The notes under the pieces are model-generated. The model was not told the origin of the DNA. It was given only the letters and a program-made list of their open reading frames with translations, and did no database searches. Shown here in pieces: positions 1 to 64,000 of a stretch of 64,000 nucleotides of DNA. Location of the stretch: assembly GCA_037130115.1 (NCBI GenBank), contig JBAXTQ010000003.1, positions 430 through 64,429 of the forward strand. Reading direction: 5' to 3'. Position numbers and translations under genes: made by a program. Numbering within the stretch: the first letter of the stretch is position 1; each line of letters starts with the position of its first letter. This DNA comes from Methylococcaceae bacterium (lineage in GTDB: Bacteria > Pseudomonadota > Gammaproteobacteria > Methylococcales > Methylomonadaceae).

Positions 1-1473
1 GCGCCTTATCTGCTTCCATTGGCTACTGCTCCAGGTTGGGGCGTAACTTCAATCCTGACCACTGGAACTGCGGTTGGCGGTTATACCATGGGCGGTCTTC
101 CTGACGGTTTGGGTGCCTTTGATAACAACGATGGTACTTTTACTGTATTGATGAATCATGAGTGGAATAATACTGTCGGTTCTGCGCACACGCATAACCC
201 TGGCGCGGCTACTGGCGGTGCTTATGTATCTAAATGGGTGATTGATAAATCTACTTTAGAAGTACAAAGCGGTAGTGATTTGATCACTAAAGTCTATGGT
301 TGGGATAACGGACTTCAAAAATCACAGTCAGTTTCTAATCTGACGACTACGTTTAGTCGTTTCTGTTCTGCCGACCTGCCAGCTGCGAGTGCCTTGTTTA
401 ATATGGCAACCGGTAACGGTAGTCAGGCAAAATTGTTTATGACGGGTGAGGAAGGTGGTAGCACCGGATGGGCGCAAGCAACAGTTGTTACCGGTGTAGA
501 TGCAGGCAGCAGCTACACCTTGGGTAAATTCAATTTGGCAACCAACGGCTCTGGCGGAACGGCTGTCGGCGGCTGGGAAAATATTTTAATTAATCCTTTC
601 GCGCAAGATAAAACTATTGCTATCGGCACCAACGATGGCGGTACTGGTATCATGAACAATACGGTTGGCGTGTATGTAGGTACCAAAACCAATACCGGTT
701 CTGAAGTTGATAAAGCAGGTTTGAACAATGGTAATCTGAAGTTTATTAATGTTACCGGCAATGCTGCTGAAATCGTTAATAACACCACACGCGCTACCAA
801 TATCGTTGATGGTGCAGCGTTTACTTTAAGCGACACGGCTACCACATTTTCTCGTCCTGAAGATGGTACCTGGAGCGCTGATGGCAGCAAGTTCTGGTTT
901 GTGACGACTGACCAACTCGACAAAACTGAAATTACAGGTCAAACCCAGGTGGGTCGTTCACGTTTATGGGAATTGGATTTCACGGATATTGCCAATCCAG
1001 AATTCGGCGGCACTATTAAAAAGCTTCTGGATGGTACTGAAGGCCAAATCATGATGGACAACATGACGGTATCAGCTGATGGCAAATCATTGATATTGCA
1101 AGAAGATACCGGTAATGCTCCGCATAACGCCAAAGTATGGTCTTATGATTTGGCTACCGATTCATTAACCTCTATCTTAAAACATGATGCTTCTTTATTT
1201 GGTGATGTAGTTGGAGGTACTGTGGTAGCGGGTTCTATTACTGCCGATGAAGAATCTTCAGGCGTGATTGATGTGTCAGCTATTTTGGGTTATGACGCAT
1301 TCTTGTTGGTGACGCAAAATCATGCCGCTTCCGGCAATCCATTAACTGTTGAAGGCGGTCAGTTGCAATTATTGACTGCGCCCGCAGCCGTTCCGGTTCC
1401 AGGAGCCGTTTGGTTGTTCGGTTCTGCAATTATGGGATTTATGGGTTTTACACGTCGTAATAAAAAAGGCTAA
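1..1473 (+). CDS. PhoX/DUF839-like beta-propeller phosphatase with C-terminal VPVP (PEP-CTERM-type) sorting signal; 5'-truncated by window edge
   Basis: Frame open from base 1 (APYLLPLATAPGW...). PhoX-like motifs NHE, FSRFCS, TGEE, GWEN, RPED, MDN, QED, ESSG. C-terminus VPVPGAVWLFGSAIMGFMGFTRRNKKG (TM helix plus basic tail). Confidence 0.75.
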   Translation, partial: APYLLPLATAPGWGVTSILTTGTAVGGYTMGGLPDGLGAFDNNDGTFTVLMNHEWNNTVGSAHTHNPGAATGGAYVSKWVIDKSTLEVQSGSDLITKVYGWDNGLQKSQSVSNLTTTFSRFCSADLPAASALFNMATGNGSQAKLFMTGEEGGSTGWAQATVVTGVDAGSSYTLGKFNLATNGSGGTAVGGWENILINPFAQDKTIAIGTNDGGTGIMNNTVGVYVGTKTNTGSEVDKAGLNNGNLKFINVTGNAAEIVNNTTRATNIVDGAAFTLSDTATTFSRPEDGTWSADGSKFWFVTTDQLDKTEITGQTQVGRSRLWELDFTDIANPEFGGTIKKLLDGTEGQIMMDNMTVSADGKSLILQEDTGNAPHNAKVWSYDLATDSLTSILKHDASLFGDVVGGTVVAGSITADEESSGVIDVSAILGYDAFLLVTQNHAASGNPLTVEGGQLQLLTAPAAVPVPGAVWLFGSAIMGFMGFTRRNKKG

Positions 1474-1512
1474 ATTGCCTCAGGTTTAAGCCCGGCAACT
1501 GGGTGTTTTAAC

Positions 1513-1548
1513 AAAAGCGGTGGCAAGGCAATCTTGTCGCCGCTTTTT
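1513..1548 (+). terminator. Rho-independent terminator
   Basis: AAAAGCGGTGGCAAG-gcaat-CTTGTCGCCGCTTTTT hairpin with T-tract just after the stop at 1473. Confidence 0.8.
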
Positions 1549-1604
1549 CTATTTTTAGCCTAAGGAATTTTTACTTAATTCTTAACGATTCTCAGAACAA
1601 ACCA

Positions 1605-1661
1605 AATGTGTTTATTCCGTTCGCAGTTCGCTTGTCGAACCCTGAGCGGAATAAACACATT
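1605..1661. repeat. REP-like inverted repeat
   Basis: AATGTGTTTATTCCGTTC...GAGCGGAATAAACACATT arms. The core resembles the CCGTTCG..GAGC..GTCGAA repeat at 46550. Confidence 0.6.
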
Positions 1662-1687
1662 CAGTACATATATTTTGGAAACATTCT

Positions 1688-2317
1688 ATGAGCACTCTCA
1701 AGCTGCAAGGTATGCAGCCCTTATTTTATTCACCGCTGACTGTTTTTGAGATGGAAGAAGCCCAAGCGCTTAATTCTCAATTACTCTCGGAAATTGGAGT
1801 GTTACGGGCAGATTCAGCGGGGATGTCGCGTAGCAACTGGCGAGGCTGGCACTCCGATGATGATTTTTTTATGCGCAGCGAACCTGGTTTTCAGGCTTTG
1901 CGTAAGCATATTGTGGAAGCGATTCAACTGGCTACCAAAAACGTCTCTCCCGGTTTTGACTTTCCGCTTTATAGCATTCAGGCCGAGGGTTGGGTAAATG
2001 TACTGGGTCGCGGCGGCCTTAATACGCCGCATGACCATCCCAATTGGACTTGGTCTGGCTGCTACTATGTCAGTGTGCCCGAAGGCGATAAAGACTTAAG
2101 TGGCAACATCGAATTTTTTGATACTCGCACCAACGTACGCACCTTGGCAGTAGAGGGTGCCGCCTGCTTTGCCAGTAAATTCATCATGAAGCCGCAAGCC
2201 GGTATGCTGTTGATATTTCCGTCTTATTTGCGACACTGGGTTTATCCCAACGAGAGCGAAGAAGATCGCGTATCGATTGCCTTTAATGCCCGCTTTGCAA
2301 AAACCGTTCGCTCTTGA
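1688..2317 (+). CDS. Putative 2OG-Fe(II) oxygenase (TIGR02466-like)
   Basis: HDHPNWTWSGCYYV and PQAGMLLIFPSYLRHWVYPN...RVSIAFN motifs (HxH...H...RxS). Confidence 0.75.
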   Translation: MSTLKLQGMQPLFYSPLTVFEMEEAQALNSQLLSEIGVLRADSAGMSRSNWRGWHSDDDFFMRSEPGFQALRKHIVEAIQLATKNVSPGFDFPLYSIQAEGWVNVLGRGGLNTPHDHPNWTWSGCYYVSVPEGDKDLSGNIEFFDTRTNVRTLAVEGAACFASKFIMKPQAGMLLIFPSYLRHWVYPNESEEDRVSIAFNARFAKTVRS

Positions 2318-2389
2318 TGTTTAAGCTGCGAGATTTAGCCTGCGCACCCAGCACAAATACGGGAGAGCCAGCGATAATAATCTCTCACT

Positions 2390-2436
2390 TATCACCAAGA
2401 AAAAACTTCGTGCCCTTCGTGTCTTCGTGGTGAATA
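2390..2436. repeat. CACCACGAAGACACGAAG-family palindromic repeat
   Basis: CTTCGTGTCTTCGTGGT motif, also at 16027-16043 and 16190-16206; lies between convergent genes. Confidence 0.7.
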
Positions 2437-2460
2437 GTTTTTAATATTTTTCCCGAACCG

Positions 2461-3378
2461 TCAATACGTCATCAGAACCTCTTGTACCCGATTGGGAAAG
2501 TCGGAAATCAAACCGGTAACACCGACTGCAATCAGTTGGCGCATATCGTCTTTATTGTTACACGTCCAAACATTAACATGACGACCGCTTTCACGAACAG
2601 TAGTAATGTCGTCCAGATTTAATTTGCGGAGTCCCGTTGCATCCCTGTCACCATAGCAATTGGGATGGTAAGCCGTAGCGTCGAGTAATTGCAGGTAGTT
2701 ATTTAGATTTTCAATGCGCTCATTTGTCAAAACGGCAATAGCGATGATTTTTGTGAGTTGACGTACTTTTTGCAACTCATTATGCTCAAATGATGAAATC
2801 AGAACCTGATGCTCCATGTTCATGACTTCGATCAGCTTGACAACCTTTTCTGCCAGCTCTGTCGTCACATTGGGCTGCGTTTTGAGTTCTATGTTAACCA
2901 TCATATCGGCGTCTCTGGCAAATTCCAGTGTCTGCTTTAACGTGGGGATTTTTATATTACCGGAGGCATAGCGTATGCGATCTTCCGGGCTGACAAATCG
3001 GGTTAATTCTTCGTCAGTCAAGGTTTGCAGAAATTCTTGTCTTTGCGTGTATGGCAACGATAGTTGTTCGATATACCAGCTACCCGCATCCAGCGTGTTT
3101 AATTCTTCGTAGGTAAAATCCCAAATAAAATAGCGGGTGCGGTCTGGAAATTTTGCTTTAGCATCCGTGCATCGGGTTAATTGTTCGTCGTGATGAACCA
3201 TTAATTCTCCGTCTTTTGATAAGCGAACATCTATTTCAAACAGTTGGCACGCAAAGGTTTTCGCTTTCTGAAAGGCCGCCAAGGTATTTTCCGGCGCAAA
3301 TGCCCGCGCTCCCCGGTGGGCTATATTTAGAAAATCAGTGGGTGTTTTTTGGGGTGTATGTAATGACATCATATTCAA
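2461..3378 (-). CDS. Glycerophosphodiester phosphodiesterase (GDPD)
   Basis: IAHRGARAFAPENTLAAF, EIDVRLSKDG..VHHD, NIELK, GLISDFP motifs. Confidence 0.9.
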   Translation of the reverse strand: MNMMSLHTPQKTPTDFLNIAHRGARAFAPENTLAAFQKAKTFACQLFEIDVRLSKDGELMVHHDEQLTRCTDAKAKFPDRTRYFIWDFTYEELNTLDAGSWYIEQLSLPYTQRQEFLQTLTDEELTRFVSPEDRIRYASGNIKIPTLKQTLEFARDADMMVNIELKTQPNVTTELAEKVVKLIEVMNMEHQVLISSFEHNELQKVRQLTKIIAIAVLTNERIENLNNYLQLLDATAYHPNCYGDRDATGLRKLNLDDITTVRESGRHVNVWTCNNKDDMRQLIAVGVTGLISDFPNRVQEVLMTY

Positions 3379-3695
3379 AATTACTTATGTGTTTTAAGCA
3401 GTCAATGCTATTCGGTCAACTCAGCCGGACGGTAAGTGTCAATTTATTATTCCAAGTCACGTATTGATGGTCGTTTGCTTCGCAATTATCAGCTAATATT
3501 AAACTTTCAAACCGAAAATTAACAAGACTATATTGTTAAAACGATAACTAATGATAATATCAACAGAATGATGTCGGAAAACAGGGTGCTGAAAGTTTAA
3601 TCAAGGTTAGAAACCGAAAGTAAAAAGAACCGGATGCTGCACCCTTATAACATGACGCTGTGGTTAATATATTTATCTCTCAAGGAGACTAATCT

Positions 3696-5390
3696 ATGCA
3701 AGGTCAACATGGATTTTTTATTCAATTTTTACGGTTAGCGGGGCCCTTTTGGAATTCCGAAAACAAGGCGGTTATCCGCAATCAGACATTGGCTTTAATC
3801 GTTCTTACTGTATTGCAGATGGCGCTTGCCGTCATTATTACGGAATGGAGCGCCGCCCTGTTCAATGCACTTGAACAGCATTCCATGTCGGGGCTGTTGA
3901 CCCAGATTGGCTATCTTGTTTTAATTTTTGCAGCCAGTATGGCGGTCACCGCCGTGCACATGAAAGTTAAACGGCAGCTGCAAATCGGCTGGCGCTCCTG
4001 GCTGACAGAGCGCGTAATCGGTCGATGGATGAACAAAGGTCGTCATTACCAGGTATTGCACATACAGACAGTCGAGCATGATAACCCTGATGGTCGGATC
4101 GCAGAAGATATTCGTATTGCAACCGATGAAGCCATTAGCCTTTGTCATACGCTATTTTATAGCTTGTTATTAATTATCAGTTTTACCCAAATTCTCTGGG
4201 AGCTTTCCGGTACGGTCATTCTGGATTTAGGGTTGTTTAAATTACCTGTTTATGGCTATTTAGTCTGGGTGGCGGTAATTTATTCAGCGGCCGCTTCTGT
4301 TTTAGGCTGGTGGGCAAGCCAACCCTTAACACTGACAACAAACGCCATGCAAACCGCTGAAGCCAATTTTCGGTTCGGCTTGGTGAAGGCAAGAGAAAAT
4401 TCCCAAGCAATCGCTCTGATTCATGGAGAAACCAATGAGAAAAAACGTTTTCTTGATTTTTTTCAAAACATTACCACGGTTTATGACCGTCAAACCCATG
4501 CCTGGGTAAATATTCTTCTCTTCAACTCAGGCTATGGGGTTTTGTCTATGGCGGTGCCTGTCCTGATAGCCGCGCCACGCTATATTCTTGGGAACATTAC
4601 TCTCGGTGCCTTGATGCAATCAGCTCAGGCATTTCAACAAATGTCATCTGCGTTGTCTTGGCCGGTCAATAATATGGCACCCATTGCACAATGGCGTGCT
4701 TCGGTTGAGCGTGTTTTGGGATTGGTTAAAGCCTTGGAAGATTTGGAACTGGAAATAGCCAAGCCCGATCCGCAACGCATTCTGATGGAAAAACCGAATA
4801 AATCCGCATTGTGTTTTTATGATCTGTGCCTCTCCCAGCTCGATGGCAAAATCATTTTTTGTGGCTTAAATGCCCAAATCAGACCGGGTGAACGTGTCCT
4901 TATCTCTGGCGACGCTTTTACAGGTGCCCGACTTTTTAAAGCGATTGCCGGTCTCTGGCCTTGGGGGCGTGGACGTATTGAATTACCGGATGGCGATCCC
5001 ATGTTCTTCATGCCGCCACGTCCGTATTTACCCGACGGGACGCTACATGAGGCTATTTGCTACCCTTCGCCCCCTGAAACATTTACCGCCGCTTTAATTA
5101 ATGAGTTGCTTACATTGGCCGGGCTTGAAGACTTGCAGGAACAACTTGAGCAAGCCGATGCCTGGGAAAAAGTATTGACCCGTGGACAGCAACAGCGCTT
5201 GGGATTGGTGCGTTTGTTGTTATATCGTCCCAAATGGATTCTTTTGCAAGAAGCCTTCGACTCACTTGATCCCGACGGCGAAGTATCGATGCTGCGCATT
5301 ATCTGTCAAGAGTTGCCTGACGCGGCGTTGCTATCGATTACCAATCAACCTTCTGCGGTAGCGTTTCATAACCGTAAGATTGTGCTATGA
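3696..5390 (+). CDS. YddA/BacA-like ABC transporter (TMD + degenerate NBD)
   Basis: DNPDGRIAEDI, EANFRFGLV, ITLGALMQSAQAF, AIAGLWPWGRG, FMPPRPYLP motifs. Walker A, Walker B and H-loop are degenerate. Confidence 0.85.
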   Translation: MQGQHGFFIQFLRLAGPFWNSENKAVIRNQTLALIVLTVLQMALAVIITEWSAALFNALEQHSMSGLLTQIGYLVLIFAASMAVTAVHMKVKRQLQIGWRSWLTERVIGRWMNKGRHYQVLHIQTVEHDNPDGRIAEDIRIATDEAISLCHTLFYSLLLIISFTQILWELSGTVILDLGLFKLPVYGYLVWVAVIYSAAASVLGWWASQPLTLTTNAMQTAEANFRFGLVKARENSQAIALIHGETNEKKRFLDFFQNITTVYDRQTHAWVNILLFNSGYGVLSMAVPVLIAAPRYILGNITLGALMQSAQAFQQMSSALSWPVNNMAPIAQWRASVERVLGLVKALEDLELEIAKPDPQRILMEKPNKSALCFYDLCLSQLDGKIIFCGLNAQIRPGERVLISGDAFTGARLFKAIAGLWPWGRGRIELPDGDPMFFMPPRPYLPDGTLHEAICYPSPPETFTAALINELLTLAGLEDLQEQLEQADAWEKVLTRGQQQRLGLVRLLLYRPKWILLQEAFDSLDPDGEVSMLRIICQELPDAALLSITNQPSAVAFHNRKIVL

Positions 5391-5421
5391 AACTTCATTT
5401 TACAGACGGAGAGTTACTATT

Positions 5422-6567
5422 TTGAATCAAGAACTGGACAGTAAATTTAGCAAGAAATTACGTGGCGTTAATTTGGGTGGCTGGCTGGTGCTTGAAAAAT
5501 GGATGACGCCCAGTCTTTTTGAAGGTCTTCAAGCGACGGATGAAACCTCCTACTGCGTTGAGCTTGGAGTACAGGCAGAGCCGGCACTCAAAAAGCACTG
5601 GGACACTTTTATTACCGCCGAGGATTTTGCCTGGCTTGCTAAAACAGGCATCAATGCCGTGCGGATTCCCGTGGGGCATTGGTTGTTTGGCGCGGATTAT
5701 CCGTATCATCCGGCTTATGGCGCATTACCACATCCTTTTGTTGAAGGCGGTGTTGCCATTCTTGATCGCGCTTTCGACTGGGCAGAGCAGTATGGTTTAT
5801 TGATTGTTCTGGATTTACATGCCGCGCCCGGTTGCCAAAACGGCTTTGATAATGGCGGTATCCTGAATGTGTGCGAATGGCACACCCAAGAAGATTATAT
5901 CAATTACGCCTTACTGATTTTGGAGCGACTGGCCGAGCGTTACCATAACAAACCCGCCTTGCATGCTATTGAAGTGTTAAACGAGCCGCGCTGGGATATT
6001 GATACACAGCTGTTAAAAAAATATACCACCGAGGCTTATCACCGAATCCGAAAATACTGCCATGCAAAGGATGTGGCGGTTGTTTATCATGATGGTTTTC
6101 GGTCATTTCGTGAATATACCGGCTTTTTAACAGAACCCGAATTTAGCAATGTGGTGTTGGACATACATCGTTACCAGTGCTTTGTTCAGACTGACATCGA
6201 TCTGGATATTTACGGCCACATTCGCAGTTCAGTGGTCGATTGGAAGAACGAAGCCGATGACATCATACAGGATGGACATTCAACTTATGTGGGCGAATGG
6301 AGTTTGGGTCTGCATTTAAAATTTGTTTCGCTTTGGGCAGAAGGGCCTTTCACGGATACCTTGCAAGCGATGGACAGCTTTCAAAAATCACTGGCCTACC
6401 GAGCCTATGCTTCCGCCCAATTGATGACCTTTGAAAAATATTCAGGCTGGTTTTTTTGGAGTTATAAAACAGAAACAACGCCAGAATGGTGCTTTAGAGA
6501 ATGTGTTAACCGGGGTTGGTTGCCTGATAACTTTGCCAACGAAGCACTGGGTCAGGATAACAACTGA
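5422..6567 (+). CDS. Glycoside hydrolase family 5 (exo-1,3-beta-glucanase-like), no signal peptide
   Basis: RGVNLGGWLVLEKW, VRIPVGHW, DLHAAPGCQNG, NEP (acid/base), VGEWS (nucleophile), GWFFWSYK. TTG start at 5422 has GGAG upstream (track start 5380 is an alternative). Confidence 0.85.
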   Translation: MNQELDSKFSKKLRGVNLGGWLVLEKWMTPSLFEGLQATDETSYCVELGVQAEPALKKHWDTFITAEDFAWLAKTGINAVRIPVGHWLFGADYPYHPAYGALPHPFVEGGVAILDRAFDWAEQYGLLIVLDLHAAPGCQNGFDNGGILNVCEWHTQEDYINYALLILERLAERYHNKPALHAIEVLNEPRWDIDTQLLKKYTTEAYHRIRKYCHAKDVAVVYHDGFRSFREYTGFLTEPEFSNVVLDIHRYQCFVQTDIDLDIYGHIRSSVVDWKNEADDIIQDGHSTYVGEWSLGLHLKFVSLWAEGPFTDTLQAMDSFQKSLAYRAYASAQLMTFEKYSGWFFWSYKTETTPEWCFRECVNRGWLPDNFANEALGQDNN

Positions 6568-6669
6568 ATGCTTGGCATTCCAGGCTGGACGGGGAATTCG
6601 CCGTGTTGGTAATGTTTTAATTGGCTATAAAAAAACCAACATTAAGCCATCGAATAAGGAATCAATTAT

Positions 6670-6703
6670 GATGGGTTTCGGCTATCGCCTCTACCCATCC
6701 TAC
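6670..6703 (-). repeat. GTAG-type REP
   Basis: Reverse complement GTAGGATGGGTAGAGGCGATAGCCGAAACCCATC. Confidence 0.7.
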
Positions 6704-6751
6704 GCGCTAACGGGGCTTGACGAACAAAAATAGATGGCCAGAATAGTTGTA

Positions 6752-6790
6752 TTGACTTATTGATATAACTACACTAATGTAACTACAAAT
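6752..6790 (+). promoter_or_regulatory. sigma70 promoter of brnTA with probable operator
   Basis: TTGACT (6752-6757)-N17-TAATGT (6775-6780), overlapped by two TAACTACA copies and the near-palindrome TGTAACTACA. Confidence 0.6.
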
Positions 6791-6805
6791 TAAACAGGAT
6801 TTAAA

Positions 6806-7091
6806 ATGTTTTCATGGGATGAAGAAAAAAAATGAATCAAATCGAAAAAAGCACGGTGTTGGTTTTGAAATGGCTCAATTTGTATTTAATGATCCACTAC
6901 ATATATCACGGCAAGATCGAGTTGAGAACGGTGAGCAGCGATGGCAGACAATGGGTATAGTTGGTAGTGTGGTTCTGCTTTTGGTGGCTCATACATGGCA
7001 AGTCACTGAAGATAATTCTGAACATATCCGAATTATCTCAGCAAGACGCGCTACTAGAATGGAGAAAATAGTTTATGAAAAAAATGTCTAA
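6806..7091 (+). CDS. brnT: BrnT (DUF497) toxin; N-terminus split by a +1 A in an A8 run
   Basis: NRKKHG..FE.A..VF.DP...D...GE.RW.T.G...HIRIISARRAT. ATG at 6806 reads MFSWDEEKK-stop; the in-frame track start is 6819. Confidence 0.85.
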
Positions 7092-7341
7092 GTCTATGCT
7101 GCAAGAATTAAGTGCATTAAAGGCAATGCCCGAAACAGAAATTGATTTTACTGATATCCCTTCTACACAAGAGCGGGATTGGTTGGGAGCAGAACGCGGA
7201 AAGTTTTATCGCCCCGTTAAACAGCAATTGACAGTTCGTGTTGATGCTGATGTATTAGCTTGGCTAAAGAGTCAGGGTAAGGGTTACCAAAGTCGATTAA
7301 ATGAAATATTACGATCTGCCATGCTAGAAAAGATTAATTAA
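7075..7341 (+). CDS. brnA: BrnA (DUF4415) antitoxin
   Basis: IDFTDIP...FYRPVKQQLTVRVDADVLAWLKSQGKGYQSRLNEILR; overlaps brnT. Confidence 0.9.
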   Translation: MKKMSKSMLQELSALKAMPETEIDFTDIPSTQERDWLGAERGKFYRPVKQQLTVRVDADVLAWLKSQGKGYQSRLNEILRSAMLEKIN

Positions 7342-7415
7342 CTATTCCTAAAACTCAAATCAAAATACACTCTTAATTTTTGATTCCAGTAGACAGTCTG
7401 TAACAAGCAATAGGC

Positions 7416-7466
7416 GTAGGCCGGAATAAGACCACCCAAGCGTAGCGCGTAGTGGCGTTTCCGGCA
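7416..7466 (+). repeat. GTAG-type REP
   Basis: GTAGGCCGGAATAAG...GGCGTTTCCGGCA. Confidence 0.65.
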
Positions 7467-7608
7467 TACTCGTACCGCTGCCGGAGTTTAGGAAATTGTG
7501 CAGTTCGTGGAGGTCAGGCTCTGCCTGACCTCCATTGCAGGCGTATTCCCAATCCCGGCAGGAATAACGAGTTTTGGGTGTCCTCACATACTTGTGTATA
7601 ACGATGAG

Positions 7609-7700
7609 CACTCCAGCGTGGGAATTCATCCGGCAACGCTCCAGCGTTGCGTGACGGGGGAGCGTTACTGTCGGCATTCCCACGCCGGAGCGTGGAACGA
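7609..7700. repeat. REPIN-like doublet (TTCCCACGC..AGCGTGGGAA family)
   Basis: CTCCAGCGTGGGAATTC...ACGCTCCAGCGT...GCATTCCCACGCCGGAGCGTGGAACGA; a further copy at 53685-53710. Confidence 0.7.
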
Positions 7701-7774
7701 TAGAGTGGGAGTTACTTTAGGCAGGTTCCCAAGTTGAAAAATAAGCAACTGGAAACAAGTTGATGAGACGGTAT

Positions 7775-8467
7775 TTATTCTTTGCTAAAAATCAAATCCC
7801 AAACGCCGTGTCCTAGTCTTATACCACGTTGCTCAAATTTGGTTAACGGACGGTATTCCGGGCATGGGCAATAATCCTGGGTCGGACTGGTATTCTTTAA
7901 AATATTGCCTTCGGATAAAACGGCCAACATGGCTTCGGCATAATTTTCCCAGTCGGTTGCCGCGTGAAAGTAACCTCCGGGTTTTAATTTCTTGACCAAC
8001 AAATCCACAAAGCTGGGTCGCACGATGCGTCTTTTATGATGTTTCTTTTTATGCCAGGGGTCAGGAAAGAATAGATGTACACCCGCCAAGCTGTTATCGG
8101 CAATTTTTTGTTCCAAAATCTCGATAGCATCGTGACAATAAATTCTGACGTTATTAATACCTTGCTCATGCAGTAATATGAGTAAATGACCAACGCCCGG
8201 TGTGTGGACTTCAATGCCAATATAATTATTGTCAGGATTGGCGGCCGCCATCTTGGCCAAGCTATCGCCATTGCCAAAACCAATTTCGACGAATAGCGGT
8301 GCGTCACGCCCGAACACTTGTGCAAAATCATAATCGGTTTTGGGATCCAGACAATAAGTTGCCCAATGATTATCCAAAGCCAGTTGTTGACCGGGCGTAA
8401 GACGACCCTGCCTGCGAATAAAGCTGCGGATTCTTTGCGGAAGGGTTTGTTCAGAAACGGTCATCAT
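7775..8467 (-). CDS. trmB: tRNA (guanine-N7)-methyltransferase
   Basis: RSFIRRQGRLT, VEIGFGNG, FFPDPWHKKKHHKRR, ATDWENYA, TKFEQRG. Confidence 0.95.
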   Translation of the reverse strand: MMTVSEQTLPQRIRSFIRRQGRLTPGQQLALDNHWATYCLDPKTDYDFAQVFGRDAPLFVEIGFGNGDSLAKMAAANPDNNYIGIEVHTPGVGHLLILLHEQGINNVRIYCHDAIEILEQKIADNSLAGVHLFFPDPWHKKKHHKRRIVRPSFVDLLVKKLKPGGYFHAATDWENYAEAMLAVLSEGNILKNTSPTQDYCPCPEYRPLTKFEQRGIRLGHGVWDLIFSKE

Positions 8468-8469
8468 TA

Positions 8470-9447
8470 TTAAAAGAACAACCCGTCTATAGGCGATGAC
8501 GCAGAGGCAAAGCGCTTTCTGGGCATACGACCCGCTAAAAAGGCTTCACGGCCTGCTTCAATGCCTTTACGCATGGCCGAAGCCATGAGTATCGGGTTTT
8601 TGGCTTCGGCAATGGCCGTGTTCATTAGCACGCCGGCACAACCTAATTCCATGGCAATGGCGGCATCTGAGGCGGTGCCTACACCCGCATCCACTAAAAT
8701 GGGTACGCCGGCATTTTCAATGATGGTTAAAATATTATAAGGATTACGGATGCCCAAACCGGAGCCGATAGGCGCGGCCAGCGGCATAACGGCAATACAG
8801 CCAATATCTTCCAGTCTTTTTGCGGCAATCGGGTCATCATTGGTATAAACCATGACATCAAAACCGTCTTTAACCAGTAATTTGGCCGCGATATAGGTTT
8901 CAGCGACATCAGGAAACAAGGTTCTTTGGTCGGCCAATACTTCCAGTTTAACCAGATTATGACCGCCAAGTAATTCCCGACCCAACCGACAGGTTCTTAC
9001 GGCATCTTCGGCCGTATAACAACCGGCTGTGTTCGGCAAAATGGTGTATTTATCGGGCGAAATAACATCCAGCAAGTTGGGTTCGCCGGGGTTCTGGCCT
9101 ATATTGGTACGGCGAATAGCGACGGTCACAATTTGGGCACCACTGGCTTCAATAGCCAGGCGGGTTTCTTCCAAATCTTTATATTTACCGGTGCCGACCA
9201 GTAGCCGGGAATGATAAGTGACGCCTGCAAGAACAAAGGAATCGTCTTGTCCACCACCAATGGCATGCACAATTTCCAGGCGATCTTCAGCCTGTAAAGG
9301 TTGGGCAGCGTATTGCTGGAAGGGCAAGATTTCCTTGTTTAATTCAATCGCGATTTTTTTGCCGGTTAAGCCCATGCCTGCAATGACATCAGCAACCGTG
9401 GTGTTCTCGGTATAGTCACGGGCTTCACCATTAACATAAATGATCAT
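8470..9447 (-). CDS. thiG: Fused sulfur carrier ThiS / thiazole synthase ThiG
   Basis: MIIYVNGE...IVHAIGGG (ThiS) continues in frame into [10 protein letters not shown]...PNTAGC...KLEV...[10 protein letters not shown] (ThiG). ATG at 9447 overlaps the aroG stop (TGATG). Confidence 0.93.
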
Positions 9448-10532
9448 CAGTTTACTTCCTGTTGAGTGTTTACTTGTCTGCGTTGTTGCACAGCCAACGC
9501 CAGTTTTCGTAACAAGGGAGCGGTATCTTCCCAAGACAAACAGCCATCAGTAATGCTTTGCCCGTAAGTTAACGGCTGTCCTTCAACAACGTCCTGATTA
9601 CCGGCCTTAAGATGACTTTCTATCATGACGCCCATCAATCTTTGATCACCATTAGCGATTTGTCCGCAAACGTCTTGGCCGACAATGAGTTGCCGTTGAC
9701 ATTGTTTTAAACTGTTGGCATGACTAAAATCAATCATGATGTTGGGCTTTAAATCGGCGCTTACCAGACCTTCAGCCACTAGTTCGACACTGACCTCATC
9801 ATAATTGGGACGGCCATTGCCGCCTCTTAAAATGATATGCACATCTTCATTACCGGTGGTTGAGAAGATGGCGGAATGGCCCGCTTTAGTCAGCGATAAA
9901 AAATGATGCGGACTCATGGCAGCTCTTATCGCATCAATGGCAATTTTAATCGTACCATCCGTCGAGTTTTTAAAACCGATGGGGCACGATACACCCGAAG
10001 CCAATTCACGGTGTCCTTGGCTTTCTGTGGTTCTGGCACCAATGGCGCCCCAGGCGATCAAGTCGGAAACGTATTGCGGCGTAATTAAATCCAAATATTC
10101 AGTTGCCGCAGGGACACCGAGTGTATTTACATCCAGTAATAACTGCCGGGCAATACGTAAACCTTTATTGATATTAAAGCTGGAATCAAGATCCGGGTCA
10201 TTAATCAAGCCTTTCCAGCCGACTGTGGTGCGAGGTTTCTCAAAATAAACCCGCATAACAATCACCAAGTCGTCTTTTAGCTCGTCTTTAACGGCTTTCA
10301 GAAGTCCGGCATATTCTAAAGCGGCTTTGGGGTCATGAATGGAACAAGGGCCTACCACTACCAGCAGTCTGTCATCGTTGCCCGTTAAAATGTCATGAAT
10401 CTCTGCCCTCGCCTGAACAGTAGTTTGTGCCGCTTTTTCGCTGATCGGCATTTCATCGTGAACCTGAGCAGGCGGGATGACTTCTTTAATTCCGCAAATT
10501 CTCAAGTCATCAGTATTATATTTAGTTTGCAT
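9447..10532 (-). CDS. aroG: DAHP synthase class I
   Basis: [49 protein letters not shown]. Confidence 0.93.
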
Positions 10533-10618
10533 GCTAGCTACCAGGCCGTTGCTTTCACAAAAAGATTATTAAAATCCGGCCATTTTAACCGGTTTCGTCA
10601 TTTTCTTGTGAGTTTTTG

Positions 10619-11122
10619 CTAACAGGCGCTTGAGTTTGTTTTTTCAAGCTTCAAAAAGCTGTAACTAAAAGAGGTGTCAGGGTCATCTTTAATATCTTCG
10701 CGCGTCACTTCAGACCACTCATTCCAATCAATTTCAGGGAAAAATGTGTCACCCTCAAAGTCCCTGCTTATAAGGGTTAAATAAATCGTATCGGCCATCG
10801 GCAGTATCGCATTATAAAGATCGGAACCGCCAATAATAAAAATCTCGTCAGTGTTTTCAGCCGCTTTTTTAAACGCCGTTTTTAGGTCATTAAAAACCAG
10901 ACAGCCCTCTTGTTGATAGTCGAGGTTTCTGCTGATAATCATATTGGTGCGACCCGGTAACGGCCTGCCTATCGACTCATAGGTTTTTCTGCCCATTAAA
11001 ATAGGCGAACCCATCGTGATTGATTTAAACTTTTTAAGATCCGCTGATAAATGCCAAGGCATTTTATTATCCAGACCAATAACCCGATTACTCGCCATCG
11101 CGACGATAAGTGATATTTTCAT
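10619..11122 (-). CDS. folA: Dihydrofolate reductase
   Basis: MPWHLSADLKKFK, MGRKTYESIGRPLPGR, IIGG, GDTFFP. Confidence 0.95.
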   Translation of the reverse strand: MKISLIVAMASNRVIGLDNKMPWHLSADLKKFKSITMGSPILMGRKTYESIGRPLPGRTNMIISRNLDYQQEGCLVFNDLKTAFKKAAENTDEIFIIGGSDLYNAILPMADTIYLTLISRDFEGDTFFPEIDWNEWSEVTREDIKDDPDTSFSYSFLKLEKTNSSAC

Positions 11123-11180
11123 TTTCTTAAACAGTGTGCTTTGCTATTCTGTAACGATTAATAAATCCGAGCATCATACT

Positions 11181-12218
11181 ATGAAAAATATTCTGGTTGT
11201 ATTTACCGGCGGTACTATTGGCTCAACGGCGACAAAAGGAAGCATTGATACGGTCAGTTTAGCGCCGTTTAAATTGCTTGAGCTGTTTCAACAACATGAT
11301 AAAAATCATCAACAAATCCATTTTGAGACTATCCAGCCTTTACAAATTTTAAGTGAGAACCTGGCACCTTGTGTTTGGCAAACCCTGATTGCAGCCATTG
11401 AAGCAGAGCAATCCGAACAGTATGACGGCATTATCGTCACCCACGGCACCGATACGCTGGCCTATACCGCCGCCGCTTTAAGTTTTTATTTTAATGCCAT
11501 TAAAATCCCGCTGCTTCTGGTATCCAGTGATTATCCGTTGGATAATCCAAAAGCCAACGGAATGGATAATTTTAGCTGTGCCGTTGAATTTATACGGCAA
11601 CAACTTCAGCCCGGTATTTTTGTGCCTTACCGCAATCAACAGCAAACCACACAAGTGCATAAAGGTTCGCGTCTAACCTGTTCGTTACAATTAAGCGGCG
11701 ACTTTTTTAGTGTTCAGCGCAAAAGTTTTATGCAGTATGAAGAACAAGCCTTCTGGCGTTTGAATCCACCCACAAAATCAATGCGTGGCGATAACGATAC
11801 TTTTTTGGGTGAAATCACCCCTCTAAAAGCCTGTTTTTCTGAGCGGATTTTAATGATAAAACCCTATCCAGGCTTGGATTACAGCCATTTTAACCTTGAA
11901 AATGTCGATGCCGTTTTGCATGACTTATATCATTCCGGCACTGCCTGTGCCACAACTCAATGGGGCGAAAATCATTCGTTACTTGAGTTTATAAAACGCT
12001 GCACGGTGCAAAATATTAAGCTTTATCTGGCACCGTCGATTAAATCAACGGATGCCTACCAAAGCACCCGGGCATTAATAGAGCAGGGTGCAGAAATGAT
12101 CTGGAATATGTCTATAGAAGCCGCCTATGTAAAGCTGATGCTGGCTTATGGAAATTTTACCGATGAACAGCAAATAACGGGGTTTATTGATAAAGATATT
12201 GCCGGGGAGCATGTTTAA
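11181..12218 (+). CDS. ansA: L-asparaginase type I-like protein
   Basis: TGGTIG and HGTDT catalytic Thr motifs, EAAYVKLMLA. Probable ATG at 11181. Confidence 0.75.
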   Translation: MKNILVVFTGGTIGSTATKGSIDTVSLAPFKLLELFQQHDKNHQQIHFETIQPLQILSENLAPCVWQTLIAAIEAEQSEQYDGIIVTHGTDTLAYTAAALSFYFNAIKIPLLLVSSDYPLDNPKANGMDNFSCAVEFIRQQLQPGIFVPYRNQQQTTQVHKGSRLTCSLQLSGDFFSVQRKSFMQYEEQAFWRLNPPTKSMRGDNDTFLGEITPLKACFSERILMIKPYPGLDYSHFNLENVDAVLHDLYHSGTACATTQWGENHSLLEFIKRCTVQNIKLYLAPSIKSTDAYQSTRALIEQGAEMIWNMSIEAAYVKLMLAYGNFTDEQQITGFIDKDIAGEHV

Positions 12219-12341
12219 GCGTGCCGGTTGTATCTTTCAGTGGTTGTTAAAGCATTGCAACGTGCAGAAAGCATTCGTTTTCGTTTGCGTTTAAATGATC
12301 TTATTTTCGACGCCAAGGCTGTTCTGCCTTGATAATGCAGC

Positions 12342-12971
12342 TTATCCAGATTTTTGGGGTAAAGATAGCTTTTCAAAGAAATCCAGCAGTTCATGCAGTT
12401 TGGTACTGGGATTCATTTCCTCGCTTGCTATGGCTTCAGTAAGAATGTTGGGCGCTATTCGACGCGCCTCGGCAAACCCATTATTCAGCATTAATTTGAA
12501 AAGACCTTGAACATTACCTTTATCGTAATTTTGCAAGCAGGCATGAGTACACAAGTCTTTGATAATTAAATCTCCTGCCGAGTATTTGCCAGCCGCCGCA
12601 TAGGGTTTGCGATTATAGCCAAAGTGCAGCAATAGCCAGAACTCGAAGCATGGATAAGAGATAATTATGTCGATTTTTTTTGATGTCTTGGCCAAGATTA
12701 ATGCTTCATCAAAGTTTTGGTGCGTGTCCCTATCTATCGAGCAAAAGATGCGATCGAATTTTCCTTGGCGACTAATTGCTTCCTTAACTATGCTCAATGG
12801 ATCGGTTTTTCCGCAATGGGCAATTTCCACTAATACTGTGACCCGAAAATGCAGGCTGGCATCTTCTAAATACCGCTTTCCTGATTTAGTGTCTTCACAA
12901 ATAACCAATACTGTCGGCTGAGGTTTAAACTTGGGTTTTTGCCGATTGAACGAATTAGAATCACGCGTCAT
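12342..12971 (-). CDS. RloB/AbiLii-like TOPRIM protein
   Basis: VICED, CSIDRD, SYPCFEFWLLLHF, NPST motifs. Confidence 0.85.
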   Translation of the reverse strand: MTRDSNSFNRQKPKFKPQPTVLVICEDTKSGKRYLEDASLHFRVTVLVEIAHCGKTDPLSIVKEAISRQGKFDRIFCSIDRDTHQNFDEALILAKTSKKIDIIISYPCFEFWLLLHFGYNRKPYAAAGKYSAGDLIIKDLCTHACLQNYDKGNVQGLFKLMLNNGFAEARRIAPNILTEAIASEEMNPSTKLHELLDFFEKLSLPQKSG

Positions 12972-12973
12972 GT

Positions 12974-14224
12974 CTAGCCCTTGCGAACAAAGGGAAGTCC
13001 ACGGTAGCGACCTTCGTAATAGCGCTTTTCCAAATCTTCGCTTTCTCGACCCTCAAAATCATGAATAGATCGCAATTGTGTCGCACCGTTGGCGTCACGT
13101 TCGGTAAGCCAAAACTGATCGCGGCGTAATAATTTGGCATCCATCAGATGCGTATCATGTGTGGTGAAGATAAGCTGGGTAGGTAAATCTGATTTAATAT
13201 GTTTTGCCACCAAAGAGATAACAATCTCAGGATGGAGGCTACTATCCAGTTCATCCACTATCAATGTTCGATCTTCGATAAAGTTAGTATGAATGCTCCA
13301 AGGCAGCCAAAATCCAATTAGGTTTTTGGTGCCCTCAGATTCTTCTTCAAAATCAAACTCGGCTTCACCTAATGCAGTTCTATGCGTTAATATCGTTTTG
13401 CTTTTCTGTTTTGAGCTGATCAGTCCCATTAATTTGTTTGCCGAGACAGGTTCTTCCGAATTGTGCTCTATTGGATCGACGCGAATATTGGTGACGGGAA
13501 CATCAACATCTTGTAAAAACGATGAAATTTCTTTGGCAAAGGAAGGATGCTCTTTTACTAGCTTCTGGCTACTATTTGCCCGCCACTCCATGCCTCCAGA
13601 AACAATCATGAATCCTGTTTGTAACCATGTCAGCGGTTCTCTCAATTGCTTCAAATCTTCACTACTGTTTGCTACGGCTTGGCTAAGAAACAACACCTGT
13701 GGGCCGGTGGATTTTTTCCATAACTCATGCAAATCTTTTCCACCTTCCAATTGTGATCCAAAAGTGTACTCCTCGCCGGAAGGCAGGTGACGCCGTTCGT
13801 ACAATAGCGTTTCTTTTCCTTTAGGGAATGCAAGCAGACGTTCTTCGACGATGCGCTGCCAGGTTAAAGCCAGATGAAATTCATAGCGTTGTTCGGCATA
13901 AATAAAATGCAACTCAACTCGACTGGGTTGATCGGCTAACTGTGTGTCAAAGCGAAAAGGGGAAGCTGGGAGTAATGTAGATTGTGCGCTAGGTTGAAGA
14001 TTGGCAATAGAGCTAACAATATTAAACGCCTGAATTAGATTGCTTTTGCCTGATGCATTTGGGCCATAAATGGCGGCAACCTTTAGCAAATCTGGAAGTT
14101 TTTCACCTTTAACAACAGGCTTGAAAACGTTATCGCCCTTTTTTAATCTAGGCGCTGCAACCATGGAAAAGGTTTGCTTTTCGCGAAAAGAACGATAGTT
14201 GCTGATAGAGAATTCGATTAACAT
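12974..14224 (-). CDS. AAA_21/AbiLi-like ATPase
   Basis: NYRSFR, YGPNASGKSN (Walker A), ESEGTK, IVDELDSSLHP, FTTHD, RRDQFW, YYEGRYRGLP. Confidence 0.88.
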   Translation of the reverse strand: MLIEFSISNYRSFREKQTFSMVAAPRLKKGDNVFKPVVKGEKLPDLLKVAAIYGPNASGKSNLIQAFNIVSSIANLQPSAQSTLLPASPFRFDTQLADQPSRVELHFIYAEQRYEFHLALTWQRIVEERLLAFPKGKETLLYERRHLPSGEEYTFGSQLEGGKDLHELWKKSTGPQVLFLSQAVANSSEDLKQLREPLTWLQTGFMIVSGGMEWRANSSQKLVKEHPSFAKEISSFLQDVDVPVTNIRVDPIEHNSEEPVSANKLMGLISSKQKSKTILTHRTALGEAEFDFEEESEGTKNLIGFWLPWSIHTNFIEDRTLIVDELDSSLHPEIVISLVAKHIKSDLPTQLIFTTHDTHLMDAKLLRRDQFWLTERDANGATQLRSIHDFEGRESEDLEKRYYEGRYRGLPFVRKG

Positions 14225-14753
14225 GCAGAAAACTCGCAGTTATAGTGTTTATTTAGGTTATTAATATAACTTATTTTCATTTTATCTGCCTATTTTCTGC
14301 ATTAGAGTGATGATTCTAAAGCTACCTTCATTCTTACCATTCGCCCTTAAAAAACCTTAAATAATTAATTAAAAATTAAACAAAATCAATCAATTAAATT
14401 TTATTGGAAATATTGTGATAATTTTTTCATGGCAGCATCTCGTTTGCCTCTCGAATGCAATAGGTGTGTGGACATGATGTTTTTTAGCATTTTTTGTAAT
14501 ACGTTGATTTTAAAATAATTTTATAACTAGTTGTTTCTTAATTGATTTATCTTAACATATTGATATTGCTTCAAAAATAATTAATTTTTTATCGGATTTT
14601 AATAGCGAATGGTGAGTTCATTGCTATTATATTTCTAATAATTGCCCAAGTGGCGTGGTAGAGCATATCTCTATGCGAATTAAAATTTAAGCCTGGAAGA
14701 ATTTAACCGTCCTTGCCATAATAGACTTTTTATACGTTTCCAGGTATGACTCT

Positions 14754-15959
14754 ATTAACAAGCACATTTTATTAGGCGTTAGCGGCGGTATTGCCGCGTA
14801 CAAATCCGCCGAATTAGTCAGGCTGCTTAAAAAGCAGGGCGCAGAAGTGCGGGTGGTGATGACGCAGTCTGCCATGCAGTTTATCAGTCCGTTAACTTTT
14901 CAGGCACTGTCGGGTAATCCTGTCCATAGCGAATTGCTGGATGCCGATGCAGAAAATGCGATGGGGCATATCAGTTTGGCGCGTTGGGCTGATTGCTTGC
15001 TTATCGCGCCTGCAACAGCCAATCTGATTGCAAAATTAAGTCATGGTCTGGCTGACGATTTGCTGTCAACGCTTTATTTGGCGGCAACGTGTCCGGTTTA
15101 TCTGGCTCCGGCCATGAATCAGGCGATGTGGAACAAAGCCGTCACTCAAGAAAATGTCGAAACCCTCCAGCGTCATGGCGTTAAATTGATCGGGCCGGAA
15201 CAAGGCGACCAGGCGTGTGGAGAAACCGGTTATGGACGAATGACCGAACCCGTTGCCGTTTGCAACTATCTGGCTGATGTGCTGGAAAATCAGAATTCAT
15301 CACCCGTGCAATGGCTGCAAGGTCTTAAAGTGTTAATCAGTGCCGGCCCCACTCGTGAGCCTGTAGATCCTGTGCGCTACCTTACCAATCGCAGTTCCGG
15401 AAAAATGGGTTATGCGCTGGCAAAGGCCGCTTTAAAAGCCGGGGCAGAGGTAACACTGGTGAGTGGCCCGGTATCATTAACAGCGCCAGCAAACGTCCAA
15501 TTAATTAAAGTAGAAACGGCTGCGCAAATGTACGAGGCGGTTATATCCAGAGCCTCAGACCATGCCATCTATATCGGTGCGGCGGCGGTGGCTGATTACA
15601 GTCCTGTCATTATGCAGCCGGAAAAAATAAAAAAGCAGGAAGAACAGTCGACCCTAATCCTGCAAAAAACCAAAGATATACTGGCAGACGTGGCAAAACT
15701 CGATAAGCATCCGTTCACGGTTGGCTTTGCTGCGGAGACACACAACCTTGAAGTTTATGCGCGAGACAAACTGGCACGCAAACAACTGGATATGATTGCT
15801 GCAAACTGGGTAGGACAAGAGCAGGGTGGCTTTGATAGCGAACAAAACGCCCTGCACGTTTTTTGGGAAAAGGGTGATAAAGTTTTTCCAATGATGGATA
15901 AAACCCGCCTCGCAGAACAGTTAATCCGCTTGATTGCCGAACGATTTAATACCACTTGA
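14754..15959 (+). CDS. coaBC: Phosphopantothenoylcysteine decarboxylase/synthase; start codon ambiguous (ATT at 14754?)
   Basis: Conserved NKHILLGVSGGIAAYKSAELVRLL lies in frame upstream of the track start (14847). HISLARWAD, PAMN, SAGPTRE..DPVRYLTNRSSGKMG, VGFAAET. Confidence 0.93.
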   Translation: MNKHILLGVSGGIAAYKSAELVRLLKKQGAEVRVVMTQSAMQFISPLTFQALSGNPVHSELLDADAENAMGHISLARWADCLLIAPATANLIAKLSHGLADDLLSTLYLAATCPVYLAPAMNQAMWNKAVTQENVETLQRHGVKLIGPEQGDQACGETGYGRMTEPVAVCNYLADVLENQNSSPVQWLQGLKVLISAGPTREPVDPVRYLTNRSSGKMGYALAKAALKAGAEVTLVSGPVSLTAPANVQLIKVETAAQMYEAVISRASDHAIYIGAAAVADYSPVIMQPEKIKKQEEQSTLILQKTKDILADVAKLDKHPFTVGFAAETHNLEVYARDKLARKQLDMIAANWVGQEQGGFDSEQNALHVFWEKGDKVFPMMDKTRLAEQLIRLIAERFNTT

Positions 15960-15980
15960 ATTCATAAGGCCTTAAAGAAT

Positions 15981-16208
15981 TATCACCACGAAGACACGGA
16001 GATCACGAAGAAAAAAGAAATAAAACTTCGTGTCTTCGTGGTGAATGAGTTGTAAGTATTCAAGCCCCCTCGCTATGCTCTCCCCCTTTGAAAAAGGGGG
16101 ACTGAGGGGGATTTATCTAATAAAATCTCCCTTAACCCTCTTTTTCAAAGAGAAGTCTGAATATTACAAAAAAATAAAACTTCGTGCTCTTCGTGTCTTC
16201 GTGGTAAA
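15981..16208. repeat. Composite intergenic repeat cluster (CACGAAGACACG family flanking a CCCCCTTTGAAAAAGGGGG palindrome)
   Basis: IR at 15981-16046, palindrome 16062-16155, third arm 16177-16208; between convergent genes. Confidence 0.7.
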
Positions 16209-16228
16209 TAAGCTTAGCTATAAAACGG

Positions 16229-16846
16229 TTATTTTCTCGCCTCAATCAGTTTAATAATATCACTGCTACGCTCGTCAACACGCACCAGGGCAAAGCCACT
16301 GGCTTTAATATTTTTAACGGTATTTCTGTTAATATTCGCTCCGACCAGCGCAACAATGGCCGGGTTAATAAAGTTCATGACTTTTGCAATCACAGGTTTT
16401 GAGCTTAACACATGTTCCAGTAATAAAACCTGACCACCCGGTTTGCAAACACGGTACAGTTCCTTTAAGCCTTTAACCGGTAATGGCACAGAACAAAAAA
16501 CAAAAGAACCGATAACGGTATCAAAACTGTTATCTGCAAAGTCTAACGATTGGATGTCCATGAGGTTAAGCTCAACAGAAACCGCTTTCCGGGCTTTTTT
16601 ATGCGTGGCCTGTTTGAGCATTTCCGGGCTAAAATCAATCGCAGTTATACGGGCATCAACGGGATAATAGTCAAAGTTTTTGCCGGTGCCAACACCGACT
16701 TCAAGAATATGATGACCCTCTACTTTCGCCCACAGTCTTTTGCGCCAGTTTTTAAAAAACAAGCCTTCCATGACGGCTTCCAAACCTTCAAAATAGGGAG
16801 CTAGCCGGTCATAGCGTTTTTTGATTACTGTGCTGTCAGATTTCAT
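16229..16846 (-). CDS. Class I SAM-dependent methyltransferase (PmtA/UbiE-like)
   Basis: ILEVGVGTGKN, AIDFSPEML, FVFCSVP, ELYRVCKPGG. Likely ATG at 16846 (track extends to 17038). Confidence 0.8.
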   Translation of the reverse strand: MKSDSTVIKKRYDRLAPYFEGLEAVMEGLFFKNWRKRLWAKVEGHHILEVGVGTGKNFDYYPVDARITAIDFSPEMLKQATHKKARKAVSVELNLMDIQSLDFADNSFDTVIGSFVFCSVPLPVKGLKELYRVCKPGGQVLLLEHVLSSKPVIAKVMNFINPAIVALVGANINRNTVKNIKASGFALVRVDERSSDIIKLIEARK

Positions 16847-17026
16847 AATGGAGTTTGGCGCATAAATTAGATTGTCGAATATTACAGTGCGAACTTGGGG
16901 TACATCAACACTATTCGTTGTTGTCGTGTAAAATAGACAGCTTCTGGCGCAAGTGCCGGAAGCGGAATGCATTCTCAAGTTGGTATTGAGAGCAAGAGAT
17001 GAAGTATTTTTGGATTTTTTATAGAC

Positions 17027-17632
17027 GTGAAAGCACAACTAGAAGATTTGGTACAGACCCGACTCCCCACTGAACACGGCGAGTTTGTTCTGCATTTCTA
17101 CAGCAATACTATTGACGACAAAGAGCATATCGCCCTGGTTAAAGGTGAGGTAGCAAACCGGGAAAATGTCCCCGTGCGTATTCACTCGGAATGTTTTACC
17201 GGTGATGTGCTCGGTTCCAGGCGTTGTGATTGCGGCGAACAACTGGCAATGGCCATGCAGCTTATTAATGAAGCAGGCTTTGGTGTGTTGATTTATCTGC
17301 GTCAGGAAGGACGCGGCATAGGCTTGTTGAAAAAGTTACAGGCTTATAATTTACAAGACGCAGGTATGGATACTGTTGATGCCAATATTCACTTGGGACA
17401 TCTTGCCGATGAGCGAGAATACAACATTGCCGCTTTAATGTTGGAAGATCTCCAGATAAAATCAATAAAGTTGATGACCAACAATCCGCAGAAAATGGAT
17501 GACATGAAAAAGCTGGGTATTAATGTGGCAGGCCGTATTCCGGTGGAATCAGTGGCTCATAATGACAATGTCGGCTATTTAAAAACCAAAGCAAAAAAAA
17601 TGGCGCACATGCTGTTCGAACCTAAACCGTAG
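17027..17632 (+). CDS. ribA: GTP cyclohydrolase II
   Basis: VRIHSECFTGDVLGSRRCDCGEQL, YLRQEGRGIGL, MTNNP, YLKTKAKKMAH. Confidence 0.95.
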   Translation: MKAQLEDLVQTRLPTEHGEFVLHFYSNTIDDKEHIALVKGEVANRENVPVRIHSECFTGDVLGSRRCDCGEQLAMAMQLINEAGFGVLIYLRQEGRGIGLLKKLQAYNLQDAGMDTVDANIHLGHLADEREYNIAALMLEDLQIKSIKLMTNNPQKMDDMKKLGINVAGRIPVESVAHNDNVGYLKTKAKKMAHMLFEPKP

Positions 17633-17701
17633 GGGCAATCCCTTGCGGTTGCCCTTTGCAAGCCCTTGCAGTTGCCCTTTGCAAGCCCTTGCAGTTGCCC
17701 T
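17629..17701. repeat. GTAGGGGCAA-type REP followed by a 23-bp tandem amplification
   Basis: CCCTTGC(G/A)GTTGCCCTTTGCAAG x about 2.7, no spacers. Confidence 0.75.
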
Positions 17702-17721
17702 AATGTTATGTCTGATTGTCT

Positions 17722-18894
17722 TTATACCAGCTTCATTTCAACCAGCTTGACCCAATAAGCCGCACCCACCGACAATATTTCATCGTTAAAATCGTAATGC
17801 GGATTATGCAGTAAACAGCTGTTTTCAGAAGAACCGTTACCTATCCAGATATAACAGCCCGGTTTTTCTTGCAGCATAAAAGCAAAATCTTCTGAACCCA
17901 TGCTGGGTGTTGGCTGTTGATCAACACAGTCCTCCCCGACTACAGCGCTGGCCGCTTTTAACGCAATAGCTGTTTCCGCTTCGGTATTAAAAGTGACCGG
18001 ATAACCGGCATTCTCGGGGTTAAAGCGGATGTCTGCGCTAACGTCAAAACCCGCACAAATGCCCTTAACCAATTGCGTTATTTTATCGGCAATCAGTGTT
18101 TTTACCGTAGCGCTAAAACATCTAAACGTGCCTCTTAACAGCACCGATTCCGGTAGGGCATTCCAGGTGTTTCCGGCATGAATCTGGGTGATACTGACCA
18201 CCGCAGAATCAGCCGGATTTACGGTTCTACTAACGATGGTTTGCAGGGCAGTGATCAACTGAGCCGCAGCAACAATGGCGTCATTGCCCAAATGCGGCAT
18301 GGCTGCATGAGTCGCTTGTCCGGTAAGGGTGATTTCAAAACAATCAAACGAGGCCATCATGGCACCTGCTTTAACGGCAAAATGGCCCACCGGAATATCC
18401 GGAAAATTGTGCATCCCAAACACGCAATCTGCCGGAAATTGTTCAAATAACCCGTCATCTATCATTTGTTTGGCACCCGCACGACCTTCTTCGGCAGGCT
18501 GAAAAATAAAATAAACGGTTCCGTTAAAGTGGCGGTGTTCTGATAAATACTTGGCGGCACCCAGCAACATCGCCGAATGACCATCATGACCACAAGCGTG
18601 CATTTTGCCCTCATGGCATGACTTATAAGAAAACGTGTTTTGTTCCTGGATAAATAAAGCATCCATATCGGCACGCAAGGCTATTTTTTGATCACTGTTT
18701 CCGGCTGAAAGCGTGGCAACAACGCCGGTTTTGCCTAATCCTTGATGAACCTCCAGTCCAAAACCGGTCAGTTTATCCGCGATAAACTGTGCTGTTTTGG
18801 TTTCTTCAAAAGCGGTTTCAGGAAACTGATGTAAATGCTGCCGCCAGTGGCGCATCTCAGTGTGTAGTTGTTGTAACTTATTGGTTAGTGTCAT
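17722..18894 (-). CDS. M20D amidohydrolase (hippurate hydrolase-like)
   Basis: HQFPETAFEE, LRADMDAL, MHACGHDGH, FQPAEEG, GSEDFAF, LHNPHYDFND. Confidence 0.9.
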   Translation of the reverse strand: MTLTNKLQQLHTEMRHWRQHLHQFPETAFEETKTAQFIADKLTGFGLEVHQGLGKTGVVATLSAGNSDQKIALRADMDALFIQEQNTFSYKSCHEGKMHACGHDGHSAMLLGAAKYLSEHRHFNGTVYFIFQPAEEGRAGAKQMIDDGLFEQFPADCVFGMHNFPDIPVGHFAVKAGAMMASFDCFEITLTGQATHAAMPHLGNDAIVAAAQLITALQTIVSRTVNPADSAVVSITQIHAGNTWNALPESVLLRGTFRCFSATVKTLIADKITQLVKGICAGFDVSADIRFNPENAGYPVTFNTEAETAIALKAASAVVGEDCVDQQPTPSMGSEDFAFMLQEKPGCYIWIGNGSSENSCLLHNPHYDFNDEILSVGAAYWVKLVEMKLV

Positions 18895-18997
18895 GGCAAA
18901 ACCGGGCTGAATCTAAATAAGTCATCATGCTACAACTAAAGCGAGATTATACAAATAGTTATTGGTTTACGAACGAATCAGTCTTGAGAAAAGATTT

Positions 18998-20314
18998 CTA
19001 TACGACTTTCCCTTCCTTGATAAACTCGCGCAGGATAGCGGTTTCCAACCGTTTAAAGTCGATATAAAGCGATTGGTTGGCCAAAGCTTCTACTGCACAA
19101 TAATGCATGACATTGATGATGCCTGCACCGGTTAGCTCGAAACGGGCTGCTATGTGTTGCCAGTCAATATCAACGGCAATTTCGATTTGCGGGGGAAAGG
19201 CTTTGCACCAGATTTGATAACGTTCTTCTGGCCGGGGCATTGGAAAATGAATGAAGGACTGAAAGCGCCTGGCAAACGCATCGTCTATATTACCGCGTTG
19301 ATTAGTGGCTAATATCACCAGTCCGTTGTAGGTTTCGATGCGCTGTAACAGATAGGCGACTTCCTGGTTAGCATACTTATCATGGGCATCGCGGATGTCG
19401 GTTCGTTTGCCGAAGAGAGCATCGGCTTCGTCAAAAAATAAGATCCAGTTTTTATGCTCGGCTTTATCGAAAAGTTTTGACAGGTTTTTTTCCGTCTCGC
19501 CAATATACTTGGACACTACCCGCGAAAGGTCAATGCGGAATACATCTTTGCCGGTGTATTTACCCAGTAAAGACGCCGTCAACGTTTTACCCGTACCGGG
19601 GGGGCCGTAAAACAGGGCACGGTAACCGGACTTTAACTTTTTGTGCATCCCCCAATCCTGCAACAGGGTATCGTTGTAGGTGATCCAGTTTTCAATTTCT
19701 CGAATATTTCTCAGGGTATTGGGGTGCAACACCAAATCTTCCCATTCCATTTCAGTTTCCAAAGGCTCTGCGGGGAAATCCATGCTAAAACGTGGTTTGC
19801 TGACCACACCAGTGGTCAGCAACTCAATCACCTCAGAATCCGTTATTAACCGCCCGCTCATCAATGGCTCACCTGCGGGCATGGCTTCCAGCCAGAGAAT
19901 ATGTTGTTTGGCAAACCAATGTTCACTGCTTAGCATCGCTTGCACGATTAGCCGTTTTTCCAGATTATCACCTGCCAAAATAAACTGTGCCGTTTCGCCA
20001 GTCGGCAAAATACCTCTATGATGCGTCGCTTTCGCGCCGCCAAATTCAGGAAAATCGCCGCCATCAGGCAGGTATTCAGTAATCAGTTGTGCGAAAAAAT
20101 CAGGTTTTAAACTAGGCGCAAGAGCCAGCATCAACAACACAAATTCTTCATAATCGGGATTGTGAATAGCGATAAAACCTGCCAAGCCAAAATCTTCGTT
20201 ATAAAATTCCAGTGGGGCAACGGTAAAATCATCAGCGTTTTTGTTCAAACGGTTTTTGATGATAGCGTGTAGCCAATCTAGGGCAAGTTGAAGATTGATG
20301 GCGTTATGATTCAT
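18998..20314 (-). CDS. eCIS AAA+ ATPase (Afp15/Pvc15-like)
   Basis: GPPGTGKT, ILFFDEAD, VVSKYIGETEKNL, RYANQEV-like motif; last gene of the eCIS operon. Confidence 0.9.
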   Translation of the reverse strand: MNHNAINLQLALDWLHAIIKNRLNKNADDFTVAPLEFYNEDFGLAGFIAIHNPDYEEFVLLMLALAPSLKPDFFAQLITEYLPDGGDFPEFGGAKATHHRGILPTGETAQFILAGDNLEKRLIVQAMLSSEHWFAKQHILWLEAMPAGEPLMSGRLITDSEVIELLTTGVVSKPRFSMDFPAEPLETEMEWEDLVLHPNTLRNIREIENWITYNDTLLQDWGMHKKLKSGYRALFYGPPGTGKTLTASLLGKYTGKDVFRIDLSRVVSKYIGETEKNLSKLFDKAEHKNWILFFDEADALFGKRTDIRDAHDKYANQEVAYLLQRIETYNGLVILATNQRGNIDDAFARRFQSFIHFPMPRPEERYQIWCKAFPPQIEIAVDIDWQHIAARFELTGAGIINVMHYCAVEALANQSLYIDFKRLETAILREFIKEGKVV

Positions 20315-20344
20315 GGGATTTAAGGTACGCCTAATGTTTAATAT

Positions 20345-23300
20345 TTAATTTACCAATGTATCAATATTTTGTGCTGCAATTTGAGATTCACCAGTAACAA
20401 TACGTCCACTGATTTCTTTTATTAATATATCTTTATCGGATTTTGGTGCCTTTAGCTCTGTAATATCAGTCCAGTAGGCAGATGAAGGGGCTGCAACTGA
20501 TTTCATAGCTTGAACATCACGGTTAAGATCAATTTTGATTTGTTGAATAACAATTTTTCGTTGATCGACCTTAGTTTTACCTATCAGGTTTGGCTCGATT
20601 GTATTAATAAACGATTGTTTTGTTACGTTGCCCTTCCCACCGAAAGTACTACCTGCCATATGACGAATTGAATGTAAATTGATGGCATATCCTTCTTTTG
20701 CTCGTCCTAACGCACGCTTAGCTAATTGACCTGTTTCGGTAAAAGAACCAAATTCGGCTGCCGCTTGTAATATTGCAGCTTGAGGTTGGTGATCAGCTGT
20801 AAAACCATCACCTTTGGGTTTTGGTATTGAGCTATAAGTTCCCGTTAGACCTTCAAGCAAATATTTTTCGCGTGTATTCTTAATTGAAGAATCGTTACCA
20901 ACTAATGCAGACAATGCTCTTGATACACCAACATTTTTCTCCAATAAACTATTTTGCATGGGTTGCAGTGTTGCTTCGTCTTTGCCAGCTTTTTGTGCTA
21001 TTTCAATTTGTGTAATAACAACCTGCGCAGCAGAAATTGCCGTTCTTGCATTGGTAATTTTTGACGCATTATCTGCTTTGAAACTTGGATTCTTCTTCTC
21101 TTTTTCGTTGAGATAAAACTCCAAAAATTGTTCTACTGCCATTGGTTGACTAGCAATTGTGAGTTTTGGAGTATTATTTTCTATTTTAATAAAAATAGAG
21201 TGACTATGACCATCATCATCTTGAAAACTGCTCTTTGAATTAGCCCAATTAAAAACTTTGTTGGCTGTTGATTTGATTGCACCGCCTATCTTCTGCAATA
21301 ATCCCCCCAGCCACGCCACAATCTTATCCAAGCCTTTATCAATCGGAGAACGAATTTTCTTAATGATACCAACGATTTTTTCAGGAATGTCACCTAGCCC
21401 CGCAAATTTAGCTAAGAAAGCGATAATAATGGTTAAGGTATTCGCCATAGTTTGTTCTACTTTTTTGGCAGCACCATCGATTTGACCAGAGGCTATTGCC
21501 GCAATGGAATCGATGAAAGAGGCAACAACAGCAGCAATTTGCTTGATTTTTTCCACGAAGAAAGTGATGGTTTTGTAGATAGCAATAATAGCCTGAATGA
21601 CCGCGCCAGCAGGATTGAGCATACTGACTAATTTGACGACCGCCGCTTTAACGACTTCGGTGGTGATCATTTCGGTGACTTTAGTGATTAATGAGTCTTT
21701 AAGTTCGCTGAGTTCTGTCTTGATTTGTTCCCAAGCGGCAACAGGGCCGTCTTTTACCAAGGTTACCAGAATGCCTGCGGTTTTTTCCAGACCTGTCAAA
21801 ATGGGTTCTGGAATAATTTTGACTAATTTGGTGCGAATGTTTTGCCATGTTAAGCCCAGTATCGACAGCACTAATTTAATGATTTCCATCAAATCAAAGG
21901 ATTTGGGAATATAAACACCAGCCTCACCTAAAGGTCCTGTAATCCATTTAATCAGTGCCGTTTTTAGATGTGTGCCGATATTATTAGCGAACATTTGAAA
22001 ACCCAGTTTTCCCGCACGAACTAGGTTGCCAACAAAACCGATGGGATTTTTGATGATGGTTTGAAACGCGTTTTGGGCTTTTTTGATGTAAGGCACAGCA
22101 TCGGGTGCAACGACGGAAAAAATAATTTCCAGCAGACTAATAACCTGCGCACCTGCCCAATTGAGAAACTCGCCAGCGATACCGAGGAAAGCTTTACCAA
22201 CTTTGCTAAACACACCGACGATAGTGATAACATCTTGCCAAGTAATGGAACTAATCGTTGCAATAATTTGAGCGGGAATCGCCCGAACAAATGCCATCAA
22301 GCCTGCTAACGCCCCTTGAAACCAAGCCCATGCACGCGCAACTGCGTTGCCTTTTTTGATATTTTCCCAGATTTCTTCCTGTCCGATGAGTTTCATGAAA
22401 CCACCGATTAGGGTCTCGGCGGTGCGCGGTACTGGATCGCCAGTAACGGGGTCTTGTCCTAATACAGCTTTGAGTAAATCATAACCTGCCGTGCCTTCTG
22501 CCATTTTAGCTAATGGTCTTAACACGGCTTCTTTAACCAGTTTCATAATGCCAATGGCAACGCCAGCGGCAAAGGAAATAAGTCGCCCAATAGGGTTGGT
22601 GAAAATGCTTTTTGCGCGTTCCCAAACGCCGCTTAAGTCAAATATATCCGTCCAACTCAGTGAATCCATGAAACGCTTTAGACCTGCAACAATATCGGAG
22701 CCAATATCACCCAGTGTGGCGATTTGTTGTTCAACCCATGCACCTGCTTTGGTCAAAACCCCGTGATTATTCAATGCTTGGGTAATGAGTACGCCGCCTG
22801 GAATTAGCTCGATTAATCCTTTAAGGATATTGGCGGCACTACGATCAACGCTACGTCGATTGATTGGATTGAAGCCTAGTAATACCGTCAATAAGGTGAA
22901 ACCAGGAATAAAACCGGCTTTATCGGCAAAATAATCCAGTGCGTCCTGCATACCTAAGCGTTGTATAGATGGTGGTGTCGTGGTGGTGCTGACTTGTGGG
23001 CTACGCTGAACGGCATGACCTTGTTGAATGGTATGCGTGAGTTCATGCGCTAAAAGTTGTTTGCCTTCGCTGGCACCGGGTTGATATTGATCACGGGAGA
23101 AGAAGATGTGGTTTTGATGAGTGAACGCTCTGGCACTTAACTGATTGTTTAAGCTGGCGGATTCTGCATCATGATGGACGCGCACGTTGCTGAAGTCGGC
23201 GTTGAAACGCGGATCCATGTAACTGCGTACATCACTGGACAGCGGTTGACCGCCTGAGGTTTTGTTTTGAATGGCTGATTGTACATTGGCACTCACCGCT

Positions 23301-23680
23301 GGAACGCCAGTTCCGTCTCGTTGCAGTTTTTCTTCGCTAGCAGGGGCTTTTTGAATTTTGTCTTCTTCTTTCTTCTGGATTTTTTCCTCTGGCATTGCCG
23401 CTTTTTGGATTTTATCATCTTCCTTTTTTTGTATTTTCTCTTCTGGTTTACGCTGTATTTTTTCTTCTTTTCCAGCGGCGGGTGTTGGCATACGCATGAT
23501 TTTATAAGCCATGCTGTCGGCTTCTTGTTCGAATTTATCGCCTGGTTTATTAACCGCCAGTTTCATTTGTATAGTAGGCGCGAAAAAATTGCCACCACCT
23601 GCTTTGGCAAAAAAGGGCTGTGCCGCTTGGGTAGCGGTTTTCGATGGGGTGCTTGATGATTTTTCCGCGCTGGTTTTCAT
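20345..23680 (-). CDS. DUF4157 (eCIS-core) polymorphic effector with variable C-terminal toxin-like domain
   Basis: KLAVNKPGDKFEQEAD, GGQPL...F.ADFSNVRVH...ARAFT...HIFF...LLAHELTHTIQQ (DUF4157, HExxH); long helical mid-region; AT-rich C-terminus with DHQP...H...TFGG. Confidence 0.85.
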   Translation of the reverse strand: MKTSAEKSSSTPSKTATQAAQPFFAKAGGGNFFAPTIQMKLAVNKPGDKFEQEADSMAYKIMRMPTPAAGKEEKIQRKPEEKIQKKEDDKIQKAAMPEEKIQKKEEDKIQKAPASEEKLQRDGTGVPAVSANVQSAIQNKTSGGQPLSSDVRSYMDPRFNADFSNVRVHHDAESASLNNQLSARAFTHQNHIFFSRDQYQPGASEGKQLLAHELTHTIQQGHAVQRSPQVSTTTTPPSIQRLGMQDALDYFADKAGFIPGFTLLTVLLGFNPINRRSVDRSAANILKGLIELIPGGVLITQALNNHGVLTKAGAWVEQQIATLGDIGSDIVAGLKRFMDSLSWTDIFDLSGVWERAKSIFTNPIGRLISFAAGVAIGIMKLVKEAVLRPLAKMAEGTAGYDLLKAVLGQDPVTGDPVPRTAETLIGGFMKLIGQEEIWENIKKGNAVARAWAWFQGALAGLMAFVRAIPAQIIATISSITWQDVITIVGVFSKVGKAFLGIAGEFLNWAGAQVISLLEIIFSVVAPDAVPYIKKAQNAFQTIIKNPIGFVGNLVRAGKLGFQMFANNIGTHLKTALIKWITGPLGEAGVYIPKSFDLMEIIKLVLSILGLTWQNIRTKLVKIIPEPILTGLEKTAGILVTLVKDGPVAAWEQIKTELSELKDSLITKVTEMITTEVVKAAVVKLVSMLNPAGAVIQAIIAIYKTITFFVEKIKQIAAVVASFIDSIAAIASGQIDGAAKKVEQTMANTLTIIIAFLAKFAGLGDIPEKIVGIIKKIRSPIDKGLDKIVAWLGGLLQKIGGAIKSTANKVFNWANSKSSFQDDDGHSHSIFIKIENNTPKLTIASQPMAVEQFLEFYLNEKEKKNPSFKADNASKITNARTAISAAQVVITQIEIAQKAGKDEATLQPMQNSLLEKNVGVSRALSALVGNDSSIKNTREKYLLEGLTGTYSSIPKPKGDGFTADHQPQAAILQAAAEFGSFTETGQLAKRALGRAKEGYAINLHSIRHMAGSTFGGKGNVTKQSFINTIEPNLIGKTKVDQRKIVIQQIKIDLNRDVQAMKSVAAPSSAYWTDITELKAPKSDKDILIKEISGRIVTGESQIAAQNIDTLVN

Positions 23681-23702
23681 CTTTTTCTACTCATCGTTAA
23701 GA

Positions 23703-25529
23703 TTAATAGTTCCACTCTACCCACAGCATTCGTTGCGTCCAAGGCAGTTTTATCATGGATATGCCCCAAGGGAGTTGATTTAACAGTATATCAACAGTTT
23801 TGTTTTCAACTTGCAGCAACCAGTCGCCATCATCACGCACCGATAATTTGCCGAATCTGAGTAGAAACTCGCCGCGTAAACCATCGATACTGGTGTTGCG
23901 TAACGCATCCCAATGACGAATGACGGCGTTAAGCAGGGCTTCGGCTTCTTCTATTTCGGAGTCGCTTAGTTCCATATCGGATTCAACAGGTGTGTCTAAC
24001 GGAATATTGCACAGAATTTTGGACAAAGTCAGTTCATATTCGGGAGCAATGCGTACTCCTGTGGTTAAAAAATGTAGCAGACAAAGAGCGCGTTCGGGCT
24101 GTATGAGTTGGTCTTCTTCGGCAACGCCTAAGGCGGTAAAAAATTGCGGCAAAAAAGGGTGTAATAAAATCAGCCCTGAGTTTTCGATATAAATACCGCC
24201 TTTAATATCGGCGGCTTGGAATGCTGTTTTTGTGGTTGGTAGTTTTTTTTGCAAATCTAACGATTCGTTGGTATCAGTCTGTTTAAAAGGTTTTACCGAA
24301 TCGGTCATTGGCAAGTTTTCTTGCTCATGGTCAATAGTAAGCTTATTTGTTGAATCTGAGGGCTGAATGATAGGTGCGCTAGATAGCGGTTTTAGTTTTG
24401 GTGAATGTGTGCTTGTTATAGCCGCTGACCAATGACGTGCTAATAAATTTTCTAACGCAGCTGTCTTAACCACCAATGCTTGCCAAGCTTCGGCAATAAC
24501 GGCATTTTCAGTCACGGTTTTGCCCGTTGCAATAAAAGTAAATACGGTTTCCCATAATTGTTGTTCAAATTGTTTCACCACGACAGGAGGCGCGTCTGAA
24601 TTTTGCAATAGCACTAAAATAGCGACTATGACTTTTTGGCTTTCGGGTGAAAGTTGCGTTACTAAATTAGTCATTAATGACGGTGAAAACTGACTGACTA
24701 AGCGTTTTCTAGTTGTTTCTGAGGCTAATAGCGTATGAATAATTACAGGGTGAGTATCAAGTAGCGCGTTTTCCAATGTGTGTTGTTGGCTGTTCGATAG
24801 ATTCAGTGTCTGCCACGCTTCGGTAATAATAGCGGTTTCGCTTAGGGTTTTACCCGTTGCGATGAAAGCAAATAAAGTTTCCCATAGTTGTTGTTCAAAT
24901 TGTTTCACCGCTGTATCTGGGTTTTGCTGTACCGACAATATTGCGGTGATGATTTTTTTGCCTTCGAGCGAAAAGTTATCCAGTAAGGTGGTCATAAACA
25001 GCGGTAAAAATTGCCTAACCAGGCGTTTTCTTGCGGTTGGCGCGTTTAATGTACTGAGAATAAGACCTTTAGGAATAGTTGCTACGCCGTCTTGCCAAGC
25101 ATCGAGTAGAGTCTGTTCAAAACTTTTGTTTTTTGTCAGTGTTATCGACCAAGGTAAACGCCCAGTATTTAAAAAATAAATCAAGGCTTCGGCTAGGCTT
25201 TGTTGGCTCGTTTTATGGCGAATGTTGTCAGTCGATACTGAGGGTGAACGAGTAAGCTGTTCACGAAGTTTTTTTTCAATAGCCTCTGCAACGACTGCGG
25301 TTAAGTTTTGTTCCCAATGCTCCAGTGTTAGCGCACCCGCATCAATATCCAAGCGGTCAATAGACCAGCTTTCAGAGTCTGCAAATCGATTAAATACTTT
25401 TTCCAGTGTAGGTAATAAATCATCCTGACACCATCCTGATAATCGATTTTGTAATAGCCAAGCATCCGATTCCACACCGTTAAATTCGATGTGGAGGTGT
25501 TGCTGTTGGATGGTGTGTTGTGAGGTCAT
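23703..25529 (-). CDS. CIS tape-measure protein (Afp14/Pvc14-like)
   Basis: C-terminal IENSGLILLHPFL...HWDALRNTSIDGLRGEFLLR.G...LPWGISMIKLPW...VEW. Likely start MTSQH at 25529. Confidence 0.85.
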   Translation of the reverse strand: MTSQHTIQQQHLHIEFNGVESDAWLLQNRLSGWCQDDLLPTLEKVFNRFADSESWSIDRLDIDAGALTLEHWEQNLTAVVAEAIEKKLREQLTRSPSVSTDNIRHKTSQQSLAEALIYFLNTGRLPWSITLTKNKSFEQTLLDAWQDGVATIPKGLILSTLNAPTARKRLVRQFLPLFMTTLLDNFSLEGKKIITAILSVQQNPDTAVKQFEQQLWETLFAFIATGKTLSETAIITEAWQTLNLSNSQQHTLENALLDTHPVIIHTLLASETTRKRLVSQFSPSLMTNLVTQLSPESQKVIVAILVLLQNSDAPPVVVKQFEQQLWETVFTFIATGKTVTENAVIAEAWQALVVKTAALENLLARHWSAAITSTHSPKLKPLSSAPIIQPSDSTNKLTIDHEQENLPMTDSVKPFKQTDTNESLDLQKKLPTTKTAFQAADIKGGIYIENSGLILLHPFLPQFFTALGVAEEDQLIQPERALCLLHFLTTGVRIAPEYELTLSKILCNIPLDTPVESDMELSDSEIEEAEALLNAVIRHWDALRNTSIDGLRGEFLLRFGKLSVRDDGDWLLQVENKTVDILLNQLPWGISMIKLPWTQRMLWVEWNY

Positions 25530-25540
25530 TGGAATTAGTT

Positions 25541-28500
25541 TTAGCCAAGTTTGATGATGTCTTCCTGTATAAATCGGCATCCGTCCTTGGTGAAAGCGGC
25601 GAGTCGAATAGTCTTGATGTTAGGTTCACGCTGGGTAAAACTAAAGCTGGCTCGTTGACCGTTTGACATTGCTGGATTACCATCCTGCACTTCCCAAAGA
25701 TAAGTGACTGGTTCGACACTGCCCGATGGTTTTACATCGAGAATTACAGATGGATTAGATGGAGTAGTCATCTGCTGGATTATTTCCAGTTTCAAATCTA
25801 ATTCGTTAGGACACTGCGGCTCATCTATGCTTTTCGGATTGCATTTATTGACTTTGACCGTGTTAAATGCAGGTGTTTTAACAGTCATCACAACTTGTCC
25901 ACGTTGTGTTATAACAATAGTACTGTCAATAGGTGTGACCGTTATGGCTGTTATAGAGCCGATAAATCGTAGTGATGGAAGCGGCCAAGAGTATCCAAAT
26001 TCAAACGGTAGGCACTCGAAATATTCAATCCACCATGTATCCATAAAGCCTGATTTTGACGGTTCGTAATTAAACTTCAGGCAATCGACTCCGCCTGTAC
26101 GTTCAATAATCAGCTTATTTATGATGTCTGCAAAACTATTTCCGTCTCCTCCAACTTCTGCCAAAACTTTCTGAACTTTTGCTGACATATCAATATTATT
26201 GCCTTGCGGATATTCAAAGGTGAGATGAGCCTGAAAATTTTCTTTTATATTGGGCAAAGAGAAGTAATAGCCGCGTCGCAAGGCAATACCATCACAGGGC
26301 AAATCGCAACAGTTATGTGAGATTTCCATATTGGCAGGGCATTGATTGCTGTCCAGCACATTGATGGAAACACCAGATTTGCTAGCGATTGAATCCGTGG
26401 TGTAACTATTGCCATCAATAGATGCGTCATTGATCGTATAAGGCGGTTTACCTCCGCTGAGCATGAGGGTCGCTGTATAGGTTTGTAAATCATCACTGCA
26501 CTTAAAATCTATGCTGTCGAATGTAATGGCTGATGTAACTGTGATGGTTTGCGGTAGTGATTCCGTGCCGCCAGCGTCACGAATGGTTAAGGTATATTCA
26601 CCGGCTGGCAAGGATATTTCATTCAATACTTGATATTCATGCTCATTAATTTTGATTTCATAAGGTGACAAACCACCTTTTGGGATAATGTTCAGAGCCG
26701 AGAAACTATCCGTATTAGGGCAGCCTGTTGTTACATTAAAGGTGACATAGGTCTGGATAAACTCGATTCCCGCCGTGCATGAATGACTGTCTACCACGGT
26801 GATACTGCCTCCCATGCCATTGGCAATTGGAACGGTAGTATATTGACTATCGACTACTGTTTCGTTGCCGGCATCATTGACCGTATAAGGCGGTGTGCCG
26901 CCCTCGATATTGAGCGTTGCCGTGTAGGTATCAGAAACTTCATCGTATTGAAATAATGGTTCGCTAATAATAATGGGCGCGGCAACCGTGATAGTTTGTG
27001 GAATCGATTCTGATCCTTCAGCATCACGAATCGTTAAGGTATGTTCACTAACGCCTAGTGTTAGCGTTTCACTTAATGGTTGACATTCTCCGTCATCAAT
27101 CTTGATGATGTAGGGTGACAAAGACAAATTGCCTTGTAGAATAATATTGACTGGCGCACCATCGGCATTGGCGCAGCCAATTGTCACGCTGAATGTTGGC
27201 TGTACACAGTGATGGGTAATTTCTATTTCGGCAGCGCATAGCCTGCTGTCCAGCACGTTGATAGTTCTGGCTGTTCCGTTGTCGATTGAATCCGTGGTGT
27301 AAACGTTTCCAGTGATGGTTATTTCGTTGACCGTATAAGGCGGTGTGCCACCGACGATATTAAAGGTAGCACGATAGGCACTGGTATCTGCACTGCATTG
27401 GTAAGTCGGCACACTAAAAGTAATGGGCGATATAATCGCGATGGTTTGCGGCAGCGATTCTGTACCTTCAGCATCACAAATTCTTAAGGTATGAGTGCCA
27501 ACTGCCAATGATACCGTTGAGCTTAGTGGCCGGTAATCCTGTTTGTCAATTTTAAGATCATAAGGTGGCAAGCCACCTTTTACGGTAAGGCTGACGATGG
27601 CAAATCCTTGTTCGTTGGTGCAGCCGATTATTACAAAGAGCTTGGGCAGTATTTTCGGCAACACAAACTGCACAGCCTCACAAACTGAATTACACTGGTA
27701 GGGTAGATAAAAATCCGCAATGACGGTGTTATCAGCAAACTCTTTGACTATTTGAGTGATGATGTCGGGGGTAATGTCTTGCGCGTCAACTGCAAGTTTA
27801 GGTGCTGCGTGATAAACAAGAATGAATGTTCCGCCTAAAGGAACGCCCGCTTTATGCTGAATGCCTGGATTGCTTTGCAGGAAGTGATTAAGGAACAGCT
27901 TTTGTTTTATTTCACGAACACGGCGTAGATATTCATCGTAAAGAACTTTAAACGCATCGGTACGACAGGCGTATAGGATGGCTTCAAGACGGTCATCTAT
28001 TTCTTCACCCGATGTTATAAAATCTTTAGTAACAGCGGCGAGTTCTCTCACGTTAATAGCGTTTTCTGCTTCATCTTCCACACCAGCAAGTCTTTTTGCA
28101 TAGTATTGTTCGATTTCACGCTCAATAGCTGTCGTTATATCGATTAAATCTTTGTGTATTTTTTCAAAGCTATCATAATTAAATTTTGCAAGATCATCAG
28201 ATACAGCATTATAAATTTTTGAGAGATACATAACTGGATATATATAAACAATATTCTCTTTCCCTGGCCCCCTATTTCTCTCATCGATTAGATCACCGAT
28301 GATTATCCAAGCAGGTATATCATGCTCTCTGCCGAGCGCAATATCCGCATCCTCAAGGAATCGACCCACAGTCATAGGTGTTACTTCATAATCTGGAGTT
28401 TGTTTAACCAGTAGCGGTAATATTGGCTTAGTCTTAGTAGTAACGGGAGACTCCTGTTCATAGGGCAAATCATAAAAATACTGTACTTCTTTGCACAAAA

Positions 28501-30184
28501 AACGAATAAGCTCAGCTTTCAGCGCGTCATATTGTGCTTCCAAATCCTCAAATCGACAGTCTTCTTGACTTAAATAAACCGCTACCGAGTCATCGAACAC
28601 GCCTGTACGCAAAGCAATTACGTTGATGGGTAAACGGTACTCATTTTTCAATTTCAACAGTGCCTTTATGACATCTTGGTAGCTTTGCCCTAAATGCCCT
28701 TCTATACGCAGAAAATTGTAGGGTTCTAAGTCATAAGCCAATGGATCTCTAACAAAATCAGGTGTAGTGCGTCTTACGCCTTTTTGCTGGAAATGATAAC
28801 TTAAATTTTGATCAACTCGATTACGCCGCGTTTTTTCGGCATTCCAAATAAACAGCGGCAGGTAGTAGTAAGGAATGGCTTTGTCGGACAACGGCACATC
28901 GCCTAACTTACTAGGGGTGATTCGGATTAACGGATTTTCTTTTTCATCTAACGGCAGCTTTGGATTATCGGTAAATTGCGCAACCATTTCCACTAGACGG
29001 CAAAATAACAACTTTAATTCTTCACGTTCTTTACAACGTGCTTCGCAACTACTGTTGGCAGGGGAAGGGGTAAAATAATGCCGATAAAAACTAGGGCTGG
29101 TTTCGGAAGCGAAAGGCGTAACTAGTCTTAGCATCAAGTGCCGAGGAAACAAAGTGTCGGGCGGACAACAACTACACAATAACGCCACGCCTTTCCAGCG
29201 AAATTCATCATAGGCTTTAATTATGTCATCGAAGAAATCGTAATAATATTGCAAAAAACGTACTTGGTTCGAGGTAGTTGGTATGGTGTCTAAAAAGCCA
29301 AATTTTGTATTAAAATCAGCAAACGGATCATCGTCTGGAAATAGGTCTTGTACGATAGGTTTGAATGCTAAGTAAGCTTGGCTAAGTGCGACTCCTATTT
29401 TCCTTGCTAATTTACTGTCATCTCTGTTAAAAACCGCATTGAAAGCTGCCAATATATCTTCAGAGCCGATAGAGCGATCGTGGGGCAGTTTATAACGTGG
29501 TAGACGAAAATCGGGTAAGTTCAGTTGTGCGGCCAACACGGCTTCGCGGTCAAAAAAAACAGAGTTAGCTTCTCCCAGTTGATTGACTTCGATGTTCGTT
29601 GCAATGATTTTATCAAGATGTGCTTTTTCAATTAATAATGGTCGCAGGGTTGCTGTTACTTTAGAGCCTTGGTCATCGCAACTATTGGGCGTGCAACTAC
29701 GCAGATTATCTTTTTTTAATTCGAGAAATAGTAGTACGACTTTTTCACCAGCACCCCAAAAATCAACCAATGGTAAGGGGATTACACCTGTTTTATTATC
29801 ATCAAGGTTGTCTTCAACAATTTCCCAAAGTTCATAGGGTACTTTTTTCGGCTTATCTCCTGTTTCATCCAGTTTTGTAAACAGCGGGTATTCAATATCT
29901 TCGGGGGGAATATATCTTTTATAATATCCTAAAGTGGCGTTTTCAGGCTGAACGATAAGATAACCTTCCGAGGTAATACCACAGCCCTTAGTAATAGTGA
30001 TAGTCGATTTTGTCGTATCAACGCTGATTTCCAAACCGCACACGATACCGATACCAATCAGATTAGCGCGGGTAAGACGTTCTTGTTCATCCAGATAATT
30101 AACCGCCTGATTCAAATGTTTATTAGTCAACACTTGATTGACTTCAAAAACGGGATAGTTGTTATTATCTTGTGTAGGGTTCAT
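25541..30184 (-). CDS. Large CIS fibre/appendage protein with three Ig/SprB-like repeats and a PKD-like C-terminus
   Basis: N-terminal PVFEVNQVLT..HLN...YL.EQ.RLTR..L.GIGIVCGL; HKAGVPLGGTFILVY; GG(T/L/K)PPY repeats; TYLWEV. ATG 30184 has GGTGA upstream. Confidence 0.7.
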   Translation of the reverse strand: MNPTQDNNNYPVFEVNQVLTNKHLNQAVNYLDEQERLTRANLIGIGIVCGLEISVDTTKSTITITKGCGITSEGYLIVQPENATLGYYKRYIPPEDIEYPLFTKLDETGDKPKKVPYELWEIVEDNLDDNKTGVIPLPLVDFWGAGEKVVLLFLELKKDNLRSCTPNSCDDQGSKVTATLRPLLIEKAHLDKIIATNIEVNQLGEANSVFFDREAVLAAQLNLPDFRLPRYKLPHDRSIGSEDILAAFNAVFNRDDSKLARKIGVALSQAYLAFKPIVQDLFPDDDPFADFNTKFGFLDTIPTTSNQVRFLQYYYDFFDDIIKAYDEFRWKGVALLCSCCPPDTLFPRHLMLRLVTPFASETSPSFYRHYFTPSPANSSCEARCKEREELKLLFCRLVEMVAQFTDNPKLPLDEKENPLIRITPSKLGDVPLSDKAIPYYYLPLFIWNAEKTRRNRVDQNLSYHFQQKGVRRTTPDFVRDPLAYDLEPYNFLRIEGHLGQSYQDVIKALLKLKNEYRLPINVIALRTGVFDDSVAVYLSQEDCRFEDLEAQYDALKAELIRFLCKEVQYFYDLPYEQESPVTTKTKPILPLLVKQTPDYEVTPMTVGRFLEDADIALGREHDIPAWIIIGDLIDERNRGPGKENIVYIYPVMYLSKIYNAVSDDLAKFNYDSFEKIHKDLIDITTAIEREIEQYYAKRLAGVEDEAENAINVRELAAVTKDFITSGEEIDDRLEAILYACRTDAFKVLYDEYLRRVREIKQKLFLNHFLQSNPGIQHKAGVPLGGTFILVYHAAPKLAVDAQDITPDIITQIVKEFADNTVIADFYLPYQCNSVCEAVQFVLPKILPKLFVIIGCTNEQGFAIVSLTVKGGLPPYDLKIDKQDYRPLSSTVSLAVGTHTLRICDAEGTESLPQTIAIISPITFSVPTYQCSADTSAYRATFNIVGGTPPYTVNEITITGNVYTTDSIDNGTARTINVLDSRLCAAEIEITHHCVQPTFSVTIGCANADGAPVNIILQGNLSLSPYIIKIDDGECQPLSETLTLGVSEHTLTIRDAEGSESIPQTITVAAPIIISEPLFQYDEVSDTYTATLNIEGGTPPYTVNDAGNETVVDSQYTTVPIANGMGGSITVVDSHSCTAGIEFIQTYVTFNVTTGCPNTDSFSALNIIPKGGLSPYEIKINEHEYQVLNEISLPAGEYTLTIRDAGGTESLPQTITVTSAITFDSIDFKCSDDLQTYTATLMLSGGKPPYTINDASIDGNSYTTDSIASKSGVSINVLDSNQCPANMEISHNCCDLPCDGIALRRGYYFSLPNIKENFQAHLTFEYPQGNNIDMSAKVQKVLAEVGGDGNSFADIINKLIIERTGGVDCLKFNYEPSKSGFMDTWWIEYFECLPFEFGYSWPLPSLRFIGSITAITVTPIDSTIVITQRGQVVMTVKTPAFNTVKVNKCNPKSIDEPQCPNELDLKLEIIQQMTTPSNPSVILDVKPSGSVEPVTYLWEVQDGNPAMSNGQRASFSFTQREPNIKTIRLAAFTKDGCRFIQEDIIKLG

Positions 30185-30209
30185 AGCGAAATCACCGTTG
30201 TAAAAAGTT

Positions 30210-33200
30210 TTAGTTAGCGGATGAGCGCAGTGGATAATTACCCAGTGCGGTACTGCCAAGGCGTACCGGATTTTGGTCGCTGCCATCGTCACAGTCATGT
30301 AACGTTGCACCTGGATAGGTGTTGCGTAGTTGGCTAAGCAGGTTGACGACTATCCATAGGCGATAAGAGACTTCAATCCAACCTGTGTATAAGCCATTTT
30401 TACCAATCAATAAATCTGTTAGTTTTGTTTTGGTTTTATCTGATAGTGATAAAGAGCTAAAGCTTTTAATTTCTAGTTCTGGTAATTTAAAGTCTTTCCA
30501 AGTCAGACCGTTAGGGTCGGCTATTGTATTTTGCATCTCTGTATAAAATTGTTCTGCATAACCGCCGATTATTTTAGCAGCACAGTTACATATCGCTTTT
30601 TTCGTAGGCATTGGCTGAGTAGTATCAATACCTGCTTTTAAAATAGCCAATACCCGTTCTTGTAAGCAGACTTCTGTCCAATCAATTTTGGCATTGGCTT
30701 CCAGCCACATATACCATGCAGTTTCAAAGCGTTCAAATTGCCAACCATATAAGGCAATATCGGTAAAATAGGCTAATAATTGGTTATGAATATTTTGCCA
30801 AGTATCCTCTGATACAGAACCAGCACAGTTAAGATTGTGCTTGTTAATTTTTTTAAACAATTTAGCAATTTTTAATTCCCAAGTGATTTTTAGCCAATGC
30901 TGGGTTTTAATCGGATCAAACCATAATTTAAAAGTATCGTTATAAAGTTTAAATATGTTTTTGGCGCATTCGCAAGCTTTGCTGACAGAGCTTGCATCTT
31001 TTTCCAGCAGTTCAGCAATCGTTTCCAATATACCTACGCCACAGGGATTAAATTCAACGCCCGTATTATCCACCCAACAGATTTTCGCCAATATATGGGC
31101 GGGAGTTTCTTGACGAATAGTTCGTTCCGCGAAACGGCGCATTTCCATGTTAATGTTATAAGGTGCTGTCCAGCCTGGCATGACAAATGTTAAACGGAAT
31201 GAATAAGGGTCTATATCAGCACAAAGATTGCAAGCATCGTCAGCGTGAACAGGATAAAGCGCGTCACCTGGAAATTTAGGTCTTAATAACAGATGCTCTA
31301 CGATAATGGCACGCTCGTTAGCACCCCATTGCACTAATTCATCCCTATATTGAATTGCTTCCGTTTTAGTATCAAATTTCGATGGTACTTGCGCCATGAC
31401 TCTATGATGAACATCGGTCAACTTAAGCTTGTAATGACCCGTCTTTTTAACGATTTTATAGGCACCAAGCTTTATTATTTGCGTCATGAGTTCCCCATAG
31501 GCTTGCGCATTAGCAGAACTTATATCATCAGCAGGCAGTGTAAATTTTCCTGTTAGCCATAACTTGTAGTTTTGACCAGTTAATTGAAACTCGGCTTTAT
31601 AATGTCCGTGTGAAGTTTCAGCGATATTCCATACAAACGCTAGATTGGGATAACCTAACAACAAACTAACCCGCTTTTTAAGCACGGGAAAATTATCAGG
31701 TGCGGAGGGATAGTCTTTAAAATTAAAAGCTTTACTTCGACCGCTACTAATCAAGGGATAGGCTTTGAGAAAAGAAATTTTATCTTCAATTAAGCGGTCA
31801 AGCGCGACTTGTTGTCCATTGTAGTTGGTTAATAACATCGCATATTCACCGAATTGTTCGCCAAAGCGTGCCATGATATGATCGAGAAAACGGTTGCGGC
31901 GTTGGTGAAATTCGGGCGGTGTTTCGGTGATGGCTTGCAAGGCGGTTTTATTGAAACCGTTGAGCAAACCGTCATAACCCTGAATCAGTTTTTCGCCCAG
32001 TTCTCTGACGAAATAGGTTCTGTCAATTGAATAATCCAGCGAAAATAATTGTCCAGCATGGGTCAGTTGCGCCAAAGCATTGACTAACAGTTGTTCAAAA
32101 ACCATTAAATAGGCTTTCAGTTGCTTGGCTTGCGCCTTACGTTCTGGCGATGCGCCTGCTGGCAAGCCTTCAGTACCGATGCCGTAAGTTAATGGAAAGC
32201 TGTATTGAAGTGGAAAATAATCTTCGGGATTGCGGAATATCCCCGAAGGAATCGGTAAGTCCATTAGGGGTTCTTTAATTTTTTGGCGTTCCGCTTCGCC
32301 ATGTAGTTGAGTCAATGTTTGATAGGCTTCATCCATTCTAGGCATAAATGGCAAACCATTTTTAAAAAACAAAAACCGTGACAGATTGTGATACAGTCTG
32401 GGCTGGTGTTTATCCTTGACAGTCAGCACCCACGCCGCGCTGGTTTTATTGCTGTCAAAGCCTGTTTCTGTTGGGTCTGCCTGACCTTTTACCAGCCTGC
32501 CTTCGGCATCATATTTGCTCAGCAACAGGTTGTTGACTGCCACCACACCATCAATATGTACTAAACGATTGATAATGTCTGAGGTACGCAGTGTGGTTCT
32601 TAACTCGGCAGCTTGTAATTCGTCATCTTTGATGAAACCACAGTTAAGTACAGGGCCATTAAAAATGGTTTCTACGGGCGTGTCGTTATCCAACAATTCC
32701 TGCAAGCTGTAAAAGCGTATGGGTGGATTAAAATAGTTTTCTATTTCAAACCAGATTTGTGCCTGTACCCGCTCAATATCGGCATCGGGGGTAACTTCTA
32801 TGTCAGCACAAACGGCGATGTCTTCAATATTGACGCTGTTGACGTGGCAGAATTCTTCATCGAGATTGCGGTGTTGCTGCAATGCAGTTTTAGCGGCTTC
32901 CACCGCTTCGTTGATTTTAAGCAGCTTGTTCCAGTAGCGATCAATAAAGCCTGCATTATTCAACGCTGCTTGTATAGCAGTAAGGATATTTGCATCGTTT
33001 TTAGCGGTTATATCGCCAAACAGGCGTATTGCAGCCTGCTCCGTAACATCGTTTTTTTCACCTTTTATTTTTATCGTGAAACGCACAAAAAAAACATTGC
33101 GCCAATGATTGCGTAAATCTGGAACGGTGAGTTTGTTAAACGCTGTGCTGGTAGCTATTTCAACGTTGAGTAACTTAAAGGCAGCCTCTTTATTATTGAA

Positions 33201-33875
33201 TAGCCCGTTACGCGCCAAGCCGTCATTCGGAAAACGCATTTCCAGAATCACGGAATGTGGATTGCCCTCGTTATCAAAAACCGTATAACTATGCTCGATT
33301 TTGTGATCATTCAAGTCACCAAATTCAGGATCAGCTTCAAGTTCAAGCAACACTTCATACAAGCCGTTTAGTTCAACTTTTTTGGGAGCTGACAATCTGG
33401 CTGTATCAGGCTGTGGTGGTTGATAAGAGAGTTGTAACTGTCCATTTTGATAGTTGGTGTAATAGCCGAACTCACAACTGCAATGACTGCACAACACCCA
33501 CGCATTGCGAACCCCCACTAGATCAATTAATAAACGGCGAAAATCATCGGGCGTGACAGGATTAACCGTGAGAATATCTCTGGCAGTAAAAAATGCCTGA
33601 TTAGGAAAAGGTTGAGTTGAATCAGCGGGAGGATTTTCGGGAGTGAGTAAATCCTGAATATCCCAGTTTGCCCGATAAGCCAGATCGGTAATTGTAAAAC
33701 ACAAGGCTTCAAGGATAGTGATACCTGGATCATGGGTGTTGTAATCCGTCCATCCCTCACTTGCCATTTTTTCAATAAAACCGATGCCGACACGCCGAAG
33801 TTGATAATAATCTTCAGCTATTTTCAGCGTGGGTTGTTTGGGTATGCTGTCAGGTAGCTTGTTCATGATGGACAC
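30210..33875 (-). CDS. CIS baseplate protein (Afp12-like) with Cys-rich C-terminal extension
   Basis: WTDYNTHDPGITILE, DFRRLLID..GVRNAW, LQQHRNLDEEF, RNRFLDHIMARFGE, VEHLLLRP, DPYSFR, ETPAHI. Confidence 0.88.
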   Translation of the reverse strand: MSIMNKLPDSIPKQPTLKIAEDYYQLRRVGIGFIEKMASEGWTDYNTHDPGITILEALCFTITDLAYRANWDIQDLLTPENPPADSTQPFPNQAFFTARDILTVNPVTPDDFRRLLIDLVGVRNAWVLCSHCSCEFGYYTNYQNGQLQLSYQPPQPDTARLSAPKKVELNGLYEVLLELEADPEFGDLNDHKIEHSYTVFDNEGNPHSVILEMRFPNDGLARNGLFNNKEAAFKLLNVEIATSTAFNKLTVPDLRNHWRNVFFVRFTIKIKGEKNDVTEQAAIRLFGDITAKNDANILTAIQAALNNAGFIDRYWNKLLKINEAVEAAKTALQQHRNLDEEFCHVNSVNIEDIAVCADIEVTPDADIERVQAQIWFEIENYFNPPIRFYSLQELLDNDTPVETIFNGPVLNCGFIKDDELQAAELRTTLRTSDIINRLVHIDGVVAVNNLLLSKYDAEGRLVKGQADPTETGFDSNKTSAAWVLTVKDKHQPRLYHNLSRFLFFKNGLPFMPRMDEAYQTLTQLHGEAERQKIKEPLMDLPIPSGIFRNPEDYFPLQYSFPLTYGIGTEGLPAGASPERKAQAKQLKAYLMVFEQLLVNALAQLTHAGQLFSLDYSIDRTYFVRELGEKLIQGYDGLLNGFNKTALQAITETPPEFHQRRNRFLDHIMARFGEQFGEYAMLLTNYNGQQVALDRLIEDKISFLKAYPLISSGRSKAFNFKDYPSAPDNFPVLKKRVSLLLGYPNLAFVWNIAETSHGHYKAEFQLTGQNYKLWLTGKFTLPADDISSANAQAYGELMTQIIKLGAYKIVKKTGHYKLKLTDVHHRVMAQVPSKFDTKTEAIQYRDELVQWGANERAIIVEHLLLRPKFPGDALYPVHADDACNLCADIDPYSFRLTFVMPGWTAPYNINMEMRRFAERTIRQETPAHILAKICWVDNTGVEFNPCGVGILETIAELLEKDASSVSKACECAKNIFKLYNDTFKLWFDPIKTQHWLKITWELKIAKLFKKINKHNLNCAGSVSEDTWQNIHNQLLAYFTDIALYGWQFERFETAWYMWLEANAKIDWTEVCLQERVLAILKAGIDTTQPMPTKKAICNCAAKIIGGYAEQFYTEMQNTIADPNGLTWKDFKLPELEIKSFSSLSLSDKTKTKLTDLLIGKNGLYTGWIEVSYRLWIVVNLLSQLRNTYPGATLHDCDDGSDQNPVRLGSTALGNYPLRSSAN

Positions 33876-36800
33876 CCGCAGGGTTCGCCAGAGTCGATGG
33901 TCTGATCCGAATTAAGGGCATCTTCTATTTTGTGCTGGTTGGCGGATACTAAGATCGAGATTGCTTTTGAGCCTTCTATTTCGCTAACAGCCAGTACACC
34001 ACTGCGATCCGTTTCGGATTTTATAAAGCTAAAGTCAGTGACATAATCAACATAAGGTTGCTCTTCGACAAAATTAAGTAGGGTGGATAAATACACTTTG
34101 CCACCAAAAGTCGGATTGCCACCGTCTGAAAATGCCCATGGAGAAAGAAAATGGGTAATTGCGGTATCCAGCGTTTTTGTATAAAAACTTTTGTCGAAAC
34201 CCTCGTAAAACTTCACTTTAAAACCGACTCTAACTTCTTCAAATTGCGGATTTTTAACGTACAGCTTGACAAAGCACGACAGCTTTTTTTGTAAAAAGGC
34301 TTCAATTTCTGCCAATACGCCAAGACTGGTGTAAGGGCGCAGCGGATTATGCAGATTATGGTATTGCTGATTAGGTAGGGTAACGATGGTAATATGCCCA
34401 GGCGCAAGTTCATCGTAAATGCCCTGCCCTGTTTCATCAGGTACATACTGCGTATGGTTTAAACATTTCACTCGATAAATTTGCGGAAAGGCTTCCAGTA
34501 TCAAGTGTTCATAATCCCAAAGGGTGATGGTGCGATCTTTATGGCGTAAGCGTTCACTAACACGCGTATAAAAAGTGCTGGCTTGTTCAGCGGCACGACC
34601 ACCAAAATTGGCAAACGGTTGACTGACTTTTTTAACCGCCGCATCAGGTTGTTTAAGTTTATTGATGGTTTCAGCGGCTAAGGTGTTTGCCAAAAAAGCA
34701 GGGTCATTATTTTGGTTATCAAACGTCACTTTTAAACTTTGTGCGGATACGGCTAATAATTTACAGACTGCCTCACTTTTTTCAGTTACCGCCGCTTTAA
34801 GCCAGTGTTGTCCAGCGGGTAGCAGGGTATTGGTTGCTGTCGCTGTGTCAGGCATGGCGAAGGTAATAATGCCCGAATTAATCAAGCCATTGGTGTTGTC
34901 CTGCACATCATATTGACCAAATTCCAGCCATTCGTTATTGCCAAGATAACTCCATTGAATGCTTGGGTGGGTTAAAAGCGGGTCGGCAGTGCCGTCCGCA
35001 ACCTGGAAAAGTAGCGCAAGGTTTTGTGGAGGCTTTAGACCCGTTATGCCGATGTAAAATTCGGCGTTATCAAATTGGGGAACAAGAAAAACTTTTTTCA
35101 GGGCATTTAACAAACCATGTTGCTCGCATTGACCAAAAGGTGTTACATGAAAAAATTTTGCGGGGCGTTTTTTAAACGTTAACTCATCGCTATTCAGTTG
35201 AGTGACCTGCTTAGCTGTGGTGTAATCTAAAGTAAGTTCAGCAACGAATGGACCGACGGGTGGGGTGGGTTTTTTTTCAGTAGCTGTGTCCTTGACATTT
35301 TTCAAATCAGATTTAATTACTTCCGAGTTACTAATAGCTTGCGCAATGGTGGCTTTGGTAGCACTCACATCACTTACTGCCTTGACTCCATTTAAGCTAT
35401 TTTTGACAGTATCAACCTTGTTTATGATATTTGTTATGTTGCTTTCGATATTTAATGTTTTAGCTATGTAATTAAATAACTCTTGCTCATATTGACTTTG
35501 ACCAAAATCAGTATCGATTTCTAAACGAATAAAACCGTGTCTGGTGTTGGTATTGTAAAATTCTGAGTCCGAAAAATCTGGGATATTGACAGACAGTTTT
35601 TCTGAGTCCAAAGTGCTGAAGTTTAAATCAAAAATGACCTGTCCATTTGACTTAGGCAACTTCTTAATACCGTATGTATTAATTGGTAAAGACCATGCAC
35701 TATTTTGTAAGTATTTGAAATTGACGTTGACAGTCTTTTTATAAGGTTTAGGCGGATTTTGCCATTTAACATTGACAGTTACACTGGCGAGTACTTTTTG
35801 AAATACTTCTTTTGAGCCAATAATCAACGCACTGTTTGCAAAGGGTAATGCACCAAATGGTTGAAATGGTTTTGAAGTATCGACCGAACCAAAATCATTG
35901 GACACTGCCAGAGTTTTTAAGCCTATCACATCGGCTGTTATCGCAATTTTCTGCACAGTCATTGCTTCGAGCGAGGCGTAAATAAAATTTGCTTTATCAC
36001 TATGAGCAAGCTTAACAAGCAACATTGGCAAATCAGTTTCAAACTGGTATCCATGACTTTTAGCTGAATAGGGTGTAATAGCAGGGTCAGCGCCATCTAA
36101 ATTAATGATTAACTGTAACTGGCTCTTATTAGAAGATAACTTGAATGTAGTGACTTTGGCCGGAAACCACTCCTTCTCAGTTGTAACAAGACAAATTACA
36201 TCATCGCTACCATTCAAGTTTGAATCAGTAGCTCCGTCAATTGTAAAATCAACGGTAATGATACGAGTCCCTTCCGCCAACCATAAATAATGCGAGGCAA
36301 TCGCAAAACCCACTTCCGCCTGCGGCATATTAATTTGGGTTAATTTCCCGTTTTCATAAACTTTATTCGAAAAAGGATGCCAGGATTGATCAACTGTTGT
36401 GAGTTTTGCCCCTAAACCATCGGCAGAATCTGCTTTAGGTGATGCAAATAAGCGATTATCTAAGTCATTTGGTTTCTTTGGATCGTATTTATGTCGATAC
36501 AGTGTTTTTAATTCGGTTACTTTGGCTTGATTGGCAACAAAATCCCGCTCATTGGCAAAAAAGACCTCGACACCTAAATCATCTTTGCCTGCTTTAAATA
36601 GTTCATCTTTTTTTATCTCGTGCGCATCAACGTGTTTGGCTAATTCGATTAACAGATGCACGTGACTGGGTTCAGCGGGTTTTTCCTTGAGTCTTAAAAT
36701 ATCGCGGTAATAAAAATCCAGATGCCGTTGGGTTAAGGTATTGGTTTCCATCCGTGCATAATCAAACAGCTTTAAAAAAGCCAGAAACAGTGCGTAGTGC

Positions 36801-37690
36801 GGTTCGTGCTTGTTCCAATCGCCAAAAGTTTTTTCCAGTTCGGCTTTTGCATCAATGACAACACGCGCAAAGACTTTTAAGAATTGGTCGAAAATAGCGG
36901 TGAATAGGTTGTGGGTGGCGATATGGTTAAGTCGCTCGAAAATCGTATTTCCACCACCATAAATTTTTGTTGCGGGATATTTTATCGAATCGTTTAGGTT
37001 TTTTAAGTAATCAGCCCAGTTGGAAGTTTTATCTTCCGTAATCCAATCTTTGGAAAGCCCCTGATCTCTTACCTCTTTAAATGTTGCCATTGCTCCCATG
37101 ATGTCGAATTTTGGTTTTACATCATTTAGATAAGGCGCATTAGGTGGCGCAGGAGGATTAGGAGTCAATCCGTCTCTATAGTGTAATATTAATTGCCTGA
37201 ATCCTGACGCTAGTTGGTTTTGAATTAAATTTTGTATTGTATGTTTTAATGGAATCTCTATGGGTAAGCTTTCTTTTAAATCGTCTAACTGTTTAGCTAA
37301 AGTTCCAATACTGCTAAACAAGCAGCCTAACTGATTCTTTAATTCAAGCTCGCTGTCTTTATGTTCCCGATTATTTAAAAAATCGAATGACTCTTTAACA
37401 TTGATTTTGTAATATTCAATATCTTGTATCGCTGCCATTGCCAGTTGTACGGAGACATCACGACTAAAAAACACCTCCCAATCACCTGTTGCCGTGTTAT
37501 TGCTACCGTAAAATTTCAAATAGCTGGAATACGCTTTGGCAAACACCACATCATTTTCAATTTTTCGCTCATCGACTTTTACATAATCGGGTTTCAGTTG
37601 GGCAGAAACGCGCTGATCCTGACTGGTTCCCTGATGAATCAGTCTTAAGGTGTCGATGTTTGGTTCGCATTTGTCAGCAGTCATAATCAA
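33863..37690 (-). CDS. CIS baseplate J/gp47-like protein (Afp11-like)
   Basis: PHYALFLAFLKL...NTLTQRHLDFYYRDILRL, SERLRHKDR.ITLWDYEHLILEAFP, EQPYVDYV. Confidence 0.9.
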   Translation of the reverse strand: MIMTADKCEPNIDTLRLIHQGTSQDQRVSAQLKPDYVKVDERKIENDVVFAKAYSSYLKFYGSNNTATGDWEVFFSRDVSVQLAMAAIQDIEYYKINVKESFDFLNNREHKDSELELKNQLGCLFSSIGTLAKQLDDLKESLPIEIPLKHTIQNLIQNQLASGFRQLILHYRDGLTPNPPAPPNAPYLNDVKPKFDIMGAMATFKEVRDQGLSKDWITEDKTSNWADYLKNLNDSIKYPATKIYGGGNTIFERLNHIATHNLFTAIFDQFLKVFARVVIDAKAELEKTFGDWNKHEPHYALFLAFLKLFDYARMETNTLTQRHLDFYYRDILRLKEKPAEPSHVHLLIELAKHVDAHEIKKDELFKAGKDDLGVEVFFANERDFVANQAKVTELKTLYRHKYDPKKPNDLDNRLFASPKADSADGLGAKLTTVDQSWHPFSNKVYENGKLTQINMPQAEVGFAIASHYLWLAEGTRIITVDFTIDGATDSNLNGSDDVICLVTTEKEWFPAKVTTFKLSSNKSQLQLIINLDGADPAITPYSAKSHGYQFETDLPMLLVKLAHSDKANFIYASLEAMTVQKIAITADVIGLKTLAVSNDFGSVDTSKPFQPFGALPFANSALIIGSKEVFQKVLASVTVNVKWQNPPKPYKKTVNVNFKYLQNSAWSLPINTYGIKKLPKSNGQVIFDLNFSTLDSEKLSVNIPDFSDSEFYNTNTRHGFIRLEIDTDFGQSQYEQELFNYIAKTLNIESNITNIINKVDTVKNSLNGVKAVSDVSATKATIAQAISNSEVIKSDLKNVKDTATEKKPTPPVGPFVAELTLDYTTAKQVTQLNSDELTFKKRPAKFFHVTPFGQCEQHGLLNALKKVFLVPQFDNAEFYIGITGLKPPQNLALLFQVADGTADPLLTHPSIQWSYLGNNEWLEFGQYDVQDNTNGLINSGIITFAMPDTATATNTLLPAGQHWLKAAVTEKSEAVCKLLAVSAQSLKVTFDNQNNDPAFLANTLAAETINKLKQPDAAVKKVSQPFANFGGRAAEQASTFYTRVSERLRHKDRTITLWDYEHLILEAFPQIYRVKCLNHTQYVPDETGQGIYDELAPGHITIVTLPNQQYHNLHNPLRPYTSLGVLAEIEAFLQKKLSCFVKLYVKNPQFEEVRVGFKVKFYEGFDKSFYTKTLDTAITHFLSPWAFSDGGNPTFGGKVYLSTLLNFVEEQPYVDYVTDFSFIKSETDRSGVLAVSEIEGSKAISILVSANQHKIEDALNSDQTIDSGEPCGCPS

Positions 37691-38130
37691 ACACTATCAG
37701 GCAAAAGGTTAACGGTGCTGGTTAGATTAATATCAGTCCCTTGCAATTTGTAATACGGATATACAAAATTGAATCTCGAATTAGTGGATTTAACCCGATA
37801 GATAATTTCTATCAACACGACACCCTCCAATTCCTGGCTATCATCCAGATTGACGCTTTCCAGCTCAATACGCGGTTCGTGGTACAAAATAGCGGATTCG
37901 ATGGTATCTGCCATCAGGGTTTTCATACGCGTATCGAGATTTTCGAATAACAATTCATCCAAGTTACAGCCATATTGCGGCAACATAATCCGTTCGCCGC
38001 GTATTGTCCCTAGCAGTATTTCCAGACTGGAGGCTATATCATCTTCGCGTTCCAGCATATTGACACTTCCATTACCTAAATTAAAAGACGGTGGAAACGA
38101 CCAGCCACGACCCAAAAAAGAATTTTCCAT
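37687..38130 (-). CDS. gp25/GPW-like baseplate wedge (Afp9-like)
   Basis: FLGRGWSFPP, DIASSLEILL.TI.GERIMLPQYGC, HEPRI, NSRFNFVYPYY. Confidence 0.93.
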   Translation of the reverse strand: MENSFLGRGWSFPPSFNLGNGSVNMLEREDDIASSLEILLGTIRGERIMLPQYGCNLDELLFENLDTRMKTLMADTIESAILYHEPRIELESVNLDDSQELEGVVLIEIIYRVKSTNSRFNFVYPYYKLQGTDINLTSTVNLLPDSV

Positions 38131-38131
38131 T

Positions 38132-38401
38132 TTAACCTCCGATTTGTACGGTCAATGCGCCAGGTGGCATAACCACACCACCCGCAGCGGTTGGATCAGC
38201 AATTCTGGCAGCGGGCATTCCGCCTATCATTACGGTTGCCGAGCCTTTGATAATGGCATCGACTCCACAGCTATCACCCATGCAGGCAGCAGGTAGTCCT
38301 GCAATCAAAACCGTTGGCGCACCAGGCGGCATAATAGGTACTGGTGCGCCAAAAGTCGCACTACTAACAATCATATCGGTGATGCGAGCAGCAGGTGGCA
38401 T
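38132..38401 (-). CDS. PAAR spike-tip protein (Afp10-like)
   Basis: PPAAR / LPAAC / MPAAR repeats. Confidence 0.9.
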   Translation of the reverse strand: MPPAARITDMIVSSATFGAPVPIMPPGAPTVLIAGLPAACMGDSCGVDAIIKGSATVMIGGMPAARIADPTAAGGVVMPPGALTVQIGG

Positions 38402-38416
38402 TGTTTATAACCTCTA

Positions 38417-40183
38417 TTAATTAATTTGCACCATGCCACCTTTAATAACGGTAGTGGCACTGCCTTTTATAGTTGTACTCGCTCCAGAGACTTCGGCACT
38501 GCCGCTACCCGATGCCTTGAATGCAGTTTGTGCTTTTAACTCGATATTCATACCTTCAGTTTTGACATCTTTATCAGCTTTTAAACTTAGCTCTTTACTG
38601 CTTTCGATTTTGATGCCACTGTCATTCAAAGTGATTTTGTTACTGTTTTGGTCTTCAAACACGATGCCTTTGTCTTCATCGGAAATGGTGATTTTGTTGC
38701 CGCCTGGTGTTTCTAAAGTGATGATTTTTTTTTCATCATCAAAGGTCAATTTCATTTTTTCGCGGCTGACATAACCTTTACGATGATTATCATCTTTAGC
38801 AGGTTCGGGTGCGGGTTTCGCGCTGCTGTGACACATACCCAAAATCACGGGATAACGCGGATCATCGTTAAGAAATCCGACAATGACTTCATCACCGATT
38901 TCAGGACGAAAAAATGTACCGCGTTGTTTACCTGCATCCAAGGTGGCAATTCGCGCCCAGATACCTTCTTCTGATGTACTAATCATCGGCAAGCGAACTT
39001 TAATACGGTCTTCGCCATCGGGGTCATTTTCCAGTACGGTGACAATGCCAATTTGTAACCCACTCACAGCGGGCAATAAACCTGATGCGGGCAGGGGGCG
39101 AAGATTATGAATCTCGGCGAATAGTTCGGTATTTAATCCGAGTTGCACATCGGTATGCCAATCGCCTTTGGCAAAACTGTGGCGTATGCCGGATACATAG
39201 AGCTTACCTTCAAAGCGTTCGCCGATACCGCTTATTTCAATGACTTTATCTGGCATAACACCCGCAAAGCCTTGGAATTTTGCCCGTCCGCGTACTTTTG
39301 CCAAGCGTTCTTTCAATAACCGTCCATCCGCCCATGCCTGTAATTCGGGTTCGCTGAGTTTGCCGCCGTGTCTGATAATACATGCTTCGCCGCCAATGAC
39401 ATCTGCAAGTTCGCTAGCAGTCAGATTGCCATTATTGGTAGTAGTCGGTTCTTTAGCTTCTGTGCTGACAATTTCCTGATCCGTGGCATTCCAGCTATGG
39501 GCAGTTACGCCTTTGCTTTGCCAGCGGGCATCAATTTCTGCATCCAGTTCCAGCAAGGTTCCGCCATACTGGACTTTAAGCACGGATTGCTCGCCTGTTG
39601 CCGGGGGAGCAACGATAATTTTGCCATTCTCAACGTTAACAATCAGTCCATTGGCTTCTGCGCGACAAACCAGAAAATCCCAGTCACTGGCATCATACTG
39701 GACGATTTCTTTATGGCTGAGAGTAGTCGCTTTGATGTCTTTTTGTAAACCATGCAAATCAATAATGTCTTCCATGATCTCACTGTCTTTTTTGTCAATG
39801 TAATAACGGCTATTTGCACCACTGGTCATTTTTACCGCTTCATCACGGCATTCCAAAATTAGTAAACTACCGCTGTTGCGGATTTTGATGCTGTGTTTAA
39901 CGATAATACCTTTGAATACCGAATCATTATGTGAGCGATAACCGAGTTGGATGTCTATTTTTTTGCCCGGAATAAAATGCGCGGTATTGCTGGCTTTAAA
40001 GGTCGCTTTAGCTGCCTCGCCGTCTTGTAAATGAATCGTGGCTGTAGGAATTCGATTTAACTCTCGTGTCACATAAACAGACAGCACATGAAACTCGCCA
40101 GAGATTTCTGCTCCATCGATGAGAATTGCCGCCGTACAAACATCAGGTGTTGCAGGCGTTGGAATAGTCGATTCGTTGCTCAC
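38417..40183 (-). CDS. VgrG-like spike (Afp8-like)
   Basis: QYDASDWDFLVCRAEANG, DPDGEDRIKV..P...WARIAT, FFRPEIGDEVIVGF..DDPRYPVILG, beta-helix tail. Confidence 0.93.
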   Translation of the reverse strand: MSNESTIPTPATPDVCTAAILIDGAEISGEFHVLSVYVTRELNRIPTATIHLQDGEAAKATFKASNTAHFIPGKKIDIQLGYRSHNDSVFKGIIVKHSIKIRNSGSLLILECRDEAVKMTSGANSRYYIDKKDSEIMEDIIDLHGLQKDIKATTLSHKEIVQYDASDWDFLVCRAEANGLIVNVENGKIIVAPPATGEQSVLKVQYGGTLLELDAEIDARWQSKGVTAHSWNATDQEIVSTEAKEPTTTNNGNLTASELADVIGGEACIIRHGGKLSEPELQAWADGRLLKERLAKVRGRAKFQGFAGVMPDKVIEISGIGERFEGKLYVSGIRHSFAKGDWHTDVQLGLNTELFAEIHNLRPLPASGLLPAVSGLQIGIVTVLENDPDGEDRIKVRLPMISTSEEGIWARIATLDAGKQRGTFFRPEIGDEVIVGFLNDDPRYPVILGMCHSSAKPAPEPAKDDNHRKGYVSREKMKLTFDDEKKIITLETPGGNKITISDEDKGIVFEDQNSNKITLNDSGIKIESSKELSLKADKDVKTEGMNIELKAQTAFKASGSGSAEVSGASTTIKGSATTVIKGGMVQIN

Positions 40184-40935
40184 GTTGCTTTAACAGTTTT
40201 GTCTATCGGTGGAAAAATCAGCTCAGTTCCAGGGAGTAAAGAACGAAAATTGCTCAGCCTATTTACTGTTGCTATTTGTAGATAATATTTCGAGTCTCCA
40301 TAAATGCGTTCGCACATCAATGGTAGAGTATCGCCTGCTTTGACTTTGCGAACATGGGTAAGATCAGCGGATTTTTTATCTTCCTGCAAAGCGCGTTTTG
40401 TCTCTTCGATGCTACTTTTAAACTTTACTTTGGCAACCGCTCGAATCGGCGTACCGTCTGGTTTAAACAGTTTGTAGTTAATACTGACTTCAGTGGCTCG
40501 CCCCTTGAAAATAGAATTTTTCCCCCACACCAGCTTTAAATGACGCGGCTCGTGAGAATCACCTTTGTATTCAAGCAAGGCACGTTTGAATTTTTGAATA
40601 CCTTCAACGATAGAATCTTGCGGATTGCCTTTCCCATCAACAGGTGGGTCACCTTTTTTAGTGCGCCATTCACCATCAATAATGCCCGTACCATCGAATA
40701 AAAATTCAAAAGTCATCTCCAATGGCTCGGTACTTTCATATTTTAATTGCTTACCGCTAGACCCCTGTCCCTGTGCTTCAGCAAATTTAAACCTATATTC
40801 AATGGCATAGCTCTCTGGATTTATTAATGCCTCAAACTTATCATCCGCATTACTGGCAACGCCATCCTCCGCTTTTTGGGAATCAGCGTAAGCCAGAATT
40901 AGCATCTTTTCTAATTTGCCTGTGTCATTAGCCAT
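40180..40935 (-). CDS. CIS tube initiator with LysM domain (Afp7-like)
   Basis: INPESY, F.PDGTPIRA, VKAGDTLPLMCERIYGDSKYYLQIA.VNRL (LysM). Start MANDTGK at 40935. Confidence 0.88.
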   Translation of the reverse strand: MANDTGKLEKMLILAYADSQKAEDGVASNADDKFEALINPESYAIEYRFKFAEAQGQGSSGKQLKYESTEPLEMTFEFLFDGTGIIDGEWRTKKGDPPVDGKGNPQDSIVEGIQKFKRALLEYKGDSHEPRHLKLVWGKNSIFKGRATEVSINYKLFKPDGTPIRAVAKVKFKSSIEETKRALQEDKKSADLTHVRKVKAGDTLPLMCERIYGDSKYYLQIATVNRLSNFRSLLPGTELIFPPIDKTVKAT

Positions 40936-41120
40936 CAGCGTTCCTTTTTGTTTTTCAGTATTTCTAATACCTGTTCGACACATTCGGCAACAATAGTGTC
41001 TTTATCACCACCATGATTATTATTCCCGCCATCACTCGCTGTTGGTTGCTTTGCCGCTTGACCTCCTGATGCGGTATTAACCACGACATGAATATGCAGC
41101 TCTTTTATCTCAATGGGCAT
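40935..41120 (-). CDS. Small CIS protein (DUF5908/Afp6-like)
   Basis: MPIEIKELHI...IVAECVEQVLEIL...ER; coupled to the downstream gene by a TGATG overlap. Confidence 0.8.
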   Translation of the reverse strand: MPIEIKELHIHVVVNTASGGQAAKQPTASDGGNNNHGGDKDTIVAECVEQVLEILKNKKER

Positions 41121-41195
41121 GACTACGTTTCCACTTATATTAATCCACTGCGTAAGGTACGGATTTTTATCCGCACAGTGCGAATGAATTCGCGC

Positions 41196-41645
41196 CTACA
41201 AAATACTGAAATAGCGATAAGTCAATTCCAGTGTTTCAATAACAACCGCACTTTCATTGGCATTCAAATCACTGACCAGCCATTTTTTTGGAATGGCATG
41301 AACGATATTCCAAGTGCGTAACGCTTCACTTTTTTCGTTCATTAAAATCACACTTATATCCGCTGGTTTAAATGCCCGATGATTAAACGCATCCAGAAAC
41401 CAATTCAGCACGGTCGAGTCGGTCAGCATACCGCGCTTTAATACCAAATCGGCGTATTTAGTCCGCACGGGCAGTTTGTGTTCAAAACGATTTTCGCCGC
41501 CTTCTTTAAAAGGTTCGTAATCATATTCAACCGTTAAACCCGATACCGTCTGAAAACGTACATCATTTTTGCCTTCGCCTATACCAAAGGTCACTTTGTA
41601 GTAAAACCCTAGCGGCGGATAGTAATCAATCATTTTTTCTGACAT
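41196..41645 (-). CDS. CIS tube protein, gp19-like (Afp5-like)
   Basis: YYPPLGFYY, FQTVSGL, EGGENRFEHKLP.R.KY.DLVLKRG, IETLEL.Y. Confidence 0.92.
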   Translation of the reverse strand: MSEKMIDYYPPLGFYYKVTFGIGEGKNDVRFQTVSGLTVEYDYEPFKEGGENRFEHKLPVRTKYADLVLKRGMLTDSTVLNWFLDAFNHRAFKPADISVILMNEKSEALRTWNIVHAIPKKWLVSDLNANESAVVIETLELTYRYFSIL

Positions 41646-41662
41646 ATCGGGCTTACCAGTAT

Positions 41663-42100
41663 TTAGACTTTCATTAATTTCAAACCTTCATGCGCCACTT
41701 CAATGCTTTCTACCGCAATTTCATTGGCATCCGATTTAAGGTCGGGAGCCGTGACCTTGACCGGAAAACAGCGGGCGGCCGTCCATGCGGCGACCGGCAC
41801 GTGTTTTTCGTTGAGTAGCCGAATAGTCAAGTCCCGACGTTTTTCAACGCGCTCGTTGGCGATTTCATCCAGCCAGGTGTTATAGTCAAAATCACCTTCA
41901 AATTTACCGCGTTTTAAAGTGATGTTGGCATTTTTGACCATACCCGGCATGGCGATTTTATTAAAATCCTTGCTGTCGCTGTGTCGGTATTCGATTTTTT
42001 CTCGTTCCATAACCAGTCCTGTGACTTCAGTAAAACTGATTTTCGCGCCACCCCAGTCAACCTGAAAATGAAACCGTGGAATTGGATATTCTTGTGCCAT
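41663..42100 (-). CDS. CIS inner tube protein, gp19-like (Afp1-like)
   Basis: YPIPRFHFQVDWGG, FTEVTGL, ITLKRG, FPVK..APDLKSDANEIAVESIEVAHEG. Confidence 0.93.
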   Translation of the reverse strand: MAQEYPIPRFHFQVDWGGAKISFTEVTGLVMEREKIEYRHSDSKDFNKIAMPGMVKNANITLKRGKFEGDFDYNTWLDEIANERVEKRRDLTIRLLNEKHVPVAAWTAARCFPVKVTAPDLKSDANEIAVESIEVAHEGLKLMKV

Positions 42101-42135
42101 GATAATTATCCTTTAAGCTTGATGAATGGATAGTG

Positions 42136-44496
42136 TTAGGATTCAGCCATTTTGTGCGAGAACTTGAGAATGATAAATTCAGCAGGACGCACTGCCGCCA
42201 TACCGATTTCAATAATCATGCGGCCTTCGAGGATGTCCAGCGGCGTCATGGTTTTGCCCAAGCCCACCGCCACATAAAACGCATGTTCCGGTTTTATGCC
42301 TTGTAAAGCGCCCTGCCGCCAGAGCGTAGTCAGGAAATTTTCGATCATAGCTTGAATTTTCACCCAGGTGTTGGCGTCGTTCGGCTCAAACACAAATTGC
42401 TCGGTGGCTTTTTTAACGGACTCTTCCACAAAATTGAAGAAACGCCGCACACTGATATAGCGCCATTCGTTGTCGTTACCGGCCAAGGTGCGGGCGCCCC
42501 ATACGAGAGTGCCTTTACCTGTGAAGGAACGAATAATGTTGATGGATTTGCCGGCATTGACATCGACGTTGTACCCACCTTGCTGCTCGTGGCTTATTTT
42601 TACGGCAGGGCTGATGACAGCGTTAAGGCTGACATTGGCAGGCGCTTTCCAGACACCACGATCACGATCAACGGCGGCATAGACACCGGCAATAGCGCCG
42701 CTAGGAGGAAGAAGATTGAGTGCTTCGGCGGCCTTGGATACTATATTTTTATAGGCCCCAAAGCTATTGAGCAAGCCTTCATTAAATTTTTTCTCATACT
42801 CTGCTGCTGAATTTTGGGCAAAACGAAATAGAGCAATTATTGAATCACTCGCTTTCATAGCAGCATTTTTAGCGAGATCGGCGGCTGCTTTTGCAGCCCC
42901 AGCAAGTGCTTCAGCTGCCGCTGACTGCACATCAATGGCTGTTGCTGCTACTTCATCTGCCGCCGCCTTTATATTTGCTGTTACTTGCGGATTTTCTACC
43001 GCTGCATCTTCTGCTTTTGCTTTTGCATCAGCTGCTCTTTTTTTTGCCGTGATTGCTGTTGTTAGATTTTTATCTACGGTCAATACAAGTTCAGCGGCCG
43101 TTAATACATCTGCCGCAGCTGATACAACTGTAGCGGCGTCTGGTACCTGTATGTTTGCTGCAACTGCTTTAACTTTTGCTTTATCTGCTTTAACTTTTGC
43201 TGTAACCAATGCGTTAAGAGCTGTTGCGTTATAAGCATTCTCAATTGAAACGTCGGAGATGGTTTGGAAATTAGCAAAGTTTGCATAACCTAGCAATGGA
43301 ATACCTTTAACCAAATCGGAAGTCAGACCGTCAGAAAAAATAAAGGTTTTTCCGTTATCGTCTTTACGCAAATAATTGTAATGCGCTGCAAGTACATCAA
43401 ACACCTTTTTCAGTTGGGAGCTTGCCAGATACTGATCAATATCAGTCTTTAAAATAAAATCTTTAGTTTTCCCCGTAGGCACGGCATCTTTAGAACTATG
43501 AATATCAGGCAATCCTTCAACCATGATTTTTACATCAGCAAGAATAGTTGCCAATAGATCATAGATACCTTTCAATGCTACCTCGTAAGCTGTAATGTCT
43601 CCTTGGGAGGGTTTAAGGGCGTTATAGGCATCGGATTTTAACTTCAAAATATCCTGCCATTTTTTATCAGCAGCTGACCCTGGAAATTTAGATTCAGCGT
43701 CTTTCAATAAATCAACCGCCTCTTCTGCTTTTTTAACGTCATTCAATATTTGTAAAATTGCTTTGTCAGTCGTGAGGCTGTTCAGTTTTACGTTTTCTCC
43801 ATTTGTATCACCCCGTTTTATTGTTAAATCCCTATGATAAACAAATCTCGGCAGGCTTGAATTAATCCAGGGTCCATAGGCCGCTCCATATTTAAGATAG
43901 TTAATCCCTATACCGTTTCGTAAGGCCTGTACATTCACACCAAAGTCTTTGTCAGTATTAATCACATCACAGACTGTTACCCTGTCTTGTAGCTTGTTAC
44001 ATTGGGTTAATGCCTCAACTTGAACGTCATACAAATCAGTGAGGCCTGTTAAACTAACAGCATCCGGAAAAAGTAGAATAGTGGGTTCGTCTTCTATTTC
44101 GAGCTTTTTGATACCCTCAATCAATTTATCCTTGGCGATGGTGTCATCATAGCTGCCCACTGATACGATATAGGCGTTTCCGCCGCCGTTGGCATAAAAA
44201 AGCCTTAAGCTGTCGTAAAGTAAAAAGCCTTGTTCCTTCTTTGCGTCCACATAAGCATCATTGTTGTCTAAATAAACTTCCATTTTCTGTGGCGGGGCAC
44301 CGCCAAACATTTCCTCAAATTCAGCAATGGATTCAATGCGGGTCGGTTTATCGAGGAGCGATTCATTTTTCTTTAAGGCCTTCTCCGTATACCCGATAAA
44401 CGCCGGTATCGCAGTCTCCACTGCGGCAATGGAGGGTGGGAATTTGGGAATCTCTTCGACATAGACTCCGGGAGTTTTATAAGCTGTTGCTGCCAT
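42136..44496 (-). CDS. CIS sheath protein with large internal insertion
   Basis: YKTPGVYVEE, YGAAYGPW, PPSGAIAGVYA..D..RGVWKAPAN, VWGARTL, WRYISVRRFF, FEPNDANTW, VRPAEFI. Confidence 0.93.
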   Translation of the reverse strand: MAATAYKTPGVYVEEIPKFPPSIAAVETAIPAFIGYTEKALKKNESLLDKPTRIESIAEFEEMFGGAPPQKMEVYLDNNDAYVDAKKEQGFLLYDSLRLFYANGGGNAYIVSVGSYDDTIAKDKLIEGIKKLEIEDEPTILLFPDAVSLTGLTDLYDVQVEALTQCNKLQDRVTVCDVINTDKDFGVNVQALRNGIGINYLKYGAAYGPWINSSLPRFVYHRDLTIKRGDTNGENVKLNSLTTDKAILQILNDVKKAEEAVDLLKDAESKFPGSAADKKWQDILKLKSDAYNALKPSQGDITAYEVALKGIYDLLATILADVKIMVEGLPDIHSSKDAVPTGKTKDFILKTDIDQYLASSQLKKVFDVLAAHYNYLRKDDNGKTFIFSDGLTSDLVKGIPLLGYANFANFQTISDVSIENAYNATALNALVTAKVKADKAKVKAVAANIQVPDAATVVSAAADVLTAAELVLTVDKNLTTAITAKKRAADAKAKAEDAAVENPQVTANIKAAADEVAATAIDVQSAAAEALAGAAKAAADLAKNAAMKASDSIIALFRFAQNSAAEYEKKFNEGLLNSFGAYKNIVSKAAEALNLLPPSGAIAGVYAAVDRDRGVWKAPANVSLNAVISPAVKISHEQQGGYNVDVNAGKSINIIRSFTGKGTLVWGARTLAGNDNEWRYISVRRFFNFVEESVKKATEQFVFEPNDANTWVKIQAMIENFLTTLWRQGALQGIKPEHAFYVAVGLGKTMTPLDILEGRMIIEIGMAAVRPAEFIILKFSHKMAES

Positions 44497-44529
44497 ATTT
44501 TTCACCGTTTAGTTTTATGATCATAGACA

Positions 44530-45573
44530 TTATTCAAAGATTTCGGAGCGAAGTCCTAGCACTTTGGGCGGAACACTTTCATCGGTTTGAGGTACTACCA
44601 AGCCTTGAGGCGGCTTTTGTTTTTTATTCGGAGCAGGGCTGGCATTGCCAAAAAAAGTCAGTGGTAATGGAGCGGGTTCAACAAAGAATGGCGGGGCATT
44701 TTTACCGGTATTGCCATGATAGTACTGCCATTGCGTTGAGCGGTTTTTAAAGCGAATTTGAAAAACCGGTGCAGGCGTTTTGGCCATGCCTGCCGCTGTA
44801 ATAAAACTGAATTCGTCGTTATCCGTCCTTACTGTCGCCAGGCGAATCAGGGCAAAAACATCATCCGGAATATCCCCTAGTAATAAGCCCTCAGCCGGTA
44901 CATCTCCTTGATGAACGCAAACGGGCATTTCACTGGCTTTAGGGACGATTTCCTGTAGTCCTGCATCGGGTTGATCGCCAATTAATTGCATTAAGGCATC
45001 GCCCATTTGCACTAACGCTTCGGCCGGGTCGTCATCGGATAAAAGCGGATTCCGAATCGGAATGGGCTTGGATAAATATAAGGTTTTTTTAGAACCATCC
45101 TCGGATAAATACAAGGGTTTATTAGGGTCACCAGTCCTTGTCTCCCCCGTCAAATTGGATAAAACCGCCACGTTTTTTTTATACCGCCAAGTTTTATTTT
45201 CGGCTTTCTGATAGCGTTCGATAATAGGTTGAGGTCGAATTGTGAGCGCGGTATAGTTGAAAAAATCAGGATTTTTTACCGTAAGCACAAATTCAAATTG
45301 CATATCCTGAGGTAATACCGATAGCTTAGGTGCCATCACTACAAAACCCAGCGCTGTGTTTTTGAAGATACAACCAAAACCCGACAACGATTTGGCTGTA
45401 GTTGGCGTCGGTGCAATAGATAAAAACTGGCGGACATCATAACTGCTTAAATGTTGCTCCGACAAATTCTTGGCTAGCGTATCAAATAATTCTTTGCCAT
45501 TATCCAGCCAATAGTGATGAAGAATATGTACCTGAAATAATTTCTGGTAGCTGTGGCTTAAGCGTTCGCTCAT
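44530..45573 (-). CDS. CIS-associated protein, probable cap adaptor (Alg16B-like position)
   Basis: LFQVHILHHY..D and F.IRFKNRST.W.Y; lies between DUF4255 and sheath, coupled to DUF4255 by an ATGA overlap. Confidence 0.55.
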   Translation of the reverse strand: MSERLSHSYQKLFQVHILHHYWLDNGKELFDTLAKNLSEQHLSSYDVRQFLSIAPTPTTAKSLSGFGCIFKNTALGFVVMAPKLSVLPQDMQFEFVLTVKNPDFFNYTALTIRPQPIIERYQKAENKTWRYKKNVAVLSNLTGETRTGDPNKPLYLSEDGSKKTLYLSKPIPIRNPLLSDDDPAEALVQMGDALMQLIGDQPDAGLQEIVPKASEMPVCVHQGDVPAEGLLLGDIPDDVFALIRLATVRTDNDEFSFITAAGMAKTPAPVFQIRFKNRSTQWQYYHGNTGKNAPPFFVEPAPLPLTFFGNASPAPNKKQKPPQGLVVPQTDESVPPKVLGLRSEIFE

Positions 45574-46208
45574 GAGTTTACCGCCGGATTTTTGTGGTAA
45601 AAATCACTGACAACTTCAGTAATAACGCTGCGTTCGCTTTGTACTGCGCTGAATTTTAGATCCAGCATTCGTAGCGTGTATAAAACAAAGGGGTACTGCT
45701 TGCCACCTAACGTACCCCATAAGTGGTTGACTTCTTCCATCGTCGGAGAATACAAATCAAAAATGAGTTTGAAAGATTCTAATCGATCAAGCTCATTATC
45801 GGGGCAATCTTTGGTAATGGAGTCTGGTTTAACATTATCTTGAGTAAATACATTCTTGAATTGAAAAAACCGAATGGCTCTGGACAACACTAGTAAGGCA
45901 TTGGTGTACGTGGGGTGAGTCGCGGCAATTAAAATCTGAAAGTTGAGAAAAACCGGCGGGTTTTCATAAATGGTGGTTAACGTTATGTCATTACGCACAT
46001 GATTAGGAAGATTTTTTAGGGTTTTTTCTTCCTTGATGTTCACCATAGACAAGATCAGTTTATTTCTTAAATCTGCCTCGGCAGTAACACCCTCTGCAAG
46101 ATTACCCAATTTTACTGTTGTAGGATCGCCTAATTTACCCAAGTAATAAGTATCATCAATATGTGCATACAGTTCATTTATCACGATGGTCAAAGCATGG
46201 GATATCAT
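45570..46208 (-). CDS. DUF4255 CIS cap/terminator protein (Afp16/Pvc16-like)
   Basis: LSMVNIKEE..LKN, NPPVFLNFQIL, LWGTLGGKQYPFVLY; first gene of the operon. Confidence 0.88.
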   Translation of the reverse strand: MISHALTIVINELYAHIDDTYYLGKLGDPTTVKLGNLAEGVTAEADLRNKLILSMVNIKEEKTLKNLPNHVRNDITLTTIYENPPVFLNFQILIAATHPTYTNALLVLSRAIRFFQFKNVFTQDNVKPDSITKDCPDNELDRLESFKLIFDLYSPTMEEVNHLWGTLGGKQYPFVLYTLRMLDLKFSAVQSERSVITEVVSDFYHKNPAVNS

Positions 46209-46470
46209 GACGACTCTCAGGGGTCAATTGACTCAGTACAGCAACAAGTAAATAAATGACTCAGCCGAATCAGCGTCTGTCATCAATTTGCCATCAGATA
46301 TATCCATTTTTGGCTGGCCTTTGAAATTGGAAAAATAAAATTAACGGCCATTGTGATTGCTAGCGGCTATTGTGAGCTTTTTTTTGTAATTTATAACATT
46401 TAAAAAATTACCTGTAAACAATAATATTTCCAAAATGGAAAAATAAAGGAACGTATTTTTTGGATGAAAC

Positions 46471-46642
46471 GGCTACCCACTTTAGACGGGACAAGCAAAA
46501 AGGCTTAACCGTCAATACGGTTAACTTAACGATAAAGCATCAAAAGAGACCGTTCGCTGAGCGGAGTCGAAGCGAGTTGTCCGCTTCGGCTCGGCTCAGT
46601 GAACGATTTAACCATAAACTGTCCCGCCTTAAATAGGTAGCC
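46471..46642. mobile_element. 172-bp MITE (IS1595-like ends) with nested REP
   Basis: TIRs GGCTACCCACTTTAGACGGGACA / TGTCCCGCCTTAAATAGGTAGCC; flanks GATGAAAC / GATGAAGC (7/8 TSD); internal CCGTTCGCTGAGCGGAGTCGAAG hairpin. Confidence 0.75.
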
Positions 46643-46663
46643 GATGAAGCTGAGTAGCTTGAA

Positions 46664-48016
46664 TTAGCTGCGTATTTCATCATCCCGGCAAGGAACCACT
46701 ACCACTTGGGCAAAGCCGCCGCCAGGCGTCCGGAAATTGGTGGTTTGTCCCTGGTATAAACGGGCGCTTATTAATTGCGTTTGGCCTTTATAAACGTAAT
46801 GACGCAGGTCAAGTTTAAAATTCACGATTTTATTGTCGACTTCCAATTGTCGCTCGCTGGGCTGCACAAGGGTTTGCGCTACATAGTCTCCCTGTAAAAT
46901 TTCACCGAATACCCGCTTGGTCAGTTTGTCACCACGGTAGGCGGCTTTGCTGCCATAACCTTTGGCGGGTTTAAAAAATAGATGCTTGCGACCTGCCCAT
47001 AAACTATCGGCCTCGTCAGGATTTACTGAAACGGTATGGGCAATGCCGGCAAGCAGTATGGCTCTGGTTGTTGCGTCAACGCCGAAATTTATTAAGGCGG
47101 CTTCGTCAGTCAGTAGTGTCAGGTTTCTTTTATCGGCGTAAAGCGCGTGGGCTCGTGGATGCGGGGTAACCACAACCGATTCTGCCAGGTAGGCGTCCAG
47201 TAAAGCTTTATGCGCAGTCGCTTTCAAGCCAAAATCTGTCAGCCGATTGTAGACCAGATCGATACATTGATTTTCGTGCCAAAGCGCCTGGTCTTTATAA
47301 ACAAGCTCTGATGGGTCACAAATTACGGCATTGATGTTGTTTTGTTCAAAGAGTTTTTTAAACAAAAGAAACTCCGGCAGCATGTATTGGCTTTGTGGAT
47401 TTTCATCAACGATAGCGATTGAACGTAAAGGCTGTTGGCCGCGTTCAGCCTGCCATTCTTCAAGAAACATCTCAAAAAATGCCTGTTCCGGGTCAGTGGA
47501 GAGGGTGGCATTAATGGTGTTTGTGGGTAATTCTTTCTCGGTCAGATCACAACAGACTTTCTGGCTGCGCAACACGATGGCGTTAAGTAAGGCACCGCCC
47601 GCATTGGTGTTTATTTCAATCAATTGTGGCCCGTCATCGCTTAAATGAAAGTCATAACCAAAAAAAACGCCGTGCGCCTTGGGAATATATGTCGCCGTGT
47701 CGGGCGCGTAGGCAAGTACACATTCCTGATAAGCCGGTAAAGCGATAACGCTTTCTATGGCAGCAATGATGCAGTGTTGTTTTTGCAGGCACGTATCAGT
47801 GACAAATACGGCGGATTCGGCAAAGAGGTGAGGGCGGTCTTCAAAGATCTTATGATACAAATTGCTATCGTCTTGCCGTTGTTTTAATTCGGCATGCATG
47901 GCTTCCCGATTGAGCGAGATGCAGCGACATTGGCTATTGAGCTGTTTGGCTCGTTGTTCGCAGGGTTGATCAGCGGTTATTGATGATGATAAGCCTGAAT
48001 TAGAAGAGAGAGTCAT
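46664..48016 (-). CDS. Orphan ATP-grasp peptide ligase-like protein (circularly permuted type)
   Basis: GYDFHL...LIEINTNAGG, FFKPAKGYGSKAAYRG, YVAQ, KLDLRHY, ARLYQGQTTNFRTPGGGF. Confidence 0.65.
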   Translation of the reverse strand: MTLSSNSGLSSSITADQPCEQRAKQLNSQCRCISLNREAMHAELKQRQDDSNLYHKIFEDRPHLFAESAVFVTDTCLQKQHCIIAAIESVIALPAYQECVLAYAPDTATYIPKAHGVFFGYDFHLSDDGPQLIEINTNAGGALLNAIVLRSQKVCCDLTEKELPTNTINATLSTDPEQAFFEMFLEEWQAERGQQPLRSIAIVDENPQSQYMLPEFLLFKKLFEQNNINAVICDPSELVYKDQALWHENQCIDLVYNRLTDFGLKATAHKALLDAYLAESVVVTPHPRAHALYADKRNLTLLTDEAALINFGVDATTRAILLAGIAHTVSVNPDEADSLWAGRKHLFFKPAKGYGSKAAYRGDKLTKRVFGEILQGDYVAQTLVQPSERQLEVDNKIVNFKLDLRHYVYKGQTQLISARLYQGQTTNFRTPGGGFAQVVVVPCRDDEIRS

Positions 48017-48170
48017 TATAGTTTCATGTATCGCGGGTAAAATAGATTGTTTTATGGATGATAGCCAAGTGGGTAATAATAGAGCAAACTACAACCTATA
48101 CCCATTACTTATTTTGCAGAGTCCTACTTAGAGGCAGCAGATACTATTTAATAGGTGATATGACGCACTA

Positions 48171-48208
48171 TTTTATTAAACTATGTTATATAACACAGTT
48201 TAATAAAA
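48171..48208. promoter_or_regulatory. 38-bp near-perfect palindrome, probable operator
   Basis: TTTTATTAAACT-A-TGTTATATAACA-C-AGTTTAATAAAA; a third AGTTTAATAAAA half-site at 48232-48243. Confidence 0.55.
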
Positions 48209-48323
48209 TGGCATGAAGATTTTTTAGTAAAAGTTTAATAAAATCAAATAGTTAATATTTTGGCATTAATTGTGCTTTTAATTATTTATATTTTGTTAAT
48301 TAATTGTATCGCAGGGGTAAATA

Positions 48324-48539
48324 ATGAATCAGCAATTAGCTCACTCAGACGTTAAAAAAACCAATAATGGCGCGTTGTTGTTAGGAACAGGTTTAGTGGT
48401 TGCATCCATGATTTTAGTTCCGGCTTTGGCAGTTAGGTTGGGTTTGGGGGCCAGTTTAACGGGAGCCTTAAGAATTGCCCTGATGAAGGCATCAAATCGT
48501 GCGGTCTGTAGTAATAGGGATATTTCCAAAGCCGCTTAG
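48324..48539 (+). CDS. Small hydrophobic Gly-rich protein (DUF5132/FezA-like, tentative)
   Basis: GALLLGTGLVVASMILVPALAVRLGLG hydrophobic stretch followed by a basic helix. Confidence 0.5.
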   Translation: MNQQLAHSDVKKTNNGALLLGTGLVVASMILVPALAVRLGLGASLTGALRIALMKASNRAVCSNRDISKAA

Positions 48540-48639
48540 GAACGTGCATGAAAGCACTTGACCCTTTGTATCCCCTCACCCCAACCCTCTCCCGGTGGGA
48601 GAGGGAGCAAGATGCTTAAGTTATTTCATGCGCACTCCT
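48539..48639. mobile_element. MITE-like element with internal CCCTCTCCC..GGGAGAGGG palindrome
   Basis: Imperfect TIRs GGAACGTGCATGAAAGCACTT / AAGTTATTTCATGCGCACTCC. Confidence 0.55.
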
Positions 48640-48925
48640 TGGTTAAAAGCATGAAACAATTTTTGTACATCTCGCCCCGCTGGCAGTAGCCATAAACTCT
48701 TCGGCCAAGCTTGAGTCAACGAGCCGCCCTGTTTTACAGGCCGGCTCATTTTAATGGCCTATCCTGCGTTATTAAATCCTGGCTTAAACTGACTCCATAA
48801 AGTCATTCTTTACCTGCTTTGCTTATGGGATCGTCTATTTTACCGGCCAGCAAGAAATTTCTGGTTGTTGTAATATAATTAATAGTTTGCTAGTATTCTT
48901 CTCAGTTTAAATCTGATAGTTAATT

Positions 48926-49096
48926 ATGATGACTGATACTAAAAAAGTGTGTGATCTTTGCGGGTTGCCTGTCGAAGTGCTTGGCTTTACACTGAAAACT
49001 CAAGACGGTGATAAAGCGTTTTGTTGCGAAGGTTGCAAGGGCATTTATCAATTGTTAAATGAAGATCAGCTTCTGACTGAATCGGATCAGGATTAA
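48926..49096 (+). CDS. 56-aa Cys-rich metal-binding protein (stand-alone CcoI/FixI N-terminal-type domain); missing from ORF track
   Basis: Hand translation MMTDTKKVCDLCGLPVEVLGFTLKTQDGDKAFCCEGCKGIYQLLNEDQLLTESDQD*: CxxC...FCCxGCxxIY. Confidence 0.85.
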   Translation: MMTDTKKVCDLCGLPVEVLGFTLKTQDGDKAFCCEGCKGIYQLLNEDQLLTESDQD

Positions 49097-49133
49097 TAGT
49101 CTTCCATTTTCAACATTTAAGAGAAAATTAAAA

Positions 49134-49409
49134 ATGAAGCATGCACAAAATGCAGCAAGTTCGGTTGCCAAAGAAGTCGTTAAGGGGTCAATTGTTTCAT
49201 CTACAGTACATACGGGGAGTAGACTGATGAGTAATGTTGCCAAGCATCCGGTTCTGGTTTTTGGTTTAGGTCTGGTAGCAGGTTATCTGGTCTATAAATA
49301 CAGAAAAGAAATAGTTTCCAGCACCACAAAAGTCGTGGATGCCGGTAAAGATTTTGTGTTGCAACAAAAAGAAAATCTTGAAGATATTGTCGCTGAAAGC
49401 AAAGAATAG
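49134..49409 (+). CDS. Small GxxxG membrane protein with acidic C-terminal helix (FezA/DUF5132-like)
   Basis: HPVLVFGLGLVAGYLVYKYRKE...QQKENLEDIVAESKE; GAGAAA SD region upstream. Confidence 0.65.
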   Translation: MKHAQNAASSVAKEVVKGSIVSSTVHTGSRLMSNVAKHPVLVFGLGLVAGYLVYKYRKEIVSSTTKVVDAGKDFVLQQKENLEDIVAESKE

Positions 49410-49533
49410 CCAATAGATTCTTTATTAAAGTTGACTTGTTCTGTATAGAATTAAGTAGCTTCATTAACGGGTGTTTTTCCTGTCTGCATAGAGTCAGGGC
49501 GCCCGTTTTGTTTTTTCAGGGGCTTGTTTAGTT

Positions 49534-50145
49534 ATGTCTATCCAAAAAGAATTTGTGCTGCGTTATAACGTGGGCGGGCATGTCCGGTTTGAAATACCCG
49601 CCCGGATTTGTAATGTTGATGTCGCCAAAGCGGTAACGGATGGGATTTCCGGGATAGACGGTGTATACCGCGTTAATCTTTATCGCAGTCAGCAGAAATT
49701 ATCTATCCGTTTCAATGAAACTGTTTGTGATTTTAAATCGCTGGCTCGGCAATTATTTGATTTACTGGCTGAACTGGATACAAAAGGTGCCTTAAAGCCA
49801 ACGCCGGTTTCAACATCAACCCGTTGGAAAGAAAAGGCTAAAGCCCGATTAGATGATTTTAAAATAACCCGGTGGGCCAAGGAAAAATTTGGCGCTGCAA
49901 AAGAAACTGTTCAGGCTGCCAAAGTGATAACCCGGCTGGGTATGAAAAAGCCGAACGCTTTTATCGACGATCCGGAAAAAGCCGTCATTTCTTTTTTGAA
50001 TGATATTCTGGTGCTCTTTCTTATAAAACTGCACTGGAACGATATTACCCAAAAGTGGCTTTTAAAACCCTTCATGTATCGTTATGAATGGATGGCTCTG
50101 TTTTATCTATTCTTTTTGCTGGTTAGGTCACGTAAACAAAAATAG
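49534..50145 (+). CDS. Cys-motif-less HMA2-like domain + C-terminal TM helices (FezC-like architecture)
   Basis: LRYNVGGHVRFEIP...GIDGVYRVNL...KLSIRF ferredoxin-like pattern; two hydrophobic C-terminal segments. Confidence 0.6.
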   Translation: MSIQKEFVLRYNVGGHVRFEIPARICNVDVAKAVTDGISGIDGVYRVNLYRSQQKLSIRFNETVCDFKSLARQLFDLLAELDTKGALKPTPVSTSTRWKEKAKARLDDFKITRWAKEKFGAAKETVQAAKVITRLGMKKPNAFIDDPEKAVISFLNDILVLFLIKLHWNDITQKWLLKPFMYRYEWMALFYLFFLLVRSRKQK

Positions 50146-50158
50146 ATAAGGGGACGCA

Positions 50159-50211
50159 AGGCGAAAGACCAAAGGCGAAGGCCGGCTATGTTCGACTTTA
50201 GTCTTTTACCT
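50159..50211. repeat. Intra-operonic inverted repeat
   Basis: AGGCGAAAGACCAAAGGCGAA / TTCGACTTTAGTCTTTTACCT arms. Confidence 0.55.
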
Positions 50212-50292
50212 ACCCTTCTCATTTTATCTGATAAGTTATATTAGATCTTTAATTCGTTACACCCCTCCTGCCTATTCCGGAAAACTAGCGTT

Positions 50293-52749
50293 ATGGATAC
50301 ACAAACTTCTGCACCAAAAAATTTCCAACTGGTTCATCAATTAAAAAGGCGTATCAGAATACTGTCGCCAGTCTTAAAAAATGACCAAGAGCGCGGCTAT
50401 ATTTTTGAAATCCTGTTAAAAAAACGACCCGAAATAAAAAATATTCGCTCGGTTTATGCGTTAGGTTCTGTTGTTATTGAATTTGATTCGACCCGCTTAC
50501 CCACAAAGAATTTACTGATTTTGCTGGATGCGGTGCTGGGTAATATTGCCCGGAAAAAGTCTGACCAGAACCAGCAACAAAAGAAAATCTTTGAGGGGAT
50601 AGTACACGAAGTTGATCTTGCCGTTGAGGGCATGACTTGTGCATCCTGCGCCTTATTAATCGAAATGGTGTTAAAGCGCGACCCCCGAATCAAGCAGGCC
50701 AGTGTTAATTTTGGCACATCAACCCTGACGGTTCATGGCCAGTTGGCCAGGGATGATGTCAGCGCCAAGGTTGCAACCCTGGGTTATAAAACCTACGCGA
50801 TGGATACCTTATCGCAACGCAAAAACCTGATTGAAAAGGAACAGCAGCGGATTGTTATGGCTAAACGCCGATTTATCTGGTCGGGATTGTTAAGCTTGCC
50901 TGTTGTTATCGTTGGGATGACTATGCCGACCACGCGCTGGTTACACTGGTTGCAGTTTGCACTCACCACGCCCGTGGTGTTTTGGTCGGGTGGAACATTT
51001 TTTGCAAAAGCGTGGCGGTTGGCAAAACAGCGCACTGCCAATATGGACACCTTAATTGCCCTGGGGGTCGGTTCTGCATACAGCTACAGTCTGCCGGCCT
51101 TATTCCGACGTAACGGGCATATCTACTTTGAGGCCGGTGCGGCCATTATCACCTTTGTATTGCTGGGGCGCTTCTTGGAAGAGCGGGCTAAAGGCAAGGC
51201 CGGTGTAGCGATACGCAAACTGGTTGATCTACAACCGCAAACCGCGACCGTCATTCGTGACGGGCAAGAAATTATAATTGCCGTTGATGATTGTGTGCTT
51301 GACGATGTATTACTGGTGCGTCCCGGCGAGAAAATTCCGACTGACGGCATCGTTATTCACGGTGTGTCCACCGTTGATGAAGCCATGGTGACGGGGGAAA
51401 GTCTGCCGGTCGTAAAAGACGTAGGCCATAAAGTGATAGGTGGTTGTGTTAACGGTAGCGGTGCGTTGCGTGTTCGCGTTACCGCAGTCGGTATGGATAC
51501 CGTACTGGCCGGCATAGTACACATGGTCGATCAGGCGCAGGCAACCAAATTACCGATTCAAAAACAGGTGGATAAAATTTCCGCCGTATTTGTGCCCTCC
51601 GTGATGGTGCTGTCAGGCTTAACAATGGTCGGCTGGCTACTGGTCGGTGCACCCTTTGGTTTTGCTTTTGGCAATGCCATTACCGTGTTATTGATTGCTT
51701 GCCCTTGTGCGCTGGGCTTGGCAACGCCTGCGGCGATTATGGTGGGCGCGGGGCAGGCCGCTCGTGAAGGTATTTATATCCGTAATGGCGAAAGTCTGGA
51801 AACAGCAGCCAAGCTTAATGTCGTGGTTTTTGATAAAACCGGTACGATTACGGAAGGCAAACCTAAGGTGACGGATTTACTTAAATTATCCCGAATGAGC
51901 GATGAAAAACTCATCCGCTTGGCCGCTTCCGCAGAAAATAATTCAGAACATTTTTTGGGTAAAGCGATAGTGGCTTACGCTAAAGAACAAGCTATCGAGT
52001 TACAGGAATGCACGCATTTTTACAGTGAAACCGGACGGGGCATTGAAGCCGAAGTGGACGGTAAAGCGTTGTTGCTGGGTAACAAGGCATGGCTGCTGGA
52101 TAAAGAGATCATCGTTGACGGCTTGTTGAATGCCGCCAGTGATTTTTCAGGGCAGGGTAAGACTCCGGTATTTATGGCCATCAACGGCAAAGCTGCGGCG
52201 GTATTTGGCATTGCTGACAAACCCAGGCCACAGGCCATTCAGGCTATTGTGCATTTGAAAAAACTGGGCATACAAACACTCATGGTAACCGGTGACACCG
52301 AAAAAACGGCTCACTATATTGCCGCTATTGTCGGTATTGAAACGGTTATCGCCAATGCCAGACCTGAGCAAAAACTGGCTATTATTCACCAGTTTCAAAA
52401 AGAGGGTAAAAAAGTCGGCATGATTGGTGACGGCATTAATGATGCGCCTGCATTGGCGGCGGCCGATGTCGGTTTTGCCATTGGCACAGGGACTGATATA
52501 GCGATTGAGTCTGCGGATATGACGCTGGTACATGGCGATATTACCAAAGTGACCGGGGCTATTCAGTTAAGTACCGATACCATCAGAATCATTAAGCAAA
52601 ACTTATTCTGGGCATTTGCTTATAACGTTATTGCCATTCCGGTCGCGTCTATGGGTAAACTTAACCCGATGATAGCGTCTGCGGCAATGGCCTTAAGTTC
52701 GGTTTCGGTTATTGTTAATTCATTACGGTTAAGTAAAAAACAGGATTAA
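50293..52749 (+). CDS. P1B-1 (Cu+-type) heavy-metal ATPase with extra N-terminal HMA2-like domain
   Basis: [10 protein letters not shown]-domain, [50 protein letters not shown]. Confidence 0.92.
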
Positions 52750-52751
52750 AA

Positions 52752-53582
52752 ATGGATCATTCAACGATGGATATGGGCATGCAGCATGTGACTGTTGCTG
52801 CGGGCGGCTTTGATTACGGACTGGCTTTTATGGCGGGTGTATTAGGCAGCGGACATTGTTTGGGCATGTGTGGCGCTCTGGTGTCGGGTTACTTTATGAA
52901 AGCGGGGCCTTCAAAGCGTTATTTGCCGTATTTTATGTATCAGTTGGCCCGGATATTCGTTTATACGATGGTCGGTTTTGCGGCAGCAGCACTCGGATTT
53001 GTTCTGGTTTCCAGCGGCGTGTTTGGCAAGGTTCAAAGTATCTTGCAGATGTTTATCGGCGCAGTCGTTATTATTCTTGCGCTGGGGATTTTAGGCTGGA
53101 TTCCTTTTCAGGGCTCCGTCAGATTATTACCCATGAATTTATTGCGTCGGGGTTATGCAGAATCAAGAACCAAAGGCCCGCTACTGGGTGCCACCATTGC
53201 GGGCTTGTTAAACGGCTTAATGCCTTGCCCGTTAACCTTTGCCATGGCGGTTAAAGCAACGTCAGCCACTACCGTGATGGAAGGCGGTTTGTTAATGCTG
53301 ACTTTTGGCGCGGGTACGCTGCCGACCATGCTGTTTGTCAGTCTGGCGTTTGGCAAAATGAGCGCCCATTTTAGAGGCTTAATGTTAAAGTCGGCTGCAC
53401 TTATTATGATTATAATGGGCTGTAACACCATTTACATGGGCATGTCATTTTATGTGGCAGACAGTTTTCAGCAACATAATTTTATTTACGACATTAAGCA
53501 TGAAATTGATGCCATTATTTTGTTTCTTGGGCAAATGGTTGATTACTATGCCGGCATGATAAAAAACATTCAGGGCCAATAA
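52752..53582 (+). CDS. DsbD_2/TauE-like membrane protein with Met/His-rich N-terminus
   Basis: MDHSTMDMGMQH; GSGHCLGMCG; LNGLMPC; FGAGTLP; starts 2 nt after the ATPase stop. Confidence 0.85.
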   Translation: MDHSTMDMGMQHVTVAAGGFDYGLAFMAGVLGSGHCLGMCGALVSGYFMKAGPSKRYLPYFMYQLARIFVYTMVGFAAAALGFVLVSSGVFGKVQSILQMFIGAVVIILALGILGWIPFQGSVRLLPMNLLRRGYAESRTKGPLLGATIAGLLNGLMPCPLTFAMAVKATSATTVMEGGLLMLTFGAGTLPTMLFVSLAFGKMSAHFRGLMLKSAALIMIIMGCNTIYMGMSFYVADSFQQHNFIYDIKHEIDAIILFLGQMVDYYAGMIKNIQGQ

Positions 53583-53684
53583 ATGCAACAAGCTGATTTC
53601 CCTCGAACCTAATAATTAAAAACCTTGAATATCAAATAGCAAGGCTTAGGCAGCACGCAGAAAATATACCCCGGAATACGCCTG

Positions 53685-53710
53685 GTTCCCACGCCGGAGC
53701 GTGAGAACGA
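53685..53710. repeat. REP (TTCCCACGCCGGAGCGTG family)
   Basis: Same motif as 7677-7700. Confidence 0.65.
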
Positions 53711-53843
53711 TGGGGTGGGGGTTATTTATCAGGCAAGGAGTTACGCGGCCGTGTTGATGAATCAAGGCTTACCCACCCTATCAGCAATGGGGACTAGCGA
53801 TGCCAATCCGCTTTTTCGCGTAGTCCCGTTGCCCAAGCCGGAT

Positions 53844-54212
53844 TTATTTTGAAGCGTCTTGATTGCCTGCATCATCTTGAGATTCTGCAAGCAGCTCTTT
53901 AAGATTTTCTTTTTGACGCAACACAAAGTCCCTGCTTTGTTCGGTGGTTTTGCTGGTGATTGAAATAATTTCTTTACGATATTTATGGGTAAAATAACCC
54001 GCAGTAATACCCAGGCCGAACATAACAAAAGGGTGCCTGGCCAGCGTCGATATAATGCCTTTCCCGGATTGTATAATGGCTGATGCCGCCACCGCTGTAG
54101 CAACGCCCTTAACGACCAACTCACCTTTAGACGTTTGGCTGGCGTTTAGGGGCTTATGTTCAGTAGCCTGATTTACCTTGTTAGAGTCGGATTCTGTCGC
54201 GTTATGATTCAT
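53844..54212 (-). CDS. Paralogue of 49134-49409 small GxxxG membrane protein
   Basis: VVKGVA...HPFVMFGLGITAGYFTHKYRKEI...DFVLRQKENLKELLAES. Confidence 0.75.
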   Translation of the reverse strand: MNHNATESDSNKVNQATEHKPLNASQTSKGELVVKGVATAVAASAIIQSGKGIISTLARHPFVMFGLGITAGYFTHKYRKEIISITSKTTEQSRDFVLRQKENLKELLAESQDDAGNQDASK

Positions 54213-54265
54213 TGAATGCTCCCGTGTTAAGTGAAATTTATGGGTAACTAATCAGCCGTTAAAAA

Positions 54266-54389
54266 ATAGAACACGGATAACACGGATAAGCGAGCTTTCT
54301 TGATGTTATCAGAAAGTTACCTATAAACACTTAATGGCTTTTTCCGACTAAAATGAAACTCGTTGAAACCCGTGTAATCAGTGTTCTAT
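54266..54389. repeat. AACACGGATAACACGG-family inverted repeat element
   Basis: ATAGAACACGGATAACACGGA / CCCGTGTAATCAGTGTTCTAT arms. Confidence 0.6.
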
Positions 54390-54511
54390 GATCTAAGCCA
54401 ACCTCTACTGAATCGTTACCTGTTTATTTAAGATCATTTTTATTGAATGTTATACAGATTTAATCAATATTTTTCCATAGCAATATAAAAGGAACACCAG
54501 GAGCGTATTCA

Positions 54512-55744
54512 TTGAAAATGATAGTCAGACAGTTTCTTGCGGGAGTCATCGTATTCTTAACTTTTGTTTTAAGTGCAGCGGCTTTTACAGAGAGTACTGT
54601 TTTATTGCCGGATAAAAGCAGTGTGCCAGCGGTATCAGCAAATGATATTGAAATCTTCGTTCGTAATGGCTGTCCGCACTGCGCCAAAGCGGAGCTGTTT
54701 TTACAGAGACTTAAACGTGAGCAACCGGCTCTAAAGATAGTCAGTCACGATGTCGTTGAGGAACCGGCTGCATTGGCGCAATTACATCAACTGGTTAAAA
54801 ATAATGGCTTAGGCGCGGTGAGAGTACCCGCTTTTTGGGTGGGTGACCAATTGATTGTCGGTTATTCTGATGAGATAACCACAGGGCAACTTGTTCGTAA
54901 CGCGTTGGCGCAAACGAAAATCCGAAAAAATCAGGCCGCTTCAGGTAGTTGTGAAGCCGAGCAACCCTTGCCCTGCGAAGCAGATGCCGGATTATCAACC
55001 CACGTTACGCCACCTTTTTTTCTGGATTTTTTAGGTCACAGGCTGTCGCTGGATGAAGTGGGTTTGCCGCTGTTTACCTTGGCCATGGGTTTGCTGGACG
55101 GCTTTAATCCTTGTTCGATGTGGGTGCTGATATTTGTGATCTCGCTGCTTGCGCCGATGAACAACCGGTTACGGATGTTCGCCATCGCGGGTACTTTTGT
55201 TGCGGTTGAAGGTCTGGCTTATTTTATATTCATGGCGGCCTGGCTTAATTTGTTCTTGTTCATTGGTTTGTCCCGACTTTCGGAAATAGTCATAGCTGTC
55301 ATTGCTCTTTTGGCAGGATTGATTAATCTCAAGGATTTTCGGTTTTACGGCAAGGGTTTTTCACTGTCGATTCCCGATGCCGCAAAGCCGGATATTTATG
55401 CCGGAATGCGGCGTATTTTACAGGCGAAAAATCTTGCCGGAGCACTGATTGGCGCGGTGGTGCTGGCTATTTTAGTGCAGATAGTTGAGTTCATGTGTAC
55501 CTCAGGCTTTCCTGCGCTGTACACCCGAATACTGACATTGAAACAACTGGACCGCATAAGTTATTACAGTTATTTGCTGCTTTATAATGTGGCTTATATG
55601 TTCGATGACGTTATTATTTTAACGATAGGCATCATCACCTTAAGTCAGCGGCGGCTTCAGGAAAAGGAGGGTCGTTGGCTTAAATTAATCAGCGGACTGG
55701 TGATGGTAGGGCTGGGTATCTATTTAATCGTAGCGCCGACTTGA
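54512..55744 (+). CDS. Glutaredoxin-like (CPHC) domain fused to CcdA/DsbD-beta-like membrane domain
   Basis: Signal/TM, GCPHCAKA, VPAFWVG; membrane part with DGFNPCSMW and EFMCTSGFP. Confidence 0.8.
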   Translation: MKMIVRQFLAGVIVFLTFVLSAAAFTESTVLLPDKSSVPAVSANDIEIFVRNGCPHCAKAELFLQRLKREQPALKIVSHDVVEEPAALAQLHQLVKNNGLGAVRVPAFWVGDQLIVGYSDEITTGQLVRNALAQTKIRKNQAASGSCEAEQPLPCEADAGLSTHVTPPFFLDFLGHRLSLDEVGLPLFTLAMGLLDGFNPCSMWVLIFVISLLAPMNNRLRMFAIAGTFVAVEGLAYFIFMAAWLNLFLFIGLSRLSEIVIAVIALLAGLINLKDFRFYGKGFSLSIPDAAKPDIYAGMRRILQAKNLAGALIGAVVLAILVQIVEFMCTSGFPALYTRILTLKQLDRISYYSYLLLYNVAYMFDDVIILTIGIITLSQRRLQEKEGRWLKLISGLVMVGLGIYLIVAPT

Positions 55745-55987
55745 GGCATTTATTGTCGTGGTCATTGTTTGCTGTATAGATGCCGGTTTGTTTTAGGTAT
55801 CCAAGCCAAGAATCGATGCCTGATTTTTTGAGTGCAGAGGTTAAGTCTGCGCTTTTAATGTTTAACGGTACGCACAGCGACACTACACGGCTATGACATG
55901 ACTGGAAAACAACAGCAAAATAATGCCAATGACTACAATCCAAAAAATAATATGTTTTACTTTTTTCATGGCGCAGACCTTCTGGCG

Positions 55988-56281
55988 TTAAGGATAATGA
56001 TAAAACAGGCCATTCAGATGGCGACTGACCGCCTCGATGTCATTTTTACTCCATTCAAGTCCGGAAATATGCTGCCAGCGATCCACTTCGGTTATCAGGC
56101 TTTTCCAGTCAGTCACACTTTTCTTTTCTCGCCAGTGTATCTGCCGGGTATGACATTGCAGGCAATGATTTTCGTAAAGCATCGCACCCCGATAAGCATC
56201 ATTCGGGAGGCCGTTTCCGGCAAAAGCAGCGGTTATACCGAGGATAAAAATGCACACACACTTAAACCCATATCCAGTCAT
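55988..56281 (-). CDS. Small monohaem c-type cytochrome
   Basis: Signal peptide, GAMLYENHCLQCH (CxxCH), V.RWQ...L.WS..DI..V..HLN..FY. Confidence 0.8.
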   Translation of the reverse strand: MTGYGFKCVCIFILGITAAFAGNGLPNDAYRGAMLYENHCLQCHTRQIHWREKKSVTDWKSLITEVDRWQHISGLEWSKNDIEAVSRHLNGLFYHYP

Positions 56282-56358
56282 TTTAATCTCCAGTGCGGTA
56301 TTAATGATTAAGGTGAAATGAAGCTATAGACTTTCAGATCAATAATTTCCATGTCGAC

Positions 56359-56589
56359 AGATACCATCCTTTAAGGAATAGGTATCTACGCAGATCGTCA
56401 TCCCGGCAGGGATTGCCGGGATCCAGAAGCCATGGATGGCAATCTTGAATTACGCAAACCATTTTTTAGTTATATCAAGCTACTTTTTATCTGATTTTTC
56501 ACATCCCTGTGCCCTGGATTCCGGCAATCCCTGCCGGAATGACGGCTATATGACTTGTGTAGATACCATTCCTTTAAGGGATGTTATCT
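56359..56589. mobile_element. GTCATCCCGGCAGGGATTGCCGG REP doublet bracketed by two 29-bp palindromes
   Basis: AGATACCATCCTTTAAGGAATAGGTATCT (56359-56387) and AGATACCATTCCTTTAAGGGATGTTATCT (56561-56589). Confidence 0.65.
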
Positions 56590-56695
56590 GTATAAACTTA
56601 CAGCGACACGAATTTAAAATTTCTGAAAGTCTATATTCTAAAAAACGTTATCCGCTCCGGCTTGGATTGATAGCCAAAAATCGATAGCCCTGTCT

Positions 56696-57337
56696 TTAAG
56701 AATTCTTGGGTAGCAGTGCGTCGGCATTACGTTTAGCCAGTGAATCAATAACGGCGCTTAATGAACCTTTCGTTTGAATTTCCTCGTTAAAGCTGGCACG
56801 GTAGTTAGTTACCAGGCTGACGCCATCAATCATAATATCGTAAACTTTCCACTCGCCCCTGCTCAGTAACATCCGGTAATTGACATCAACAGCTTGTTGC
56901 CCGGGTTGTATAACCTTGGTTTTTACGATGGCTTTTGTAGGTTCATTTGATATTTCAAGAGGCAATAAATCCATTGACCAGTCGTTATATTCCACAAAGG
57001 CTCTGGAGTAGGTTCTTACCAGCAATGTTTGAAATTCATGTTTAAAACGCTCTTGTTCTACTGTCGTAGCTGCTTTCCAATGCTTTCCTAAAACCAGCGG
57101 CGCAATTTTGTCGAAATCCGTATGGGGATCAATAACGCCACTAACAAATTGCGTCACTTGAGCAAAATTGCTGGCAAAGGCTTTATCCTTTAGTTTTTGC
57201 TTTATTTGGTCAGAAACATTTTGTATAACTTGTTGCGGGGGTTGTAACTCCTCCGAGAACCCTTTAGTGATGGGCATTAAACCGAGAAATATTATAAATA
57301 AACCCGATAGTGCGTAATGTTTAGTTTGATTTTTCAT
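56696..57337 (-). CDS. mlaC: MlaC/Ttg2D phospholipid-binding protein
   Basis: DFDKIAPLVLGKHW, F..LLVRTYS, WKVYDIMIDGVSLVTNYRASF. Confidence 0.88.
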   Translation of the reverse strand: MKNQTKHYALSGLFIIFLGLMPITKGFSEELQPPQQVIQNVSDQIKQKLKDKAFASNFAQVTQFVSGVIDPHTDFDKIAPLVLGKHWKAATTVEQERFKHEFQTLLVRTYSRAFVEYNDWSMDLLPLEISNEPTKAIVKTKVIQPGQQAVDVNYRMLLSRGEWKVYDIMIDGVSLVTNYRASFNEEIQTKGSLSAVIDSLAKRNADALLPKNS

Positions 57338-57378
57338 AATTAATGCCCTGGTGAAGCAAGTTACGAGCAAAGTCCGGA

Positions 57379-57867
57379 TTATTTAATCTCGATATTTTTG
57401 CGTTTGCTTTTTTCCGTTTTGGGAATCGTAATCGTCAATATACCGTCTTTAAAAGCGGCTTTGGCGTTACTATCATCGACATTATCGGGCAAGGATACCG
57501 TGCGCTGAAATTCTCCTCGCGATATTTCACGGCGAAAATATTTGCCTTTTTCCTCTGCCTTTTTTTCTTCTTTTGTAGACGTTCTTATGGTGAGGGTTTG
57601 ATTGTTGATTGTTACATCCAGATCTTCTTTTTTAATGCCGGGTAAGGCCGCCTGAACCTCTATTTCATTATCGTGATCGAGAATATCAATTTTGGGAAGC
57701 CCCCTTTCAAACCCGGGAGGAAAATTGAAATCCAACAGACGCGGCCATCTGCGGGAAAGAAAATCATCAAAAAAATTATCAAATTCATCAAATGAAAGCA
57801 AGCTTCCGCCAGGTGTGCGGGGCATTACTTCAGTTTTTTTTGTGGTGTCTTTTTCTTTAGTGCTCAT
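57379..57867 (-). CDS. Hsp20/alpha-crystallin small heat-shock protein
   Basis: PKIDI, ALPGIKKEDLDV, REISRGEFQRTVSLP, A.FKDGILTITIPK; GGAG SD before ATG 57867. Confidence 0.93.
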   Translation of the reverse strand: MSTKEKDTTKKTEVMPRTPGGSLLSFDEFDNFFDDFLSRRWPRLLDFNFPPGFERGLPKIDILDHDNEIEVQAALPGIKKEDLDVTINNQTLTIRTSTKEEKKAEEKGKYFRREISRGEFQRTVSLPDNVDDSNAKAAFKDGILTITIPKTEKSKRKNIEIK

Positions 57868-58097
57868 AACATTCTCCAATATCTATTCAGATTATTATTG
57901 AACAGCTACGTCAGTCTATTGACGGGATTTATGGGTAAGGCCATTCGTAGAAATAACCACCCATTCTATCGTTTTCACGCTCCAGTCTCAGGCAACGCGG
58001 GAGAGGGTTGCCTGATGGATTTTCATGCCGGACTGTTGGAACTATGCGAACAGGGGGAGTGTTTTTTTGCGAATTGCCTAATAGCCGTCTTTTCTTG

Positions 58098-58280
58098 CTA
58101 CAGAATAAATTCTTGTTCTGCCTCAAGCCAGTCATCAAGTTCGTGATTTGGCTCGAAACCTCTACTTTCTGCCTTGTAATAAGCAAGCTCGGCAATTCTG
58201 GCATCACGATCCGGAAGACATATAGTATCGTCTGATGTTTCAGAATCTGAATTGACTTTGTTTTTAGTTTTTAACGACAT
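58098..58280 (-). CDS. DUF2934 family protein
   Basis: RIAELAYYKAESRGFEPNHELDDWLEAEQE. Confidence 0.85.
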   Translation of the reverse strand: MSLKTKNKVNSDSETSDDTICLPDRDARIAELAYYKAESRGFEPNHELDDWLEAEQEFIL

Positions 58281-58683
58281 CGTACACCTCTATTTTAGAT
58301 TAATTAGTGGTCAGTCTTTAATGACCCAGGTAAAACAACATGAACCGTAAGCACAGGAATAAATAGGAAAAAATGAGTATTTTATTTTCAAACGCCAAGT
58401 CAGCAAGGTTGGGTTTACACTTTAATGGATTTATTGACAGTCGTTTGATTGCCAGGCTATGAAAGTGTCCGCTCCGCCATTCAAACTTAAGCTGAATAGT
58501 CAAAATACTCTAACATTCGATCCACGGGGATAAAAATATATGATTTCAGGTAAAAAAACAATACGTAGAAATACTTATATGAGCCAACCAAAAAAACAAG
58601 TTGTTTCGTGCCTTCATGGTATTTCTTATGGCTTGCATAACATGACTTAGGTATGATGGTTTTTTTGAATTCGTCTACGGCTC

Positions 58684-61554
58684 ATGTCTTTTATTAATAC
58701 GCTCCAACCCGAACTTGATAAACTCCCTGATGAGTTACGTATTTCTGTAACCGCTACGCTAAAGCAATGGCATGAACAGTTGGCTGAACTTAATCCCGAT
58801 TTCTATCCGGCACCCGAGATTACAGGCTCCATGCCCAAGGTTTGGTGTTCCAGTTTGTTTATTTCTGAAAGCTGTCTGCGGCGACCGGAGATACTGGTTG
58901 ATTTGGTCAATTCCGGGGATTTATTAACGAATTATAATAGCCACCGTTATCAAGACAAACTGGCGGCCATGCAGATTGAGAACGAAGCCGGGTTAATGCA
59001 AAAATTGCGGCATTTTCGGCGGCGGGAAATGATCAGGATTGCGTGGCGTGATTTGGCTGGCTGGGCACAGTTATCGGAAACGCTGGCCGAGGTGTCCTGG
59101 TTGGCAGATGCCTGCATTCAATACGCGCTGGCTTTTCTTTACAGCCAAGCTTGTGAAAAACGCGGCACACCGCTACTTGCTGATGGCAGTCCCCAGCAGA
59201 TTATCGTATTGGGTATGGGTAAGCTGGGTGCCTATGAATTAAATTATTCTTCCGATATAGACCTGATTTTTGCTTACGCAGAAAACGGCGTATTACCGGA
59301 TAGAAAAGAAACCAGCTACAGCGAGTTTTTTACGCGACTGTGTCAAAGTCTGGTCAAAGTGCTGGATGAAATAACGGTGGACGGTTTTGTGTTTCGTACC
59401 GATATTCGCTTAAGGCCTTTTGGCGATAGCGGCCCCATTATCATGACGTTTGATGGTATGGAAAACTATTATCAGACCCAGGCACGGGAATGGGAGCGCT
59501 ATGCGATGGTCAAGGCGCGTCAGGTCGCAGGAGACTTTAATACCGGCGCACAACTGATGGCAATGCTAAAATCTTTTGTTTATCGGCGTTATCTGGATTA
59601 CGGCGCTTTTGAAGAACTGCGCTCTTTAAAGCTACAGATTACCCAGGAATTAAGACGTAAAGACCGCATGGATAACGTTAAATTGGGGCCGGGTGGCATA
59701 CGCGAAGTTGAATTTATTGGTCAAGCTTTTCAGTTGATTCGCGGTGGTAATGAAAAGGCGCTGCAAACGCGCGGTATTCTGGATGTCTTGAAAACTCTTG
59801 GCGAGCTGGAATTATTGATGCCAAACGATGCCGCACAGTTAATCCAATCGTATGGTTTTCTGCGTAGGGTGGAAAACCACATCCAACAATATCAAGACCG
59901 ACAAACGCATGACTTGCCGACCGCGCCATTAGTGCAGGCACTACTGGCTTATTCGCTGGATTATCCAGACTGGAACGGTTTTAAAAACGAATTGGATACG
60001 GTAAGAGAGCAGGTGCATGCGGTATTTGATGAGGTTTTTTCTCTCTCCCGGCAGGCAGTAAAAGATCAGCATAGCCAACTAATTTGGACAGGCACTGCGG
60101 ATGATGCCGAATTACTGGACTGCTTGAGTTGGTATGGTTTTCAACAGGCCGCTGAAACGCTGGCGGCTATCAAACACTTTAAAAACGCGCCGTCAATTCG
60201 GCGCTTAACCGCTAAAGGTGCCAAGGTTCTTGACCGGTTAATGCCGCAATTAATTGAGGCGATGCGGCAAGTTGATAACCTTGATGAAACCTTAAAACGC
60301 ATTTTGGGATTATTTGAAGCGGTTGCCGGCAGAAATGTTTATTGGTCATTACTGGCTGAAAACCCCGATGCGCTGGCTCAAATGATTCGCTTGTCATCCG
60401 CCAGTCCGTGGATTTGTGATTACTTATCATTATATCCGGTGTTATTTGATGAATTACTGGATACGCGCACCTTGTATGAGCCGCTTAAAAAAGGCGATCT
60501 TGATGAGCAGTTGGCTGGTTTATTAGCTGCTATTGAGGTACAAGATCTTGAGCAACTGATGATAGTTCTGCGGCAATTTAAACAGTTAAATATGTTAAGA
60601 GTGGCCGCCGCTGATATTATGGGTGCAATCCCTCTCATGGTGGTCAGTGATTATTTAACCTTCATAGCCGAAAGCATCGTGACTCATGTCGTTGATCGGG
60701 CGTGGCTTATGCTGACCGAAAAACATGGTAAGCCGCCGGGCAGCGATAATAATTCCAACGATTTTGCCGTTATCGGCTTTGGCAAGTTGGGCGGTATCGA
60801 GCTGGGTTACGGGTCTGATCTGGATATGGTTTTTTTGTATGATTGCCCGGATGGCAATGCCCTGACCGATGGCGAAAAGCCGATTTCCTGCGCTCAATTT
60901 TATGGCCGCTTGGGGTTAAAGGTTCGGCATATTCTGGATACAAAACTGTTGTCGGGTATACTCTATGAAGTTGATATGCGTTTACGTCCCAGCGGCGATT
61001 CCGGTTTATTGGTTACGCACATTAATGCCTATGAAGATTATTTAAAAAATCAGGCTTGGACATGGGAGCATCAGGCTTTGGTCAGAGGCCGGTTTATTGC
61101 CGGTGATGCCCGCTTAAAAACGCACTATGAGGCCATTCGACGCAGAATATTAAGCTTGCCCAGAGACGTGGCATTATTAAAAACCGAAGTACGTGAAATG
61201 CGCGAAAAGATGCGTGGTGCCTTGGCAACGAAAGAATTAAACAAATTTGACTTAAAACAAAGCAAAGGCGGTATTGCTGATATCGAGTTTATAGTACAAT
61301 TTGGGGTTTTAGCGCAAGCAGCAAAAAATGCAGCCTTAACCACTTATACAGATAATGTCAGGTTGCTTGAGGGCTTGCAGGAAGACGGCTTTATGTCCCA
61401 AGCTGAAGCAAAAACGCTTAAAGCGGCTTATTGTACTTATCGTGATACCGGTCACAAACTGGTTTTACAAGGCGAACGAGCCGTAATCAATGAGGCTGAA
61501 GTGCTTGAATTGAGCAAACAAGTTGAGCAAATTTGGCATAAATATATGGCATAA
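58684..61554 (+). CDS. glnE: Glutamine synthetase adenylyltransferase
   Basis: Two NT domains GMGKLGAYELNYSSDIDL and GFGKLGGIELGYGSDLD; RLRPFG, KLGPGGIREVEF. Confidence 0.96.
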   Translation: MSFINTLQPELDKLPDELRISVTATLKQWHEQLAELNPDFYPAPEITGSMPKVWCSSLFISESCLRRPEILVDLVNSGDLLTNYNSHRYQDKLAAMQIENEAGLMQKLRHFRRREMIRIAWRDLAGWAQLSETLAEVSWLADACIQYALAFLYSQACEKRGTPLLADGSPQQIIVLGMGKLGAYELNYSSDIDLIFAYAENGVLPDRKETSYSEFFTRLCQSLVKVLDEITVDGFVFRTDIRLRPFGDSGPIIMTFDGMENYYQTQAREWERYAMVKARQVAGDFNTGAQLMAMLKSFVYRRYLDYGAFEELRSLKLQITQELRRKDRMDNVKLGPGGIREVEFIGQAFQLIRGGNEKALQTRGILDVLKTLGELELLMPNDAAQLIQSYGFLRRVENHIQQYQDRQTHDLPTAPLVQALLAYSLDYPDWNGFKNELDTVREQVHAVFDEVFSLSRQAVKDQHSQLIWTGTADDAELLDCLSWYGFQQAAETLAAIKHFKNAPSIRRLTAKGAKVLDRLMPQLIEAMRQVDNLDETLKRILGLFEAVAGRNVYWSLLAENPDALAQMIRLSSASPWICDYLSLYPVLFDELLDTRTLYEPLKKGDLDEQLAGLLAAIEVQDLEQLMIVLRQFKQLNMLRVAAADIMGAIPLMVVSDYLTFIAESIVTHVVDRAWLMLTEKHGKPPGSDNNSNDFAVIGFGKLGGIELGYGSDLDMVFLYDCPDGNALTDGEKPISCAQFYGRLGLKVRHILDTKLLSGILYEVDMRLRPSGDSGLLVTHINAYEDYLKNQAWTWEHQALVRGRFIAGDARLKTHYEAIRRRILSLPRDVALLKTEVREMREKMRGALATKELNKFDLKQSKGGIADIEFIVQFGVLAQAAKNAALTTYTDNVRLLEGLQEDGFMSQAEAKTLKAAYCTYRDTGHKLVLQGERAVINEAEVLELSKQVEQIWHKYMA

Positions 61555-61620
61555 ACGGTAAACCATGCTTGATCGGTTTCGTAGATAAAAACACACATAA
61601 ACACTAATGTTGGAGAATAA

Positions 61621-62547
61621 ATGATGACAATGGACGATAGAGACGGCTTAATTTGGCAGGATGGCACATGGGTTGATTGGCGTGAAGCGAAAATCCATGT
61701 ATTAACGCATACCTTGCATTACGGCTTGGGCGTGTTTGAAGGCGTAAGAGCTTATCACGCCGAAAAAGGCACCGCGATTTTTAGAATGCAAGACCATACC
61801 GATCGGCTGTTCCGTTCCGCGCATATCATGAATATGCCGATGCCGTTTACCAAGGATGAGATCAATCAGGTGCATCGTGATGCCGTTGTCAAAAACAATC
61901 TGGACAGCGCCTATATTCGCCCTATGTGTTTTTATGGCTCTGAAGGTATGGGGCTGCGTGCGGACAATCTTAAAGTTCATGTTATGGTCGCCGCCTGGTC
62001 GTGGGGCGCTTATCTGGGCGCTGACAGCATAGAGCATGGCATTCGTATTCGCACGTCTTCTTATGTGCGTAATCATCACAACAGCACCATGTGCAAAGCT
62101 AAAGCCAACGGTAATTACATCAATTCCATTCTGGCGCTGCAAGAAGCCTTGTCGAATGGTTACGATGAAGCGTTAATGTTGGATCACGAAGGTTTTGCGG
62201 CAGAAGGCAGCGCAGAAAATTTGTTTATTGTGCGTAATGGCAAAATTTACACACCGGAAACCACCTCGGCACTGGAAGGTATTACTCGTGATACCGTCAT
62301 GACCATAGCCCGCGAACAAGGTTATGAGGTGATTGAAAAGCGCATTACCCGCGATGAAATTTATGTGGCTGATGAAGCGTTCTTTACCGGTTCTGCCGCT
62401 GAAGTAACACCAATCAGAGAACTGGATAATCGTAAAATAGGCTGCGGTAGTCGCGGCGAGATAACCGAAAAGTTGCAGTCACTTTATTTTGATTATGTCC
62501 ATGGCCGCCGCGACGACCATGCCGAGTGGTTGACTTACGTTAATTAA
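61621..62547 (+). CDS. ilvE: Branched-chain amino acid aminotransferase
   Basis: LHYGLGVFEGVRAY, KAKANGNYINS, EGSAENLF, LEGITR, TGSAAEVTP. Confidence 0.96.
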   Translation: MMTMDDRDGLIWQDGTWVDWREAKIHVLTHTLHYGLGVFEGVRAYHAEKGTAIFRMQDHTDRLFRSAHIMNMPMPFTKDEINQVHRDAVVKNNLDSAYIRPMCFYGSEGMGLRADNLKVHVMVAAWSWGAYLGADSIEHGIRIRTSSYVRNHHNSTMCKAKANGNYINSILALQEALSNGYDEALMLDHEGFAAEGSAENLFIVRNGKIYTPETTSALEGITRDTVMTIAREQGYEVIEKRITRDEIYVADEAFFTGSAAEVTPIRELDNRKIGCGSRGEITEKLQSLYFDYVHGRRDDHAEWLTYVN

Positions 62548-62551
62548 GACT

Positions 62552-63643
62552 TTGAAATCACCCCGCATTCTGGTCGTCGGCCCGTCTTGGGTAGGCGATA
62601 TGGTGATGGCGCAAAGCCTTTTTATCACGTTAAAAAATGCCCAACCAGATTGTCAAATTGATGTTTTGGCACCGTCATGGTCATTGGCCTTGCTGGAAAG
62701 AATGCCGCAAGTTGCAAAAGCTGTTGCCATGCCTTTAGGGCATGGTCAGTTTGGTTTGTTGGACAGAATCAAGCTGGGTAGAAAATTACGGTCAGAAGGT
62801 TACGATCAGGCAATCGTCTTGCCAAATTCCTGGAAGTCGGCATTAATTCCTTATTTTGCCGATATTCCTGTTCGTACCGGTTATATCGGTGAATGTCGCT
62901 GGGGCTTGCTTAACGATGCCAGAAAACTGGATAAAAGCTTACTGACCATGACCGTCCAGCGCTTTGTCGCCTTGGGCTTGCCTGGCACCGCACAGTTACC
63001 GCCTGAGTATCCGATTCCCGCTCTCGTCATTAACCGTCATCAGCAACAGGCGGTTATTGAAAAATTCAAATTAAACAGTCATTTTGTAGGTCGGGTTAGC
63101 GATAGCGTAACCCGACAAAACCCAACGACTGATGTTGGGTTACGCGCCGCTAACCCAACCTACGAGTCATCGACAAAGATATTAGCCTTATGTCCCGGCG
63201 CAGAATATGGCGATGCAAAACGCTGGCCGGCCAGCCATTATGCACAAGTGGCGCGAGATAAAATTGCGGACGGTTGGCAGGTTTGGTTGTTTGGTTCTGA
63301 TAAAGATAAAGCAACCGCTGAACAAATTAACAATCAAGTTTCCGGTCAGTGTCTTGATTTTACGGGCCGAACGTCTTTGGCTGAAGCAGTGGATTTATTG
63401 TCACTGGTTAATGCCGTAGTAACCAACGATTCAGGTTTGATGCATGTTGCCGCTGCCTTGGACAAAAAAATCATAGCCCTTTATGGCTCATCCGATCCCG
63501 GTTTTACACCGCCACTTAATGCCAAGGCTCACGTCATTTCTTTACATCTGGATTGCTCCCCCTGTTTTAAACGTGAATGTCCCTTGGGTCATACCCGCTG
63601 TTTAACGGAGATAAAACCGGAACAAGTGCTTCATGTCATTTAA
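62552..63643 (+). CDS. waaF: LPS heptosyltransferase II carrying a 26-aa in-frame REP insertion
   Basis: GPSWVGDMVMAQ, LPNSWKSA, CPGAEYG.AKRWP, NDSGLMHVAAAL, YGSSDP.FTPP. Confidence 0.95.
   Translation: MKSPRILVVGPSWVGDMVMAQSLFITLKNAQPDCQIDVLAPSWSLALLERMPQVAKAVAMPLGHGQFGLLDRIKLGRKLRSEGYDQAIVLPNSWKSALIPYFADIPVRTGYIGECRWGLLNDARKLDKSLLTMTVQRFVALGLPGTAQLPPEYPIPALVINRHQQQAVIEKFKLNSHFVGRVSDSVTRQNPTTDVGLRAANPTYESSTKILALCPGAEYGDAKRWPASHYAQVARDKIADGWQVWLFGSDKDKATAEQINNQVSGQCLDFTGRTSLAEAVDLLSLVNAVVTNDSGLMHVAAALDKKIIALYGSSDPGFTPPLNAKAHVISLHLDCSPCFKRECPLGHTRCLTEIKPEQVLHVI
63086..63163. repeat. GTAG REP doublet inside waaF
   Basis: GTAGGTCGGGTTAGCGATAGCGTAACCCGAC ... GTTGGGTTACGCGCCGCTAACCCAACCTAC, 78 bp. 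Confidence 0.9.
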
Positions 63644-63661
63644 CAAACGTAAGGTTAATTT

Positions 63662-64000
63662 TTGAAAATCGCCATCGTTAAACTCTCGGCTTTGGGTGAT
63701 ATTGTCCATGCCATGGTTGCGCTTCAGTTTATTAAAACCGCTTTTCCGGCTATTCAAATTGACTGGATTGTTGAAGAACGTTTTGCCGACGTTTTAAAAA
63801 ATAATCCGGATATTAATAATATCTTAACGGTTAATCTGAAAGTATTAAAAACCAATAAGGCCGGTATTTTTCAGCAGATTAAAGTCATTCGCAACTATGC
63901 CTTAAATAACTATGATTTGGTTATTGACGCGCAAGGGCTTATTAAATCAGCGATTATCGCCAAGTTGCTTGGCAAGCGTCTCGCCGGATTTGATGCGGAT
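63662..64000 (+). CDS. waaC: LPS heptosyltransferase I, 3'-truncated by window edge (not in ORF track)
   Basis: TTG start; MKIAIVKLSALGDIVHAM...IDWIVEERFA...YDLVIDAQGLIKSA. Confidence 0.9.
   Translation, partial: MKIAIVKLSALGDIVHAMVALQFIKTAFPAIQIDWIVEERFADVLKNNPDINNILTVNLKVLKTNKAGIFQQIKVIRNYALNNYDLVIDAQGLIKSAIIAKLLGKRLAGFDAD

What the first reader, a model, noticed from the sequence alone, without database searches (positions are those of the whole stretch)
18998..46208. Complete Bacteroidetes-style eCIS in a probable methanotroph
Seen: 16 co-oriented, often stop/start-overlapping genes: cap (DUF4255), cap adaptor, one sheath, two tubes, DUF5908, LysM initiator, VgrG, PAAR, gp25, two baseplates, giant fibre, tape measure, DUF4157 effector and AAA ATPase. 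There is no capsid, terminase or TssJLM. Known: single-sheath, cap+adaptor loci resemble AlgoCIS/MAC-type systems more than three-sheath Afp/PVC. Inference: horizontally acquired and intact, with target unknown (protist grazers or competitors).
Basis: partly seen in the sequence, partly recalled or inferred. Interest (0 to 1): 0.75.

Follow-up and report, generated by a model that had tools for sequence, protein, structure and literature searches.

The report
Phage-tail injection system in a Methylobacter
A methane-eating lake bacterium (Methylobacter) carries a complete, selection-maintained 16-gene phage-tail-like injection machine of the AlgoCIS type on a 27.7-kb island that its closest relatives lack. 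Such clusters were already catalogued in methanotrophs, so this is a good new example and not a new kind of system.

Summary
Window 18998-46208 holds 16 intact, co-oriented, tightly packed genes that give a full contractile injection system (CIS). They encode cap, cap adaptor, one sheath, tube, tube initiator, plug, LysM initiator, VgrG, PAAR, gp25, Cis11, Cis12, an Alg19-type fibre, tape measure, a DUF4157 cargo and an AAA ATPase.

The closest solved structures are AlgoCIS (clade Ib) and the Anabaena tCIS. The host is a pmoB-bearing Methylobacter MAG.

The cluster is a 27.7-kb island. The closest relatives have an empty site with a 43-45 bp spacer. Only about 10% of Methylococcales species carry a CIS tape measure. 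The sheath nests among Bacteroidota and Chlorobiota sequences, and tube and VgrG are 73-90% identical across phyla.

The transfer is not recent. Base composition is ameliorated, and orthologous islands sit at the same site in other Methylobacter, with swapped modules. dN/dS is 0.02-0.38.

No membrane anchor of the tCIS kind is present. A released, fibre-targeted particle carrying the DUF4157 protein in its tube is the most likely mode, but this is untested. The cargo's activity and the target are unknown.

eCIStem already lists eCIS in Methylobacter, Methylomicrobium and Methylovulum. This is a new member of a known kind, of moderate interest.

The parts
18942..46630 (-). 27.7-kb genomic island (CIS operon plus its about 420-bp upstream region), inserted between the M20 aminoacylase gene and a conserved 450-aa gene
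   Evidence: Nucleotide homology to the empty-site relatives G005, G033 and G001 (92-94%) stops at about 18941 and resumes at about 46676. The empty sites have a 43-45 bp spacer. No target-site duplication, integrase or tRNA was seen.
46209..46630 (-). Non-coding leader of the island, presumed to hold the operon promoter. It contains a terminator-like hairpin (46524-46505) that would end transcription from the upstream 450-aa gene.
   Evidence: No strong sigma-70 or sigma-54 consensus was found, only a weak TTGGAA-N17-TAATTT at about 46433.
45570..46208 (-). Cis16A cap / tail terminator (212 aa, short single-domain form as in Alg16A)
   Evidence: Pfam Pvc16_N, E 1.1e-34
44530..45573 (-). Cis16B cap adaptor (347 aa)
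   Evidence: Matches PDB 7adz_1A, the AlgoCIS cap adaptor, at 1.7e-11, and tCIS All3326 at 0.0015. It lies between cap and sheath. Homologues are present in 38 of 82 related loci.
42136..44505 (-). Single sheath Cis2 (786-789 aa, long form with an inserted domain)
   Evidence: Phage_sheath_1C. Matches AlgoCIS Alg2 at 1.7e-138 and tCIS All3325 at 1.9e-127. Only P0002 and P0003 share the long form.
41663..42100 (-). Inner tube Cis1
   Evidence: Phage_T4_gp19, 3e-41. Matches All3324 at 6e-52 and Alg1 at 8e-49.
41196..41645 (-). Tube initiator Cis5
   Evidence: Phage_T4_gp19, 7e-41. Best match is the AlgoCIS chain 7aeb_Y at 2e-49, then All3323, Pvc5 and Afp5.
40935..41120 (-). Cis6 'plug' (61 aa)
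   Evidence: DUF5908, 1.5e-20. Matches Alg6 at 4e-10 and Asl3322 at 4e-6.
40180..40983 (-). Cis7 tube initiator with a C-terminal LysM-like domain (called start probably 40935, giving 251 aa)
   Evidence: CIS_tube, 2e-50. The C-terminus gives LysM 0.028 and Phage_tail_X 0.0017. Gene call.
38417..40183 (-). VgrG-like spike Cis8
   Evidence: Phage_base_V, 8e-22, and Phage_GPD, 2e-8
38132..38401 (-). PAAR spike tip Cis10
   Evidence: PAAR_motif, 1.3e-18
37687..38130 (-). gp25-like sheath initiator Cis9
   Evidence: GPW_gp25, 7.5e-25
33863..37690 (-). Baseplate wedge Cis11 (1275 aa, gpJ-like with large extensions)
   Evidence: Baseplate_J, 2e-5. It is 45-51% identical over its full length to Smithella, Geomonas, Chlorobiaceae and Saprospiraceae homologues.
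30210..33875 (-). Baseplate wedge Cis12 (1221 aa). It lacks the tCIS membrane-connector extension and has its own inserts at aa 183-305 and 937-1175.
   Evidence: Matches All3315 at 1.3e-108 and Alg12 at 8.6e-97.
25541..30310 (-). Alg19/Cis19-type tail fibre (up to 1589 aa; the true start may be the ATG at 30184). The N-terminal shoulder and neck are conserved. The C-terminus carries Ig/SprB-like repeats.
   Evidence: Matches 9wt0_a (Alg19) at 1.4e-52 and All3314 at 1.8e-49. Weak SprB and PKD hits. The role of Alg19 is taken from bioRxiv 10.1101/2025.10.08.681156.
23703..25580 (-). Tape measure Cis14
   Evidence: CIS_TMP, 4e-127
20345..23680 (-). DUF4157/eCIS_core protein (1111 aa), the presumed lumen cargo. 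Layout: disordered repeat N-terminus, an HExxH domain at aa 146-222, a long helical linker, and a variable C-terminal domain from about aa 800.
   Evidence: eCIS_core, 1.3e-29. The G022 homologue is 78% identical only over aa 1-800. The C-terminal family has a conserved TADHQPQAA...N...RH motif. The cargo role is inferred by analogy with Cgo1/Cgo2 (PMC8894135).
18998..20314 (-). AAA+ assembly ATPase Cis15
   Evidence: AAA, 8e-30

Best explanation
The locus is an intact contractile injection system of the AlgoCIS/tCIS lineage (clade Ib of the Afp/PVC-like CIS). It sits on a 27.7-kb island in the chromosome of a freshwater Methylobacter.

Inferred working, by homology with AlgoCIS:
- The Cis6 plug, VgrG-PAAR spike and Cis7/Cis5 initiators nucleate a baseplate built from gp25, Cis11 and Cis12.
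- The tape measure sets the tube length.
- One sheath protein polymerises around the Cis1 tube.
- Cap and cap adaptor terminate the particle, and the AAA+ ATPase assists assembly.
- The 1111-aa DUF4157 protein is loaded into the tube lumen.

The particles most likely float free in the cytoplasm and are released by lysis of a subpopulation. They would then bind a target cell through six trimeric Alg19-type fibres with Ig-like tips, contract, and expel spike and cargo. The more likely target is another bacterium, as for AlgoCIS, but a protist is not excluded.

The island came from the pool of such systems that circulates among Bacteroidota, Chlorobiota and Desulfobacterota. It entered Methylobacter long ago and persists as a presence/absence polymorphism at one chromosomal hot spot, with exchange of modules (sheath plus adaptor, fibre, cargo tip).

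What is shown: gene content, homology, island boundaries, phylogeny and purifying selection. What is inferred: assembly, release, cargo loading and target.
For: - Gene set: complete by Pfam.
- Solved relatives: AlgoCIS and tCIS chains are the best solved matches for nine proteins, including the clade-typical cap adaptor, plug and Cis19 fibre.
- Frames: all 16 are open and closely packed.
- Selection: dN/dS is 0.02-0.38 against the orthologous island L104.
- Empty sites: G005, G033 and G001 have empty sites, with flanks 91-96% aa identical.
- Same-site islands: G022, G016 and L104/L105 carry islands at the same site.
- Distribution: CIS_TMP occurs in 31 of 301 Methylococcales species genomes.
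- Phylogeny: the sheath is nested in a Bacteroidota/Chlorobiota clade with 100% support.
- Cross-phylum identity: tube is 90% and VgrG 73% identical to Chlorobiaceae.
- No anchor: no TM helix in any of the 16 proteins, no Cis13 gene, and no tCIS Cis12 extension.
- Published analogues: DUF4157 proteins are lumen cargo in AlgoCIS, and Alg19 binds bacterial cells (PMC8894135; bioRxiv 10.1101/2025.10.08.681156).
Against: - No expression or particle data.
- No lysis cassette and no recognisable promoter in the island.
- Clade Ib also contains cell-attached systems (Amoebophilus T6SSiv, tCIS) that cannot be told apart by gene content. A Cis19 homologue is also present in the anchored tCIS.
- The cargo's C-terminal domain has no Pfam, PDB or fold match, so neither its activity nor the target is known.
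- No immunity gene follows the cargo gene.
Confidence: 0.68

Rival explanations
1. It is the same machine but does not act as a released particle. It could work from inside the cell in one of three ways: attached to the cytoplasmic membrane like the Amoebophilus T6SSiv, attached to the methanotroph's intracytoplasmic membrane stacks as tCIS is attached to thylakoids, or free in the cytoplasm and mediating stress-induced cell death like the Streptomyces CIS.
For: - Clade Ib mixes eCIS and cell-attached systems among very close relatives (PMC8894135).
- Cis12 matches the tCIS All3315 slightly better than Alg12, and the fibre matches All3314.
- The host has thylakoid-like membrane stacks (general knowledge of type I methanotrophs).
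- The island has no lysis genes.
- Cis12 carries two unexplained inserts, and the sheath carries a lineage-specific insert.
Against: - The two tCIS anchoring features are absent. There is no Cis13 and no TM helix in any protein, and the All3315 region 613-1146 is replaced here by 94 residues.
- The fibre has an Ig-rich tip like Alg19, which binds target cells.
Confidence: 0.2
2. The cluster is a silent or decaying relic of an old transfer and makes no functional particles.
For: - No promoter consensus upstream.
- No expression data could be obtained.
- Most species of the genus lack the island.
Against: - All 16 frames are intact over 27 kb.
- dN/dS is 0.02-0.38 for 11 genes against an orthologous island, with dS of 0.23-0.98.
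- The identical sheath protein is found on 7 contigs from several metagenomes.
Confidence: 0.08
3. It is the tail module of a defective prophage, or an R-type tailocin, and not an Afp/PVC-like CIS.
For: The sheath, tube, gp25, gpJ and VgrG folds are shared with myophage tails.
Against: - The island boundaries are mapped, and it holds no capsid, portal, terminase, integrase, holin or endolysin.
- It has the CIS-specific markers CIS_TMP, Pvc16_N, DUF5908, eCIS_core and the AAA+ ATPase.
- Pyocin and T4 sheaths match only at E 1e-5 to 1e-6, against 1e-138 for AlgoCIS.
Confidence: 0.03

Closest known systems
AlgoCIS of Algoriphagus machipongonensis (clade Ib eCIS; PDB 7adz, 7aeb, 7aef, 9wt0)
   Same: It has the same part list: short cap plus cap adaptor, one sheath, Cis1 and Cis5 tubes, Alg6 plug, LysM Cis7, VgrG/PAAR, gp25, Cis11/Cis12, Alg19 fibre and DUF4157 cargo. 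It is the best or second-best solved match for every protein tested.
   Different: - The host is a gammaproteobacterial methanotroph, not a marine Bacteroidota.
- The sheath is about 95 aa longer.
- Cis12 is about 290 aa longer, with its own inserts.
- There is one DUF4157 protein, not two, and its C-terminal domain is unrelated and unannotated.
- No particles have been seen.
Thylakoid-anchored CIS (tCIS) of Anabaena PCC 7120 (PDB 7b5h, 7b5i)
   Same: It shares the cap adaptor (All3326), plug (Asl3322), Cis19 (All3314), and the tube and Cis12 cores, which match as well as or better than AlgoCIS.
   Different: The anchoring features are missing here: no Cis13 with a TM helix and no Cis12 extension.
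eCIS loci catalogued in methanotrophs by eCIStem (Methylobacter luteus IMV-B-3098, M. marinus A45, Methylobacter sp. BBA5.1, Methylomicrobium buryatense 5G, Methylovulum miyakonense HT12, Methylomagnum ishizawai; PMC8213781 supplement)
   Same: Same order or genus of host and the same system type. The genus Methylobacter was reported as enriched (5 of 15 genomes, q 3.8e-4).
   Different: Those are other species, from the mesophilic clade, and I did not compare them at sequence level. None has been characterised. This locus belongs to the boreal-lake, psychrophilic Methylobacter cluster.
Same-site CIS island of Methylobacter sp. S3L5C (G022, CP076024)
   Same: It sits at the same chromosomal site, between the 450-aa gene and the M20 gene, in the same gene order. 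Identities: tube 95%, VgrG 80%, AAA 78%, and DUF4157 aa 1-800 at 78%.
   Different: - It has no cap adaptor.
- Its 607-aa sheath belongs to another lineage.
- Cis11 is 40%, the fibre 31-36% and the tape measure 47% identical.
- It has a different cargo tip and extra small genes around the cargo.
Afp (Serratia entomophila) and PVC (Photorhabdus), clade Ia
   Same: They share the core parts and the numbering scheme (Afp1-16).
   Different: - They have three sheath genes.
- Their cap is a long two-domain protein, with no adaptor.
- Their fibre is Afp13-type, adenovirus-like.
- Matches are much weaker (sheath 1e-58 to 1e-64, Cis12 1e-17 to 1e-23).

Membership tests
Afp/PVC-like CIS superfamily (eCIS sensu dbeCIS/eCIStem) | Contractile sheath plus gp19-type tube | tested here: met
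Afp/PVC-like CIS superfamily (eCIS sensu dbeCIS/eCIStem) | Baseplate and spike set: gp25, gpJ-like Cis11, Cis12, VgrG, PAAR and the LysM/CIS_tube initiator | tested here: met
Afp/PVC-like CIS superfamily (eCIS sensu dbeCIS/eCIStem) | CIS-specific accessory genes: CIS_TMP tape measure, Pvc16_N cap, AAA+ ATPase (Afp15-like), DUF4157/eCIS_core | tested here: met
   Pvc16_N 1e-34. CIS_TMP 4e-127, AAA 8e-30, eCIS_core 1e-29.
Afp/PVC-like CIS superfamily (eCIS sensu dbeCIS/eCIStem) | No phage head or packaging genes and no T6SS membrane complex (TssJLM) in the cluster | tested here: met
   The island boundaries are mapped, and all 16 ORFs inside are assigned to CIS parts.
Clade (subtype) Ib: AlgoCIS, MAC, tCIS, T6SSiv | Phylogenetic placement with reference Ib members | tested here: inconclusive
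   No reference-set tree was built. AlgoCIS and tCIS are by far the best solved matches for sheath, tube, Cis5, Cis6, Cis12, the fibre and the adaptor. An Algoriphagus sp. sheath lies in the same 83-row family tree.
Clade (subtype) Ib: AlgoCIS, MAC, tCIS, T6SSiv | Cap adaptor (Cis16B) next to a short single-domain cap | tested here: met
   The adaptor matches Alg16B at 1.7e-11 and All3326 at 0.0015. The cap is 212 aa, against 197 aa for Alg16A and 293 aa for Pvc16 (PMC8894135).
Clade (subtype) Ib: AlgoCIS, MAC, tCIS, T6SSiv | Single sheath gene, Cis6 plug and Cis19-type fibre | tested here: met
   (one sheath on the contig)
Extracellular mode of action (true eCIS) | Particles free in the cytoplasm, released, and binding targets by their fibres | not testable with these tools
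   Only indirect evidence: no TM helix or anchor and an Alg19-like fibre.
Thylakoid-type anchored CIS (tCIS) | Cis13 tail-fibre-like protein with a C-terminal transmembrane helix | tested here: not met
   There is no such gene, since gene spacing leaves no room for one. The highest 19-residue hydropathy mean is 1.83, with no TM-grade segment.
Thylakoid-type anchored CIS (tCIS) | Cis12 extension (All3315 aa about 610-1100) that forms the wide membrane connector | tested here: not met
   The alignment jumps from All3315 residue 612 to 1147, while the query has only aa 745-838 in between.
Canonical T6SS | TssJ/L/M membrane complex, ClpV, TssA/F/G/K | tested here: not met
   None is among the 16 genes. 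The ATPase is Afp15-type AAA and not ClpV.
Prophage / R-type tailocin | Head, portal, terminase or a lysis cassette, or closest similarity to phage or pyocin tails | tested here: not met
   (pyocin sheath 2e-6, T4 gp18 9e-6, against 1.7e-138 for AlgoCIS)

The most novel reading that the evidence does not exclude
In lake Methylobacter the CIS is not a simple released weapon. One reading is that the polymorphic, module-swapping cassette at this chromosomal hot spot makes particles held inside the cell, for example on the intracytoplasmic membrane stacks through the lineage-specific inserts of Cis12 and the sheath. Such particles would be exposed or fired on stress or grazing, as a methanotroph counterpart of the cyanobacterial tCIS ghost-cell mechanism. 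The other reading is that the particles are aimed at protist grazers, which control methanotroph populations.
Probability: 0.1. Interest if true: 0.75.

Novelty: new member of a known kind. Interest (0 to 1): 0.4.

Why it matters
Methylobacter is a main methane filter of lakes and wetlands. What limits or protects its populations (competitors, grazers, lysis) affects methane emission.

This analysis gives three things:
- A fully annotated clade-Ib CIS in this ecologically dominant group.
- Evidence that about 10% of Methylococcales species carry such systems, and that this genome carries two.
- Evidence that the island behaves as an exchangeable cassette at one chromosomal site.

It also identifies a tractable experimental entry point: the cultured strain Methylobacter sp. 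S3L5C carries a same-site variant. It does not change what is known about CIS mechanisms.

Tried and rejected
- **Cargo C-terminal domain (aa 801-1111):**
  - Pfam gave nothing.
  - The PDB sequence search of the whole protein gave no hit.
  - The AlphaFold model from a 17-sequence alignment had mean pLDDT 69, but below 50 across the conserved motif.
  - Foldseek against the PDB gave no match at E <= 0.001.
  - The HNH-like reading of the D-H...N...R-H motif therefore stays a guess.
- **Promoter scans:** no sigma-70 site passed the tool's threshold and no sigma-54-like site was found.
- **Mobility signatures:** no target-site duplication, integrase or tRNA at the island ends.
- **Compositional anomaly:** island GC is 0.424 against 0.445 for the genome. 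The tetranucleotide distance is not an outlier, since 9% of genome chunks lie further out. Recent transfer from a distant donor is rejected.
- **Membrane anchor:** no TM segment was found.
- **The 450-aa gene upstream (46664-48016):** it is not part of the system. It is conserved in 29 of 41 genus genomes whether or not the island is present.
- **Literature:** no paper in the library describes a CIS in aerobic methanotrophs. A 'type VI secretion' cluster up-regulated in a methanotroph gradient study (PMC11072679) could not be linked to a CIS.


Full report
**Observation**

The stretch 18998-46208 contains 16 open reading frames, all on the minus strand, with no internal stops and very short or negative spacers. 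Pfam assigns thirteen of them:

| Family | E-value |
|---|---|
| Pvc16_N (formerly DUF4255) | 1e-34 |
| sheath C-terminal domain | 2.6e-14 |
| Phage_T4_gp19, two genes | 3e-41 and 7e-41 |
| DUF5908 | 1.5e-20 |
| CIS_tube | 2e-50 |
| VgrG (Phage_base_V / Phage_GPD) | 8e-22 / 2e-8 |
| PAAR | 1e-18 |
| gp25 | 7.5e-25 |
| Baseplate_J | 2e-5 |
| CIS_TMP | 4e-127 |
| eCIS_core (formerly DUF4157) | 1.3e-29 |
| AAA | 8e-30 |

The three genes without a significant Pfam hit match solved CIS chains:
- The 347-aa protein matches the AlgoCIS cap adaptor at 1.7e-11.
- The 1221-aa protein matches Cis12 of Anabaena tCIS (1.3e-108) and AlgoCIS Alg12 (8.6e-97).
- The 1589-aa protein matches the AlgoCIS tail fibre Alg19 (1.4e-52) and tCIS Cis19 (1.8e-49).

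- The two 'tubes' are the tube proper (Cis1) and the tube initiator (Cis5).
- DUF5908 is the Alg6/Afp6 'plug'.
- The LysM part of Cis7 is only weakly detectable.

Nothing else is encoded in the island, so there are no head, packaging, lysis or TssJLM genes.

**Host**

The assembly is a 4.4-Mb MAG with 453 contigs, 92% complete. It carries pmoB (E 8e-191).

The M20 aminoacylase next to the island falls in a 90%-identity cluster with the protein of Methylobacter sp. S3L5C. That protein lies on a 4,815,745-bp contig. This is the exact genome size published for the cultured psychrophilic lake methanotroph S3L5C (PMC9723741), and it is the size of handle G022, which is placed in the same genus. 'Probable methanotroph' is therefore right: the host is a Methylobacter of the boreal-lake cluster.

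**Which kind of CIS**

For every protein tested, AlgoCIS and the Anabaena tCIS are the best solved relatives by a wide margin over Afp/PVC:

| Protein | AlgoCIS / tCIS | Afp/PVC |
|---|---|---|
| Sheath | 1.7e-138 / 1.9e-127 | 1e-58 to 1e-64 |
| Cis12 | 1e-97 / 1e-108 | 1e-17 to 1e-23 |

The locus has the features that the AlgoCIS paper singles out for clade Ib (PMC8894135): a short single-domain cap plus a cap adaptor, a plug, one sheath, and DUF4157 proteins. It also has the Cis19/Alg19 fibre. I did not build a tree with the dbeCIS reference set, so clade Ib membership rests on these matches and is not formally proven.

**Island and its history**

Nucleotide homology to the three closest relatives that lack any CIS tape measure (G005, G033, G001) stops at about window 18941 and resumes at about 46676. 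Flank proteins in those genomes are 91-96% identical. There the M20 gene and a conserved 450-aa gene are separated by a 43-45 bp spacer. The insert is therefore about 27.7 kb: the 16 genes plus about 420 bp of leader. No target-site duplication, integrase or tRNA marks the ends.

The same site is filled by a CIS island in G022 (S3L5C), in G016, and in the metagenome contigs L104 and L105. G027 carries a 90%-identical tape measure, but its island and flank genes lie on separate contigs, so its site could not be checked. In two further species the site holds quite different DNA: an IS with small genes in one, and a CorA-like copper protein with a di-haem peroxidase in the other. The site is a hot spot.

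In the genus, about 5 of 37 genomes have a related tape measure. In the order Methylococcales, 31 of 301 species genomes in 15 of 63 genera have a CIS_TMP.

The sheath tree has 83 rows.
- The window sheath groups with two unnamed metagenome proteins and a Chlorobaculum sheath (97% support).
- That group sits inside a 100%-supported clade with Saprospiraceae, other Bacteroidota and G016.
- The same-site sheath of G022 (with a Methylobacter MAG) lies on a long branch elsewhere.
- An AU test rejects monophyly of the same-site Methylobacter sheaths (p 0.022). The group was named after the tree was seen.

G022 also lacks the cap adaptor. Its Cis11, fibre and tape measure are only 31-47% identical, while its tube, VgrG, PAAR and ATPase are 78-95% identical. 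This indicates module exchange within a conserved frame.

Outside the genus the nearest relatives per gene are Chlorobiaceae, Saprospiraceae, Smithella and Geobacter/Geomonas. Tube is 90% and VgrG 73% identical. Those values are too high for vertical descent between phyla.

The island's base composition is not deviant: GC is 0.424 against 0.445, and the tetranucleotide distance is within the genome's range. Orthologous islands differ by dS 0.23-0.98, against 0.19 for the flanking gene.

Taken together, horizontal acquisition from a pool dominated by Bacteroidota and Chlorobiota is well supported. It is old within Methylobacter and was followed by recombination and by loss or replacement.

**Intactness**

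For the 11 CIS genes present on L104, dN/dS is 0.02 (tube) to 0.38 (plug), always below 1. The identical sheath protein occurs on 7 contigs from several metagenomes. The system is under purifying selection in natural populations.

**Mode of action**

Gene content cannot separate released eCIS from cell-attached relatives in clade Ib (PMC8894135). I tested the two features that anchor tCIS to thylakoids (PMC8894136), and neither is present:
- No protein has a TM-grade hydrophobic segment, and there is no Cis13 gene.
- The Cis12 alignment skips All3315 residues 613-1146, the connector extension.

The fibre shares the shoulder and neck with Alg19, which binds bacterial cells and stabilises the pre-firing state of AlgoCIS (bioRxiv 10.1101/2025.10.08.681156). 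It ends in Ig/SprB-like repeats.

I therefore favour a released, fibre-targeted particle (about 0.65-0.7) over an intracellular or anchored mode (about 0.2). Unexplained features remain:
- Cis12 has inserts of its own at aa 183-305 and 937-1175.
- The sheath has a long form shared only with two close relatives.

**Cargo**

The 1111-aa DUF4157 protein has this layout:
- a disordered repeat N-terminus;
- the HExxH eCIS_core domain at aa 146-222;
- a long amphipathic helical linker;
- a C-terminal domain from about aa 800.

The G022 homologue diverges at about aa 800, which is the usual polymorphic-toxin layout described for eCIS (PMC8213781). By analogy with Cgo1/Cgo2, it is the lumen cargo.

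The C-terminal domain has 16 homologues, all unannotated, including proteins from a Bathymodiolus methanotrophic symbiont and a Geomonas. They share an invariant E-x-Y-x-LEG-x-x-GTY ... T-x-DHQ-x-QAA ... N ... RH pattern. This resembles an HNH/His-Me motif, but the AlphaFold model is unreliable exactly there, and neither Foldseek nor sequence searches found a relative. The activity is unknown. No immunity gene follows: 30 bp separate the cargo gene from the ATPase gene.

**Novelty**

No paper in the library describes a CIS in aerobic methanotrophs. However, the eCIStem catalogue already lists eCIS loci in Methylobacter luteus, M. marinus, Methylobacter sp. BBA5.1, Methylomicrobium buryatense, Methylovulum miyakonense and Methylomagnum. 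It reports Methylobacter (5 of 15 genomes) and Methylomicrobium (3 of 7) as enriched genera (PMC8213781 supplement).

The finding is thus a new, well-preserved member of a known kind in a clade where such systems are catalogued but uncharacterised. Three points go beyond the catalogue:
- the mapped empty and filled site polymorphism with module swapping;
- a second, divergent CIS island in the same genome;
- the identification of a cultured strain with a same-site variant.

**Limits**

- There is no reference-set phylogeny.
- The sheath tree used the 'quick' method.
- The AU group was chosen post hoc.
- The MAG is fragmented, so linkage of the second locus's three contigs is inferred.

Noticed in passing
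G000 contigs C406:~3497-17684 (L106), C45:1-10569 (L100), C245 (L107): There is a second, divergent CIS island in the same genome. It encodes cap, adaptor-like protein, a 546-aa sheath, three tube-like genes, DUF5908, LysM, VgrG, gp25, Cis11, Cis12, a tape measure (43% identical) and an AAA ATPase (53% identical). Its sheath groups with Roseivirga, Ignavibacteriales, Chlorobium and Algoriphagus sp. sequences. C406:1-3496 is 96-97% identical to G005 and G033, so the contig is genuinely Methylobacter.
   Followed up: partly
L096 (G063:C1:1411000-1420000) and L097 (G030:C42:26000-33500): The intergenic site between the M20 aminoacylase gene and the 450-aa gene is a hot spot. G063 holds 5.7 kb there, with small unknown genes and a DDE transposase. 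G030 holds a CorA-like Cu(I)-binding protein, a di-haem cytochrome c peroxidase and a HEAT-repeat protein.
   Followed up: partly
L106 (C406) 5314-5456: An approximately 140-bp element is present in many dispersed copies (75-94% identity) across most genomes of the genus. It looks like a MITE or REP-type repeat.
   Followed up: no
window 46560-46600 and 46505-46524: The island's leader contains a GC-rich imperfect palindrome (GAGCGGAGTCGAAGCGAGTTGTCCGCTTCGGCTCGGCTC) and a terminator-like hairpin. Their function is unknown.
   Followed up: no
window 30210-33875 (Cis12), aa 183-305 and 937-1175: There are two inserts absent from both AlgoCIS Alg12 and tCIS All3315. The C-terminal insert is Cys-rich. 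Neither has been assigned a function.
   Followed up: no
L094/L095 (G022 = Methylobacter sp. S3L5C) locus positions 22973-24346 and 27621-28097: The S3L5C variant has three small ORFs (133, 87 and 89 aa) before its DUF4157 gene and a 158-aa ORF after it. These are possible extra cargo, chaperone or immunity genes, and they are absent from the window's island.
   Followed up: no
window 46664-48016: The conserved 450-aa protein upstream of the island has no Pfam family, only a faint ATP-grasp_3 hint (E 0.1). It is present in 29 of 41 genus genomes and is not part of the CIS.
   Followed up: partly

Follow-up and report, generated by a model that had tools for sequence, protein, structure and literature searches.

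A 64,000-nucleotide stretch of DNA from a Methylococcaceae bacterium (hereafter the window) carries a gene, at positions 20345-23680 of the minus strand, the product of which (P0001, 1111 aa) is probably a polymorphic eCIS cargo toxin whose tail has been replaced by a low-GC cassette and whose terminal domain most likely acts as a TseN-related, His-dependent DNase. The layout with a swappable toxin end is already known, and P0001 is a new example of it, not a new principle. The case displays the replacement of a toxin tip in an eCIS cargo gene, with its junction motif, its low-GC cassette and the alternative alleles present in close relatives, and it points to a widespread toxin domain absent from databases.

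The gene is housed in a complete eCIS cluster, in which the Pfam families CIS_TMP, sheath, tube, VgrG-like, gp25, baseplate J, Pvc16_N, AAA and eCIS_core were matched. Genes for sheath, tube, spike and baseplate proteins lie upstream, the tape-measure gene (CIS_TMP, 23703-25580) adjoins on one side and a AAA+ ATPase gene, presumed to encode the cargo loader, on the other. This placement in or at the end of an eCIS cluster is that of the DUF4157-headed polymorphic eCIS toxins. P0001 gives the single DUF4157 match in this genome, in which orphan toxin cassettes are absent. The TAA stop codon of the toxin gene (20345-20347) and the ATG of the ATPase gene (20314-20312) are separated by exactly 30 nucleotides, as the first-pass annotation of the window had stated, and this leaves no space for an immunity ORF.

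18998..20314, minus strand: AAA+ ATPase of the eCIS, Afp15/Pvc15/Alg15-type (Pfam AAA, E 8.4e-30)
20315..20344, minus strand: spacer of 30 nt from the toxin stop codon to the ATPase start codon (direct sequence read)

P0001 is composed, in this order, of a Lys/Glu-rich N-terminus, a DUF4157/eCIS_core domain with an HExxH motif, a helical body of ~560 aa and a tail of ~310 aa. The parts upstream of the tail are delimited as follows.

23246..23680, minus strand: Lys/Glu-rich N-terminal region, aa 1-145, with five EEKIQKK-like repeats (sequence, composition)
23015..23245, minus strand: eCIS_core (DUF4157) zincin-like domain, aa 146-222 (Pfam PF13699, E 1.3e-29)
21302..22960, minus strand: conserved helical body, aa 241-793 (homologue alignment, hydropathy)
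21302..21355, minus strand: demarcation motif KIRSPIDKGLDKIVAWLG, aa 776-793 (column conservation, 120 sequences)

By analogy with the N-terminal domains of Cgo1 and Cgo2 (preprint 10.64898/2026.05.27.728243), the Lys/Glu-rich region is presumed to be a disordered loading sequence. The HExxH motif reads HELTH (aa 212-216), and P0001 thus has the N-terminal DUF4157/eCIS_core domain by which polymorphic eCIS toxins are defined. Hydrophobic residues make up 51% of the body, the helices of which are amphipathic with borderline transmembrane hydropathy, and a weak match of P0001 to Tape_meas_lam_C (E 0.0096) falls under the Pfam cut-off. Homologues of the body number more than 2077; the best 120 are 74-96% identical and spread across phyla. 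Leader, DUF4157 domain and body together, about the first 800 aa, show high conservation in thousands of homologues. In the alignment of these 120 relatives, columns are conserved at 0.9 or more as far as aa ~793 and at 0.2-0.5 beyond it; once past the junction motif, which ends in ...PIDKGLDKIVAWLG (aa ~793), the whole remaining sequence varies from one close relative to another.

The closest body relatives are up to 95-97% identical to P0001, and this similarity vanishes at aa 794-802, beyond which they bear other tails. The closest allele, P0222, is 95% identical across aa 1-798 and unrelated after that point, and P0223 is 95% identical to aa 802 and continues with Ntox15. Close homologues thus share the N-terminal part and differ by unrelated C-terminal domains. 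The allelic tails include Ntox15, accompanied by a Tdi1-type immunity gene, and Endonuclea_NS_2-like tails; those that can be annotated are nucleases. The C-termini are not invariant: the 119 nearest body relatives have at least 24 types of tail, and the type found in the window is not one of them. At the DNA level, homology with locus L006 (88% identity) stops at 21276, and homology with a genome of the same genus (G022) covers 23680-21305, breaks off and returns at 20158-18999. P0001 is nested in the body tree among 34 proteins bearing other tails, and a single clade of DHQPQ-tailed bodies (named after the motif described below) was rejected by the AU test (p 0.004).

Because the homology breakpoints (21305/20158), the body phylogeny and the compositional island concur, the C-terminal exchange put forward in the first-pass annotation is borne out: the tail of P0001 was swapped in by recombination. 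The start of the ATPase gene was probably replaced along with it, in a cassette of ~20159-21304. The ATPase is 38-50% identical to its same-genus orthologue over aa 1-80 and 80-100% beyond, and its GC3 rises from 0.38-0.40 over the first 100 codons to 0.5-0.6 further on. A co-transfer of this N-terminus and the tail from a Methylobacter-like donor is not supported, the ATPase N-terminus being equally far from L001 (33-45%) and from G022. An invariant, vertically inherited tail was rejected: tail-only searches had given only proteins with the same body, and the body search found far closer relatives with different tails. In basal lineages, tail and body have been co-inherited over long periods, as would also be expected of a tail with a conserved role other than toxicity.

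20159..21304, minus strand: replaced cassette or low-GC island, comprising the toxin tail, the spacer and the ATPase 5' end (homology breaks, GC)

The tail is indeed AT-richer than the rest of the gene, with GC decreasing from 0.449 (aa 1-813) to 0.363 (aa 814-1111) and GC3 from ~0.41 in the body to 0.218; the shift starts at aa ~800, ~20 residues ahead of the GHSH motif after which it had been placed. Such a GC3 over 293 codons belongs to the lowest 0.2% of equally long segments in the long ORFs of this genome (3 of 1464), and the C-terminal drop of P0001 is the largest among 369 long ORFs. GC remains at 0.32-0.42 across 20200-21300, and this island coincides with the gap in the G022 homology.

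Within the tail, two modules and two motifs were delimited.

20873..21280, minus strand: adaptor or pre-toxin module, aa 801-936 (AF2 secondary structure)
20348..20872, minus strand: putative terminal toxin domain ('DHQPQ domain'), aa 937-1111, 175 aa (AF2, Foldseek, Pfam)
20780..20794, minus strand: D963-H964-Q965-P966(-Q967) at the end of a beta-strand, candidate catalytic centre (alignments)
20660..20680, minus strand: N1001-L-H1003-S-I-R1006-H1007 motif, strand and helix start (alignments)

The motifs singled out in the first-pass annotation are where it had placed them: FQDDDGHSHS corresponds to aa 819-828 (21197-21226), FTADHQPQ to aa 960-967 (20780-20803, a range that includes the 20783-20794 given earlier), AINLHSIRH to aa 999-1007 and STFGGKGN to aa 1011-1018. 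The adaptor is predicted by AF2 to consist of a beta-hairpin (F-x-D-x-x-G-x-x-H...L-x-I-A-S-x-P) and, after it, a long helical hairpin, and it shares 25-37% identity with the corresponding segment in proteins that have other terminal domains. For the DHQPQ domain three short strands and about nine helices are predicted (AF2 pLDDT 92.7, pTM 0.88). The D, H, Q and P of DHQP are invariant in alignments of 83, 36 and 16 sequences, Q967 being His in two distant members. R1006 is invariant and H1007 nearly so, and N1001 and H1003 are variable, with Leu, Met or Val in place of N1001 in distant members. The domain is widespread (208 clusters at 50% identity, many phyla) and, judged by its sequence, is an uncatalogued family. 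The tail appears toxin-like from its polymorphic position, held elsewhere by Ntox15 and other nuclease tails, and from its invariant polar residues.

Searches for relatives of the domain were mostly negative. The tail of the window had zero matches in Pfam at E up to 10, no HNH/EndoVII family was matched in Pfam among 36 tail members, and the tail gave no match to Endonuclease_NS. Comparison with Pfam, NCBIfam and PDB sequences, using the single sequence or the profiles A1, A2 and A5, gave nothing meaningful. Foldseek matches of the tail models included no HNH or His-Me protein, and there was no match among the BFVD viral structures. A profile search for short or named DHQPQ-domain proteins returned 'hypothetical' fragments only, and no TseN-like or T6SS-annotated protein. 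A match to Protein A in the tail profile search was discarded as a summation of repeats across a three-helix segment (i-E ~1-2 for each repeat), and BaCT (PMC7073777), a Bacteroidetes fusion of a PD-(D/E)xK DNase with DUF4157, was set aside, the tail having no invariant (D/E)xK.

The only notable Foldseek match in the PDB for two AF2 models (pLDDT 90.2 and 92.7) was 9J9W_B, the DNase TseN (probability 1.00, E 0.04 and 0.01; E >=0.9 for the next match vs 0.01). This match is weak (TMq 0.28/0.42, TMt 0.50/0.49, rmsd ~8 A, 17% identity, 168 columns), chain B was taken as the toxin and not the immunity protein from its secondary-structure content only, and a profile-sequence match of the tail to TseN was not obtained. 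The order of a strand (DH, aa 960-964), a strand (N1001) and a helix (R1006-H1007) fits that of a beta-beta-alpha-metal core, but two helices are inserted between the strands and N1001 is not conserved. Since no match to HNH or His-Me proteins was found in Pfam, PDB sequences or Foldseek, and since the Asn of D-H...N...H is not conserved, the membership of the His-Me-finger/HNH group assigned in the first-pass annotation is not supported. Its proposal of a His-dependent nuclease fares better: because TseN is the sole structural neighbour (E 0.01-0.04) and the annotatable allelic tails of relatives are nucleases, this activity is plausible but unproven. The invariant H964 and the near-invariant H1007 are candidates for the equivalent of the catalytic H254 of TseN.

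The lack of an immunity gene extends beyond the immediate neighbourhood. No immunity-sized ORF fits beside the toxin gene in the 30-nt gap, antisense ORFs overlapping the tail have just 52-53 aa, and homologues of two downstream gene families seen at other loci were not detected in the 92%-complete assembly by tblastn or by HMM search of the six-frame translation. The first of these families, a ~190-aa gene with a weak SUKH similarity that sits under the Pfam thresholds, is a candidate immunity gene of the DHQPQ tail, as it lies directly 3' of this type of tail at 9 loci, which belong to several phyla; the second occurs at 3 further loci with this tail. Of the 37 loci for which the downstream sequence is long enough, about two thirds have neither family. 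Since distant loci with the same tail carry candidate immunity genes, it can be argued that the DHQPQ domain is able to harm bacterial cells, which, of the two options in the first-pass annotation, favours a toxin that is inactive or sequestered until delivery over one aimed at eukaryotes.

Other readings of the tail were weighed. It might be a non-nuclease enzymatic toxin, e.g. protein-, lipid- or nucleotide-modifying, whose likeness to TseN reflects a common helical scaffold only; we regard this as unlikely. It would fit the wide range of activities of eCIS toxins (PMC8213781), the failure to match nuclease families by sequence, the TM-scores to TseN under 0.5 and the variability of the Asn expected at the metal site. 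TseN is, however, the sole PDB neighbour above background, and the annotatable tails at the allelic position are nucleases. SUKH-type immunity proteins, to which the matches are weak here, reportedly partner, as a rule, toxins that target nucleic acids (Zhang et al. 2011), which also speaks for a nuclease. It is improbable that the tail is a non-toxin part of a tape-measure-like cargo, such as an anchor to the lumen, spike or cap or a membrane-translocation module, exchanged by homologous replacement between lineages. Body and tail trees of 50 full-length proteins do share their major clades, with parallel identities of the two parts, the AF2 models are mostly helical, many loci including that of the window have no immunity candidate, and Tme, a DUF4157 protein from Streptomyces, binds to proteins of the baseplate and spike (PMC11126660). 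Yet the tail is found exactly where relatives have Ntox15 with Tdi1 and other nuclease tails, it also occurs on short proteins devoid of DUF4157 and body, its invariant Asp, His, Gln, Arg and Glu look catalytic rather than structural, and a cognate-looking gene lies downstream of it at the 9 loci mentioned above, with the second family at 3 more.

We consider it very improbable that AT-richness is a selected trait of this tail type (slow translation, weak 3' mRNA structure) and not a sign of foreign origin, even though GC3 is lower in the tail than in the adjoining body at 34 of 35 loci with the same tail type (mean difference 0.11; genome GC3 0.38-0.93). The drop of 0.20 in the window is nearly twice the family mean and continues through the spacer into the 5' end of the ATPase gene. 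Low GC3 likewise marks the Ntox15 tail of L006 (0.29 vs 0.42), as it usually does exchangeable toxin tips, and the exchange stands regardless, through the homology breakpoints and the phylogeny.

For a cargo ending in a His-dependent DNase, we infer a course of events in which the leader would be recognised by the ATPase and the cargo threaded into the tube lumen, as with Cgo1/Cgo2 of AlgoCIS. Contraction would expel it into the target cell, where the amphipathic body may aid membrane passage. The terminal domain would then act as a hydrolytic toxin, most likely as the TseN-related DNase, with an active site that would comprise the conserved E943, D963, H964, Q965, R1006, H1007 and T1012. An immunity gene would be dispensable here because the toxin is presumably unfolded or sequestered, or produced only by cells about to lyse and release particles; its absence bears on how eCIS producers tolerate their own toxins, a question from Geller et al. 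2021 (PMC8213781). Should the domain be a TseN-like DNase, it would link the T6SS and eCIS arsenals and offer a compact warhead with a loading scaffold for engineered injection systems. A broader proposal is tentative, and we hold it with considerable doubt: the DHQPQ domain and TseN might form one superfamily, so far overlooked, of His-dependent DNase warheads in T6SS and eCIS, countered by two or more immunity families of separate descent (SUKH-like, and small two-helix membrane proteins), and immunity-free alleles might reveal safe carriage, the ATPase-loaded protein being kept unfolded in the lumen until injection.

Among known systems, DUF4157/PVC-metallopeptidase-headed eCIS toxins have been described previously (Zhang et al. 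2012 Biol Direct 7:18; Geller et al. 2021 PMC8213781; Danov et al. 2024 PMC11297309). P0001 has in common with them the DUF4157 HExxH N-terminus, a conserved linker of great length, toxin domains that vary at the C-terminus, a gene position at the 3' end of the eCIS operon and, as often among them, no recognisable immunity gene. It differs in that its terminal domain belongs to no catalogued toxin family, and its exchange is resolved to the nucleotide, with a defined junction motif (…PIDKGLDKIVAWLG). Cgo1 and Cgo2 of AlgoCIS (Algoriphagus machipongonensis) were located in the tube lumen by experiment (PMC8894135), and their loading needs the N-terminal domain and the ATPase (preprint 10.64898/2026.05.27.728243). 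They resemble P0001 in architecture, with DUF4157 between a disordered N-terminal domain and a C-terminal region of large size (Cgo2 has 1228 aa), and their genes also adjoin those of the tape measure and the AAA+ ATPase; the Cgo1 tail, unlike that of P0001, is a predicted metalloprotease.

Tme is a tape-measure-related DUF4157 effector of the Streptomyces davawensis CIS, with a role in developmental cell death of the producer (PMC11126660). It shares with P0001 the DUF4157 head, a long hydrophobic/coiled region and a faint tape-measure similarity; it ends in a nuclease-type warhead, and its gene is syntenic in CIS clusters across phyla. Tme is about twice as long (>=2247 aa) and its nuclease end is EndA-like (DRGH/H-N-N); of the three Tme traits, DUF4157, tape-measure-like region and EndA-like nuclease, P0001 has DUF4157 only, its tape-measure match being sub-threshold. 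TseN is an antifungal and antibacterial His-dependent (H254) T6SS DNase of Acidovorax citrulli (PDB 9J9W; PMC12574953), reported as a new effector class without database homologues (PMC12574953). Its C-terminal domain, with seven helices and a three-stranded sheet, is similar in element count to the DHQPQ domain, and sequence similarity is undetectable. TseN is delivered via VgrG/PAAR and followed by its cognate immunity gene TsiN, whereas the window is devoid of one.

In Rhs, CdiA and MafB toxins, the C-terminus is displaced after a demarcation motif, e.g. VENN or PxxxxDPxGL. As in P0001, the part that serves delivery is conserved and closes with a conserved motif, after which comes an exchangeable, AT-richer tip. 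Such tips often have an immunity gene next to them and the P0001 allele does not; P0001 further differs from these toxins by a genome free of orphan cassettes and by its delivery machine, the lumen of an eCIS tube.

A Pfam scan of the window, which belongs to a 4.4-Mb draft genome with 44.5% GC, revealed a complete eCIS/Afp-like cluster containing the following features.

18998-48016, minus strand: eCIS/Afp-like cluster, with genes for Pvc16_N, sheath, two gp19-type tubes, CIS_tube, VgrG-like spike, gp25 and baseplate J
within this cluster, minus strand: fibre-like protein with SprB repeats
23703-25580, minus strand: CIS_TMP, tape-measure protein
20345-23680, minus strand: eCIS_core/DUF4157 protein P0001, 1111 aa
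18998-20314, minus strand: AAA ATPase

The first-pass annotation had proposed that the AT-rich C-terminus of P0001 was acquired by exchange. A search with its last 293 aa retrieved 83 full-length proteins along with 208 clusters at 50% identity; the best match is annotated Methylobacter sp. In every case the domain sat at the C-terminus behind a helical body of the same kind, body identity tracked tail identity, and body and tail trees had common major clades. On a first reading the tail thus appeared to be an invariant domain, which would have contradicted the proposed exchange, but this reading was overturned by a search with the body (aa 241-818), which revealed closer relatives with other tails. 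This second search brought up over 2077 homologues. With 74-96% identity, the top 120 lie far above the highest body identity (64%) among proteins carrying the window's tail. Two close relatives, P0222 and P0223, are 95% identical to P0001 over aa 1-798, with no relation beyond, and until aa 802, respectively. At least 24 tail clusters are represented among the 119 nearest body relatives, one with 41 unannotated members, one with 38 Ntox15 members and others including Endonuclea_NS_2-like and GH-E tails; the window's tail type is absent among these 119.

Column conservation remains at least 0.9 through the motif KIRxPIDKGLDKIVAWLG (aa 776-793) and collapses after it. At the DNA level, 88% identity between the window and the metagenomic contig L006 holds down to 21276. 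Beyond this position the two diverge, L006 having an Ntox15-like tail and, behind it, a Tdi1-type immunity gene (T6SS_Tdi1_C, E 4e-7). In the complete same-genus genome G022, homology covers 23680-21305 and resumes over 20158-18999; between these blocks G022 has a different tail and a 158-aa YbjN-like gene, where the window contains its own tail alone. The composition profile shows a low-GC island that coincides with the non-homologous block (~20159-21304). A tree built from the bodies of 55 proteins places P0001 as sister to P0222 and P0223 inside a clade whose 34 other members have other tails (branch support 96-100%), and a single clade of bodies with this tail was rejected by the AU test (p 0.004). 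Taken together, these relatives, breakpoints, composition and phylogeny establish the C-terminal exchange with as much certainty as sequences can offer.

The body is unusually well conserved: its identity is 74-97% across Proteobacteria, Bacteroidota, Nitrospirota, Planctomycetota and Chlorobiota, on very short branches of the tree, which implies a recent spread of this eCIS cargo scaffold between phyla. Variation was also seen in the neighbouring genes. The last ~140 aa of the tape-measure protein are 74-86% identical to its relatives and the remainder 25-54%, with a length of 625 aa vs 645 and 495 aa. ATPase aa 1-80 (20075-20314) show 33-50% identity to two relatives vs 80-100% in the rest, and GC3 in these ~80 aa is below that of the remaining ATPase; its cargo-recognition end and the toxin tail may have been exchanged together.

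The AT-richness noted at first sight was borne out, GC dropping from 0.449 to 0.363 at the tail and GC3 from ~0.41 to 0.218, and the motifs then quoted all occur where they were placed or a few bases off. Among 293-codon windows from the long ORFs of the genome, the tail GC3 ranks in the bottom 0.2%, and none of the 369 long ORFs drops more strongly at its C-terminus. AT-richer exchangeable tips are known from Rhs and CDI systems. In 34 of 35 loci (L007-L046), whatever the genome GC, the present tail type has a lower GC3 than the body next to it, by 0.11 on average; the drop in the window is about twice this mean. The Ntox15 tail of L006 is likewise GC3-poor, that of G022 is not.

AlphaFold2 models built from the 83-sequence alignment were confident, with a pLDDT of 90.2 (aa 819-1111) and 92.7 (aa 928-1111). 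In the model, aa 819-936 form a beta-hairpin, bearing the motif F-x-D-x-x-G-x-x-H...IAS-x-P, and a long helical hairpin. Since this module is common to proteins ending in other domains (25-37% identity), it is, judged from these sequences, an adaptor and no part of the warhead. At least three unrelated adaptor modules, each with several terminal domains, follow the junction motif in body relatives.

Type A: beta-hairpin G-x-x-H type, the window's type
Type B: AQAGLPxDPNERLxLG...IKxRYGF...INP
Type C: Lys-rich, ...KYKL.S..LE...INP

The terminal domain proper (aa 937-1111), modelled as three short strands and about nine helices, is also found on shorter proteins without DUF4157 and body. Conservation was judged in sets of 83, 36 and 16 sequences, the last deliberately diverse. 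Y940, E943, G944, D963, H964, Q965, P966, I1000, R1006, G1010, T1012, D1055, D1072 and E1098 are invariant, and all invariant residues are kept in the window; H1007 is nearly invariant, N1001 (Leu, Met or Val) and H1003 (Ser, Tyr or Gln) are variable.

The last 293 aa had no match in Pfam, NCBIfam or PDB sequences. Foldseek against the PDB gave, in both runs, a single match above background, 9J9W chain B (probability 1.00, E 0.04 and 0.01; next-best E at least 0.9), with a weak fit (TM by target 0.50 and 0.49, rmsd ~8 Å, 17% identity over 168 columns). This entry is the C-terminal DNase domain of TseN in complex with its immunity protein TsiN; the toxin domain has seven helices, one 3-10 helix and a three-stranded sheet, TsiN a seven-stranded sheet, and TseN, in which H254 is essential, has no database homologues (PMC12574953). 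Given the TsiN sheet and the fit of the TseN element count to our model, we infer that chain B is probably the toxin domain. The domain had been called a His-Me-finger/HNH-like nuclease. A DH...H nuclease remains a reasonable functional guess, with a DNase as structural neighbour; membership in the HNH/His-Me group is not supported, as no HNH, EndoVII or other His-Me-finger structure was among the Foldseek PDB matches and profile searches found neither TseN nor any nuclease.

The lack of an immunity gene was likewise upheld: 30 nt separate the toxin stop from the ATPase start, as first reported, and neither of two candidate families found downstream of this tail elsewhere has a homologue in the genome (tblastn and HMM on the six-frame translation; assembly 92% complete). 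These families emerged from 41 fetched loci of many phyla, 37 of which extend far enough downstream for a judgement. Nine of them, from several phyla (L024, L026, L027, L030, L031, L038, L042, L043 and L046), have a ~190-aa gene on the same strand that starts 19 nt before to 93 nt after the toxin stop. Its products form one family with the core P-[IL]-V-[WY]-L-x-[SG]-EG and sub-threshold SMI1_KNR4/SUKH_6 matches in 2 of 7 scanned members (E 0.005-0.04); tails at these loci are more distant (29-42% identity to the window's). Three loci (L008, L010, L028) encode another, unrelated protein of ~200 aa that begins with two hydrophobic helices. The ATPase gene lies downstream of the toxin in 6 of the 37, directly after it, as in the window, in five and after the ~190-aa gene in L038. 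Given the candidate immunity genes at other loci, the terminal domain probably harms bacterial cells as well, which favours sequestration or expression timing over a strictly eukaryotic target as the explanation. In G022, the YbjN-family gene (locus L058, 15621-16097; Pfam E 3.6e-9), between its tail and ATPase gene, could encode a chaperone or immunity candidate for that allele.

The N-terminal 145 aa of P0001 are Lys/Glu-rich, with five tandem EEKIQ(K/R)K-like repeats (aa 68-117; 23330-23480) encoded by a strongly A-rich stretch (plus-strand AT skew down to -0.64). [quoted passage not shown] Hydrophobic residues make up 51% of the body, whose amphipathic helices have borderline transmembrane hydropathy and whose tape-measure similarity is faint. 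This recalls Tme, the tape-measure-related effector of Streptomyces davawensis (PMC11126660). Contraction would eject the cargo, and its terminal domain would act inside the target cell.

In 2012, Zhang et al. reportedly described proteins with a DUF4157 head, a long linker and a variable toxin at the C-terminus. Such proteins are also documented in later work (PMC8213781; PMC11297309). New here are the precise mapping of one exchange event, its junction motif, a widespread unannotated warhead domain that may be linked to TseN, and two candidate immunity families for this domain.
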